A DNA stretch of 64,000 nucleotides. It comes from Chiloscyllium plagiosum (Eukaryota). The stretch spans positions 6,336,044 through 6,400,043 of the forward strand of contig NC_057752.1 of NCBI RefSeq assembly GCF_004010195.1, given 5' to 3'. The translations under genes were made by a program, and so were the position numbers. Below the pieces are notes generated by a model. The model searched no databases, was not told the origin of the DNA, and saw only the letters and a list, made by a program, of their open reading frames with translations. Below are positions 1 to 64,000 of the stretch, one piece after another; positions within the stretch are counted from its first letter, which is position 1; every line of letters begins with the position of its first letter.

Positions 1-399
1 ACAATTCCAATCCACATCCCTGCTCCTTTGAGAGTGGAGCTCTCTCACTGTGCTGTCCCCCCCCCACCCCACCCACACAGCAAGAAAAAAAGTCCCTTTC
101 ACCCACCCCCACTCACTGGGACAGGGTGTTGCAATGTGAAGTTCTTTACAAGTGGACAGCTCCACTTAAAGTAAACAGTTTAGCAAATTAATCTTCCAAG
201 CAAAACAGACATTTCCAAACTCCAGCTCATTTCCTGTTGACACCCACACTATTAATGCCAGAGGGTTTGCTGCAAATTCCTGCTAATTTCCAATTTTAGT
301 TTGGAAAGAAGTCACAGGATTTGGACTTTCCCTCACATTCTAATAGTCACGGTCCATGCCCAAAGACAAGACACAGAAATGTAAACTACTAACATCTTT

Positions 400-597
400 T
401 CTCCACCCTATACCCACCACCACCCCGAACGATAGCATAAGTGCAGTCCTGCCACACTTCACGTCAGCTCTGATGAAGAGTTATCTAGACTCAAAACATT
501 AGCTTGCTGTCTCCCCATGGATGCTGCCTGACCCGCTGTGCTCTCCAGCATTTGTTATTTTCGGTACAGATTCCAGCATCTGCAGTAATTTGTTCCA
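400..597 (+). mobile_element. Penelope-like terminal repeat fragment (family C) with decayed hammerhead core
   Basis: CTGATGA-AGAGTTATCTAGACTC-AAAACATT at 470-500, then gatgctgcctgacccgctg...ccagcatctgcag, a tail shared with other Penelope-like copies in the window. Confidence 0.7.
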
Positions 598-1432
598 ACA
601 AGACATGAAGGCTGTTTAACATCCAGAATGCACTGGTTTATAGCTTTCAGTTGCTGTTGTTTGGAATACACTAAATATTTAGAGAAGAGAATCTCCCCTC
701 ATAAATTATATATCAGTCATCTGAACAGATTCTCAGAGAAAAGGAGCCTGGGAAAAGTAATGAGACGTTTAAGCGTGTGGGGGGAGGATGTGTTCAAAGA
801 TGAATCATGACAGAAATGAAAAGATTAAAAAGGCGAAGGCTATATCATCATGTTACAATTCAGTTGGTCCTTTCTTGTTTTTTTTACTTTAAGTTCAAGT
901 TGGGGGCATTTTGCAAACAGGTATTTTTGTCCAGAGATTCTTTTAGAAATTGAACACACAGCATTATGTCATGAGTTATTGAGAGCGAATCCAGGGTTTT
1001 TGGATCCACTTGTCAATTTCAGTGAAACTGAAGCAGAACAGACTGGTCAGCCAAGATCTCTCCCCCAAGCACTCTGCCCTTTCTGAGAACATACTGACTG
1101 GTGTTTAATAGGATACATTCAGATAGTTAATCACAAACTTATTCTTGGCAATCAATTCCATTATTTTGCCAGTTTTTGACGCAAGACCAAAGATTGGACT
1201 TGTTCTGTTGTCTTTTTGTTTTAGAAATAGGCCTGTTTCCAATCCAGTGCCACGTCTTAACTCTTTCCTCACAACAGAGACAGGGCCTAGGTTTGCCATT
1301 GTTTTAATAAGACCCTGGTGATTTTTTTCTCGAGGACCATTGGTGTTGGACTGAGAGCAGGCAGCCTCTTAATCGCTTGACTGTAGCTAGTGGGTCCCAG
1401 CACCCCCTCCTTGAACATCCACTAGCTACAGG

Positions 1433-1649
1433 GACGAAAGTGAGTACTGCAGATGCTGGAGATTTGAGTCAAGAGTGTGGTGCTGGAAAAGCACAGCAGG
1501 TCAGGCAGCATCCAAGGAGCAGGAAAATCGACATTTTGGGCAAAAGCCCTTCATCAGGAATGCTCCTCGGATACTGCCTGACCTGCTGTGCTTTTCCAGC
1601 ACCACACTCTTGGCTCTAATCTCCAGTATCTGCTGTACTCACTTTCGCC
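1433..1649. mobile_element. Penelope-like fold-back element (family A), two inverted arms
   Basis: gaaagtgagtactgcagatgctggag...gcacagcaggtcaggcagcatcc is reverse-complementary to ggatactgcctgacctgctgtgc...ctccagtatctgctgtactcactttc; decayed hammerhead core on - strand at 1529-1558. Confidence 0.8.
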
Positions 1650-1817
1650 CCTATAGCTAGTGGATGTTCAAGGAGGGGATGCTGGGACATTGTCAACAGA
1701 CACAATCTTAAAGTAACGGAAGCATTGAAGAAACCACATTAACATTTTTAAAACCTTCTCTCTAAGGATATGAGCACTATCAGCAAGGCCAGCATTTATT
1801 GCCCATCCCAATTGCCA

Positions 1818-2305
1818 GAGACGGTTCAGAAGAGATTTACCAGGATGTTGCCGGGTATGGAAGTGTTGAGTTCTACAGAAAGGCTAGATAGGCCGCGACC
1901 TTTTTCACTGAAGCACAGGAGGTTGAGAGGCAACCTGATGGAAGTTTATAAAATAATGAGAGACAGAGTTGATGGTAACTGTCTTTTCCATAAGATGGGG
2001 AATTTCAAGATGAGGGGGCACATTTTTAAGGTGAGAGGAGAGAGATTTGAAAAAAGACATAAGAGGTAAATCTTTTACGCAGAAAGTAGTTCGCGTGTGG
2101 AATGAACTTTCTGAGGAAGTGGTGGATGTGGGTACAATTACAATGTTTAAAGGGCATTTAAATAGATACATGAATAGGAAAGGTTTGGAGGGATATGGGC
2201 CAGGAGCAGGCAGGTGGGGCTAGTTTAATTTGGGGTTATATTTGGCATTGACTGGTTGAAGCAAAGGGTCTGTTTCTGTGCTGTATGACTCTATGACTAT
2301 GACTC
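1818..2305 (+). mobile_element. CR1/HER1-type LINE 3' fragment
   Basis: ORF2 C-terminal motifs VQKRFTRMLPGME, FSLKHRRLRGNLMEVYKIM; 3' UTR ends in (tatgactc)n tail. Confidence 0.9.
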
Positions 2306-2550
2306 TCACCATATTGATGTTGGTCTGGAGTAACGTGGAGGCCTGACCAGCTATTTCATCCATGACCGTGAAGCAGGTGGGTTTTCAGAACAATGCATTC
2401 ATTTCACAATCATTATTAATGCGATGAACATGTCATTCTAGATTTAATTCTGTTAAATGAACTAAAATTTTCTCAGCTACCATGGTGGGATTTGAACTCA
2501 TGTCTCGAGAGAATTAGTCAAAGCCTCTACACTACTAGGTCAGTAATATG
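2306..2550 (-). mobile_element. Old tRNA-derived SINE, interrupted by the CR1 copy (its tail lies at about 1765-1817)
   Basis: B-box-like gagttcaaatcccaccatgg on - strand near 2478-2500; tail ccagcatttattgcccatcc shared with CR1 family 2. Confidence 0.55.
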
Positions 2551-2749
2551 AGCAACCCCTTTGAGGGGTTAAGCAGTGAGAAAACAAGCAATTTGGAATG
2601 TCTTAGTGGGGTGACTGCATTACAGAAAAAAACATCAACCTAGTCAAAACCAGGCAGTGTTGGGGAGATGGCAATGAGCAGCAAAATCTAAGGAGAAAGT
2701 GAAAATATTAGCCAGACTTCCAACCACTGACCATCATACAAACTGATAA

Positions 2750-3110
2750 AGATCGGAACTCAGAGCAGGGGCAGGCCACTCAGCCCCTGGAGCCTTCTCT
2801 GCCATTCAATCAGAATGCAACCAATCTGATTACTCCACATTCCTCTTCTTTAATATTCACTCATGGCATGTGGGCATCTCTGGGTGGGCCAGCATTTATT
2901 GCCCATCCCTAGTTGCCCTCAAGAAAGTGGTGGTATAGTCCACGTGCTGTAGGTAGATAGACTCATTTTGACCCATTCCTGTCGACCTCCATAACCTTTC
3001 ACCGCCTTGCTTAACAAGAATCAATCTCCCTCTGTCTTAAACACAGTCAAAGAATCTACTCCCATGGCCTTTTGAGGAAAAGTGTTCCAAAAAACTCACA
3101 ACTCTCTGTG
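2750..3110 (-). mobile_element. Old CR1 3' fragment with a nested CR1 family-2 tail (about 2850-2960)
   Basis: gcaggccactcagcccctggagcc...aagtgttccaa...acaactctctg is the reverse complement of the CR1 3' end; embedded ccagcatttattgcccatccctagttgccc. Confidence 0.6.
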
Positions 3111-3989
3111 ATCGTCCAATCATCCTTGCTAGGAATGTGAGCATGAAGCTATTGGGTGAAGATTGACTGTGATGCTCTCGTGTTGGGGAAGCCACCACTA
3201 CCCAAGGCTAATTTCCAATGGGGCCTGGGTCAGACCATGGAGGGAGATCAATTTCTCAAGAGCTTCACCAAATGCAATGACACAACACAAAGTGCTAACT
3301 ACCATGACGATGGGAGATTATGCACAATGTACGAGTGACACTTGGGCAAGGGCTGGTTCAGTTCAGTGAGAAGGCCGTATGCAAAGAGAATGAGTGTTTT
3401 GACAAAGAGAGATTAGGAGATTGTAACTGGAATTTTGGGGTTGTGACCACACTCCCAAGGCACAGAGATTATATTCAATGTATCTGTACTGGTGGATAAA
3501 GGAGTCAGCAAAGTTACTTAATGAAGTTTATGAATGAGAAAAGGCTGAGATACTTCAATTACATTAGAGAGGCAACAATATGGCTTCGTTATCAATAGAA
3601 TGAATCATATACTTTCCAGGACACATTGGTTCGACTCACATGGATCAGGCCACTGAGGTTTAAAGAGTGGGAGGGGAGATGAGGTGACTCATTGTTGGGT
3701 CAGGAGCAGAGCTTGACTTTTCCAAATTGCTCCAAGTTGGAGGAGGCTGGACTGAAGGTGGGAAAGAAGGTGGGGACTGCAGCGAGAAATCCTGATTATA
3801 ACACGAGGAACGAGCATGTTGGATGGGATAATGGGGAGAAAAACAGGAAAGGGACATTCAGAGGAATGGCAATTGAGAAGAAAATCCAATCCCGATCAGA
3901 ATCTCTGATGTATGCATCACATTTCAATTGTGACACAACTTTTTGGAACAGAATAAAGACATCATTCTCCTTCAATAGGGGAACTTCTC

Positions 3990-4200
3990 CAACAACAGAC
4001 ATACCATCCACGTGATCCCAGGAAAGGCTCATCAGCAATTGGCTTGGGATTACATGAAGGATGTTACAGCAGTTACTGAGGCCTGGACACCTAAACAGGG
4101 ACAAGGATGGCACTCGGCTTTCACTACTAGTGGAACATGATGCTGGCGAATACAAGGCCCATGAGGCAATGAGAAAGGGAGGTGTTTCTAGGCTACAGAC
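3990..4200 (+). pseudogene. Very decayed CR1 ORF2 endonuclease N-terminus
   Basis: Frame reading QLAWDYMKDVTAVTEAW..QGQGW resembles the CR1 APE motif WDYDIVAITETW..GQDW; many indels. Confidence 0.3.
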
Positions 4201-5034
4201 AGATCATCTATCAGATTGGCAGATGATGAACTTGTCCTCATATCCTGCAGAGGGAGTGCAAGTAAGATGCTGCAAATGTCTTCTCAGGTTTGGGAGCAGT
4301 CTGACAGGGGTTTGACTACATCTGCACGACCATTACGAAAAGCTCTCTCCTGGCAAACTGATTCCTTTAACAGCTTTTTTTTCCAGTAACAATAAAGGCA
4401 GCCAACAAGTCGGTACAAACCTTACTTTCTACTGAGCCAGCACTGGTCGAAATTTGAAAACAGATCTGGAGGAAACCAGGAGTCTTGGAAGTTGGAAACT
4501 AATTCCTTTAATCGACTGTGGGAAGTGCTTATTTCACAGTTAGATCATCAGACTGACGCATGGAAAACACAATAACCCCGACATGAAAGTTTCAGATTGT
4601 CAGATTTAATAGCCTGTGCACTGAAAATTCTCCAAAGGAGCTCCCAAGAAGGTTGCACCCATAATCCAGATTATGTCACTTTAACATTGCAGGTTTGCAT
4701 CGATGGTGTGTTATTTCAGAAAGCATTTGTAACACAGTTAGTTGTTCTTTTAGAACTTATTTTCCGACTGGATGATGTGGGGACAATGTGAAAACCAACC
4801 AAAGACTATTCGTTCCATCAAAACTAATAGCAGTCTTTCCTGTTTCTCCCAAGATAACTGCACTTAAGGCCTGAGGCAGTGACTTGCCAAATACAGGTGA
4901 ACAGAGAGCTCAGCGGGTTGAAAATACATCATTGACTGAAAGTGCAGGTAGATACTAAGTTAGGAAAAAGGCGAATGGAATGTTGGGTTTTAGGAATCAC
5001 AACATGGAGTAGAAGAAAGGAGGCAATGTTTTTT

Positions 5035-5330
5035 TTACTTATTCATGGGATGAGAACATCTTTGACTCGGCCAGCATTTCTTGCCTTTGGGAAGATGACG
5101 CTGAGCTGCCTTCTTGAACTGCTAGAGTCCTTTAGGTAGATCCACAATGCTGTGAGGAGGGACGTTCCAGGATCTTGACCCAGTGACAACGAAGGAACAG
5201 CAATACAATTCCGAGTCTGGATGGTGTGGCTTGGAGGTAATGGGTGTTCCCATGTATCTACTGCCCTAGTCCTCGGTGGTAAACATCGAGGATTTGGAAA
5301 GTGCCGTTGAAGGAGCCTTGACCAGTTGAA
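5035..5330 (-). mobile_element. CR1-clade LINE family 2, 3' fragment
   Basis: Same sequence as 22345-22855 (ccagcattt...gagctgccttcttgaac...ttccaggatcttgacccagtgaca). Confidence 0.75.
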
Positions 5331-5667
5331 TTTATATAAGACATTGGCTGGGCCATTTTTAAATGAATATCTGCAGTTTTGGGTGCCTTATTATGGAAAG
5401 CACCTTAAAACCATAGAGAGCACAAAATCAGGGCCATCCTTTCAGGCCAGAGATGAGGAGGTTTTTTTTTAAGAGAGTTCCAGTCGAGGTTCGGTTGTTG
5501 ATTATTTGTAAGCCAGAGGCGGATAGATTGTTGTTAGGCAGGGAACCAAGGGATATTGGAGGTAGATGAAATGTGGAATTTAAAACGCAAACAGATCAAC
5601 ATTATTGAATGGCAGAGCAGGATCGAGGTGCTGAATGGTCCAGTTCTGCTCCTTTTTCATATGTTTA

Positions 5668-6535
5668 ACTTGATTTGATGTGGCTTGATTTGATTTATTA
5701 TTGTTTCATGTACTGAGATACAGTGCAAAATGTTGCTTTGTGTCCTGCTCAGACAGATCATACCATACAAAGTGCATCAGGGTAATAGCATAGAGCATAG
5801 AACACAGTGTTCCAGCCACAGAGAAGGTGCGGAGAGAGAGAGATCAATATTAACATTTGACAGGTCAGTTCAAAAGTCTGATAACAGCAGGGTAGAAGCT
5901 TGAAAGAACCTGTTGGTACGTGTTTTCAAACTTTTATATCTTCTACCCAATGGAAGAGGGTATAACCAGGGAGGGAAGGGTCTTTGATTTTGTTGGCTGC
6001 TTTCCTAAGGCAGCAGGAAGTATAGATGCTGTCAATGGGCGGAAGGCCAGTTTGTGTGATGGACTGGACTGTATTCACGACTCGCTGTAGTTTCTTGCAG
6101 GCTTGGGCAGAGCAGTTGCCTTACCACACTGTGATGCATGCGGATAGGATGCTTTCTATGGTGCATCCCTAAAAGTTGGTAAGAGTCCTTGTGGACATGC
6201 TGAATTTCCTTAGCCTCCTGAGGAAGTAGAGGCATTGTTGTGCTTTCTTGACTGTTGTGTCCATGTGGATGGACCAGGACAGATTTTGGTGACCATCACC
6301 CCCAGAAACTTGATGCTCTCGACCATCTCCACCTCAGCACCATGGATGTAGACAGGGGCATGCCCTGAAATCAATGACCAGCTCCCTCGTTTTGCTGACA
6401 TTGATAGAGAGATTGTGGTCTTTACACCATTTCCATCTAAACATTCAGTCTCTTTCCTGTACTCTGTCTCATCGTCGGTTGAGATCCAACCTACAATGGT
6501 GGTGTCATCAGCAAACTTGTAAGTGGCGTGGGAGT
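5668..6535 (-). mobile_element. Rex1/Babar-like LINE 3' part with RT remnant
   Basis: Minus-strand ORF YKFADDTTIVGWISTDDETEYRKE...VEMVESIKFLGV; (atcaa)n tail at 5668-5697. Confidence 0.85.
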
Positions 6536-6615
6536 GGAATACACTCCTTATATTGTGAGTGTACAAGCAGTATAGTAGGGACTGGGTACGCTGCTATTGC
6601 GGATTATCAATATAT

Positions 6616-6729
6616 AAAGTTAAAAATCACACAACACCAGGTTAGAGTCTAACCTGTTGGACTATAGCTTGGTGTTGTGTGATTTTTAACTTTGTACACC
6701 CCAGTCCAACACCAGCTCCTCCACATCAT
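6616..6729. mobile_element. Penelope-like fold-back element (family B), short hairpin without ribozyme core
   Basis: aaagttaaaaatcacacaacaccagg ... ttggtgttgtgtgatttttaacttt inverted arms. Confidence 0.8.
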
Positions 6730-7724
6730 CATGTTGATTTATCAGGGATGAGAAACTATAGCTCTCAGTAAAGGTGAGAAATACTTGGACTATTTCCACT
6801 GAAACTAAGTTGGCCAAGTTTTTATTTGCTTTAATTAAATTGTTTTTGAAGTAAGTGTTTCGCTAGAACTCCTTCTGCTGGTTGGGAAGCCAATAATGAG
6901 GGGTATAAAAGAGGGTGAGGAGAAAGGTTAAGAGAATTTTCTTTACCCGGAACAAAGAAATCTTTGCTACTGGCAAAGATCATCACAGCTTTGAAGGATA
7001 AATGCTTAAAGCAGAGGATATGAGACCATGGGGAGAAAGCAGGCTTGTGGAATTGGCTTGGGACTGCTTTCGCAAAAAGCCAGACAGAGACACACTGGGC
7101 TGAATGGCCTCCATCTGTGAACCTGTATTGTTCCACTTTACACAGAAAGCAAAATAGGCACCACCCCGGGGTTGAGACCAACCGAGAAACAGCAGGACTG
7201 GACAAAACAATGTTCCCAATCTTCCTTCGCCCTCAGGATTAAAAGTCAAACTCACACACCTCTCCAGAGCAATGTTCACACAAGTTTCTTTAGACCTCAC
7301 AACTTCGAAAGAGTTCTGGAACAATGCCGGCAGAGAGTTGGGAGTGGCTTGTCTGCCCACACTTTCAGTATGGGAATAATGTGTAACATCGGAGAAGGAG
7401 AAATGAATAGATAAAACAACCAAAAGCTTTTTGATATTGGAATCCCTTTTGCTACAAATAATCATAAGACATCCACAATTAACTAAATAATAAATTCCCT
7501 ATTCCCTGAGGTGATCTTATTCATCTCGTGACATTCTTCCTCATCTCCCACTCCTTTAATATGTCACAAATTGGGAGTTTATTAACCAGCCCATGAGAAG
7601 ATTAGTGGATGCAGTGAATGGGAACATTAGGCTCCCAGATCAGGAGAATCTGTCTGAGTCTGTCTAAGCTGTATTACAGAAACTACTTAAGCCTGCATCC
7701 ATTGTGTTGCACCTGCCACAGGAA

Positions 7725-8360
7725 TAGCTGGTACTTTCATTTTGCTACATTTAGAAAGTCATGGGTTCAAGTCTTACTGCTGACACTCAAGTGCATTATC
7801 GAGGGAGTGCTGCAATGTCAGAAGTGCTGTCTTTCGGGTGAAATGCTAATCTGAGGCTTGTCTGCCCTTACAGGTGGGCATAAAATATCCCATGGCCTCT
7901 CACAGAGCCACAGAATTATACAGCATGGAAATAGGCCCTTCGGCTCAACTTGCCCATGCCGACCAGCTTTCCTGAACTGAACTGATCCCATTTGCCTCTA
8001 TTTGGTCCATCATCCTCCAAGCCTTTCCTATCTATGTACTTGTGCAAATGTCACACTCCCTCTCTCTCCAAACCTTTGATCACATTGCCTCCCTCTCTTC
8101 AAATCTTTGAAGAAAAGCAGGGGAGTTCTCTGGGACAGTCGGGCCAATATTTATCCCTCCATCAACCTTTCAAAAACAAAGGGATTATCTGGTTATTCTC
8201 ATATTGCTGTTTGTCGGAGTTTGCTGCATGCAAATTGGCTGTCCCATTTCTCATCCTCCCTACAACAGTGACTACATTTAAACTGTATTATTACTGGAAA
8301 GTGCTTTGGGAATGTCCTGGGCTTTTTGAAAGGCGCCACAAAAATGCAAGACTTTCACTG
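7725..8360 (+). mobile_element. Deu-domain SINE (SacSINE1-like) with a CR1 3' fragment inserted (about 7900-8050, -)
   Basis: B-box gggttcaagtc; gagggagtgctgca..gtctttcgg..; gccaatatttatccctc; attgctgtttgt..gcaaattggctg; tail aaggcgcc..aaatgcaag. Confidence 0.75.
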
Positions 8361-9649
8361 ACATTTCTCACCTCTGTGAGCTGATATATTCACACAAAGT
8401 TAAAATAAAAGCACAACCACAAATTGGTATCTGATCAGACAAGTGACCTGACCTGTAATCAGACCTGTTTGTGCAGCTGAATTGATGAGATATGAAACAC
8501 ATCAAATCTGCATCAAAATAAAACATACTGACCTGGGTGTGGACTCAGTCATTGGTTCGGTTCTCTCACAGCAGACTGCAGTCTCATCTTGGACTAATGG
8601 CTTGCCAGTGTGTTTAAAGCCTTTTGCGCCAGCAGGACCCTTTGCACGTTGTTTATATAAAAAATAAAACCATTCATTTCCTCTCAGGCTTTTCAACACA
8701 AAGTTTGCCAAAAGCGCCTCAGCAAATTCTTTCCCCTCTGAATAAATTTGTGTAGATCAGGTACACTTTCATGTTGTTAGCAACAAAAGACAGTTGTGCT
8801 GTTCAGCAAAAGACACCTGCCTCCTCTATGTGCACATTTTACACTGAATGAATAGCTCAATGATACCTTTTAAAGGTCGTGTTGTTCTGAGTGACAATAT
8901 GCAGCATGTCTATGAACCACCCCCATAGACACCAAGATATCACTTAGCAGGTAAAACATTTAGACAGCACTCTGAAAAATGCAGGATATAACAGGTTCAC
9001 CACTGTTGTGGTCAGTTATCAAAATATTGTCTTCAGAACTCAATGTACGTCTTGATACCCGAAGACTATTTATTTAAGTCTGAAAGCCAACAGCACATTA
9101 GATCAGACCAAATATTCTATTAACCAATTCCCAGCAAGTCAGCTTTTTTAGTTTGCCCTGGGAGTGGAGAAGGCATCAAGCATGTGAATTCCCATGGGTT
9201 GCTCTCTACCAGAAGTAAAGTTCTTGAAACTACGATTCTATGGTCTTCAATGCGCCTCAAATTTAGTTTCACTTTTCTGTTTAGCTGCTGCCTGGCCTCA
9301 GTTGAAGCACTGTTCTCGGTCACCAATTTACCTGCTATATTCCATTCAAGTTCCTGACTGCTGCCAATAAGGAGCATCAGCCTGACAGACACTGCCTTCT
9401 CAGATCAAATGGCCTGAATAAAGTCAGTGACTGGAGCCTCACCTTGGTGGTGGATTTGGACGAATTTGAGTTCAGCACCATCATCCTGATACTTCAAGAG
9501 ATAGAATGTGTCCAAATGTGAGGAAAAGAGGAGCGCAGTGAGATTAATCGAATGGTTCTTTCAAAGAGCCAGCACAGGCATAATAGTCCAATGGCCTCTT
9601 CCTGTGCCATATCATTTGATAATTCCATGGCTGCCCTAGAAATTTGTTT

Positions 9650-9955
9650 TTACTTATTCTTTCACAGGATGTAGGTGTTACAGGCTGTCCAGCATTTATT
9701 GCCCATCCCTAGTTGCCCTTGAGAAGGTGGTGGGGAGCTGCCTTCTTTAACCACTGCAGTCCATTTGTTGTAGGTAGGTCCACAATGCCATTAGAGAGGG
9801 AACTCCAGGATTTTCACCCAGTGACAGTGAAGGAATAGTCAGGATGGTGAGTGTCTTGGAGGGGAACTTGCAGGTTGTGGTGTTCCCATGTATCTGCTGC
9901 CCTTGCCCTTCTACTTGGTGGAGGTCGCGAGATTGGAAGATGCTGTCTGAAGTTA
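9650..9955 (-). mobile_element. CR1-clade LINE family 2, 3' fragment
   Basis: ccagcatttattgcccatccctagttgcccttgagaaggtggtgg...; minus-strand RRARAADTWEHHNL. Confidence 0.8.
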
Positions 9956-12869
9956 GGCACAGGAAAATGATGGCAAGTATTTGTGTGGTTTAAAAGCAGA
10001 AGTGCCCTCCTTGCCTCCCAGTGTGACCCAGTCATCTGAGCTCAAAAGTGACAAAAAAGTCAGCCTCAATTGTTCAGCAGCTTGCCTGAGGTGGAAATGA
10101 ACTGATGAGGGCTGTGGGGAAGAATCAAACAGCACCAGCAGCTTGTGATTCCTGGAACAGAGCTATCTGCTGTGCTGTCTGAGCAATTATCTGGGCCTGT
10201 ATCCAGCATCAGCCATTGTGAAGCTGAGGAAATATGGGCAGCCTTCAACTCTGATGAGTTAAGGAAGCAGAGAGATGAAACAAGATTGGGAGGATTTTAT
10301 TTTTCTGACAAGCATCTTTGGGGATTTCAGGAGGCCAGGATGAAGAGGTGGGGGTTGAGGATGGTGATTCATTTTGTTTCAACCCCGCTTCACGAGCAGT
10401 CAGTGCACTTTTTGGGGTGGGGGTGGTGTCAGAGATGGTTTTGTCAGCCGTACCTACTCTGACTCAGCTCGACAAGAGAAGCCACACAGAACTGACCCCG
10501 TGTACTCCTGGCAGGCTCATTACACGTATGTCACAAGGGCATCCATCAGTTTGCATTATTCAGTGGAGTCAAATTCCATCACCTTATCACTGAATGTGGT
10601 ATGTCTTCAATTACTTTGAAGTAAATTCCAAATCACTTGCTCTTGATTAACTGCCAGGAATGTCTTCTCGTTGAGAGAGATTTTGTTTGCAACATTTTAG
10701 GAAAGGTCGTTAGTGTTGTCATTTCAAGCTCAGAAAGGGACATTCATTAACTCTTCAACAAAATGGCTTTTCCATCTTGGAATATCCTTCTCCAGGACAA
10801 TTAGGGATGGGCAACAATTGCTGGCCTTGCCAATGACATGTACGTCCCATGAAAGAATAAAAGCTGAGAAATGCATAACCAAACTCCCAGAGATTGAAAA
10901 GGCTGCTATTTTTACCATGGTCAGAGCTGCATTACAAGGAGAATCTCTTTTATAATGACTGCTTTGTAATTGAGTTCATAGCATAGGGATATCTACTTCA
11001 TTGAGTTTCATCACTATATAAAGGTAGGGTGGAGTGGATCATGGATTTGAATGTGGGTAGAACAGGCTTTGAGTGGACTACATACTGCAATATCATGGAA
11101 TGAATCGATGTGGTCTGTTTTCAGTGACCTGACAAACAGCGAGGTTGCTTTATAAATACTGCAGCATGTGCCCCAAGAACTCCAATCTCAGAATAAAAGC
11201 CTCTTGTCATTCTTTCTCCAGTTCCCACACCAGCCATCCTGACCTCTCTCAGGTGACATTTCCAAATCAGTACCAGTTTGGTGCCAAAGACACAAGCCCT
11301 GACTGAGCAAAGCAGTTTGGGGGTCCCCACCCCTGTCCATGTTACTCAAGACTCTCCTGCTGGCCCAGGCCCATGGCTCCATCTTGAATTTCCAGAGGAA
11401 GTTTCAGCAGATTGGAGTGAGTCTGCTGATACCACAGGCTGGCGGAGGAGGACAACAGTGGCACATTCATTTTGGGGCACAATGGCGCTGTTTCTGGCCG
11501 ACACAGTGGCACATGTTGAACCAGCTCATAGCCATGTGTTCATGTGGAGTGGAGTAAAGATGAGACACCTGCACGTTTCAATCTCCACGCTGCCAATCGG
11601 CAAATCTGATCCACTTCATTTTCAATCGACAATGCCAACAGGACAATAGCCGTAACTCGGCGAAACTCAGCTTCTTCATAATCCACTTTTTCCTCAAGCA
11701 AGGCCAGGGGAACAGTATCTGAGCACAAGCCCTGCAAGCCGAAACAGTTTTGTTGTCATAGATGCCGCCTTCTTTCTCCGTCTGCTAATTAGCACCCAAC
11801 GAGGGAGTGCTTTAAGCTGGTCCCTATCACAGTGAGGTTGGTGTTATTTTGTGCTCGATGATTGGTCGATCTCTACTTTGTGTGTAGAAATACATGCACA
11901 ATCTGCTCTGCAGCTCCCCTTCTCCCCAGCAAACAGAATTCAAATATTGATGGGCCGATATTTCACTGTACATTTGTGTGTGGGGTATTCATGGAGTGGT
12001 AAAACTCCAGCAAAGGGTATTGATCACTCGGGAACTCGCTGAAGGTGACAAAAGATGTGTCGCCACAAGTCAGCAGAAGAGGTTCCTCAAGGAGAACTGC
12101 TTGCAGTGTGTTCTAAGGCAGCAATGCATCAACGGTCATGGCCCTCAAGAGTGATGCCTGTTCCTAATGAGGCTTGTCTAAAATTGGGTCCCTTTTCCTC
12201 AAATGGAGATTAATTGCTGTGACAACCTCACCGATTCCTGAAAACAGAACTGCCCTACCCATGTGTTTTACCATTGATCACCCCGTGGACTACTTGAGTG
12301 CTGCCAAAACTTTATCTTTAGAATTACAAGATTTTTTTTGAAGGACTAATTCACTGGGTTTAGACTGTTGTGTGTGGTGGGGTCAGTGTCAATAATTCAG
12401 TGTGGCTGAGGCGTAGGGTCCATCCTGAAAGAGTAAAGACTGCGGCTGAATCATGACAAATTGGAAACAAGAACCAACAATTGGTTACCAAGAAATACAT
12501 ATGATGGAAATGGAGTGAGCTCATGACTTCTGTTGGCCATGATAGTTAACTCTGATTTTTCTCCTTTGCTTCTGAAGACATTGACACTGGCAGGGCCAGG
12601 CACCACATTTACTGGCAGCACCTCAGCTCATTTGCCCAAGTGGCCAATTTTCAATGAGTGTTGGCCGGGAGACCCCCATTTGTCATGGAGCTTGGCAAGA
12701 CCAGCCCTGTCCTTGTCTGACATCCATGCATTCCCACCAGAGCTGATGGGTTTGGATCAAGAGTGGGAAAAACTGGCTGAGTTTTCCACCAAGAGCAATT
12801 ACTGTTCTCACGTCAATTCTGTTCTCAAATCCACACAGGCTAGGATTTAACCTTGAGCTAATTGGAATG

Positions 12870-13420
12870 AGTGAAAAGTTTTGTTTTGCATGCAGTACAG
12901 GCAGATCTAGGGTACCAGGGTGAGAGGGGTCTTTGATGATGTTGGCTGCTTTCCCGAGGCAATGAGAAGTATAGTTGGAGTCAACTGCTCTGCCCAGGAC
13001 TGTATGAAACTACAGAGAGTTGTGAACACAGCCCAGTCCAGCACACAAACCAGCCTTCCGCACATTCACTCCACCTACATTTCCCGCTGCCTTATAAAGG
13101 CAGCCAACATCATCAAAGACCCCTCTCACCCCACTTATAATCCCTTCCAACATCTTCCTTTGGGCAGAAGATATAAAAGCTTAACATACGTACCAACAGA
13201 TTCAATAACAGCTTCTTCCCTGCTGTTATTAGACTTCTAAATAGACTCCTCAAATTTCAAATTTAATGTTGATTTTGTTCTTTGTACTATGCAGCTATAA
13301 CATTGTATTCTTTGCTCTGTTGTATTACCCTGATGCACTTTGATGATCTGCCTGTATTGTAAGCAAAACAAAACTTTTCACTATACCTGGGTACACGTGA
13401 CAATAATAAATCAAATCAAA
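12870..13420 (+). mobile_element. Rex1/Babar-like LINE 3' end (12981-13420) preceded by an inverted piece of the same family
   Basis: NCSAQDCMKLQRVVNTAQ...KAANIIKDPSHP; tail aataaatcaaatcaaa; 12870-12980 is a reverse-complement copy of part of the element. Confidence 0.8.
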
Positions 13421-13709
13421 AGATATTTGGGAGTGTATTTACCTAATGAGCTAAAGGGGGCTTCATATATCATATCATACATTTGTAGAGATACATTCTG
13501 TTTGGATAGTCCTTACACAGAATTCTAAATATCTTTGGAATCTTTTTTGTTACATTACTGCTTTTTAGGAGCACACTTATTTTATGTGTGAAGAGTAATT
13601 TGAGAGACTCATACATAGAATATTCATTTCCGTGGCCTGTATGCATTCTTGTCTGATGCTCTGTATGTTGGTTTTGATCAGTGGGTAGCTTCATTGTCTT
13701 CGAATTGAA

Positions 13710-13828
13710 GGGCTTATGTCCGAAACGTCGATTCTCCTGTTCCCTGGAATGCTGCCTGACCTGTTGCGCTGTTCCAGCAACACATTTTCAGCTCTGATCT
13801 CCAGCATCTGCAGACCTCACTTTCTCCA
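13710..13828 (+). mobile_element. Penelope-like family A copy, 5'-truncated inside the hammerhead core, 11-bp TSD
   Basis: gggcttatgtcc-GAAACGTC-gattctcc...; flanked by ttcgaattgaa at 13699-13709 and 13829-13839. Confidence 0.85.
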
Positions 13829-13839
13829 TTCGAATTGAA

Positions 13840-14228
13840 AATGTTGTGGGATCACACCTCACCCTCAGGATTTGAGCAGAGGAACTGAGGTGAACACTTC
13901 CAGGCGAGTATTAAGGAGGTGCTGGAATTTCAGATGAGATGTTAAGCTGAGGTCCTCGCCTTCTCTCTGAGGTAGATGTAAAGATCTGGTACCAAGACTT
14001 TGAAGAGGAACAGAAACATTCTTCCTATCCTAGCCAGTGTTTATTCTGAAGCCAACATCACTCAAATTAGATTATCCAGTCACTTATCAAATTTCTGTTC
14101 CTGGGAGCTTGCTGTGTGCATATTAGCTGCCACATTTCCCACAATACGCCACTAACTAACCTTTGTTGGCTGTAAAGATATTTGGGAAGTCCAATAAAGT
14201 GCTATATAAATGCAAGCCTTTCTTCTTC
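13840..14228 (+). mobile_element. Deu-domain SINE
   Basis: tttcagatgagatgttaagctgagg..gtaaagatc..gggagcttgctgtgtgca..gctatataaatgcaag. Confidence 0.75.
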
Positions 14229-14544
14229 CCATGAAGTACAAATCTTTAAAAGTACTGGTTTGAAGATCTCGTATTCTGTAACATTATATGCAGTTATTTG
14301 CTTGATCGTACAGAACTTGAGTATTGTTGAAAAAGATACTTTTTGTCTTGCACTCATCAGGACAATTTGCAAGAGTATCAATTCAAGGGGAAAATCAAAA
14401 TTAATATTGCCTCAAGAGGAGAGTGCTGATTGGTTGGTAGAGGTCATTTGCAGTATAAATGTTCGCTTTCCCCTTGAATCAATATCGTAGGGGTCAGTTG
14501 GCTGGACAGCTGGTTTGCAAAGCAGAGTGATGCCAACAGCCTGG

Positions 14545-14792
14545 CAATTAAACCTGTTGGACTATAACCTGGTGTTGTGTGATTTTTAACTTTGTACACC
14601 CCAGTCCAACACCGGCATCTCCAAATCATGGCTACTATTGACACCACTAACCGCCGGCTTAAAGTGGAGAGGATCTCCAAGAAGATTGCAAGACTATCGT
14701 CTGATGAAGGAACGTCGCTCTGAAAGCTAGTGTGCTTCCAATTAAACCTGTTGGACTATAACCTGGTGTTGTGTGATTTTTAACTTTGTACA
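14545..14792 (+). mobile_element. Penelope-like family B, partial-tandem pseudo-LTR with start of the element ORF
   Basis: Direct repeat caattaaacctgttggactataacctggtgttgtgtgatttttaactttgtaca occurs twice; ATG at 14628 reads MATIDTTNRRLKVERISKKIA. Confidence 0.8.
14701..14732 (+). ncRNA. Minimal hammerhead ribozyme motif (weakened stem II)
   Basis: CTGATGA-A-GGAACGTCGCTCT-GAAAGCTA-GTG. Confidence 0.6.
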
Positions 14793-16397
14793 TCTCTCTC
14801 TAATACGAGAGCTGCCCTATGGCCCTCTGAGACTCTGGTGGTTTTATCTTTATTCTTGCATATCGTCCTGATGAATGCAAGACAAAGAACTTCAACAAAA
14901 TGTATCTTTTTCCAACAGTCATAAAGCATGAGTACCATATTAAAAAATAGAAGGAACCTACAACATAACAATATCAATGTGCAAAGTAGTATTGAGAGTT
15001 AAAAACACATATGAAATATGATCATTGTTTCTATATGATTCTTGCTTTCCATCAAAGCTTCAGAATAGAATTACAAATCCTACATAAGCCAGGCAATTCC
15101 TGTGGATCTGACTAAATGTCATTTTAAGCAATTGTGGGCCTTTCAAGTGGTATTCTTCTTGACGTATTACATGTCAAAATCTTCAGCGATACAAGTCTAG
15201 GGTGTCCTTGGAGAGTTGTGGAGTGGGTTGAAACATTATTTCAACAGTTCCCTGTCAGCCTTTCAATTTAGTACAAAACTGTGCATTTATAAGGTCATTT
15301 GAGGCTGCTTCACACAGCAGCTGGAGGCTATGTGCAGAAATGGGGTTGTAACGTTTTAAAACGATTATTCCCATGCAACTTTCATCCAAGGGTATAACTT
15401 CAACTTAGTCAAACAATTTTTCATTTGTAAAAGTGTCCCTGCATGGTCTAAGTGCCAAGAAGAATTATTGTGAAATTATCCTTCAGTGTTACAACTCTAC
15501 ATCTTCAATTATTTCACAATCCTTCAAGGGCTTGTTAGCTCATAGTTCCTGCATGTAAATTAATGGGTGGGTAACATGACTGATGGCTTGGTGGCTAATG
15601 GGTGGTGTTGAGCTAAACCATGTCAAACAGGAGTATTAAGGTTAGATCCTCAGTCTGTGCTAAGCTAGTCCATAGCCCTTAGCAGTTAGCCCTGAGGTCG
15701 CCAAGGTGTTAACCAGCTCAGGTGCCCTCTCTTATTCAGAGATCATGGTCGAATAACCTGTGTTGGAAAGTGTGGATATGGGGGTAAGGTTTGATCCAGT
15801 TGATGACCATTCCTTCCTCCATACTCGCATATGGAAGATACTCTTATTTTTATAGACAGTGGATTATAGCTATTTATTTATTTTCAGATATAAATTGTCC
15901 ATTGACTTACAGAGCAACTAGAAAGAATAAAATGGTCTTGCTACTCATCCCCAGAATTTGTGAGGTTCTGGATGGTATATAACAATTTAAGGATTTGTCA
16001 GCAAGGAGAGGTTTTATTTTTGTTAGCAAGGTGTGTTGAATAATGGGTCAGTGATCTCCTGAAGTGAGGGTAGACTATATCACAAACCAATAAACCAACA
16101 GAACAGCTAGGAAACCTTTTAGGGATGGGTACGCATAGCTAGAGCCCCATAAGGATCTTAAGCCTTCCTTCACAGTTCATGCAGAAAGGCAAGAATAAGA
16201 GAAATTACACAGCCCGTATGCAGAGGGGAAACAAGTACTTTTGGTGAACTTCTCTGTAGTGACACTGAATGTGACACAATTCGGTCAAACTCAGGAAAAG
16301 TTATTTGCAGCCAAGTTGGTGTCACCTTAAACGTGACCTGATAACAATCTCTCTTGCGCAAAGGTGATGCGCACGAGGCAACTCAGAGCTCTGCCAA

Positions 16398-16505
16398 AGC
16401 AAAATGCTGCAGATGCTGGGAACGTGAGACAAAAACAGAAAATGTTGCAACGAGAGAGAAAAATAAGATGAACATTTCAAGTCGATGCCTTTGTTCTGAA
16501 CTGGG
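16398..16505 (-). mobile_element. Old Penelope-like family C fragment
   Basis: gcaaaatgctgcagatgctgggaac..gacaaaaacagaaaatg resembles the reverse complement of 550-597. Confidence 0.5.
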
Positions 16506-18339
16506 GATGTATATTACAGGTTTCAAACCAGGAAAGGTCGATAGGGAAGGACTGGGAAAGGGTGGAGAACAGGGCAGATTAAATTATACCCTGCCTTTGG
16601 CATCAGCGCCACTGTCGCCTGCACCAACATGCACATGCGCACAAGCTCCTGCTTTGGCTCGTGTGTGTTCATTTTCACTCACACCTGTGTGACATTCCTT
16701 GGGACATTCTCAGTGTTAAAGGTGGTCGAAACATTGTGCAGCAGATTTCTAATCTCTGTGGTAAAGCTGAAAAAAAAAACAGGAAACAAAAAAGCAGGGA
16801 AGCCCCCGATCATGTGGGTGGTTATTTGTGAATGAAGTGGAGCCGTTAATGCAAGGACAACATTTTCCTCTTGGCCGAGGCACATCTGTGTGTTTGGTGT
16901 ATACGATCTGTGAGTGGACAGTTCGCCTCTTCTTCCTCACTGACAGCAAGGGTTGACTCGTTGGAATTAAAAGCCAACAAGAGGGGAAACGAGGAGCTGG
17001 TGTGGGAGCAAGTGGACATGCGCAGATGGATCACGGAGCCATGTTTGTGTTGAGAACATACACTCCACAAATCATAAAAGGATGGTGTTGATGATGATAT
17101 AAGCCAAAAGGGAGTGGATATGGAACAAAGAGCAAAATAATGGGTCTCTTCTGGAGAACATGTAATGCAGTCCCAAGAAGGAATCAGCACCTTCTGGACA
17201 AGGGGAGAAGGGACAGGAAAATCATGAGTTTGGGTATCTGGCTGGAAATTAATTGATGGTTAGGAAAGTAGGTGAGAGCGAGACTAAATCCCAAGTAACC
17301 AGATTGCGTCTGTATGAATTACATCTGTCTGCTACTCAGTATTGAGCCCAGTTACACACCTCAGCCTGAGCTATGGCTGTCTCTAATCAAATAAAGCACT
17401 CACATCTACAAAGAAAATAAGGGTGTTGACATATCAGCATCCTAATTCTGGGGAAAAGGTGGTGAGAATATAATGTTCCAATAATTTGTTGTCATCATGT
17501 ATTATTCATATACAGACGGGTTTGTTCACATAATTTCTTCAGGGGTGGAGTTTTTGTTTGGATCTATTGGAAAATTTCAAAAGAAATAAAAAGGATCCCC
17601 TGGAAACTTTGAGTTATATAAGTCATTTGATAATGTTGTAATTGCATGTTAGACAAAGTCTCCCTGTCTGGACAAACCCAATTATGCTCAGTGGGACAGA
17701 GAAGCAGGGTGTTATTAGAAGCTCTGGCCTGTGGCTCTGCTCTGGCAGTTCGACTTCAAAACGACTGTTTACTCAGCTCCATAGTTCAGCTTTGATGGTT
17801 TCATGAATCCACAATAGCAGCCATCACCAAATTGTGTGGTCTGAATCATTCTGGAGGGCTTTCTAAAAAAAAATCCAAAGCATGAGGTAAATCATCTTGT
17901 TGCAGATTAGTCCAGTGCAGTCTGGATTTGTGTCCAGCCCAAGCACTTGTAACCTGTAAAGATCCAAAGTGTTTGGGGTGACATCCGCCCAGCACTTAGC
18001 AGAAAAGTGCCGACAGGACTGTCCCTACATTTGATATTACTAATGCCAAGTATAGCGCATCCACAACCTCCCCTTGGTGAATAATAGAAACGCCACATTG
18101 ATGCACAGTCAGACCTGCTCTTGTGATTGTGAACAGAGAAAAGGGAGCTTCCTTTTGCATCCAGATGTCTTATGTTTTAACCCTGAAATCCTACACTAAT
18201 AGACCTGGAAACGTCTGAAAACAGATTGGAATAAAGTTTAAAAGAAAATCACCTGTAAAGAAATCTATTCAAAAAGAAGCCGACCAATGGCATGCAAGGT
18301 GGCGATCCAGTCTTGAAGAACTCCTATTGCCGAGGTTAT

Positions 18340-18683
18340 GAAGATATGGTCTTTTTCTTCAAATCTCTTGATGGTCTCCTCCACATCTCTGTAACCTCCC
18401 CCCATTCACACAAGATCGCTGCATGGCTCCAAATCTGGCCTCTTGAGCATCCCCCATTTGCCATTGCTCTACCACTCGCAGTTGTGGGCCCCCAGCTTTG
18501 GAATTCTCTCCCGAAACTTCTCCATCTCTCTCTTTTAAGCCACCCTTTAATGCCTTCTGGTCACCTCTCCTTACGTGGCCTGATGCCTTATGTTGTCTGA
18601 TAATCAGTCAAAATATGAGAAGTAAGAAGTGCTTGGTGTTTTAGTAGATTAAAGGTGCTATATAAATGCACGTTGTTGTTGTG
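18340..18683 (+). mobile_element. L2-like LINE 3' fragment
   Basis: ttcaaatctc..ggcccccagctttggaattctctcccgaaac..; tail ggtgctatataaatgcacgttgttgttg. Confidence 0.6.
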
Positions 18684-19059
18684 TGAATGCTCCAGATTGC
18701 TGCTTTCTCATCTTTGGAGTGGCAGTGGTGAGTTTGGAGAAGATTTACTGCTAAAGAACCTGGGGAACTGAGGAGATATCAGTGGATTGGCCACAATGTC
18801 CTTTCACCACCAGAACCTGGGTTTGAATCACAGCCAAGCTGCTAATGGATTAAAAATCTCTGGGTGACTTGTTTACAGGCACGAGGCAGTCTCCTACGCT
18901 TCAACTGGACTTTGTCTGCAAACCCAATGAACAGTGACAGGATATGTGAGTGTAGGTGGTGTCTCAGCCCATCCCCCATCTGACATTTCCACACGCACAT
19001 GCTTAAGACTGGATAGGAACTCATCTGTCTCTTTCCTTCTTAAACACTCACATTCGTTA

Positions 19060-19430
19060 CCCAGGAGGAGAAGCAGGCCATTCAGGCCATCAAGCCACCA
19101 TTCAGACAGATCATGGCTGATTATCTATCTCTACTCCATGTTTTTCTCCACTATCACTATAAAATGTTCTGCTCCTGATTCGGAGACTGTTGCCCCCTAG
19201 TTTTCGACGCATCAGCTAGGAGAAACATCTAACCTGGATCTACTTGCAAGGAATTGTATATTTCAATGAGACCACCTTTCATTCTTCCAAGCTCAGGAGA
19301 ATGCAGACACAATCTCTCCTCATAAGACAATCCTGCCACCTGAAGGATTAATTTATACTCCTTCAGTGGCAAGCACAGCCTTTCTTAGGTATGGGAACAA
19401 AACTGTTCACAATACTCCAGGGGTGGTGAC
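19060..19430 (-). mobile_element. Old CR1 3' fragment
   Basis: gaagcaggccattcaggcc..tttcaatgagacc..caaaactgttcacaatactccagg (reverse of LEYCEQF). Confidence 0.55.
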
Positions 19431-21516
19431 TCAAAGGATCTGCTGATCCTGATCAGACAAATGGTCCCATCCTTTGGCTGAGTTTATTTTATAAGACTTA
19501 AGCATGAAGGTGGGTCTAAGAGTGGAATGTAATTTCCATGTGAGGAATGGCAGAACAGGTCTTCTCGTGTGATTATGCTCTTCTTAGCTCACTGCATGGT
19601 CACATGTTGGTGAAGTGCCCCCCCCCCCCCCCCCGGTCTCCTGAGGTTCCAACTTTGAGGTGCCCAGCTGGCACGACACCATCTGCAACCCAGGAGCATC
19701 ACTCATTCTCAGCTTGTCACCCCAAAGATATCCAAGACCAGGCAAAAAGGCAGTGCCATGCTTTGGTGACCCCTGCACCAGGGGAGGTGGCACTGTCTGC
19801 TCAATGCTTCATGCCCTTTATGAGCTTGAATGAGCATTGTAAGCTTGCCACCTTACAGAGCTCTCACACTGGAGACTGGGTGCCAGGTATCTCTATCAAA
19901 TGCTTTTTTGTACAGTGTCTGTCACTTCCTTGCAGCTATCAATGTAGCCCGACTGGCATCACATTGGCACTGCCTCTCACACATCTGCCAGAGACTATAT
20001 TCCAATCATAAAAGGAGCTCCAACATTCAGCGGTTCATGCTCACTGACCTTTCCTCTCAATGAGAAGAACGTGCACATCTGATAGTGTTTCACCTAGCAC
20101 CCCACTTCATCCCCATAACCCCATATTAACCATGGCTAATCCACCTCGCTCTTGTCGTGTGCAAACCTTCACTGAAAAGCTAACAGATGTGCACGCTCTC
20201 TAATGATTCTATAAGGACAAGGATATTACCACAAAACATGGGGTGAACACGTATCTGAGAGACATACATTCTAATGGTGCTTTATTGATTTTCAGCAACT
20301 CAAATTCTTTGCTGACCTTTCTATCAGAATCCTTTAACTCCTAACTTTTCACAAATGACATTCTGTTTCTCAGTAATGCATAGAACTCTTGTGATCCTTA
20401 TCTATTCATTCATGCAAGCAAGGTACTCATGTACCCACGCTCTTGGCACATCTCACCGTCTCCAGGAAACATGAGGCTCCATACCCAGCATTAATTGCAC
20501 AGACAGAAGCAGGCCACTGCCTGATGTAAGGTTCCTCTGCCACCTCAGGAAGCCAGCTACTGAGCTGGCAGGAAGAGTGAGGGGAATGTGCCTTGGTTGA
20601 AGGGGAGTTTGGATACCCCAGCCAAACAGTGAGATAACCCGCAAACAGATAGTCCCAGCTGCACATCCAGCCGTAACATTTGAAATCAGATCTTGAAATC
20701 ATGACATGAAGGTTTGAATCATATATGCGTACCCCTCATGTAATCCTGTATCACTTCACACTGATATCCTGGGTGGCAAACAGAGCAGGACTTTGTTGGT
20801 GCAAAGGGAACAACTTAACTGATGCTGGTCTTCATTATCCCGCATGACACATTCCTCTAACCCTTTAATACAAAGCTCTTAACTGAGTGCTCGAGCCATA
20901 GTATTACCCAGTTTCTTCAACTGGTGTGTCTGCACTGCGCAGGATCATGTGCAAACAGATCTAGGAAGCCCCATCCCCATTTGCATTACTCATTTTCTGA
21001 GGGGCCTTATTTCTGAGAGAGATGCTGGTTGTAAACTGTTCCTTCGTCGCTCTCCCTCTACATCACTCTTCCCCAGCTACCCCTCTCCAGCACTGTAGAG
21101 AGCCATCTCCTTCTCTTTCACTAGCTTCCTCAATATGCCTGTTCCACCCCCTGATCCCATCCCTATCCACTCTTTCCTCAGTTCACCTGCTTGTTTCCCT
21201 CTCGCAGCACGCATAATTGCTCCATTGTCTTCCCCATAATATCAACACCTACCCTTCTGGACTGCCACTGTGACCCCTTAGCATCCTAATTTCCCCAGGG
21301 TCTCTTCAGGGCCTCTGACAATCACACTTTTTAAGTTCCATTTCCTTTCCAAGCAGCTCACCTTTCCGTGAACCATTTCTGTTGAACCCCTTTTCACTTT
21401 AGACCTCTTTTTTAGTTGAGCCCCACTTGCCGGGCCTGATCAGGTTTGCTGGTATCAGCAGGTTTGGCTGCTTTGCTTGGTCAGGCTAGGGAGCCCAGTG
21501 AGGTTTCACCCCCTAT

Positions 21517-21844
21517 ATTAGATTAGATTAGATTACATTACAGTGTGGAAACAGGCCCTTCGGCCCAACAAGTCCACACCGACCCGCCGAAGCGAAACCC
21601 ACCCATACCCCTACATTTACCCCTACATTTACCCCTTACCTAACACTACGGGTAATTTAGCATGGCCAATTTACCTGACCCTGCACATCTATGGACTGTG
21701 GGAGGAAACCGGAGCACCCGGAGGAAATCCACGCAGACACGGGGAGAACGTGCAAACTCCACACAGTCAGTCGCCTGAGGCGGGAATTGAACCCGGGTCT
21801 CAGGCGCTGTGAGGCAGCAGTGCTAACCACTGTGCCACCGTGCC
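21517..21844 (-). mobile_element. Full-length young HE1/V-SINE-type tRNA-derived SINE
   Basis: Minus strand: A box TGGCACAGTGG, B box GGTTCAATTCC, V-like core ttctccccgtgtctgcgtgg, CR1-like 3' end and (tctaa)n tail; CpGs retained. Confidence 0.92.
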
Positions 21845-21875
21845 GGTTTAAGAACTACAACAAGTAAGATCACAT

Positions 21876-22187
21876 TCCCTGGGGTGGGGGAGTCCAGAAC
21901 TAGAAGGCATAGATTTAGGGTGAGAGGGGAAAGATATAAAAGAGACCTAAGGGGCAACTTTTTCACGCAGAGGGTGGTACGTGTATGGAATGAGCTGCCA
22001 GAGGAAGTGGTGGAGGCTGGTATAATTACAACATTTAAAAGGCATCTGGATGGGTATACGAATAGGAAGGGTTTGGAGGGATATGGGCCGGGTGCTGGCA
22101 GGTGGGACTAGATTGGGTTGGGATATCTGGTCGACATGGACGAGTTGGACTGAATAATCTGTTTCCGTGCTGTACATCTCTATGACT
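21876..22187 (+). mobile_element. CR1/HER1-type LINE 3' end
   Basis: GESRTRRHRFRVRGERYKRDLRGNFFTQRVVRVWNELPEEVV. Confidence 0.9.
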
Positions 22188-22344
22188 ATCCGACTGAGAC
22201 TCCTCAAAAGCTGGTTAACCAAGTGAGCGTTCATCCCTTACACTGTATTTGTTTGTGCAAATAAATGGCTTGTTTACAAAGGCACCAAGTTACTAATAAC
22301 GCTTGTACTTACTAGAGCTTGGAGGAAAAAGTCAAACTTTTTTT

Positions 22345-22855
22345 AATCATTCATGGACATGGGCATCACTGGCTGGGCCAGCATTTATTGCCTATCCCCT
22401 AGTTGCCTTTGAGAAGGTGGTGGTGAGCTGCCTTCTTGAACCGCTGCAGTCCACATGCTGTAGGTTGACCCACAGTGCCATTAGCAAAGGAATTCCAGGA
22501 TTTTGACCCAGTGACAGTGAAGGACAGTGAATATATTTCCAAGTCAGGATGGTAAGTGCCTTGGAAGGGAACTTGCAGGTGGGGGTGTTCCCATGTATCG
22601 GCTGCCCTCATCCTTCTAGATGGAAATGGTCATGGGTTTGGAAGGTGCTGTCTAAGGAGCCTTGGTGAATTTCCGCAGTGCATCTTGTGGATGGTACACA
22701 CTGCTGCTACTGAGCATTGGTGGTGGAGGGAGTGGATGCTTATGGATGTGGTGCCAATCAAGCGGGCTACTTTGTCCTGGATGGTCTCAAAGCTTCCTGA
22801 GTGTTGTAGGAGCTGCACTCATCCAGGCAAGTGGAGAGTATTCCATCACATTCAT
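22345..22855 (-). mobile_element. CR1-clade LINE family 2, 3' fragment
   Basis: Minus strand TIQDKVARLIG..HSLHHQCSVAAVCTIHKMHCGNSPRLLRQHLPNP. Confidence 0.85.
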
Positions 22856-23262
22856 TCACCGGTAGGTACATGCCTCATATATACTCAGGTTATACGTGAG
22901 CACGTGTGTTTCCCAGTTTTGGTAAGCAAGATTGTACCAAACAACATGTTTCCAGAGGCCTGGGAAGCATTCAGGGCATGATATTGCATGCAAAAGAGAT
23001 TCCTTACCAGGACCATCAGGGTGCCTGAAAGGTTCTGAGAACTGGTTAGCAAATCTCTAACCTGTCACCAGGAAACTGCATTTTTGCCTCCCACCCAATG
23101 AGGTTCTGTGCCTGCCTTCCCAAAAACTCCAAGCAGGCCTGGAGGCTTCTGCCACTCATACTGAATTCTTCATAACGCTACATCAGGCCAACAGAATCAA
23201 TGTGTTGTCATTCTAAGGCTTCCAGAGGGGCTACAATTTTAAGAGGATGCTTTGAGAATAAT

Positions 23263-23758
23263 GTGGTCGCCCTCCTATAGGAAGGATGTTGTCAAACTTG
23301 AGAGGGTTCAGAAAAGATTTACCAGGAGGTTGCCAGGGTTAGAGCTTTTGAGCTATAGGGAGAGGCTGAACAGGCTGGGGCCGTTTTCCCTGGAGGGTTA
23401 GAGGCTGAGAGGTGACCTTACAGAGGTTTACAAGATCATGAGGGGCATGGACAGGGTGAATAGACGAGGTGTTTTTCCCAGGGTAGGGAGTCCAAAACTA
23501 GAGGGCATAGGTTGAAGATGAGAGGGGAATGATTTAAAAGGGACCCGAGGGGTAACGTTTTCGCGCAGAGAGTGATGCATGTATGGAATGAGCTACCAGA
23601 GGAAGTGGTGGAGGCTGGTACAATTACAGTGTTTAAAAGGCATCTGGATATGGGCCAGATGCTGGCAAATGGGACTAGGTCAGATTGGGGTGGTCTGGTT
23701 GGCCCAGACGAGTTGGACCAAAGGGTCTGTTTCCGAGCTGTATAGTTCTACGACTCTG
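23263..23758 (+). mobile_element. CR1/HER1-type LINE 3' fragment (followed by an older inverted CR1 piece at about 23765-24150)
   Basis: WSPSYRKDVVKLERVQKRFTR...RLRGDLTEVYKIM; CR1 3' UTR. Confidence 0.88.
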
Positions 23759-25164
23759 TAAGAAAAAGGAGCTGGAGTGGACCACTCAGTCCTTCCAGTC
23801 TCTGACTAATGTTTAGCTTCAATTTCACTTTCCCACCTACTCCCCGTATTCCGTGATTCTGAAGGACCAAAAATCTCAAATCTATCTCAGCCTTAAATAT
23901 ACTTGGTGATGGAATACCCACAATTCCTCTGGGGTACAACATTCCAAAGATTCACAACCCTCTAATGAAGCAATTTCTCCTTTTCCCAGTCCAAAATGGC
24001 CACCCCCTTATCCTATGACTGTGCCCCTCCCCCTGTGTTCTAGATTCCCCAGCTAAGGGGAAACACCCTCTCACTATCAAACCTGTCAAAACCTTTCAGA
24101 GACTTGTCTGGTTCAATTAACTCATATCTCATTCTTCTAAACTCTAGCTTCATTCAGAAACAAACCATTAATTGTTCTCTGTGTTTCAGGCAGGATCGAC
24201 CTGCTGTAGGAAAATTGGCCAGAAAGAATTTTTAGATTTGGACCCTTTTCAGTAGCTAGCATTTGAGAAATTGTTCCTACATGACACCAGTGACTGGATT
24301 TCGAATGGACTTCATTGGCCATACAATGCTTTGGTATATTGGGAGGTAGTGAAAATCACCATAAATATGCAAGGCTTTTTCTAATGTATTATCCCAGTTC
24401 TTGTGAGGAACCAAATTGGTTTAAGCTCATTTTTACATCCTCCTCTTTGGCTCATGTTGCCAAGAGCTCAGGAGAATGCACCACAGTGATCAGCCAATGA
24501 TGGAATGGGCACCCACTCTCCACACGCTATTTTGAGTTGTTCATAGAAAGATCTGATGTGAGGTTTTCCTCTGCGTCCAGAAAGAACTCATTCTATGGGC
24601 TGCCCCTTTAATTTTTCAAAATCTTGAGACTCCAACTCTGCAGCAACCTAATTTCCTGCTTTTGAAGGGAAACCACTGGCTGCAGTAACCTCTTCAGTGA
24701 GTGCATTGTCGGAAGTCTCCATCTGTGAAAGGAAGTCCTAAGGGTACAATACAGACCAGTTCCACCCTTTTCCTCATTACGTGCTCGGTTTAAGTTCTTA
24801 TCAGAAGTCAGTTTTGCTTGGAAGTTATTTTTTGTGTAATTTCACTTTATTGTCCTCCCATTCCAGATCGAAGCATTACCTGGGCCGATCATAGAATTCA
24901 TGCACATCAAATTGCCTTTCCATTCTCTATCAGCTACTGCACGATATCTGAAAACCCTTTCTGTAATGTAAATGGATTACAATCCACAATACTTTGAGAA
25001 GCTGGGGAAAAAAATGAAGAGGTCCTTGAAATAACTGCACAGAGGCCAGTATCCCATCACCAAGTCCCCCTTTATTTACAAGTGGAGAATCCTTGACACT
25101 GATCCAGCTTCCTCAGAGTAAGCTCTCAGAGTGAACAGAACCTCTGACACTTCTGTTTATATCT

Positions 25165-25356
25165 TGATTTGGAGGTGCCAGTGTTGGATTGGGGTGGACA
25201 AAGTTAAAAATTACACAACACTAGGTTATAGTCCAACAGGTTGATTTGGAAGCACTAGCTTTCGAAGCACTGCTCCTTCATCAGGTCACTGTTCATCAGC
25301 TAGTGCTTCCAATTAAACCTGTTGGACTATAACCTGGTGTTGTGCAATTTTTAACC
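25165..25356. mobile_element. Penelope-like family B fold-back element, 12-bp TSD
   Basis: Inverted arms gttaaaaatt..acaacac..ggttatagtccaacagg / cctgttggactataacctggtgttgt..atttttaac; TSD ctgtttatatct at 25153-25164 and 26978-26989. Confidence 0.85.
25253..25286 (-). ncRNA. Minimal hammerhead ribozyme motif, catalytic core intact
   Basis: Minus strand AC-CTGATGA-A-GGAGC-AGT-GCTTC-GAAAGCTA-GTG: stem II 5 bp (one G-U), palindromic AGCT stem III. Confidence 0.7.
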
Positions 25357-25364
25357 CTGTTTAT

Positions 25365-26973
25365 TTTTTAAATTTTTTTTTAAATACAAAAGTGCAGACA
25401 ATACAGACCCAGCAAGCCCCCACCCCAACATTCCTGTTTATCTTTTTTTTCTTCCCCCCCTAAGTGCGGTAGTGCTTATATTTTCCCCAGCACCCATGGT
25501 GTGTGTGTGTGCAGGTGTGAGACACAGTGAAAGACACAAAGTGCACAAAACTTTATTCAATTTCCACCACCAGGAAGATAGGAAAACACCCGGGTGGCCA
25601 GTGACAGACACTGCCCTTCACATCAAAGGGCAATACTGTGTGATCAAAACAGTGAAGGGGAGGGTAGGGACTAAATCAAAATAGAGTTGGAGGGAGAAAT
25701 AATACACTCCACTCCCTGCGGCGCCCACCTCTCCCTGAACAACTCCAGGGTGTTGGTCGACACCGCGTGCTCCTTCTCCAAGGACACNNNNNNNNNNNNN
25801 NNNNNNNNNNNNNNNNNNNNNNNNNNNNNNNNNNNNNNNNNNNNNNNNNNNNNNNNNNNNNNNNNNNNNNNNGGAAGGGGGAGGACTCCCGCGTAGAGAG
25901 CCCTCCACTGGGGGTCCCCACCGCCCGGTGGCAAATGGGCACGCCAAGGCGTGTCCGGACGGTGGATGAGGGAGAAGAGGTGGACGGTGTGCAGCAGCAG
26001 TCTGTACAGGGCTCTCCTGTTCACCTCCCTAAACGAAACAAAGTTAAAATTTCGGAGGCGGCTCAGGTTGTGGGGCACAGGCTCCCGCGGGAAGTACGGG
26101 ACCTTGGGGCCAATGTGAAATTCCGTCCGGGCTGGGGTGAGCTCGGACGGGGTCCCACCGCACACCTGAGCGTCCTCCAACTGGTGTACTACGTCGGGTC
26201 CGAGCACCGCCGTTTTGAGGCGTCGGATGGCGGTGGCCACGTACTGGACGTCTACCGCCGCCCTGGCTGCTATGTCCTGCGGCAGCGTCCAGCCCAGGCC
26301 CCCGGCACCCAGCACGTCCCCGACCCTGGTCACCCTCGCCGCCGCGGCCCTCCCCTCCGACAGTCACTCGAACCCGCGAGTACGGAGGTGCGGGTTCCTG
26401 AGCAACGGCTCCCTGACGACAGCCGCTACTCCAGCCGGAGGGTAGGCGCGACGCGATTCGACCATGTTCCAGACAGTGATCAGGTCCTGGTAAAAGACAG
26501 GCAGCGTCTTGTGGGCGACCTGCAAACCGTCACGGTCGACGAACAGGAGCTGCGTGTCGTAGTTGAGGTTACGCACCTGGCGGAAAAAATACGTCACCAC
26601 CTAGGAGGAGGCTCGACGTGAAGGTATCGCCGCAAGGTCTGAAGGCGGAACGTCGCGACCTGGGTGCGGGCGCACACCAGCGACTGACCGCCCTCCTCAA
26701 TAGGGAGACTCAGAACCTGCGCAGCGACCCAGTGCATCTTTTTGTCCCAGAAGAAGTCGACCAATGTTCTCTGGATGTCAGCGACAAAGCCAGGAGGAGG
26801 GACCAAAGTGACCAGCCAGTACCACAGCATGGCGGCCACCAGCTGGTTTGTGACCAGCACTCGACTCCTGTAAGATAGCACTCGGAGCAGTCCTGTCCAG
26901 CGGCCTAGGCGAGCCGAGACTTTGGCCTCCAGCTCCTGCCAGTTGGCCGGCCAGGATTCCTCAGCCGGGCTGA
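25365..26973 (-). mobile_element. 5'-truncated Tx1-clade LINE (ORF2 C-terminal half plus 3' UTR and A-rich tail), young
   Basis: LSYRSRVLVTNQLVAAMLWY, DFFW..HWV..LSLPIEEGGQSL, LPVFYQDLITVW, EPLLRNP, WRALYAGVLP; ORF stop at 25671-25673; only a few stops or frameshifts; GC- and CpG-rich. Confidence 0.92.
25788..25872. other. Assembly gap (85 N) inside the Tx1 element
   Basis: Run of N. Confidence 0.99.
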
Positions 26974-27924
26974 AACTCTGTTTATATCTGTCAGCCAGGG
27001 CTCCCTGATTGGACCCGATTAACAGCCCCAATCAGGGAACTCACATTCTATGAGGTCTACCCGGCTGACCTCATTACTATCACTGCAGTCCTAACCATAA
27101 TTTTCCAAACTCTTTCAAGATCAGGCCCGGGGTATTCACCACATTTAAGTGCTGGAGCACAGAGAAATGGGTTAAGCTTAGGCTAGTTCAATGTGTAAAT
27201 GGGTTCTTTCTGTTGAATCACTTTGTGCTGTCTCCCGTTGAATGTTATTTCAAGTCTCTCCTGTTAAGGAATGTACCAAACCCCTTTCCATTTCCTCACA
27301 ACTATATTATATGAAGCCACAAATAATTTATTTCCACTGCAAAAAGCACCAGTCTATTGCCATCATCTTCCACTGTACCAAACCACCATTACGCTAATTA
27401 TCTAATACACTTCCTCCTCACTGCCAGTGAATGGCTTTCCTGATTCAAGCATGACACTTAGATATATCATCTCAATTCCTGCACAAAGTACTCTAATTAT
27501 CAAATATTTACATTTCAGCACATCACCCAGTCAGATGCACTGCCAAATTTCTCCTTGAGAAAGAATCACTGTCTCAAATACAAATAACTCTTGAATGATT
27601 CACTGGGAGTCAAAGATTGCACTTTCATTTGGATTTCAGATCGACACACAGCCTGATCCAAGGGAAACATTCCTTTGCAATACAACCATGGGATGATCCA
27701 GATTCCTCTGTTATCAGCTGTCTGCTCTATCGGTTTGTGCAGTGAGGCGGGGTGGGTGAGGGGGTTAACTGGGCTCTGGGCACATGAAACCACATTCAGT
27801 TTCTCCCTTAACCAACACAGCATTGAGAAATGTGCTGACCCAAAAACCAGCCCTGCCCCGCCACCATCACCACCACCAAGTTGGCCCAACAAAGTTGATT
27901 GAGTGGACAGTTTAAAGAATAAGT

Positions 27925-28445
27925 AAACAGGGAGCAGGAGAAGAACATTTGCCCCATCAAATCTTCTCCACCGTTTGATTCCAATCATGGCTCCACTTTA
28001 CCATATACTCCCGATATTCCCAGAGGGACCAAAGATCTGTCAATCCCTGCCTTAAATAGATCCAATGATGGAGAGCATCCACTGCCATAGTTTAAGGACT
28101 ATTTACAAGACCACTTAAAATGCCATAGCATCGAAGGCTACAGGCCAAGTGCTGCGAAATGGAATTGGAATACATGGATATTTGGTGATTAGGACAGATA
28201 CAATGGGCTGAAGGGTCTCTTACCATGCTGTAAAGACTCTGTCTCTATGACAATCCTCTGGCAAAGAGAATTTCAAACATTTACAACCCTTTGAGTGAAA
28301 GATTTTCACCTCATCTCAGTCAGAATTGCTCAACTCTGTCCTGATGCGAGAGTTCCCAGCTAGGGGAAAGAAGATTTTGGTGTTAGCTTTGTCAGGTCCC
28401 TTCAGAATCTGGTACATTTGAATGAGATAACCGCTCAGTACTCAA
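27925..28445 (-). mobile_element. Old CR1 3' fragment with a nested + strand CR1 tail (about 28085-28250)
   Basis: ggagcaggag..atctgtcaatccctgccttaaata..acaaccctttgagtgaaag..cctcatctcagtc. Confidence 0.55.
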
Positions 28446-29544
28446 AGTTTCACAGTAATTGGAAATAAACAGATGTTGCCTTGTTCAGAATGTGTTGTGT
28501 TCACCCCCAGTTTGTCATCGTTGTGTGGACAGGTTGCAACACAGGGTCACACTCCCCCAGGTGAGGGAATGTAAAATTGGCCACAGCTCCAGTGACATGT
28601 TGGATAAGTTTCACCCTGACACCTTCGTGACTGACAATAACCCGGAGACAGTCATGTGTACAGTAAAGCCCCCTCAGAAAAGGCCACAGAGCTGACTGAC
28701 ACTAACACTTCCCAGCGAAGGTCAAGCCTGCAGGAAGAGACAGAGAAGGGAACCAAACGAAGAAAATCAATCATCTGCCTTTCGGGCTAGCCAGATTGGG
28801 AATGCGCCAGGCCCCTCGACATATTTCATTTGGTTTCCATCTGATTTCTGGCAAGCTGCTGACCTCATCATGATAGCAAACCAAAGGCAAAAAGTAACTT
28901 TACTTTCCTATGTCAGTGAGATAATAAGGCATTTCATATCACAGCACAAACAAACAGGCCTTTCAGCCCATCTGGTCTATACTAATGTTGATACAAACTG
29001 CCTCCCACTTCAATGACCTCTTCCCAATCTCTTCTCATATCTTCTATTTTCTTCTTGCTCATATACACATCAAGTCCACATTCCAATTCTAACTACAGTG
29101 AATTTTACCAGAAATCAACTCAGTGCCAATTTTAGGGAGATTTGTGGAGGGCTTCTATATGTTTTTGCATACCATCTGCTCACACAAGTACCTCACTCCT
29201 CTATATTCTCCCACTCGACACAGGCCACTACTGGGACCTCCCTGGATTTCTGCCATCTGCACCACCTTTAAAACCAAGCTGTACACTGGGTCAGGCACTC
29301 TGCAGCTTCCCTTCATGGTTCCTGTCAATAGCCCCAGAAGTTAATTGTCACCCCCCTTTGCTGACAGGAGCCTGGAGGTCCTGGTGGATGAGGGGAGGGA
29401 GAGGGGGGTGTGCACAGTCACTGCCTATGGAATGTTCAAGAGGCTCAGAATTGGAGGAGCACAGATATCTCAGAGGGTTAACGGCCAAGAGGGTATTCAG
29501 AACGTCAGTGTTAGAAATGCGGTTTCTTTTAAGGGTCAACCAAC

Positions 29545-29812
29545 ATACATTTCTAATCACCCTCTGCTGCAGGTGGGACTTGAACCCAGGCCTTCTGGCA
29601 CAGAGACAGGGACAATGCCACAGCACCACAAGAGCCAAGTGCTACCCAGAACATTTCTGGAGTTGATTGAGAGAAAGGAATGCTCATTGGACTTTGTATC
29701 TCAGGGGGCACAGTGACAATGTCTCTACCTCTGAGCTAGGAAGTCTGGGTTCAAGTCCCACCTGCATTGGAGATGTGTCGCAACATTCCTGATCAGGTTG
29801 ATTAGAAATACC
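29545..29812. mobile_element. Two short tRNA-derived SINE copies in head-to-head orientation
   Basis: gcaggtgggacttgaaccca (-) and tgggttcaagtcccacctgc (+) B-box regions; both end in gattagaaat on their own strand. Confidence 0.6.
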
Positions 29813-31974
29813 CAGAGCTGGGCGCACTACCCATGATGGGCAGTATTTGGTGGCAAGTTTATTTTGAAACAAAACAGCTGGGATCTTTCCCCCACTGACA
29901 TGATTTTGATTTAGTCCCCTTCCTTTGTCTTGCCATGGTTTGTTTCAATTTTTCTCATACTGCCCTTGGTGGATAGTGTTTGGAACTAACAGTTGATTGG
30001 TTAATTTGGTGGTGGGTTTATGTACTAAACAAAAAACAGCTGGGATCTTCCTCAGTTGGGAGTGGGCTTCTGGACAGAGATAGGGTCCAGAAGGGAAAGG
30101 TGGAAACTGATGTTTGTGTTAAACTACAGATTTGCAATCAACCCCTTGTAAATCTCTGGAAGTCTTTCGCTGTCCAATTCAACATATGGATGTCGGTCTG
30201 CGAAACAGACAAAAGGAAGGGTGAGGGATTTGAAGACAAGAATGAGAATTTTAAAAATGAAACGTAGCCCAAAAAAAATTACTTCCCATCACTGTTTGAC
30301 TCTTCAGAATTCTCACATCCTCCCAGTATTGAACGGACTATCACTTGGCCATACTATCAGTGTTACAGAGTGCTCACTCATTGGACTTCATATGAGAAAC
30401 AGTCAAAAGGTGCTGTTATATTTGGAGACTCTACTTCGGATTTCAGGAAGCCAACATCCACCCTCTATAGCTTGACAGTGTAGTAAACAGATCCCTTTGG
30501 CCCCTGGTAGATTCACAGTGCAATATATTTGTCTGGCATTAAAATAAGAGAGCCATACTGCATTGTGACATTGGCTGGTGTATAATAATGGAGGTCACTG
30601 GCTCAGAGCGATGGCAGAGAGACGAACAGATAGTGCACAATTCTGCCAGTCGCCGAACTGAACTGCGGTTTTTATTTAAGGAAAGAAAATCAAGCATAGC
30701 GTCTTCTCTGCAGAAGCTGCATCAGGAACATTGTGTCGTTTCAGAAAAGGGCCAGGGAAGAGTTTGGATGCCACCTTTTGGAAACTAAGAAAAGTTAAAC
30801 AGGGAATCCAGTCTGAACAGTGATGGCTCAAGCCTTTGACTCTTTACTGGACCAATAAGATTTCAAACTTTACATTGGCAGTTTTGAAACACTTACCGCA
30901 CTTTATTTCAGTTAAGCTCAACATTTTTAGATTTAGATTTTATTGTCATGTGTATAAGTGAAAAGTGTATAATGTTGCCACAAACAGCCCCATCTTCGGT
31001 ACAAAAACTCAGTTACAGAAATAAGGAAATAAGTTTAAAAGTTCATCACTACAGCCTTCTTCGCGTAAAAGTAGAACAAAAAAGAAATAATGTTAAAATG
31101 TCAAACATTACAGGCCTTTCTTCAGTCCTGGGCCTGCTGATGCTCCTTTGTTACAATGGAAACCCTCTCCATTTTGATTCATACCTCATAATCCAGAAAG
31201 AGTTTGAACTAAAAACATGACAAAATGTAGCAAGACCACAAAAAAAAATAAGATTGGGGGTTGGTGAGGCCTGCTGTCCTGACAAGCAAGGCTCACTTCC
31301 TCACAGTTTATCTCTGCAAGGACCTAACCTGTAAATCTATGTACTGAAGTCAGAATAAAGCACTGAAGATGGGATAAAACTGGAGAGCACATAAATCAAG
31401 TCAACTACTGCATTAAACCAGTTCTAAATAAAAATAAAGCAGATAAAAGGAGGTGGGGGAGGAGGACCTTAAATATATCTTGCCCAGAGAGGAAAAAGCT
31501 TGGAAAATAGTCACAGAAATGATTTATGGAAACCCAGAGCTCTCAGCTTCCAGGAAGTTCCAGCTCTGTAGAAATTAATCAAAGTTCAACTTTTAAATCT
31601 CCCCACTTCTTGCCAAACCCTGCTATATTTCATAAGATGTGTCACTCTCAGTGTATATAAAACCTATTTTAAAAACCCAATGGACAAGGCAAAGTATTTG
31701 GAGGGGAAGGACTTTCTGATTAAATTTGCATTCAATTCAAATTATGGAATATTCTGTTTTCCAGCTGAGGAATGATTACGAGGAATAAATCTGCTGGTGG
31801 CTGGGGGGGCAGTTTTGTGGATGCTTAAGGAAGGGACATTTTTGAGTATCAGAAGACTCCTCAAGTACCTTCTCCTATGAACTGAGGAATGGATGCCCTG
31901 TCTCAGGGCCAGCAAGTTTTCGCTTCAAAGTTTGGGTTGAGTTCATCATCATCCCAAACTGGAAAGCATGAGGT

Positions 31975-32130
31975 TGACAGTGTGGTGCTGGAAAAGCACA
32001 GCAGGTCAGGGAGCATCCGAGGAGCAGGAGAATCGACGTTGCGGGCATAAGCCCTTCATCAGGAATGAGGCTGGCAGCCTCCAGGGTGGAGAGATAAATG
32101 GGTGGGGGGTGGGCTGGGGGGGGAAGGAGA
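31975..32130 (-). mobile_element. Penelope-like family A copy with hammerhead core (GAAA>GCAA)
   Basis: Minus strand attc-CTGATGA-A-GGGC-TTAT-GCCC-GCAACGTC-gatt at 32031-32066. Confidence 0.8.
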
Positions 32131-32299
32131 ACATGGGGTATGAACTGGGGTTCACCTGATAGCACTCCCTGAGTCAGAACAGTGGGGGTTCAAATCTCAC
32201 TCCAGAAACTTATGGAATGAGTATGGCACAGGAGGCCATTTGGTCCGTTGTGTCTATACTGGCTGTTTCTCCTGGTGCATTTTGTAGTCCACTAAGTAG

Positions 32300-32725
32300 T
32301 TTGAAATGTACTTATTGTTGTAACAGATGAAACAATCCTCCCACAATCCAAAGATGTGCGGGTTAGGTGAACTGGCCAATAGAAATTGCCCATAATGTTC
32401 AGGGATGTGTAGGTTAGGTGCATTAGACAGGGGTAAATCTAGAGGAAAGGGTAGGGGATTGGGTCTGGGTGGGTTACTCTTCGCAGGGTCAGTGAGGGCT
32501 TGTGGGCCAAATGGCCTGTTTCCACACTGTAGGAATTCTATGAAAGTAGCCAATCTGTACACAGCAAGCTCCCACAAACAGGGGTGTGATGACGACCAGA
32601 CCATGTGTTTCTCCATGTTGATTAAGGGATAAATATTGGTCAGGATTCTAGGGAGAACACTCCTGCACTTCTTCACAGTAGTGCACAGGATCCTTAACAT
32701 CTTCCTGAGAGTGTAGGTGAACAAC
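32300..32725 (-). mobile_element. Deu-domain SINE with an HE1 3' fragment (+, about 32335-32540) inserted
   Basis: cagcaagctcccacaaaca..gggataaatattgg (reverse Deu core); cctcccacaatccaaagatgtgcgggttagg..ggcctgtttccacactgtagg. Confidence 0.7.
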
Positions 32726-33784
32726 TACGGAATTGTATCCTGACAGGAGTCAGCAAATGGGCAACATGAGAAAAAAAATACACATTACTGGCAACGGTCA
32801 CAACAACTATTAGCAGTGGAGATGCAACACAGACAGTGACGTGAGGCTACACAGTTTTATAACATTGGCTTGACACTTTTAGTTGTGCTGTTTAGAACAA
32901 AACAATAACTGGCACACTGAATTTAAATTTTAAATAAGTCCCAGTTAGGTTTTGGAGGAAGAAAGTGTGAAAGAGACAATTAGTCTCAGTGCCACTGGGG
33001 CAAGATGGCAGCAAGAGGGAGGTAATGCCGTAGAGAATGGATTGAGTCCAATGTTCTGTTTTACAACGCGCCGGCTGGGTCCCATGAAGGATAGCTGCTT
33101 GGGCAAAGTACCACTGGTGTTGCCCCATGTTCTGCAACTCAGCAGCACACATGCCACCCGCTCCCCACCATGCCCTCAACTAAATGGCATTTGCCAGTGT
33201 TTCACTCATCTTGTGCCTTGCTCCCAGCAAATCAGTAATGGCTGTACAGACGCAGGGGGAACCTTTAAACTGTCCCATCATGAATATTTCATTTTCCTTT
33301 TACAATCAAATGAAGTCAGCACTGTATATGGGACTGAAAGCGAACAGTCTCGAACTTGTTTCATTACTTTGCTGTCTCCTCCGAATGCTCTCCCACATCC
33401 TTGGAACCACTTTAAATTGACATTAATTAGTGGACAGATTAAATGCTTGAGCTACAATTTAATCCTCTCTGTTTATCACATGTCAAGCTTTGAGACCCTG
33501 CCAGTAATTTCAGTTGAGCTGCGTTACTTTTGATGGACAAACAGTTTGACAAATGCTCTTGCCAAGTTTTTCAAAGGAAGGTAGCCATGCAGAAGGGCTC
33601 TTATTAAACTGAACATGACATTGCACAGAGAACCTTGTGGTAAGCTCCCCTCATCCTTCTGAGTGCACAAAGTGTTCAGCTTTTACCTCTATTCCTCATT
33701 GCATTGATCTATTACTTACCTGCTGTATAACTTCTCAATTGCTGTGTAACTTCTCAATTGCTGTGTTGCTCTCCTCCTCATTGT

Positions 33785-34487
33785 GCTGCCCCTTGACATT
33801 CAACGGTGTTACCATCACTGAACTGCCCACTATCAATATCCTGGGAGTTGCCATTGACCAGAAACTGAACTGGACTCGCCACATAAACACGATGGCTAAA
33901 AGAGAAGGTCAGAGGCTAGGAATCCTGAGGTGTGTAACTCACCGCATGACTCCCCAAAGCCCCAAGGCACAAGTCAGGAGTGTGATGGAATACTTCCCTC
34001 ATGCCTGGATGGATGCAGCTCCAACAACACTCAAGAAGCTTGACACCATTCAGGACAAAGCAGCCAGCTTAATTGAAATCACATCCACAAGCATCAACTC
34101 CTTCCACCAACAAGGTTTAGTAGCTGCAGTGTGTAATATGTATAAGATGCACTGTGGAAATTCACCAAAGATCCTCAGACAGCACCTTCCAAACCCACGA
34201 CCACTTGCATCTAGAAGGACAAGGGCAGCAGATACATAGGAACACCACCATCTTCAAGTTTCCTTCTAAGCCACTCACCACCCTGACTTGGAAATAGATC
34301 GCCAATTCCTTCACTGTCGCTGGATCAGTAACCTGCAATTCCCTCCCTAAGGGCATTGTGGAATTACCTACAGCACATGGACTGCAGTTGTTCAAGAAGG
34401 CAGCTCATCACCACTTCTCCACCACTAGGGATGGGCATAAATGCTGGCCCAGCCAGCGGCGCCAAGTCCCATGAGTGAATAAAAGAA
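33785..34487 (+). mobile_element. CR1-clade LINE family 2, ORF2 C-terminus and 3' UTR
   Basis: TINILGVAIDQKLNWTRHI..KAQVRSVMEY..LDTIQDKAASLI; ends cccatgagtgaataaaagaaa. Confidence 0.88.
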
Positions 34488-35369
34488 ATTTGAATTTGTG
34501 CAGCAAGACCTTTGGGTCTAGAACCTGCTCCTCCAATCTGACTAGTTTGATATCAAAGGCCCTTTCACACTGCAAAGTATTCGAGTGCTTACAGTCCAGT
34601 AAGTGGCCGTTCTGCTAGACCAGTATTTATACTCCACACAAGCCTCCTCCCATCCTCTATTTCACCTCCTGAAAGTGGCATGTACCCAAGATGAATTGGT
34701 GCCTTTGCTGGAGGAAGTGGCAGCATTGCTGGTGAGTTGGGGAGCAGGGACGGAAGTGTCATTTCCTGTTGTCAGGAAGAAGGTGGCAAGTCTGGAAAGA
34801 ATGACAATATGGGAGACTTGATGGCAGTGAGGAGGAGTGTCAGGCCTCAGGAAGAATGAGGCAAAAATCAGAGAAATGAGAAGAAGTCTTAACTTTAAAA
34901 ATGCTTTGGTTAACATCAGAGAGTTTACGAGGTATGGGAAGGGAGAGCTTTCTGATATATTTTGGAACTTTGAATTTAAATGGCATAGAAAGAATTCTAA
35001 ATTGTGTGCTGTACTCAAACCCAACTACTATTACTTAATTAAGTTTTTTTTTTAAAAAGTCATGATTTAATAAGGACAAAGCAAATTTTAATCAGGATAT
35101 ACAGTCTGCACTCATCAGAAAATCAACAGCTGAAATTTACGTTTAGAAAGGATTTGCTGCATCAAGATTGACAGCATCGGATTTAGTAAATCCAATTGTA
35201 ATGAGATTATATTTGTGAGTCAACAACCTGAACCCAGATAAATAGCATCAAATAGTGTTGATGTTCAGTGACTCCCCATCGTGCTAACTGCCTATCACTT
35301 AGACTCTTGATTAAGGCCTTGAGCTGAATGCCTTGCTGCCTTTGATAGATGGTGGCAGAATTGCTTTCT

Positions 35370-35700
35370 CGACTGAATCCTGATTTTCAGGATTACCACA
35401 TCAAAGCTCTGGACTCCTTTCACCAAGGACACTAGACATATCTCAACATCATGAGAATTTGAAAACAGAATAAAATCACAAACAACAAACTCCCTCCATT
35501 GCGCTAGGCGCAACAGCATGAAGATCACCATCTGAAATCTGAGACTTAGATGGACCAGCCATGCCTCCCGCCTGGAAATTTACAGAATCCCTGAGCAGAT
35601 CTTCTCTGGTGAATGATTTCAGGGGGAAAAAAAATATCAAAATGATCAGTACAAAGGGTTCAAACACGCCCCACAAATCTCAGCCTTGCAGCTGACTAGC
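35370..35700 (+). mobile_element. Old RTE-clade LINE fragment
   Basis: HIKALDSFHQ..KITN..LRWTSHASRL..RIPEQIFSGE matches RTE C-terminal motif LRW.GHV.RM...R.PKQ...GEL. Confidence 0.65.
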
Positions 35701-36804
35701 CCATGTGCAGGCATTCATGGAAATCAGATGTAACAGGTTTCCAGGACCATCTACACCCAATATACAACATCTAACATGCCCAGGGGTAACACTGCTGCAG
35801 ACATGCCCCCTCCCCCATAGAAAAACAACAACAAGGACAATCTAAACTGCCAATCCCACATAAGACACTTCAGTCCTGAGGGGACTCACTAAATCCAATG
35901 ATTCACTCAACAGCTTGATCCACTCAAACAATAAGGACTCACTCACAAATTCCAACGCAGACAATCAAGTCACCTTTTCTACTGAAGCTATGGCTTTGTC
36001 ACAGCATTCCATAGAAGTCACCGCAACCCACTGGAAATAACAGCAGGGGCAGCTGAGGTCACCTTCAGGCTATCAGTGGGGTACGATTCATGGGTTTGTG
36101 AATAAATGATCACAGAATATGGGCAGCACCGGGAAGCCCTCTTTTGTTACACTCAGGAGATGCTATTGGAGCATCTATTGTTGATTGCGGTTAGCAAGAG
36201 TGGTTTGATGCACACTGACAGCCAACACAGTGTAGGACCAGGGTCACATGTAGGCCAGGCCAGGTCAGGTTGCCAGTTCCCTTCACTGAAGAATATTCAA
36301 GAGCCAGTCACATCCATACTATAATTTACAAACATGCAAAATGGGAGCAGAAGGAGGCTATTCAGCCCTGAAGCTTGTTCCACCATTCAATAGAATCATG
36401 GCTGATCTGTTTGCATTCCACATTCCCATTTATCCATGATATTCTTTGATTCCTTTGCCTAAGAAGAATCTATGTACCTCTAATGTAAAAATATTCAGTT
36501 GCCCTCATTTCCACTGCCTTCCGAGGCAGAGAATTCCAAAGTCAAGTGCAATTAGAGATGGGCAATAAATATTGGCCCAGCCAGTGAGGCCAACATCCAC
36601 CATGAATGAAAAAAAATACCGACTGAGAGAAAAACACATTTCTCCTTATCTCAGTCCTAAAGGGGCAACCGCTAATTTTAAAACAGTGTTCCCCAGGTTC
36701 TGGATTGACCCACAAGAGGAAACATCCTTTCCACAGGCAGCTTGTGTAGACCATTCAAGATGACCTTCAGTATAATCACCATTTACCCTTCTAAACTTTA
36801 CTGT

Positions 36805-38190
36805 AAACAAGCCAATCCTGGGAATTACAGACCAGTCAGTCTCACGTCTGTGGTGGGTAAAGTATTGGAGAGGAGTCTGAGAGACAAGATTTATGATTAC
36901 TTCGAAAACCATAGTTTGATTAGAGATAGTCAGCACGACTTTGTGAGGGGCAGGTCATGCCTCACAAACTTTTTTGACTTCTTTGAGGATGTGACAAAAC
37001 ACATCGATGAAGGTAGAGCAGTGGATGTGGTGTGCATGGATTTTAGCAAGGCATTTGATAAAGCTCTTCATGGTAGGCTCATTCAGAAAGTAAGGAGGTA
37101 TGGGATACAGGGAAATCTGGCTGTCTAGATACAGAATTGTCTGGCCCATAGAAGACAGAGGGTGGTAGTAGATGGAAAGTATTCAGCCTGGAGCTTGGTG
37201 ACCAGTGGTGTTCCACAGGAATTGGTTCTGGAATCTCTGCTCTTTGTGATTTTTATAAATGACTTGGATGAGGAAGTGGAAGGGTGGGTTAGTGAGTTTG
37301 CTGATGGCATGAAGGTTGGTGGAGTGGTGGATAGTGTGGAGGGCCGTTGAAGGTTGCAATGGGACATTGACAGGATGCAGAACTGGGCTGATAAGTGGCA
37401 GATGGAGTTCAACCTGGAAAAGTGTGAAGTGATTCACTTTGGAAGGTCAAATTTGAATGCAGAATACAGGGTTAAAGGCAGGATTCTTGGCAGTGTGGAG
37501 GAACAGAGGAATCTTGGGGTCCATGTCTATAGATCCCTCAAAGTTGCCACCCAAGTTGATAGTGTTGTCAAAAAGGTGTATGGTGTTTTGGCTTTCATTA
37601 GCAGGGGAATTGAGTTTAAGAGCCGAAAGGTTAAGCTACAGCTCTATAAAGCCCTGGTTAGACCACACTTAGAATATTGTGTTCAGTTCTGGTCGCCTCA
37701 ATATAGGAAGAATATGGAAGCTTGAGAGAGGGTGCAGAGGAGATGTACCAGGATGCTGCCTGGACTGGAGGGCATATCTTATGAAGAAAGGTTGAAGGAG
37801 CTAGGGCTTTTCTCATTGGAGTGAAGAAGGATTAGAGGCGACTTGATAGAAGTGTATGAGATGACGAGAGGCATAGATAGACCGGACATTCAGAGACTTT
37901 TTCCCAGGGTGGAAATGTCTGTCACGAAGGGGCATAATTTTCAGGTGATTGGAGGAAGGTTTAGGGGAGATGTCAGAGGTAGGTTCTTTACACAGAGAGT
38001 GGTGGGTATGTGGAATGCACTGCCAGCAGTGGTGGTAGACTCAGATAATTTAGGGACATTTGGATGACTCTTGGATAGGCACATGGATGATAGTACAATG
38101 AAGGGTCTGTAGGTTCATCTGATCTTTGAGTAGGATAAAAGTTCGACACAACATCGAGGACCGAAGGGCCTGTACTGTTCTATGTCCTAC
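36805..38190 (+). mobile_element. CR1/HER1-type LINE, RT domain to 3' end (pseudogenised), inserted in an older inverted CR1 (from about 36330)
   Basis: NYRPVSLTSVVGKVLE, DFSKAFDK, GVPQ..LLFVIFINDLD, FADGMK, LVRPHLEYCVQFW; several stops. Confidence 0.93.
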
Positions 38191-38733
38191 CGTTCCTCAT
38201 TAACTCATCATTTCTCCAGTAGGACAGAGGTCCTACAGAACCTAACTACAGCTTTTGCATTGGTTTTAATGGGAAAATCTGACTCACTTGAAGTAATTTC
38301 ATTTAAAGTTGCACTTGCCAGGAAATGCAACTACAACGTTAAGTGAGGCATTCTCTATTTGTCTGCAAGAGCTACTTTTCACTGAGTATCTTTTTCTTAT
38401 TCACAAGTATTTAGACACATTTGCCACATATAAAGTCATAACAGCACAGGAATGAGGTCATTCAGCTCATCAAATCTGTGCTTGCTCTCTATCGAGCAAC
38501 CTAGTCAGCTTCACTCTATATCCCTGTATATTAATTATTAGGATACCGTGTTTCAAGAAAAAAAAGTGCACACTCTCTGATATTGAATGTATCTATTTCA
38601 GTCTGCTCTGAGTGTGCCATTACATATTGTCTTTGAAAGTTTTCCTCCATCAAAACATACTGTAGCTCCTTTCCAAGGCTGTGACTTTATTCTGTCATCA
38701 TTGTCTGACCATTAGTTTGGTGCATTGAAGAAT

Positions 38734-39620
38734 GTAGAACATAGAACATAGAACAATACAGTGCAGAACAGGCCCTTTGGCCCTCGATGTTGCGCTGACC
38801 TGTGAACTATTCTCAGCTCGTCCCCCTACACTATACCATCATCATCCATGTGCTTATCTAAGGATTGTTTAAATTTCCCTAATGTGGCTGAGTTAACTAC
38901 ATTGGCAGGTAAGGCATTCCACACCCTTACTACTCTCTGAGTAAAGAACCTGCCTCTGACATCTGTCTTAAATCTATCACCCCTCAATTTGTAGTTATGC
39001 CCCCTCATACAAGCTGACATCATCATCCTAGGAAAAAGACTCTCACTGTCTACCCTATCTAATCCTCTGATCATCTTGTATGTCTCTATCAAATCCCCTC
39101 TTAGCCTTCTTCTTCCCAAAGAGAACAAACCCAAGTCTCTCAGCCTTTCCTCATAAGACCTTCTCTCCAGACCAGGCAAATCCTGGTAAATCTCCTCTGC
39201 ATCTTTTCCAATGCTTCCACATTCTTCCCAAAATATGGCAACCAGAACTGTACACAATATTCCAAGTGTGGCCGCACTAGCGTTTTGTATTGTTGCAGCA
39301 TGATATTGCAGCTCCGGAACTCAATCCTTCTACCAATGAAACCTAACACACCGTATGCCTTCTTCACAGCACTATCCACCTGGGTGGCAACTTCCAGGGA
39401 TCTGTGTACATGGACTCCAAGATCCCTCTGCACATCCACACTACCAAGAATCTTTCCATTGACCCAGTACTCTGCCTTCCTGTTATTCTTCCTAAAGTGC
39501 ATCACCTCACATTTAGCTGCACTGAACTCCATTTGCCACCTCTCAGCCCAATTCTGCAGTTTATCCAAGTCCCCGTGCAAATGGTAACATTCTTCCAAAC
39601 TGTCCACTACTCTACCGACT
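38734..39620 (-). mobile_element. CR1/HER1-type LINE 3' part
   Basis: WAERWQMEF..LVRPHLEYCVQFW..RRLRGDLIETYKM; (ttctatg)n tail seen as tagaaca repeats. Confidence 0.93.
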
Positions 39621-40599
39621 CCATTTCCATAGCATGTCCTGGGTTTGTCTAAATGCTCCAGAAAGTTCCACATACCCTCTGAAAATGCTGCTGCTCTGAG
39701 CTGACAAAATAAAAAAACTGGCAAGGAGTGAGAGGAGAAAGTGGTGTGGGAACAGTGGGAACGGATTCCAAGGTGCAGCAGACCACACGCGTTCTCATTG
39801 GATTCTGTGGTTGGGATTTTCACTCATGCCAGAATGGCTTGAATTACAACCCTTATCTTGAAAATATAGTGCGAACTGGAGATTTGCTTTGCCAAGTCTT
39901 CTTACATTCACATAATGAACTGTAGTGAAAGGAACGTAAAACCTAATTTAGAGGCTGCTCCCTTATTTTAATCCATAGATACAAATCACATTGGCCTGAA
40001 GATTCGTGCAAGTATCTGTTATGATACTGGAGAATCTCACGGTCCACTTTTTCTTTTGGAACCAAGTACCTCAGTTTTCTCACACGTGTCCATTCTCCAT
40101 GACAAAGTCTGACCCAAATGTCTTTCTAAATGTCAGTTATTAGTGCCAAGGGTTTGGTCAAACCACCAGAATGCAGTTTTGTTTTCATGGACCGAATACT
40201 TCTCTTGCATACCAATATTCCAATGGGAGGCCTCAAACTGAAGAGGCCTCATGTGCTGAAGCTGCACAGCAAAGTTATGGGCAGAAAGCAGGAAATGAAG
40301 AGAGGAGGAGTACTTGGAAGAGAAAATAGAGGCTAATACGTCAGTTCTTCCGATAGTTGCCAGGCCCTGATCGCTCCCAGCTGTTGTGGTTTACTCAACC
40401 TCTTGTTATTGTACTCTTTAGCAAATACTATAGTCATTTCTGATCACTGCAAACAGAAGACACAGATTTTTCTGTCTGCACTTTAAAATGCTAACCATGT
40501 CATCCAAATAGATTTCTACAATAGTGACAGTCTGTCCCAGAGATGAGCTTCCAACCACATATCCACACCAAGACCATTTGTTTCCACCTCTGTAACCTC

Positions 40600-41070
40600 A
40601 CCTAAGTGCTCTTTCTCAGCTCAGCTACTGCTGAAACTCTCACTCTGCCTTTTGTTACCTCTGGGCACAACTATTCCATTGCACGCTTTGCTGCCCATCC
40701 TGTTTTCCTATCCCCCATGTACTCACCGACCTCCCAGTCAAGCAATTAAAATTCTCATCCATGTTTACAAATCCCTCCATGGCCTTGCTCCTCCAGCCCC
40801 ATACCCTTCTGAGATGAGCTTCCCTGGTTTTGCTTGTGGCATCATTCAGCTGTTAGCACAAAACTCTAGAATGCTCTTCTTATCCCACTCCATTCTTTAA
40901 ATTGTTTTTCTCCTTTAAGACACTCTCTAAGAACTAACAGGTTGACCAATTTTGGTTGAACATCTCCTTATGCATTTTGGTATCATACTTTGTTTTATAA
41001 TGCTCCTATGAAGCTACTTGGGAAGCTTCATTATATTATAGTCGCTACGGAAATATAAGTTGCTGTTGCT
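40600..41070 (+). mobile_element. L2-like LINE 3' fragment
   Basis: gcctttgttacctct..taaaattctcatcc..caaatccctccatggcc; tail gctac..aaatataagttgctgttg. Confidence 0.6.
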
Positions 41071-42361
41071 ACTGCATTTATCCTCAAGAATGGAACTGAA
41101 GGCTGATGAATCTCCTTTTGTTCACTTGCCATGGTCTGACTTTGCAACTATTCTTTAGTCTCTTTTATCAACAGCAGAGGCATTTGTTTCTATTTTGACT
41201 TCAGTAAGTCCAAGGAAGCAACTAGAAGATGTATTGGAAACTGCAGTTGCCTGAGCTGTCAGTCTATTACACAAGACTGTCCAGGGGAACTTAAAGGCAT
41301 AGCCCCACATTCAAAGACCATCTCGCCCCAGTCTTAGCCAAGCATAGGAGGGTGCTGATGCCAACTCAGCACCAATTCCTCCTTCAGTCAGTGGCTGGGA
41401 TTGGGAATGCACTGCATGAGAGTGTGGTGGAGGCAGATTCAGTTGGGGTTTTCACAAGAGAACTGGAGAATTACTTGGCGAGAAAGCATTGCAGGGCCAC
41501 AGTGAGAGGAAGGGGAGTGGGACTGGGACTGGGTTACTCTTCGGGAGAGCAACATTCACTTAGTAGGCTGAATGGCCTCCTCTGTGCTGGAATTATGAGG
41601 CGAGGATTCTCCCTTACTCCAGGATTCATGGGGATTTCAATCACTTTTTGTTTGCCTTTCAACCTGTCACAAACTTGTAGGAAGTCTCTAGAAAGTAAAG
41701 GCTCCGTGTGAATGGAAATAGCCGTGACAGTTGTTTCTGTTCTGAGCATCAGCGACAATGAGCTTTGGAAATTAGTATGTCAGGGTCATACAATGATCAC
41801 CGTCTGAAAACCAAAAGTCAGTGCCAAAGTCAGTGTGATGTCAGTGCCAAATATTGACTGCGACTTGTAATGTTGTTCGCTTTACATTGCTGTTCCTTCT
41901 GTGTATTGCAGGGGCTGTATTAGCATGTCAATCATCCCCGTTTTCATTCCAACACTTTAAAAATACAAGTCAACTTGCCTCATACACAAGGGTCAAACTG
42001 AGACCTTAGGTTAGCTCATTCAAAATACATCACTCTGAGGCTTCAAGTGATGGCTACTATCATGGCACACCTTTCACTGTGTGGTCTTTCAAAGCACGTG
42101 GCTGAGAGGATGGAAACGAAAGTCTTCCGAAAAATGTCTTGCTCGGGGTTATTTTAATTGGTTCCTGTTCAAAACCACTTACAAAGACTTGCCAATGTCA
42201 GATCTCACAGCCAGGAATGATCTATTTGGTTGATGAACTCAATGGGACCATCTCCAGCCATCTGCCATTGTGTTAACCACAGGCCACCTTTCAGCCCTGG
42301 GGTCCTGGTCAGAATTAAAAAGGTTAATCATGGGCACTATTTCAAGCTAAAGCATGATCAG

Positions 42362-42775
42362 TAACAACAACTAATATTTATATAGCACCTTTGACATAAT
42401 ACAATGGCCCAAAGTGCTTTATTGGAATGGTTTTAGCTATATTGGGAGATATTAAGTCAAATAACCAAATGCTTGGTCAGAGGTAGGTTTTAAGGAGCAT
42501 CTTAAAGGAGGCAAAAGAATCAGAGGGGTTTAGGAAGGGAATTCTAGAGCTTAAGTCACAGCTGACGGTATAGTCATTAACGGTGGAACAATTCTAATCA
42601 GGACTGCACAAGAGGCCAGAGTTTGAGGAGTACAGACATCTTGGGGGAGATGACCAAGATAGGGAAAGGCGAGTCTTAGAAGGACTTGAAAACAAATTTT
42701 AAAACCAAAGTGTTGCTTGACCAGCAGTCAGTGTGGGTCAGTGAGCAGAGGGGTGAATGATTTTGGTGCGATTTA
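42362..42775 (-). mobile_element. L2-like LINE 3' fragment
   Basis: aacaacaac..atttatatagcacctt..ggttttaaggagcatcttaaaggagg..gggaattctagagctta. Confidence 0.65.
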
Positions 42776-44349
42776 AGAGGCCCCAGAAAGCAACAGCAGA
42801 CAATACCAGCTAATTTTAGCGAAATTCTGTTGAGTCAGTTAACTAGGCAAACTGACATTTCAAGGCATTAACTGAGATTGGGCCTACTTTTCCCTCTGCA
42901 TTCTTTGCTATATCTTTGTTACATTAGCAAATTCAATTCGCAATAGGGGGTGTTCTTTAAATGTAACCAATACAGACAAATGAGAAGGCATCCTGTGGCT
43001 CCAATAACAATGAGGGCTAATCTCTCTCTCCAATTTATTGCTATAGGCCTGCCAGACCTCAAACTCTACTGGGAACCATGAGCAATTACTTCACATAAAT
43101 AAAACCCAATTTCATCGCGAAAATCTACATTGTCTGTTCAGCACATGTTGAAAACTCAAAAGAGATGTGACCTTTCCCCTGTCTGACAGGCGCTGGTGAC
43201 AAACGGTTTTAATTCTTTCCACGCCACTAAACGTTTGAAGACATATTTACACTTCCATTGTTACGGGAATTTAGATTGTTCAGGACAAACTTCATTAGCA
43301 AACAAAGCCACAGGAATCCATTATATTTTGTTGCACAACTAGGAGAAACAAAGGTTGAGGGGATTATACAATTTTATACTTCAGATATAATTTGTTCTTG
43401 TTGGCATTTGTCAGAGTACATTTTTTTAATACACTTTTATCCTTCCCCTTCTTTATAGATTAGATCACTGAGGGTTAGACAGAGTTTTGAATTTCTTAAA
43501 CATGGCTGAAGCAGCCTTCAGGTTAATACCACTTCACTGGGAGCTTTTACTGAATTTTACGGAATCAGGACAAATGTGGCAATTGTCATGATCCAAGAAC
43601 CCATCTGTCAAAAGCAGCTACAGTCGAAGCTTATTCTCACTCAGTGAGATGGTGAGGCATAGAATGATACTTCTTGGCTCACCAAATAGCCAAAAAGAAA
43701 AGCCTTATCTTTATGGCCTGCAGTTTTTTTCTGAACCAACAAACAGCAGCTTTACATAAAGGTAGTTTTGTACACCAATCTATGCCAATACATTGTGTGC
43801 TTTAAGTGCCTCTGGTGAGTGTATAATCTAAATATGTAGTGAATTAGCCACCAAATCCCACACTGGGCAAATTTCCCCACATGTTCCAGAGAATGGAGGT
43901 ACCCTATTATACATACTACACATTACTTGTACTGCTGTTAGCTGGTCTCATTAGGGGGTGTCATGGGCATCACAGAAATCCTGTATTGGCCTCATTAGCA
44001 ACAGAAGCTTCTTGAACAACTATACATGTATTCGAGCTTTAGGGTCATTTGCCGCTCATCAAAGAGAGTGACGCTAATGATGGAGAGTGGAACCAGTTCC
44101 AAATTCAAGTCCTCATTTTGTCAGATTGGCTATCCACAAAGCTCATAGGATTTACAACACATTAACAAGGCCATTTGGCCCCAGTGGTCCATACTGGTGT
44201 TTATGTTCCACTACAGCATCCTCCCATGGTTGCACCTTATCAACAAAATCTTTCATCCTCATGAGCTCATCCAGCTTCTCCTTAAGTGTACCCCTACTAA
44301 TCATCTCAGCCGCTCCCTGTGGTAGGGAGTTCCACATTCTCACCACCTG

Positions 44350-44505
44350 AACAACAAAAAACAAAGAACTCCCGAATGCTGGAAATCAGAAACAAAAACA
44401 GAAATTGCTGGAGAAGCTCAGCGGGTCTGCCAGCATCTATGGAGTGAAATCAGAGTTAACGTGTCGAGTCTAATCGTTAACTCTGCAATTTCTGTTTTTG
44501 TTACT
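44350..44505. mobile_element. Penelope-like family C fold-back fragment
   Basis: aacaaaaacagaaattgc..cagagttaacg / cgttaactctgcaatttctgtttttgtt inverted arms. Confidence 0.7.
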
Positions 44506-46544
44506 GTTATAACCTATTTGTTCTGCTACTATACTGACCAGGACATAAAAAAAAACACTGTTCCTCTGAGGAAAAAAATGTGCTATGGAATCTTTTATAT
44601 CCAACTAAGCCAACAGACAGGGCCTCAACTGAGATATGTCATTGACAACACTGCAGCACCTCTGAGTCCTATACTGAAGCGTCACCCTTGATTATGCACT
44701 TAATCCCTGGATATTTTATCTACTTAAAATGTCAACAAAAAACGAAAACTCACTCTGATGGCAAATATCAGTGAAAGCAAAACTATTAACTTCGAAATTA
44801 TGTTCTATATAATCTATTGTGATCCTGCTGCCTATAAAGACCTTGCAGGGTTAAAGTAACTTAGTCAACAGACAGCCATCAGTTCAGCTGACAGCTGTTT
44901 GACCTGTGGAGTGCTACATCCTGCTTCTAGTGAACTGGGAAACAGCTAAACTTGGAACATGAAGTGTTCTTCCTCAGACAAACAGTCCGAAAAACATTAC
45001 TCAGATGTGAAATAGTGTTCCTCCCTATTATATAAATGAAAATGTAAATTGTCAGAAGATGGTTCATCCTGTCTATTGCTTTGAGATAGCGAGCAAGAGC
45101 TCCGGCAGTTTTGAGCTCTTGTGATGCATTAAATCCTTGAAATCATTTAAATTTTAATTTTGCCTCTGTCCAAAGTCAATTTCACACAGACGTTTAGATC
45201 TGCTTTTATTTCAGCAAACCAGCGCACATAATTTTAGCCAACAATTAAAGCTGAGGGACATTCCTTTATAGAAACATTTTTATGAACACCCAAAGCTTAG
45301 TTAAATATTGATTTTATTGAACACTTATGGTGCATATGTGACTCATTAGAAAGGAGAGTGGTGTAGCCCTTTGACAGGATGTAGGGTCACACATGTTTAG
45401 ACCTATATTACCCTGAACTCCACTCTTCTGAACACTGGAGCTGGTTTTCTGGAGGTTTTTTATAAAGAAAACTAGTCTGGCTCCCACACCGAAGAGTTGG
45501 AAACATGCTGTGATGAAAAAAAGGCTTATTTGGAAGTGTTTTATTTTACAACAGGGCAGCTTAAAGGGACATTGTCGTTCTTGAACAAGAATACTTGCTG
45601 AACCATTTCTTTTCTTTTGCTACACTCCCATCAAAGAATTGATGGAAGACTTGGATGCTGACATGGTTAGGGTTATCACAGCGTGCTTGTAAGCAAGCAA
45701 GTTATTGTGATCTGAAACGTGCTACCTGAAGAGCCGGTGGAAAACAAAGTAATCGTAACTTTTTCAAAAGGAATTGGATAACCTAGGCTATGGGAACAGG
45801 GCATAAGAGTGAGATTAATTAGACAACTTGACCAAACAGACAGGATGGCCACAATGGGCTAAATAGCCTCATTTCTGTGGTTTCATGACATCAAAAATAG
45901 TTTGCTAACCATTTGTTTGAAATTCTTATTTTTGTGTGAATTTTCTCTGACAAGGAATGTTAGAGCTGGAATTCTTTCCGCTGTTGTTGCCAGCATCAAG
46001 CACTCCCACAGAGGCTCGATGTAGAAATGAAATGTCAAGCTACCCTGCGCTCCAAGACAAACCGTCACTCCCAAGCTCAGCCGAATGTCACCTATTGTAC
46101 GACGTCTCCATTTCCCACAGGGGTTGTCCTGTGGTCTTTGTGAGTAACTGCTGTGCACAAAACTGGCTGAAATCAAAGCCAGATGCCAGCGTGGCTTGTG
46201 TGTGTGTGTGTGTGTGTGGGGTGAACCAGCTGGGGCCCCTGCCCTTTCCTGATTCCCATTCTGTATAAGTGCAGATTGGAGTGATGGCTCTACATGCTTA
46301 CAAACAATCATTAGACTCACATATGAATGGTATCTGACTGACTAATTCCTAAAGAAGCTATTAGCATGGATCTCAGAAACTTGAGCCTACATAGAATATA
46401 AAACTATAGGGACCAAGCTCACAAATCCACAGAACTGGCTGCCCAAAACATTATCAGTCACAATTAAAATAAAGCGAAACTAATTGCAAGGATTTCAGCC
46501 AGACAGACTGTAGGTCCCAGGTACTGAAGTTATTTCTTATGCTT

Positions 46545-46962
46545 GATTGATCTGTGGCTTGCAATGGCACTTGACGTGCACGTAAAAATCCACACTGACA
46601 GTCCAGCGCAGTACTGAGGGAGTGCTGCACTGTCTGAGGAGCTGTCTTTCAAATGACATGTCAAATCATGGCTCCATCTCCTACATTGCTCGCATATACA
46701 TAAAATAATCTGTGGCATTATGTTGAAGAAGAGTGGGGTGAGTAATCCGTTTCCCTGTTGACCTGGTTAATCCTTATCCCTCAATCAACACCACAAAGAA
46801 AACTGCCTCATTGTCTCATTGCTGTCTGTGGGCTCTTGCTGTGTGCAAATGGGCTGCTGTGTTTCTTACATCACAACGGTGAATATACTTTCAAAGTACT
46901 TCATTGACCATAAAACACTTTGGCATAATCAGGATGCTATATCAATGCAAGGTTTTCTTTTT
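46545..46962 (+). mobile_element. Deu-domain SINE
   Basis: cagtactgagggagtgctgcactgtc..gtctttcaaatga..tatccctcaatcaac..cttgctgtgtgcaaatgggctg..aatgcaagg. Confidence 0.75.
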
Positions 46963-47339
46963 GTCACTAATACAAAAAAACACGTCACAAACCAAACACA
47001 AGAACATTGGAGCAAAGCTCACAGGACGTATGTTCAAAAAAGGCAGTATATAAATGTAAATCTTTCTTGCAGTACACAGTGTGCTTGTCTAGCACTTGGA
47101 GACTCTCAGTATACAGGTCAACAGCTAATGCTTTGCATGTGCATCAATCTACTGCTTTATCGCTGAGTTGACATTTGAACATGAGAGAAAAGTCAGAACT
47201 TCAAAAATTACTGCATGGCAAAGTTCATCATTAAAACTCAGCAAGTTGCTAAGGCTCAGTCTGACTCCAGTGGTCAGTTTGTTGAAGTGTATCGGAATCC
47301 TGGTGTCTAAGAAGAGAGAAGTAGAATTAATGTTTTAAA

Positions 47340-48402
47340 AAAAATTATTTCAGGGGATGTGGGTATCAATGTCTGAGCCAACATTTATTGCCTATCCAGA
47401 GTTGGAAAGTGAAGACTCCACATGCTTACAATCATTAGACTCACATAAGATAGGTATTTGAGTGACTAATTCCTAAAGAAGCTATTAGCATGGACCTCAG
47501 GAACTTGAGCCTACATTCCTATATAAGTAAGTGTGTTGAATATAAAACTATAGGGACCAAGCTCACAAATCAACAGAGCTGACTGGTCAAAACATTACCA
47601 GCCACTATTAAAGTAAAATTATTCTTTAAGAAGTGGTGGTGTGTTGCCTTTTTGAATCTCTGCAGTCCATGTTGCACAGGTACACAGAGAGTTCCAGGAT
47701 TTTGACCCAACACTGAAGGAACAGTGATACATTTCCAAGACAGGATGGGGAATGGCTTGGAGGGACACTGGAGGTGATGGTGTTCCTGTGTATCTGCTGC
47801 CCTTGTCCTTCTAGATGGTAGAGATTGAGGGTTTGAAAGGTGCTGTAAAAAGAGATTTGGTGATTTGCTGCAGTGCACAGTGTAGATGGTACACACTGAT
47901 GGTGCTGAGCTGTGGCGGAGGGGGTGGATGTTGAGGGTAGTGGATGGGATGCTCATCAACGGATGGGATGCTCATCAACTGGGTTGCTTTGACCTGCACC
48001 ATCTTGAGTGTGGTTGGAGCTGCACCCAAGGGAGTATTCCATCACATTCCTGACTTGTGCCTTGTAGATGGTGGACAGGCTTTGGGGACTCAGGAGGTGA
48101 GTCATTTGCTGCAGTATTCCTAGCCTCTGACCTGCTCTTGTAGTATTTATATTGCTGACCCAATTCAGTTTTTAGTCAATGGTGACTCCCAGGATGTTGA
48201 TAGTGGGGGATTCAGCAATGGTAATGGCAATACCTTTGTTGGAGATGATCACTGCCTGCCGCTTGCTGGTGTTAATGTTACTTGCTACTTTTCAGCTCAA
48301 ACTTGGATATTGTCCAGGTCCTTTGACACAGGCTGCTTCAGTATCTGAGAAGTCGCAAACATTGGAGCATTCATCGGTGAACATCCCCACTCTTGCTTTA
48401 TG
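47340..48402 (-). mobile_element. CR1-clade LINE family 2, interrupted by an insert at about 47402-47620
   Basis: Tail gccaacatttattgcctatcc|insert|aagaagtggtgg..ttccaggattttgaccc; minus strand RRTRAADTQEHHHL. Confidence 0.8.
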
Positions 48403-48904
48403 AGGACAGATTGATGAGCCTGCATCAACATTGGACGTTTCATAGCTCATCAAATCTGCTTCTCTCTCCGCAGATGCTGCCTGACCTGTTCAGCATTTTC
48501 TCTTTGATGTCAGATGTGCAGCACTTTGCTTGTGGCTGGTAATTTACAGGCAATTACCCATCGACAGGGGAAGAGCGCGAGCAGCCGGCCTGTGTTTGAC
48601 CCCGGGTGAGAGAGGTCCTAGCAGTGATCCGTGGTGGCCACAGGGAGCAGGCGGGAGGCCTGACATGCACATGCACACACACGGCTCTCATTGAATGGCA
48701 TTGAAACCTGAGCCTGCTCTGTAATCGGCAAGGAGACCTGTCAATAACAAGGGGGAAAGCCACTGATGTTTAAACCAGGGGACAAGGGGCAACATCTCCA
48801 GCCGTGGGGACGCAGTTAAAGGAGGTGCTGTCCACGGGGTCAATCTGTGGCGGGCCTAGCATATTCCAGCCTGGGACTGTGCAGAGGGCAGCAGCGCTGA
48901 TGTT

Positions 48905-49205
48905 TAGATTAGATTAGATTGCAGCGTGGAAACAGGCCCTTCGGCCCAACAAGTCCACACCGACCCGCCGAAGCGCAACCCACCCATACCCCTACATTTA
49001 TCCCTTACCTCACACTACGGGCAATTTAGCATGGCCAATTCACCTAACCTGGACATCTTTGGACTGTGGGAGGAAACCGGAGCACCCGGAGGAAACCCAC
49101 GCAGACACGGGGAGAACGTGCAAACTCCACACAGTCAGTCGCCTGAGGCGGGAATTGAACCCGGGTCTCAGGCGCTGTGAGGCAACAGTGCCACCGTGCC
49201 ACCCA
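48905..49205 (-). mobile_element. Young HE1/V-SINE-type SINE (small deletion in A-box region)
   Basis: Near-identical to 21517-21844; (tctaa)n tail; B box GGTTCAATTCC. Confidence 0.92.
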
Positions 49206-51394
49206 CTTTTTTTTTAAAGGAATCCTCATCATTCTCTAATGCTTCTGCAAATCTCTTATGAGCCTATGGACCTGAGCCACTGACAACTCTGCTCCGGAAA
49301 CTAGATCCCTAACAGCATTGACTCTCAGAATCCATTCTAGTAAGTTGTGACAGCAGGAATCCCTGAAGACTATCACATTGTGCAGCGTCCACCGCTGTCC
49401 ACGGGGTCAATCTGTGGCGGGCCCAGCATATTCCAGCCTGGGACTGTGCAGAGGGCAGCAGCGCTGATGTTGTGACAGCAGGAATCCCTGAAGACTGTCA
49501 CACTGTGCAGCGTCCACCGCCACCTAACACAACAGAACACTGAATTTATGATGAAAAATGTGGCCCTTCCTTTGACATCGTAGGCAGTGCATTCCAGGAA
49601 GATTTGAAGAGCCGTGTGACTGCAGCCAGAAAAGCATTCTCTACATAATCAGATCGCAGACTGCAGTGACCTGCACACAAACTGTTACTTTTCGAGTCAA
49701 TATGCTTGAGGAGTTCCCGAGTCATATGTCGTCGGAAAAATTGACATGACTGCATTAAAAAGTCTGCTTTCCCCCTATACACACCCAAGAAAAAAGGTCA
49801 GTTTCAATGAGCGTTGAGCCCCTTTAAAGTTTCCTACCAGCTTCCAAAAAGCAACAAGTTGGCCTCATTTCTTTATTCCTGTCGCTTTCATTCCCCGTTT
49901 ACCCCCCTTTTTTTGGCTCCCCAAGGTTACAAAATCTCGTAAATAAAACATCAATAACCCATGCCTTACTAGAAAACAATTACAGTTACTTGACCTTTGC
50001 CCCCTTTCGCCTGGCCATATATTAAGCAGAACGTTCTTAGCAGTGTTTTCGTTTGAAAACATGTCTGGCACGATATATACAGTATATGTGTGTGTATGTG
50101 GGGGACTTGTCTCACTGTACAAAGTCACAATGTAACACCTTACAACAACAAACGCACTTTTCTACAGACGATCCTCCTCAAACACACGCATACACAGAGC
50201 CCCAGGACGGGATGAAATACCTTTGTGAGCCTCATTTTTTCTTCTTTCCTCCTCGTAGCTTCATCTGGGGGCCCACACAGCTCCTTCCCGCAGCAATCGA
50301 GACTTAGAGCACAGCCCATGCAGCTCCCTCTCTCTGATGCTGGCTCAACTCTGACTCACAGGGAAATGTGTATTTTTTCCTTACACCCCCCCCCCCCCCC
50401 CCCCGCCGGAAAACGGAGTGGAGTTTAATTCTGGAACTTAGCACCGCCCTCTTTATTCACCGGCAGCGCCGGTCACAGTGGAACAAACTTCCCTGTGCCA
50501 GATGTGGTTGAAGTGGGGGGGGGGGGGTGTTTGGAAGAGCGCTGCTGTTTCTCCCTTTTACACAAACAGGTGTCAACACCAACCCCCCTCCCCCCCCCAA
50601 CCTTCGTTCACTGGGACATGGAGGCTCAGTCCCTCAGCCGCATTGACTGGGGAATGAATTTCATAACACAGCCATCAATCAAAAGGGGTTTGCAAAGAAC
50701 AAAGCATGACGGCATGCTGAGAGCATTTCAATTCACTCGTGAGGATTCCCCCCTCCCTCCAGTTTCTTGTGTCAGAGACTGTACCCTGCAAACAATGATT
50801 TAAACCGCTGAATGACAGCCACACCTAATGGATCCAGACCATTTCTCTTTCTCCGGATCTAGAATGTGTGAAGAAAGTAGCAAAGCTAATCTTGACTAAC
50901 CCTCTGCCGCTTCCTACTATGCCCTGAACTTGGTACAAATGCGAGAGGGAGCAGCCTCAGAGATGCTAATGATTTTGCTGCCGTTTCAAACACAGCGAGC
51001 ACTTGGGCCCCACACTTGTAGGAAGGATACCAATGTCCTGGAGGAGATGCAGGGGAGACTTGCAGAAAGGTGCATGAGATAAAAGATTCCGGTTATTTTG
51101 GGGAGACTTGAGAAGCCGGGATTGTCCTCCTCAGAGCAGAGATGATTAAGGGGAGGATTTAATCGAGGCATTCATAACCATGAAGTGTGTACTCAGGGAT
51201 GCATTCCCCGAAAAGATAGAAGCAGATTCAGCCAAAAAGGGAACGGAATGCCACTGCAGGATTCCTGGTAAAGAGCAGGCGTCTGGGACTAATCGGATAG
51301 CTTTTTCAGGAATCTGGCATGGGCCTGATGGGCGAACTGGCCTCTTTCTGTGCGATGCCATTCTTTGATTCTACTCCTCCCACTCCCTTACACA

Positions 51395-52197
51395 TAGAGA
51401 TGGACAGCATGGAAACAGACCCTTCGGTCCAACCCATCCAGATATCCCAACCCAATCTAGTCCCACCTGCCAGCACCCGGCCCATATTTCTCCAAACCCT
51501 TCCTATTCATATACCCATCCAAATGCCTCTTAAATGCTGTNNNNNNNNNNNNNNNNNNNNNNNNNNNNNNNNNNNNNNNNNNNNNNNNNNNNNNNNNNNN
51601 NNNNNNNNNNNNNNNNNNNNNNNNNNNNNNNNNNNNNNNNNNNNNNNNNNNNNNNNNNNNNNNNNNNNNNNNNNNNNNNNNNNNNNNNNNNNNNNNNNNN
51701 NNNNNNNNNNNNNNNNNNNTACAGCTGCAACATGACCTCCCAACTCCTGTACTCAAAACTCTGACCAATAAAGGAAAGCATACCAAATGCCGCCTTCACT
51801 ACCCTATCTACCTGTGACTCCACTTTCAAGGAGCGATGAACCTGCATTCCAAGGTCTCTTTGTTCAGCAACACTCCCCAGGACCTTACCATTAAGTGTAT
51901 AAGTCCTGCTAAGATTTTATTTCCCAAAATGCAGCACCCCGCACTTATCTGAATTAAACTCCATATGCCACTTCTCAGCCCATCTGATCAAGATCCTGTT
52001 GTAACCCTCTTCGCTGTCCACTACACCTCCAATTTTGGTGTCATCTGCAAACTTACTAACTGTACCTCTTATGCGTGCATCCAAATAATTTATGTAAATG
52101 ACAAAAAGTAGAGGACCCAGCACCGATCCTTGTGGCACTCCACTGGTCAGACGTCCAGTCTGAAAAACAACCCTCCACCACCACCCTCTGTCTTCTA
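51395..52197 (-). mobile_element. CR1/HER1-type LINE 3' part containing assembly gap 51541-51719
   Basis: PQGSVLGPLLFVIYINYLD..SKFADDTKIGG; FKRHLDGYMNRKGLE. Confidence 0.92.
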
Positions 52198-52269
52198 CCC
52201 TAAGCTTTAGTTGTGTTTCTCCACAGTTTGCCCCTTACTGAGAGCAACCACTGATCATTTGGGAGAAAT

Positions 52270-53075
52270 TGGATGTAGGTTTGCTCGCTGAGCTGGAAGG
52301 TTTATTTCCAGATGTTTTGTCACCCTACTAGGTAACATATTCAGTGGGCCTCAGGTGAAGCACTGCTGATAATTCCTGCTTTCTATTTATATGTTTGGGT
52401 TTCTTTGGGTTGGTGATATCATTTCTGTGGTGATGTAACTTCCTGTTTTTTTCTGGGGGGGGGGGGAGGAGAAGAGAAGAAGAGAGTAGATGAGGTCTTA
52501 CTTGATATGTTTGTTGATAGAATTCCAGTTGGAATGCTATGCTTCTAGGAATTCTTGTGAGTGTCTCCATTTGGCTTGTCCTAGGATGTGTGCTGTCCCA
52601 GTCCAAGTGGTGTCCTTCCTCATTCATATGTAAGGAAACTAGTGAGAGGGGGTCATGTCTTTTTGTGGATAGTTGGTGCTCATGTATCCTGGTGGCCAAT
52701 TTTCTGCCTGTTTGTCTGATGTAGTGTTTGTTACAGTCCTTTCACAGTATTTTGTAAATGACATTAGTTTCACTTGTTGTCTGTGTAGGGTCTTTAAGTT
52801 CATTAGCTGCTGTCTTCGTGTGTTGGTTGGTTTGTGGGCTACCATAATGCCAAGGGGCCTGAGTAGTCTGGCAGTCATTTCAGAGATGTCTTTGATGTAG
52901 GGGAGAGTGGCTAGGGTTTCTGGATGTGTTTTGTCTGCTTGCTTGGGTTTGTTGCTGAGAAATCGGTGGACTGTACTCATTAGGTACCCATTCTTTTTTT
53001 AAAAAAATATGCTGTATAGGCGATTTTCCTCTGCTCTGCGTAGTTCCTCTGTGCTGCAAGTGTGTATTGGCTTGT
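52270..53075 (-). mobile_element. Penelope-like retroelement (family D), 3' part with GIY-YIG endonuclease remnant
   Basis: Minus strand NGYL..VHRFL, TLPYIKDISEMTARLLRPLGI.VAHKP, NVIYKIL*KDCNKHYIRQTGRKLATRIHEH. Confidence 0.9.
52308..52347 (-). ncRNA. Decayed hammerhead ribozyme at 3' end of Penelope family D
   Basis: CCA-CTGAATA-T-GTTACC-TAGTAG-GGTGAC-AAAACATC-TGG: stems I and II pair, core has three substitutions. Confidence 0.55.
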
Positions 53076-53182
53076 GAAATGGATACCTGATTTTTGGTTG
53101 CTGTTTTGACAACTCGAATTTAACCAGTTTAAATTATGCCCTAGAATATTAAACCTAATAGGAGGTTGAATTTATTATTTTT

Positions 53183-53361
53183 GAAAGCGTGGTGCTGGAA
53201 AAGCACAGCACGTCAGGCATCATCCAAGGAGCAACAGAATTGATGTTTCGTGCATAAGCCCTTCCTCAGGAATTCCAAAACGTCTCCTGCTCCTCGGATG
53301 CTTTTCCAGCACCATGCTTTCGACTCTGATCTCCAGCATCTGCAGTCTTCACTTTCTACCC
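53183..53361. mobile_element. Penelope-like family A fold-back element inserted in the Gypsy LTR
   Basis: Inverted arms; minus-strand CTGAGGA-A-GGGCTTATGCAC-GAAACATC at 53242-53270; imperfect 16-bp TSD tgaatttattattttt / tgaatttgttgttttt. Confidence 0.8.
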
Positions 53362-53924
53362 TGAATTTGTTGTTTTTCCAACATCAAACTAATGAGATGA
53401 TCGGATGTTGGGGGCTATAAGAGTGCGGGACATTTTCAAAATTGGTCAGAGAGCAAGTGCCGTAGAGAGAGAACGTCCTGGAGAGCTAATTGCCCAAACA
53501 TCTTGCTCTCAAAGAAATTAGAAAATACTCTGTCTCTCACACACACACAATGGTACCTTTTCACAGTAAAAAGAAAGACAAACGACCCAGAGAGCTCAGC
53601 AGATGGAACAGTGAAGGCATAGACTGTGTGGTTTTGAAATTAAGGTGATGTAATTTTCAATAAGTGTCTTATTGGCACAGCATATTGTTATAGAGTCAGA
53701 GGCAGATAGTAAGCAGTTAAGAGAAAGGGGGGGCTTAGATTTGTGAATAGTTTTTGTTTAATGTTCCTTTTTAGAGTAAAAAAATAAATTGATGTTACTT
53801 TCTTTAAATAGTTGAATTTAGGAGTTCTCTGTCACTCATGTTTTAAAAGATTATGAGGCAAGGCAAGCTTTTCTAAAATTTAGTTTAATTAACAGAGGGG
53901 GCTCACCTCTGTGTTGTAATGGCT

Positions 53925-53942
53925 TGGGGGCTCATCCAGGAT
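53925..53942 (+). promoter_or_regulatory. Primer-binding site complementary to tRNA-Pro 3' end
   Basis: TGGGGGCTCATCCAGGAT is 16/18 identical to the Pro PBS TGGGGGCTCGTCCGGGAT, both changes at CpG; lies about 185 bp before gag. Confidence 0.85.
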
Positions 53943-56154
53943 TTGGACATATTGGGACAGGTTTAGACAGATCCAGTCTGAGATTTGAACCGATTTGGGG
54001 TACAAACAGTCCCAGCAGATTAAACATTTGGCAATTTGTGTTCTAGATTTTTAAATAAAACTTAAATGTTCTCACCTGTTTAATTTTGGTTACTTGTGGT
54101 AGGTTAAATTAAAAGAGTGAGGGAAATGGCTCTTTAGCAATATTAAGTGGTTCTGGGATTTGAAGATGCTTCCCAAATTTGCCAAGAAAGCTTAGAAAGA
54201 CAGAGGAAGGAAATACTTTTAGAATAAGCAAATAGGTTAAAATTGGGTTTAACCAGGGATAAAAGGAAAGCTGAAATTGTAATGGAGTTGGTCAAGGGTG
54301 GATTAGAGAAACAGACAAATGCAGTAGAGTTAGAAAAACGTAATTTGCAATTGAGGCAAATGGAGTTACAAGATAAGGAAAGGGAAAGAAGAGCCATGTT
54401 AGAGGATAAAGAGAGGGACAGAAGGTTCTTAGCTGAGCAAAAAGAGAGAGAGAAGAAAGAAAGGGAGAGAGAATTTGAACTTCAGAAGTTGCAAATTAGT
54501 CAACAAAGTCAAGTTAACAGGATGGAGATGAAGGAAGAAGGTAGTGATGTATACAAATATGTTTAAACACTGCCACATTTTATTGAGAAAGATGTCAAAG
54601 CCACTTTTATTTCATTTGAAAAATTGGCTCGGTAGATGGAGTGGCCAGAAAACTTGGGTAATGCTAGTTCAGACTAAGCTGGTAGGCAGAGCTAGTGAGG
54701 TATTTGCAACATTGTCAGATGAGGGGTCAAGAGATGATGCTGAGGTCAAAAAGGCAATTTTGAGTGCCTATGAATTGACACCAGAAGCATATAGACAGTG
54801 GTTCAGAAACACAAAGAAGGAATGTGGTCAGACTTATGTTGAGTTCGAAATAATTAAACAGTAATTTTGATAGATGGGTGCGGTCCTTAAAAATAGATAA
54901 CACATGATTCTCAGAGATTATTCTGCTGGAGGAGTTTTAAAAACTTACTTCCAGAGACAAGAATTCATGTGGATGAACAGAAAGTTCAAGAGTGACAGAG
55001 GTGGCAGATGAATATGCATTGGTGCATAAAGTGAAATTCAGCTTCTATGGAAATTGGGAGAAGGGGAGATCCTTCACTACAAACAAAGACGAGAGCACAC
55101 TGGTGATAGTTTACTACAGGTGAAAAAAGCAGCCCAGAAGTGAAAGGCCTCAGGTGTTTCTGTCATGGTAAGGTGGGACACGTGAAGTCATAGTGCTGGT
55201 TGTTAAAGAAAGGTACTGTGGGAAAGGGTGTGGTAAAAGAAGCTATGCCAGTGAGATTGTGAAAGTAGTAAAGGAAACCCCAGGAAAGTGCACAGCCAAG
55301 ACAGGAGCTGGGTATTAAGTAATTGCCCAATCTCTATAAAGACGTCACCCTTGTGGGTAAGGTTTACTCAGGAAGAATAGGGGGAAGATGGGAAAGAAGT
55401 TATAAATTTTGAGAGATACAGGAGCTAATCAGTCTCTAATAGCAAGTGATGAACATATTTGCACTCTGACATGTTACCAGAGAGAGTGGTAATTTGTGGA
55501 ATAGATGGACAGAAATTTAGCACTCGTCTATGTAAGATCAGGTTGGACTGGGGAAGTAACAGTGGAAGTGATTGACGGAGTGTCAATTCCAGGAATACAG
55601 TTTGTTCTTGGGAATGACCTGGCAAGATTCAAGGTGGGATCGACACCCCTTGTGGTGGAGAAGCCAAAACCAGGGAACCAAGTTAAAAGACAAATTCCTT
55701 GGAATCTTTCCAGGCTGTGTAGTAACAAGAGTCCACTGTCATTAGTTTTTACTTCTTGCTATGACTTGAGAAAGACAAAGGAGTTGAGGCTCAGAATTGG
55801 CACCATGGTGTGGAAGCCTTTCTCTAACACATGCTCCTTTTATGAGTGGCTCGCCAATTTGAGCACACCATTGCTGCACGTCCCCTCAAATATCACTTTT
55901 AACATCACTATGGCAGAGGGAAACTCGACACAAACAACATGCATTCCTAAAGGACCTTTAACATTGCAAAACATCCCGGGAGGATTAGGAAACAAGTTTT
56001 CACACTGGACTACATCAGGAGATATCAAAATAGGTGACAAAATAACTTGATCAAAGGAGGTAGGTTTTAAGGAGCATCATAGAGAAGAAAGGCAGCAATG
56101 TTTTGAGAAGCAATTCTCAAGCCTAAGGTCTACTTCAGATCACTGCAGCTGAAA

Positions 56155-56285
56155 TTCCTGATCAAGGGCTTAAGCTCAAAATGCCGATTCTCCTGCTCCT
56201 CAGATGCTGCCTGACCTGCTGTGCTTTTCCAGCATCACACTTTTCGACCCTGACTCTCCAGCATCTGCAGTCCTCACTTTCTCCT
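56155..56285 (+). mobile_element. Penelope-like family A copy with decayed hammerhead core, inserted in an L2 remnant
   Basis: ttc-CTGATCA-AGGGCTTAAGCTC-AAAATGCC-gattctcctgctcc...cactttctcc. Confidence 0.8.
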
Positions 56286-56404
56286 GGCAAGGTTTAAAAT
56301 TAGAACTTTGCAAGAGATCAGAATCGAGGAGAATAGATAGTTGAAGGCTTGTAAAATGAAGTTAGGGCTTTTAGTTCTGCTTACTTGAACCTTGATGAAT
56401 AAAA

Positions 56405-56855
56405 AGATTTAGAGGGATGTTGCCAGGGTTGGAGGGCTTGAGCTATAGGGAGAGGCTGAAAAGGCTGGGGCTATTTTCCCTGGAGTGGAGGCTGAGGGGT
56501 GACCTTATGCAGGGTTATAAAATTGCGATAGGGTAAATAGACAAGGTCTTTTCCCCGGGGTGGCAAGAGTCCAAAACTGGAGAGCATAGGTTTAGGGTGA
56601 GAGGGGAAGATTTAAAAGGGATCCAAGGGGCAACTTTTTCCACAGAGGATGGTGTGTGTATGGAATGAGCTGCCAGAGGAAGTGGTACAAGTACATTTAA
56701 AAAGGCATCTGGATGGGTACATGAAGAGGAAGGGTTTGGAGGGCTATCGACCAAATTTTGGCAAATGGGACTAGAATAATTTAGGATATTTGGTTGGCAT
56801 GGACAGAGTTAGATTGAAGCATCTGTTTTCATGCTGTATAACTCCGACTCCATGA
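56405..56855 (+). mobile_element. CR1/HER1-type LINE 3' fragment
   Basis: gatgttgccagggttggagggcttgagctatagggagaggctg..gcaactttttc..tggaatgagctgccagaggaagtgg. Confidence 0.88.
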
Positions 56856-59800
56856 GCAGGCTTTTTAAAAATGTGAAAGTATACATGAACAAAGGCCATC
56901 AATGCCAATAATCCCTCTCAAATTTAAATTAAATTTTCTTGAATCTTTGTAGGGGAGCAAGCTTTTCTTTTTGCATCGTGTCACAAAATCTTAAAACAAC
57001 TGAACTTAGAGCTTCACAACACTTGATGCAGTAACAAAATGTTGCTCCCCCACCCCACCCCAGTCCCATTCATCCTCCTTCAGTTCCTGCTTTCCATTTT
57101 AGCAGTAAAGTGGCAGTTTGTGTGGGAACTGCTACAGTCAAGAGGTAAAAACCATTCTCCCAATGTAGCTAAATCAATAGTCACTGCCAGCAATCAGATA
57201 TTGGAGGAGATTGCTGAAATTTACAAATATCGATTGTCAGGAAACCAGACTTGCCTTTTGTACAAAAAGCAGTTTATTATTTGGGATAACTTGACAAATA
57301 GTTAGCGTTCTGCAAAACCGCTACTCTAAATAGACTAAATATTTATCTGATGCTGAGATTAATTTGCTCCTGTATAAACACCCACAGTGAGGAGAATCTA
57401 TATTGACCACATTGCAGGCAGACAAGGTTGAAACTTGGCAACTCATGGCAGCTTAGTGAGAGCCAGGATGTGAGACAGCTGCCACAGTAAGAGGCACAAC
57501 AACACTGCCATTGTGGAAAGGTTAGAAGTCAATGGAAGTGGAAGGCAGCACCTGCTTCAAGACAGGATGAGGAAAAGGGGAACACCCGGTCTCAGGCTTC
57601 CGACACTCATCATCCGATTGTTCATCTCCAGAGATGTCGGAGCACACTGCTTGCCCATGCTTTGTAGGATACCACATGACCTGGAAAGAATGAGAACACC
57701 TAAAAAAGACAGGAATACTTATTCCAATTTTAGATATTAATCCCATATAACAGATGAAAAGAGTTAACAAAGATCAAATCCCTCAGCAACTTCCTAAAGG
57801 AAAACTTACCAATTCACATTACCAAAACTATCTGCCTCACCAATTTTGTCTCTGCCTGAAGCTGTTGGCTCATATTTAATACTGTTCGTTAACAGTTATA
57901 ACTTTCTCCCTCCACCACCATTCTCCAATTTTCTCCTTTCTTTTCCATTCTTCCAGGAATATTTTGCTCACTGTAATAAATTTTATAAAGCCATTGCACA
58001 GGATTAACAGGACAATCCAGTAGGTTTAAGCTTCACTAAACGTCTTGAGGACCCTTACAGAATACTTAATTACTAGGTGCTGTTTTGAGAAGAAAGCAGA
58101 GTTGGTAATCTAAAAGATGAGAATCAATGGACTGAAGGGCTTTCTTTGTACAAATCTAGCTTGTCATGGTCTCAAGCTGTCAGTGGGAGTAATATTACTC
58201 ACTCTGCTACATTTACATTTTTCAATCACGTCATCTATACCCCAAACCAGGACATCTAAATTCCAACCCAAAGATCAGAGGCTTTATTCCCAGATTTAAA
58301 GACCGTGATCGCGACCACATTCCCAAGAAAAATACAGACTTATCAACTCACAGGATGACGCACAGGATCAGTTAATGTTGTATAAGATGCATCAAGTAAA
58401 ATCACACAGCATCCTACTGAGAACAGGATACTTTTTTTTTTCCTGGAACGTAGCCACAGTTCTGTGTATTGTGATCATATCAAGTGCTGAATGTTCCCGC
58501 TCTGGTTCTTTTTTCTAAGCTCCAAATAAGTCATACCTCCAGTTCGTACAGCTGGTCATTCTTTGGATTGCAGATTCTTGCAGTGCAAAGATTCTGGTGC
58601 AAGGTTAGTGAACCTTCAGTCATTCAAGGGAATGCTCACTTGTCACAATCCTGCTTTTTAAAAATTCTTTCCTTTGGGTCTGAAGAGGAGTTTTAGTTCA
58701 CATTCATATTATTAGAGCCATATCATGTGTGGTGGCTACAAGACTTATTATACAGCATCCAATTCAAACTAATTATTTCTCAGTGCTACCAGAATGGACA
58801 AACAAGTTACAGATAGAATAAATACAGAGATGATGCAGTCTGACAGAGAGGTAAAGAAAGGCCGTATATACTTAATGGCTCTGCTCAAAAGTGTACAGGG
58901 ACAGAGGGAGTTCAAGGTTCATGTGCATCAATCTATGACGGTGTCAGGACATAGTGAGAGAGTAGCTAGCACAATGTATGGTACCTCGGGTGCTGAAGTG
59001 ACCTTACCAAGCCACTCAGTTGTAGACAATTCACTAACTGTTCAAGGACAATTAGAGATTTGTAATAAATGCTGGCCTTACCAGTGACATACACATCCTC
59101 AGAACAAAAAAAATCTTGAAGTCTCCAATTAGCCTGTTCCAAATCCTTACCTCCAAAGAAAATATTTCTTAATCTGTTGCAATTTTCAAAAAAAAAAACT
59201 TGTATTCTTAGCACCTGGAGGATATTGAAATAAATACTCACTCACACTAACGTCTACTGTTAAGTTGGAATGCTTTAGACTAATTTAACAGGGAAATTCT
59301 GTTTGGAAAGATCATTTTGTCAAAGCCCCACACAATACGCATGAACACGGCATTTTTTAATGCCATTTCAAAACAAAATTGGATCTCACAGTTTAGCAGA
59401 AATTTTTTTTACGAGTCATTTCCTGTACTCCAACTATAGAAAGGATTAAACGGAACAGTCCTGTTCTATGTTGTAGTCTACTCAGGGGTCAAGCTCAAAT
59501 TGTTTTGAGAGAGTCATTTTTCAATCACAATTCGAGACTGCAGTCACCAGCAATCACCATGAAATTCAATCCCCAACTGACTGCAGAAGATATTTATAAC
59601 TACTTTCTCCATTGCTCTCCCCTAGAACTTCAGTGATGAATTGTAGGCCCAGTGGAGCAATGTCGAGGACTGATTAATACCTCCCCTTGCTTGAAATGCC
59701 CAAAGGTATCCATTGTTAACGCTAACCCATCCAAACCTGTCACATGGGCAACATGGGGACCCTTTGTAAATACTGCCATACTCCCCAGGAGTCTGTAAAT

Positions 59801-60321
59801 ACTTACACACTCCTCTGAAGCCCTCCTTTTTTTCTCCTTCTTGGGCAAGGATGCCTTTCTCCTCCCCCATCCCCCGTGTGGAGTTGAGAATATGGAGGTG
59901 ACTGAATGGTCGAGTACTGGATCCACACACCCTGCGCAGTGGGGTTTGCAATGCTTTGATGGGTGGGATGATTTGATTTTCTCACCGATGTTTAGCCGCC
60001 TCCTGGGGCCTGTTGGAGATGCTCAACAGTTGGTACCTTCTTCGCCACTTTGGGCAGGCTTAGATAACAGTTTCCCACAGGTTGGTGGCAATTTTCTTTT
60101 TCAGGGAGGCTTTCAGGATGCCCTTGAAGCATTTCTTCTAGCCTCTCGATAATTGCTACCATGAAGCAGCTCAGAATGGAGAGCTTGCTTTGGAAGCTGT
60201 GTGTCAGGCATGCAGACGATGTGGCCCATTCAATGCTGATGACTGACTATAGCCAGTGATTTGTTGCTGGGGATGTTGACCAGACAGCAGACACCGACTT
60301 GGAACACCTATCCTGTCACTA

Positions 60322-60518
60322 TTTGGAGATGCCAGTGTTGGACTGGGGTGTACAAAGTTAAAAATCACACAACACCAGGTTATAGTCCAACAGGTTTATT
60401 TGGAAGCACTAGTTTTCAGAGCGCTAACAACCATCTGATGAAGGAGTAGTGTTCCGAAAGCTAGTGCTTCCAAATAAACCTGTTGGACTATAACCTGGTG
60501 TTGAGATTTTTAACTTTG
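60322..60518. mobile_element. Penelope-like family B fold-back element, perfect 13-bp TSD
   Basis: TSD tatcctgtcacta at 60309-60321 and 60519-60531; inverted arms around a central hammerhead. Confidence 0.88.
60432..60466 (+). ncRNA. Minimal type I hammerhead ribozyme motif, core intact
   Basis: CAT-CTGATGA-A-GGAGT-AGT-GTTCC-GAAAGCTA-GTG: stem I CAT/GTG, stem II 5 bp with G-U pairs, palindromic AGCT; predicted cleavage after A60463. Confidence 0.7.
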
Positions 60519-60714
60519 TATCCTGTCACTAGTTTTGCAGAGGCAACACTGGTGATAATTCAACAGATTGGAGGTATCGCCTTTATTCTCTCTCTCTCCC
60601 ACACACACACACACATACACGTTTGCAACACTTGCATTTCAGAAAATGAGTTGGTGTTGGGACTTGTTCAAACATTCTATTCCTCAGACAGTCAAGGGCT
60701 GCACTGGCACCCAC

Positions 60715-61165
60715 TAAGTACAGACACACTCCCCAAAGACCTGCTGTAAATGCAGGCACAACTCCCCCATTCCAGGGATTCCCTGTAACTACTGACACCT
60801 CCTCCTCCTCACCACCCCCCCCCCCCCTCACACACACACACAGGAGATCCCCTGTAACTACAGACACATTCCTCAAAGATCCCTTGTATACTCAAACTCC
60901 CCAAAAGATCCCCTGTCAATCCTGATACACACCAGTGAAACCAGCACTCTCCCCAGGGATCTCCTGTGAGGACTTAGAAACTTACTGGGGACCCACTGTA
61001 ATTACTGACACAAATCGTAGGGTACTTCTAAATTTGATACTGTCCTCAGGGATTCCCTGTTAATACTGACACACTCTCCAGGAGTTCACTGTATATTCTG
61101 ACACTTTCTGGGAGCCTCTGTAATCAGTGACAAACTCCCTAGTTCTCAGGGGAGTGTGTTAGTCG
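60715..61165 (+). repeat. Degenerate minisatellite, unit about 32 bp
   Basis: About 10 diverged copies of ctgtaa(c/t)tactgacacactccccagggatccc; ends with an inverted partial unit ggggagtgtgttagt. Confidence 0.7.
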
Positions 61166-61949
61166 AGGCTCCTGAGACTGCCAGTATTCACAGAGGGGAA
61201 TGACAGGACACAAAAATGCTTAAAAGTCACTGGATTTAAATCGACGATTGAAGCAAGCAAAGGGGCAATTGGCATACCATATGGCTGCCAAATTAGACTC
61301 TTAGGAAAAGAGTTTGCCAGACTTCCCATATTTCTGTAGTTTGTAACTGTGGGCTTGGTGCCTAAACATTAAGAATGATGGTATTGCAGCAACGTTTGGA
61401 ATCTATCGCCAGTACATTTGGATCTTTTTCTCCCCTAAACTTATGAAACTTTATGATTTATTTCCCCTCCAAGTTATTTCCATTTTAAAGATACCCACTC
61501 CCAACAATCGCACTACATGTTCCTCTCTTTAGTGAAGTGCCACCTCATAACTCTCACCATTGCTTTCCAGGAGCAGTTAAAGCTGTTCCCCCTTTCCCCC
61601 AACTTACCTGTGCCAATGAACCAACTTCTTAAGTTTCTAAAGGCACAGTTACACACAATCCTTACTACAACAGGAGCAGGGCTCACTACAATCTCTCGAT
61701 CTCACACAGTTCATATGAATTAGGTCGCAGGTCACTGTCCTCTTAGCAAGGCCCATCATTTTTGACTTGGTGATAGTATTTCACTTCCTAGCTTCCATTA
61801 ATATTTCTTCCACTTTCTAATTTGTGACAGGAAAAGTAATGACCATTTGTTGTAGCAATGCAAACACTTCATTTACACTGGTGCTCAAGGCCCTATCTTG
61901 CTTGAGATCCTGAGGTAGTGAGTGAGAGCTCACACCTATTAACTATGAC

Positions 61950-64000
61950 ATATTCACCAATGTCCTTCAGGGAAGGAAATCTGCCATCCTCACCTGGTCT
62001 GGCCTACACGCAACCCCAGACCCATAGCAATGTGGTTGACTCTCAATTGCCCTCTGAAATGGCTTAGCAATCATTCAGTTGTACCAATCACTATAAAGTC
62101 TCAAAGAAATGAAACCGGACAGATCACCTGGCATTGACCGAGGCACCAGAAAAAAAGTAACGGTAGAAACAGCCCTGTCGACCCTGCAAAGTCCTCCTCA
62201 CTAATAGATGGCAGCTAGTGCCAAAATTGGGTGTTGTCTCATAAGACTGGTCAAGAAACAACCTGACATAGGTATACTCAGAATCACACCTTACAGGCAA
62301 TATCCCAGATACCATCCCTGGATATGTCCTGTCTCACTGGCAGGACAGTTGGATACAGTCAGGAGGGAGTTGCCCTGGAAATTCCCAACATTGACTCCAT
62401 ACGTCCTGAAGTCTCGTAGCTTCAGATTAAAGATAGGTAAGGGAACCTCCTATTGATTACCATGTACTGTCCTCCCTTGGCTGATGAACTGGTACTCCAT
62501 GTTGAGCAACACTTAGAGGAAACACTGAGGATAGCAAAGGCACAAAACATATTCTGGGTGGGGGATTTGAATGTCCAGCACCAAGAGTAGCTCAGCAGCA
62601 GTCCTACTGATCAAGCTGGTCAGCTCCTTAAGGATGTAGCTGATAGGTTGGGCCTGTGGCAGGTTGTGAGGGAATCAAGAGGGAAAAACGTACATGACCT
62701 CATACTTACCAAATGTGCCTGATGCAAATGCATCTGTCCACGACCGTATCGGTAAGAGCAACTACCGCACAGTCGTTGTCTTCATATTGAGAATAACCTC
62801 CATCATGTTGTGTGGCACTATCATTATGCTAAATGGAACAGATTTCAAACAGATCTAGCAATTCAAGACTGGACATCCATGAGGCACTGAGGGCCATCAA
62901 CAGCAGAATTGTGCTGGAGTACAATTTATAACCTCATGGCCTGGCATATCTCTACTCAACCATTACCATCAACCCAGGGGATCAACCCTGGTTCAATGGA
63001 GAGTGCAGGAGAGCATGCCAACAGCAGCACCCGGCATACCTAAGAATGGAGGTGTCAAATTGGTGAAGCTACCAAACAGGACTACTTGCATGTCAAACAG
63101 CATAGGCAGCAAGTGATAGAGCTAAGTGATCCCACTACCAACAGATCAGATCTAAGCTCTGCAGCCCTGTCACATCGCGAATGGTGATGGACCATTAAAT
63201 TCCCTGGAGGCAGCGGCTCCACAGATATCACCATCCTCAATGATGGAAGAGCCCAGCACATCAGTGCAAAAGACAAGGCTGAAGAATTCTCTGCATTCTT
63301 CAGCCAGAAGTGCCAAGCGGATGACCCATCTCAGCCTCCTCCAGTGGTCCCCAGCATCACAAATACCAGTCTTCAGCCAATTTGACTCACTCTACATGAT
63401 ATCAAAAAATGGTTGGAGACACTGGATAAAGGCTCAGGGTCCTGATAACATTCTAGCAATAGTACTGAAGACTCATGGTCCAGAACTTGTTGCTCCCTTA
63501 GCCATGCTCTTCCAGAACAGTTACTACACTGGCATCTGGCCTGACAATGTGAAAATTGCCCAGGTATGTCTGGTACATACACAGGACAAATCCACCACAG
63601 CCAATTACCACTCCAGTCTACTCTCGATCAGTAAAAAGTGATGGAAAATGTCATCAATAGCGCTATCAAGCAACAGCTGCTCAGTGACGCCCAGTTTGGG
63701 TTCCGCCAGGCCACTCGGCTCCTGACTTCAGGAAAGCCTTGGTTCAAACATGGACAAAAGAGCTGAATTTTAGAATTACGAGAGAGTGACAGCCCTTGAC
63801 ATTAACGTTGCGTCTGACCAAGTTTGGCATGGAGGAGCCTGAGGAAAACTGGAATCAATGGGTTTTGGGGGCAAACGCTTCACTGTTTGGAGCATATCTG
63901 GCACTTAAGAACATGGTTGTGGTTGTTGGAAGTCAGTTATCTTAGCTCCAGGACATCTCTGTCGGAATTCCTCAGGGTAATTTCCTTGATCCATCCATCT
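61950..64000 (+). mobile_element. CR1-clade LINE family 2: 5' region, APE endonuclease and start of RT (runs off the window)
   Basis: PDIGILRIT, WVGDLNVQH, DLILT, KAQGPDNILAIVLK..LAMLFQNSY, QFGFRQ, ALDI...DQVWH; many stops and frameshifts. Confidence 0.88.

What the first reader, a model, noticed from the sequence alone, without database searches (positions are those of the whole stretch)
400..60531. About five distinct families of short hammerhead-ribozyme-bearing Penelope-like elements in 64 kb
Seen: CUGANGA-(extra nt)-stem II-GAAA-like cores at 470 (+), 1529 (-), 13710 (+, truncated), 14354 (-), 14701 (+), 14868 (+), 25253 (-), 32031 (-), 52308 (-), 53242 (-), 56158 (+) and 60435 (+). Stem II differs completely between families (GGGC/GCCC, GGAGC/GCTCC, GAGT/ACTC, GTTACC/GGTGAC, GT/AC), yet the core is kept. 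Where undecayed, stem III is a 4-nt palindrome (ACGT or AGCT). Known: Penelope-like elements carry minimal type I hammerheads with palindromic stem III thought to cleave as dimers, so the association itself is not new. Inference: most copies here are 110-250 bp, non-coding and have their own TSDs, so they may be a SINE- or retrozyme-like non-autonomous layer reaching very high copy number in sharks.
Basis: partly seen in the sequence, partly recalled or inferred. Interest (0 to 1): 0.75.

Follow-up and report, generated by a model that had tools for sequence, protein, structure and literature searches.

The report
Hammerhead-tipped Penelope end stubs in shark
This stretch of shark-like DNA holds about fifteen short, mostly mutated end-pieces of Penelope-like jumping genes, most carrying a small hammerhead ribozyme motif; they are likely by-products of full-length elements rather than a separate mobile family, and the pattern is mostly already described.

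Summary
All 12 cited cores are present, in five stem-II types, but most are decayed: 4 of 12 keep every core base and 2 of 12 pass a full descriptor. Majority letters from same-species reads restore families A and B.

Their 3' ends fall at two fixed sites about 33 nt apart (the known Penelope 'tail'). Family B's tail runs straight into the ATG of a Neptune-type reverse transcriptase; family E sits behind a GIY-YIG fragment. There are no tandem arrays or shared junctions, so a SINE or retrozyme layer is not supported.

These are most likely short cDNAs begun at the tail and copied to the front of full-length element RNA: 6 of 8 A/B copies start 2-10 nt before the core.

Not found in my literature searches: family-B RNA is polyadenylated about 30 nt behind its hammerhead, and in related elements TATA boxes and poly(A) hexamers flank the ribozyme. 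This suggests an LTR-like R region.

The scan has reported these stubs before on other pieces of this genome. Cleavage was not tested.

The parts
464..595 (+). Family C PLE end; hammerhead C3 at 470 (G12 and the stem III palindrome decayed); TATA-like word 34 nt upstream; true 5' end not determined
1432..1650 (-). Family A head-to-head palindrome: sense arm with core (C3 1557) plus inverted arm, both ending at the distal site; TSD 1381-1393/1651-1663; extra 38-nt inverted copy of flank at 1394-1431
6613..6731 (+). Family B palindrome without core; one arm ends at the proximal site, the other at the distal tail site (missed by reader)
13706..13827 (+). Family A stub starting inside the core, ending at the distal site; 11-bp TSD
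14285..14445 (-). Family D left arm (C3 14360; 12-nt deletion over stem III), extends past a TATA-like word
14450..14922 (+). Family D right arm (14450-14484 plus 14850-14922, C3 14868), split by later insertions; head-to-head partner of the left arm
14545..14690 (+). Family B pLTR 3' part, tail, and first 21 codons of a Neptune-type PLE ORF (ATG 14628-14630)
14693..14793 (+). Family B stub with hammerhead (C3 14701), A(A/T)TAAA at 14741-14746, poly(A) addition site at about 14758-14761, GU-rich stretch behind, proximal 3' end
16398..16500 (-). Old, decayed C/F-type PLE end (missed by reader)
25163..25358 (-). Family B palindrome, intact core (C3 25284); sense arm distal, inverted arm proximal; 8-bp TSD
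31974..32100 (-). Family A copy (C3 32062, A13 mutated) that continues upstream of the core; proximal 3' end; upstream limit not determined
44352..44506 (-). Type F (C-related) end, truncated inside stem II, with short inverted pieces (missed by reader)
48422..48527 (+). Old, decayed C/F-type PLE end (missed by reader)
52271..53092 (-). Family E: 5'-truncated Penelope/Poseidon-type PLE; broken RT-thumb and GIY-YIG coding piece (53091-52430), TATA box 47 nt before C3, decayed hammerhead (C3 52344)
53181..53362 (-). Family A palindrome (C3 53269); sense arm proximal, inverted arm distal with an internal deletion; 16-bp TSD with 2 mismatches
56154..56284 (+). Family A stub (C3 56158, three core changes), starts 4 nt before C3, distal 3' end
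60322..60520 (+). Family B palindrome, intact core (C3 60435), sense arm starts 8 nt before C3 and ends proximal, inverted arm distal; 13-bp TSD

Best explanation
The short elements are end-pieces of several endonuclease-bearing Penelope-like retrotransposon families, likely laid down directly by the full-length elements' own enzyme as short cDNAs that begin at the 'tail' and probably run off the front of the element's RNA just ahead of the hammerhead. Shown: collinearity with autonomous elements (B with an ORF start, E with the endonuclease), two fixed 3' ends per family, TSDs, head-to-head arms with copy-specific centres, and neutral-looking decay. From the literature: a PLE enzyme cuts and extends both target strands and starts reverse transcription at two adjacent internal sites that define the tail (PMC11167929). 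Inferred: each nicked strand primes its own cDNA (one at each tail site), and the two cDNAs join head to head to give the palindromes. The RNA starts 4-10 nt before C3 under a TATA/initiator promoter, so an uncleaved RNA gives 100-130-nt stubs with an entire hammerhead. Longer copies need a template jump or a tandem or circular template. The minimal hammerhead cannot close helix III alone (a 2-nt loop) and would cut only as a dimer or with protein help, so solitary genomic stubs are predicted to be inactive passengers.
For: Family B: the distal 3' end coincides with an ATG whose frame matches PLE protein N-termini (18 of 21 residues identical to P0154; P0233 and P0161 also match). Relatives of P0154 carry RT, a Cys linker and GIY-YIG. 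In same-species DNA contigs, summed depth falls from 1.88 million at 14618 to 4,058 at 14639, so few copies continue into the ORF. Family E matches Stegostoma and Chiloscyllium RT/GIY-YIG proteins at 74-84%. 3' ends: of 8 B arms, 4 are proximal, 3 distal and 1 runs into the ORF; all 3 B palindromes have one arm of each kind. Of 7 A arms, 5 are distal and 2 proximal. Reads and contigs end sharply at 13827 and 14628-14630 with unrelated flanks (agreement 0.34-0.43). 5' ends: 6 of 8 core-bearing A/B copies start 2-10 nt before C3; three A copies start at or next to the same A of an initiator-like TCATTCC. TATA-like words lie 34-47 nt before C3 in the four long window copies, and TATAWA lies 30-50 nt before C3 in 7 of 23 related-element hammerheads against 0.74 expected. 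No pile of read starts or ends at the cut site (table 6), and no window arm starts at the cut site (0 of 15 A/B arms). The structure matches the published 'inverted pLTR plus tail' pattern.
Against: No whole genome was available, so the 5'-end counts rest on 8 copies plus loose-end summaries. No transcription start was measured, and 3' single-cell reads cannot show one. Five of 13 core-bearing arms extend well upstream and two start inside the core. Families A, C, D and F were not tied to an ORF. TATAWA also occurs 60-80 nt upstream in 4 of 23 relatives. D. virilis Penelope has a TATA-less internal promoter and an intron ahead of its hammerhead, so a splice junction or RT stalling could also give the 5' boundary. 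Arkhipova 2013 explains head-to-head palindromes by self-priming on antisense RNA instead. The A1557 palindrome has both arms distal and an extra inverted flank copy that the model does not explain.
Confidence: 0.72

Rival explanations
1. The stubs are true non-autonomous families (SINE- or retrozyme-like): short master copies are transcribed as 100-130-nt units and re-inserted in trans by PLE enzymes.
For: Fixed 3' ends and clustered 5' ends; stubs outnumber ORF-containing copies by a few hundred fold in contig depth; putative non-autonomous PLEs are reported in Chlamys; retrozymes derive from pLTRs and occur in one chondrichthyan genome.
Against: Stubs that start at -4 to -8 lack the upstream TATA region and carry no tRNA-like head. 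There are no tandem arrays. All palindrome centres differ. The one ORF-to-hammerhead junction (14690/14693) is bridged by none of the longest contig pieces shown (16 shown of more than 213,000). Core bases decay at CpGs.
Confidence: 0.15
2. The stubs come from full-length element RNA, but the 5' boundary reflects reverse transcriptase stalling at the hammerhead fold, or a splice junction, not the RNA start; the palindromes arise by snap-back or self-priming rather than by two primed cDNAs.
For: Inverted arms also stop within or just behind the hammerhead (25284, 53269, 60435). An intron ends at helix I in D. virilis Penelope. Self-priming was proposed for rotifer PLEs. The inverted flank copy at 1394-1431 looks like copy-back synthesis.
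Against: Boundaries lie 5' of the fold, after RT has read through it, and three A copies share the initiator-like A. In 4 of 5 A/B palindromes the two arms end at different tail sites, which a simple snap-back copy would not give.
Confidence: 0.12
3. The motifs are chance matches or are unrelated to ribozymes.
For: Rfam gives no hammerhead hit; 8 of 12 copies have damaged cores; relaxed two-mismatch scans are at chance level.
Against: Read majorities restore stems and cores for A and B. The same architecture occurs 27 times in 98 related PLE loci against 0-1 in 5 simulations, with 27 of 29 hits on the ORF strand and several pair types per stem position.
Confidence: 0.01

Closest known systems
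Minimal type I hammerheads (min-HHR) in pLTRs of metazoan PLEs (Cervera and de la Pena 2014, PMC4209133)
   Same: Core, extra nucleotide before stem II, G10.1-C11.1 pair, short helix I, palindromic 15.2-16.2, many sequence families per genome, mostly single motifs ascribed to truncated PLEs, and pairs on opposite strands.
   Different: Sharks are not mentioned in the parts read; density here is about one PLE end per 4.3 kb; flanking TATA and poly(A) signals were not described there.
Complex insertions of EN+ PLEs: inverted 5'-truncated pLTR plus a 30-40 bp tail (Arkhipova 2013, PMC3846280; Craig 2021, PMC8557442)
   Same: Head-to-head arms, tail on one arm only, TSDs of about 8-16 bp, partial tandems, pLTR and tail abutting the ORF start, TATA and initiator in the pLTR.
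   Different: Here the insertions are reduced to 120-250 bp with no ORF body; in family B the distal end falls on the ATG itself rather than inside the ORF.
Poseidon of Anolis carolinensis in vitro (Frangieh 2024, PMC11167929)
   Same: Two adjacent RT start sites define the tail, both target strands are cut and extended, uncleaved RNA is the template, and no reads begin at the ribozyme site.
   Different: That is a Poseidon element with start sites 111-118 nt into the ORF; family B is Neptune-type. Run-off stubs and palindromes were not discussed in the parts read.
Non-LTR retrozymes of animals (Cervera 2020, PMC7229834; Li et al. 2026 preprint 10.64898/2026.07.22.740005)
   Same: Non-coding, type I hammerhead, pLTR-related.
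   Different: Retrozymes are tandem repeats of 150-450 bp units that give circular RNAs; here there are no arrays, the copies are head-to-head or solo, and the hammerheads are minimal.
Minus-strand strong-stop DNA and R region of LTR retroelements (recalled, no call)
   Same: Works-like comparison only: priming near the RNA 5' end, run-off at the start, and a short region between transcription start and poly(A) site.
   Different: Target-primed, no tRNA primer and no integrase; the R-like region is inferred, not mapped.

Membership tests
EN+ Penelope-like elements | ORF with telomerase-like RT and GIY-YIG endonuclease | tested here: met
   Family E piece is 74-84% identical to shark proteins with RVT_1 and a weak GIY-YIG hit (E 0.0027, below cut-off). 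Family B ORF start matches proteins whose relatives have RT and GIY-YIG. Met for B and E only.
EN+ Penelope-like elements | ORF link for families A, C, D, F | not testable with these tools
   No genome held; pattern scans found no outside copies.
EN+ Penelope-like elements | Optional 30-40 bp tail at one end | tested here: met
   Two 3' end positions about 33 nt apart in A and B.
EN+ Penelope-like elements | Inverted 5'-truncated copy or partial tandem at the 5' end | tested here: met
   7 of 15 insertions are head-to-head (1557, 6655, D pair, 25284, 44470, 53269, 60435) and 1 is a partial tandem.
Neptune clade (family B) | Cys-rich linker between RT and EN | tested here: met
   CxxxxCxxC before the GIY-YIG motif in shark relatives P0155 and P0156; indirect, through P0154; no tree built.
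Minimal type I hammerhead | CUGANGA / GAAA / UH core with stems I and II | tested here: met
   Intact in 2 of 12 copies; read majorities restore A and B; a relative's protein is consistent with G8 and G12 for E; D unproven.
Minimal type I hammerhead | Palindromic stem III and stem covariation | tested here: met
   Palindrome intact in 5 of 12. Across 27 related hammerheads there are 4 pair types at stem II pair 2; stem I pair 3, not required by the descriptor, pairs in 26 of 27. Within-family covariation could not be tested on so few copies.
Minimal type I hammerhead | Self-cleavage (as dimer or protein-assisted) | not testable with these tools
   Bench test; reads show no start or end pile at the site.
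Non-LTR retrozyme | Head-to-tail tandem units, each with a hammerhead | tested here: not met
   TRF finds no such array in the window; genome-wide not tested.
Non-LTR retrozyme | Unit-length linear or circular RNA | not testable with these tools
   Only a poly(A) single-cell library was available.
SINE | Pol III (tRNA/5S/7SL-derived) head and A-rich or simple-repeat tail | tested here: not met
   No such head or tail in the alignments; ARAGORN 0 genes; no tRNA, 5S or 7SL hit in Rfam.
MITE / fixed palindromic element | Same internal structure in all copies, constant TSD length | tested here: not met
   Centres differ in all 5 A/B palindromes; TSDs are 8, 13, 13 and 16 bp.

The most novel reading that the evidence does not exclude
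The PLE hammerhead sits inside an LTR-like R region, between a TATA/initiator start just ahead of it and a poly(A) site just behind it. A full-length mRNA then carries one hammerhead at each end, and the two can pair as the required dimer. Uncut RNA yields strong-stop-like stubs and twin-primed palindromes, and cut or circularised RNA (or a strand transfer through R) yields full-length and tandem copies. The shark genome would be a very large fossil record of both routes, and the ribozyme would be the switch between them.
Probability: 0.3. Interest if true: 0.7.

Novelty: new member of a known kind. Interest (0 to 1): 0.36.

Why it matters
The hammerhead-PLE link, its family diversity and the inverted-plus-tail insertions are all in print, so the finding as written is ordinary. 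What the PLE hammerhead does is still open (PMC8557442 says so). The stub boundaries, the poly(A) site behind the family-B ribozyme and the TATA/poly(A) flanking in relatives give a concrete, cheap test (map RNA starts and ends) of where the ribozyme lies in the transcript. The stubs also take up about 5% of this window (hand sum of parts), form strong hairpins if transcribed, and may donate poly(A) sites to host genes.

Tried and rejected
Whole-genome analysis: no genome is held.

Rfam scan at E<=10: 16 matches, none a hammerhead; the microRNA-type hits at 25209-25348 and 1497-1584 reflect the palindromes.

Exact-pattern scans for family A or B motifs gave 0 in viral contigs, metagenome contigs and prokaryote genome contigs.

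Pfam on five window ORF pieces: 0 of 5. The two-mismatch descriptor is at chance level and was not used.

Tail folds are not significant (z -1.46 to +1.47 in 6 pieces). The idea that the tail pairs over the family-B poly(A) site (a 9-bp stem in the MFE fold) is therefore only a hint.

The look-up of sequencing runs: no RNA holder listed; low-share rows were not used. Run X22 laid 0 reads and is no test. Contig depths were used only as ratios along one element, not as copy numbers. The excess of A>G/T>C places in RNA was rejected as editing evidence, because all transitions are raised and there is no matched DNA.

TSD search failed for 10 of 15 intervals, several with uncertain boundaries. MITE, SINE and retrozyme membership were rejected as above.

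Lunse et al. 2017 (PMC5785218) is not held and is known to me only through the review PMC6765202. Supplements were not read; those of the 2026 preprint (chondrichthyan retrozyme families) are closed and could bear on the retrozyme question.
Full report
OBSERVATION. The window is shark-like DNA: its closest named proteins are from Stegostoma and Chiloscyllium at 74-84% identity. No whole genome is held. The five stem-II types are as written. Copies are mostly decayed: 4 of 12 keep every core base, 2 of 12 pass a full descriptor (0-1 per simulated window, 6 simulations), and G12 is A at a CpG in 6 of 12. The 9-mer CTGATGAAG occurs 6 times against 1.17 expected. Rfam has no hammerhead match, as expected for minimal motifs.

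FAMILY-LEVEL CORE. Same-species reads and contigs laid on 13600-14950 show that the window's damaged letters are private. The majority letter restores stem II of family A at 13719 (733 of 758 RNA reads) and, for family B, stem II at 14712 (800 of 874) and 14721 (650 of 1026) and stem I at 14699-14700. Loose-end majorities spell intact cores for both families (40 difference rows were shown, 75 hidden). For family E, a Stegostoma protein that reads through the motif has D and E where the window has Y and K, consistent with G8 and G12. Family D is only compatible: both copies lack G12 and one has a 12-nt deletion. In 98 related PLE loci from metagenome and genome contigs (80 of 463 and 18 of 19 confirmed stretches returned), the same architecture gave 29 hits in 27 loci, 27 on the ORF strand, 27 distinct, against 0-1 in 5 simulations. 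G10.1-C11.1 is present in 25 of 27, the extra nucleotide in 26 of 27, and other stem positions use several pair types. The first three pairs of stem II, the first two of stem I and the palindrome were required by my descriptor; stem I pair 3 (26 of 27 paired) was not.

I count 15 PLE-end insertions, about 5% of the window by hand sum. Seven are head-to-head: 1432-1650, 6613-6731, the D pair, 25163-25358, 44352-44506, 53181-53362 and 60322-60520. The five A/B palindromes fold as long hairpins (-53 to -172 kcal/mol) and all have different centres. The D pair was split first by another repeat and then by a family-B insertion. 3' ends are fixed at two sites about 33 nt apart. For B, 4 of 8 arms are proximal, 3 distal and 1 runs on into the ORF, and each of the 3 palindromes has one arm of each kind. 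For A, 5 of 7 arms are distal and 2 proximal. Reads confirm sharp ends at 13827 and 14628-14630 with unrelated flanks. Clear TSDs of 8-16 bp were found in 5 of 15 intervals tested. This is the published PLE pattern of an inverted 5'-truncated copy plus an optional 30-40 bp tail (PMC3846280, passages; PMC8557442, passages).

LINK TO AUTONOMOUS ELEMENTS. Family E is an 820-bp 5'-truncated element with broken RT-thumb and GIY-YIG coding sequence in front of its hammerhead. Its relatives show no Cys linker before the endonuclease, hence Penelope/Poseidon type. In family B the distal 3' end falls on an ATG (14628-14630) whose 21 codons match the N-terminus of P0154 (18 of 21), P0233 and P0161. P0154 leads to 350 longer proteins, the best from sharks, with RT, a Cys linker and GIY-YIG, hence Neptune type. 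So in family B the order is hammerhead, tail, start codon: the stub is the front of the autonomous RNA. Contig depth falls from 1.88 million at 14618 to 45,574 at 14631 and 4,058 at 14639 (X1), so very few copies go past the tail. Families A, C, D and F could not be tied to an ORF. A, C and F share a 3' module.

5' ENDS. Of 13 core-bearing arms, 6 start 2-10 nt before C3 (1557, 53269, 56158 at -4/-5; 60435 at -8; 14701 at about -8 to -10; 25284 at about -2), 2 start inside the core (13710, 44470), and 5 extend further (470, 32062, both D arms, E). The three A copies start at or next to the A of TCATTCC, which fits the initiator consensus (label recalled). The four long copies tested have TATA-like words 34-47 nt before C3, clear only in E. 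In related elements TATAWA lies 30-50 nt before C3 in 8 of 26 (controls 29 of 538). After dropping 3 near-relatives it is 7 of 23 against 0.74 in composition-matched shuffles (0 of 2000). The test windows were chosen, and TATAWA also appears 60-80 nt upstream in 4 of 23. The reading that the boundary is the start of the copied RNA was already in earlier scan notes; I reuse it and add these tests.

RNA. One poly(A) single-cell run (X21, about 2% read, 5,112 reads laid; X22 of the same sample laid none) shows a 6:1 sense excess over the family-B hammerhead (depth 1036 against 175), against about 1.6:1 over the core-less B piece. 318 and 475 reads go into an A-run directly behind 14758 and 14761. 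That is 12-15 nt behind A(A/T)TAAA (14741-14746), in front of a GU-rich stretch, at a site that is not A-rich in any of the 8 window B arms; this is the layout of a normal poly(A) site (established knowledge, recalled). About 300 sense reads reach 14699, and 397 carry loose upstream letters with agreement 0.71, like native sequence (0.67-0.76) and unlike flanks (0.34-0.43). A family-B-like hammerhead in L033 shares a 7-8-letter word at a similar upstream distance and has AATAAA 18 nt after its cut site. These RNAs therefore enter the hammerhead from upstream, seem to be uncut, and end shortly behind it; no place shows a pile of starts or ends (table 6). They may be 3' ends of full-length element RNA or of host transcripts; one sample cannot tell. 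In related elements A(A/T)TAAA lies within 30 nt after the cut in 8 of 27 (controls 18 of 423), or 7 of 24 against 1.07 after dropping relatives, and in none of the upstream bins. Most relatives lack it, and family A shows no such signal in its alignment.

MECHANISM. Shown in the literature for one Poseidon element: both target strands are cut and extended, reverse transcription starts at two adjacent internal sites that define the tail, and uncut RNA is the template (PMC11167929, parts 1-2 of 4 read). Inferred here: priming at the tail near the RNA front and run-off 4-10 nt before C3 gives the solo stubs; priming from both nicked strands, one at each tail site, gives the palindromes; a template jump gives the partial tandem at 14545-14793. 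Longer copies need a jump or a tandem or circular template. Helix III would need a 2-nt loop in a monomer, so cutting should need a dimer or protein (PMC4209133, parts 1-2 of 4; PMC6765202, passages). Solitary stubs are then inactive passengers, in line with their CpG decay. Confidence 0.72 for the whole; the PLE-end identity alone is above 0.9.

COMPARISON. Minimal hammerheads in PLE repeats, many families per genome, and mostly solitary motifs are described in PMC4209133. Retrozymes are tandem units giving circular RNA (PMC7229834, passages; preprint 10.64898/2026.07.22.740005, parts 1-3 of 5; supplements closed); the tandem feature is not met here. SINE and MITE features are not met. TATA and initiator words in a pLTR were noted in PMC3846280; D. 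virilis Penelope is TATA-less (PMC2377424, passages). I did not find a poly(A) site behind a PLE hammerhead, an R-region reading or a strong-stop reading in print. The searches were: 0 papers with Penelope, pLTR, polyadenylation, transcription start; 20 of 58 listings seen, none on PLE strong-stop; 25 of 38 listings. The library lacks subscription papers and Repbase notes, so this is weak evidence of absence. The scan's own notes hold many reports of these stubs and palindromes in this genome, and none holding all my poly(A) search words.

VERDICT. Real, and a new member of a known kind. The SINE/retrozyme reading is not supported; the by-product reading is. Interest 0.36, carried mainly by the testable placement of the ribozyme between a likely transcription start and a poly(A) site (novel case: probability 0.3, interest 0.7 if true).

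Noticed in passing
window 1381-1688: The family A palindrome carries a 38-nt inverted copy of its own flank (1394-1431 mirrors 1651-1688) between the element and the 13-bp TSD, so target DNA was copied back during insertion; not explained by simple twin priming.
   Followed up: partly
window 14741-14790: Family B carries a used poly(A) site; with the tail present a 9-bp stem can enclose the site (fold not significant). B stubs could act as portable poly(A) signals for host genes.
   Followed up: partly
window 14285-14922: Triple nesting: a family D head-to-head pair, split by another repeat (about 14491-14545 and 14794-14845), itself split by a family B partial tandem.
   Followed up: partly
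window 29568-29766: A separate inverted repeat with 67-nt arms at 76% and no hammerhead; looks like two SINE heads back to back (impression, not tested).
   Followed up: no
window 12870-13419: LINE-like piece (family also at 5685-6121) with internal inverted segments at 12918-13131 and 12870-12907/13345-13382.
   Followed up: no
window 25671-27031 (-): GC-rich open frames that read like a non-LTR retrotransposon RT C-terminal region; no Pfam hit for the one piece scanned; assembly gap at 25788-25872.
   Followed up: no
window 54228-56050 (+): Open frames that read like a decayed gag-like region of an LTR retroelement (impression); no Pfam hit for two pieces.
   Followed up: no
window, many places (for example 1817-2301, 37149-39619, 33809-34497): Two abundant LINE-like repeat groups of 9 and 10 pieces; not classified by any search.
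   Followed up: no
L033:50-84: A hammerhead nearly identical to family B (31 of 34 nt) in a JGI metagenome contig, opposite to a Neptune-type RT piece; the family-B motif is not confined to this genome.
   Followed up: partly
L081-L098: 18 Neptune-type PLE loci lie in prokaryote genome assemblies, mostly MAGs and symbionts of animals; likely host DNA carry-over.
   Followed up: no
L006, L012, L020, L025, L051, L084, L091: Related hammerheads with 6-nt stem III palindromes (ACGCGT, AAATTT, ACCGGT) instead of 4-nt ones.
   Followed up: no
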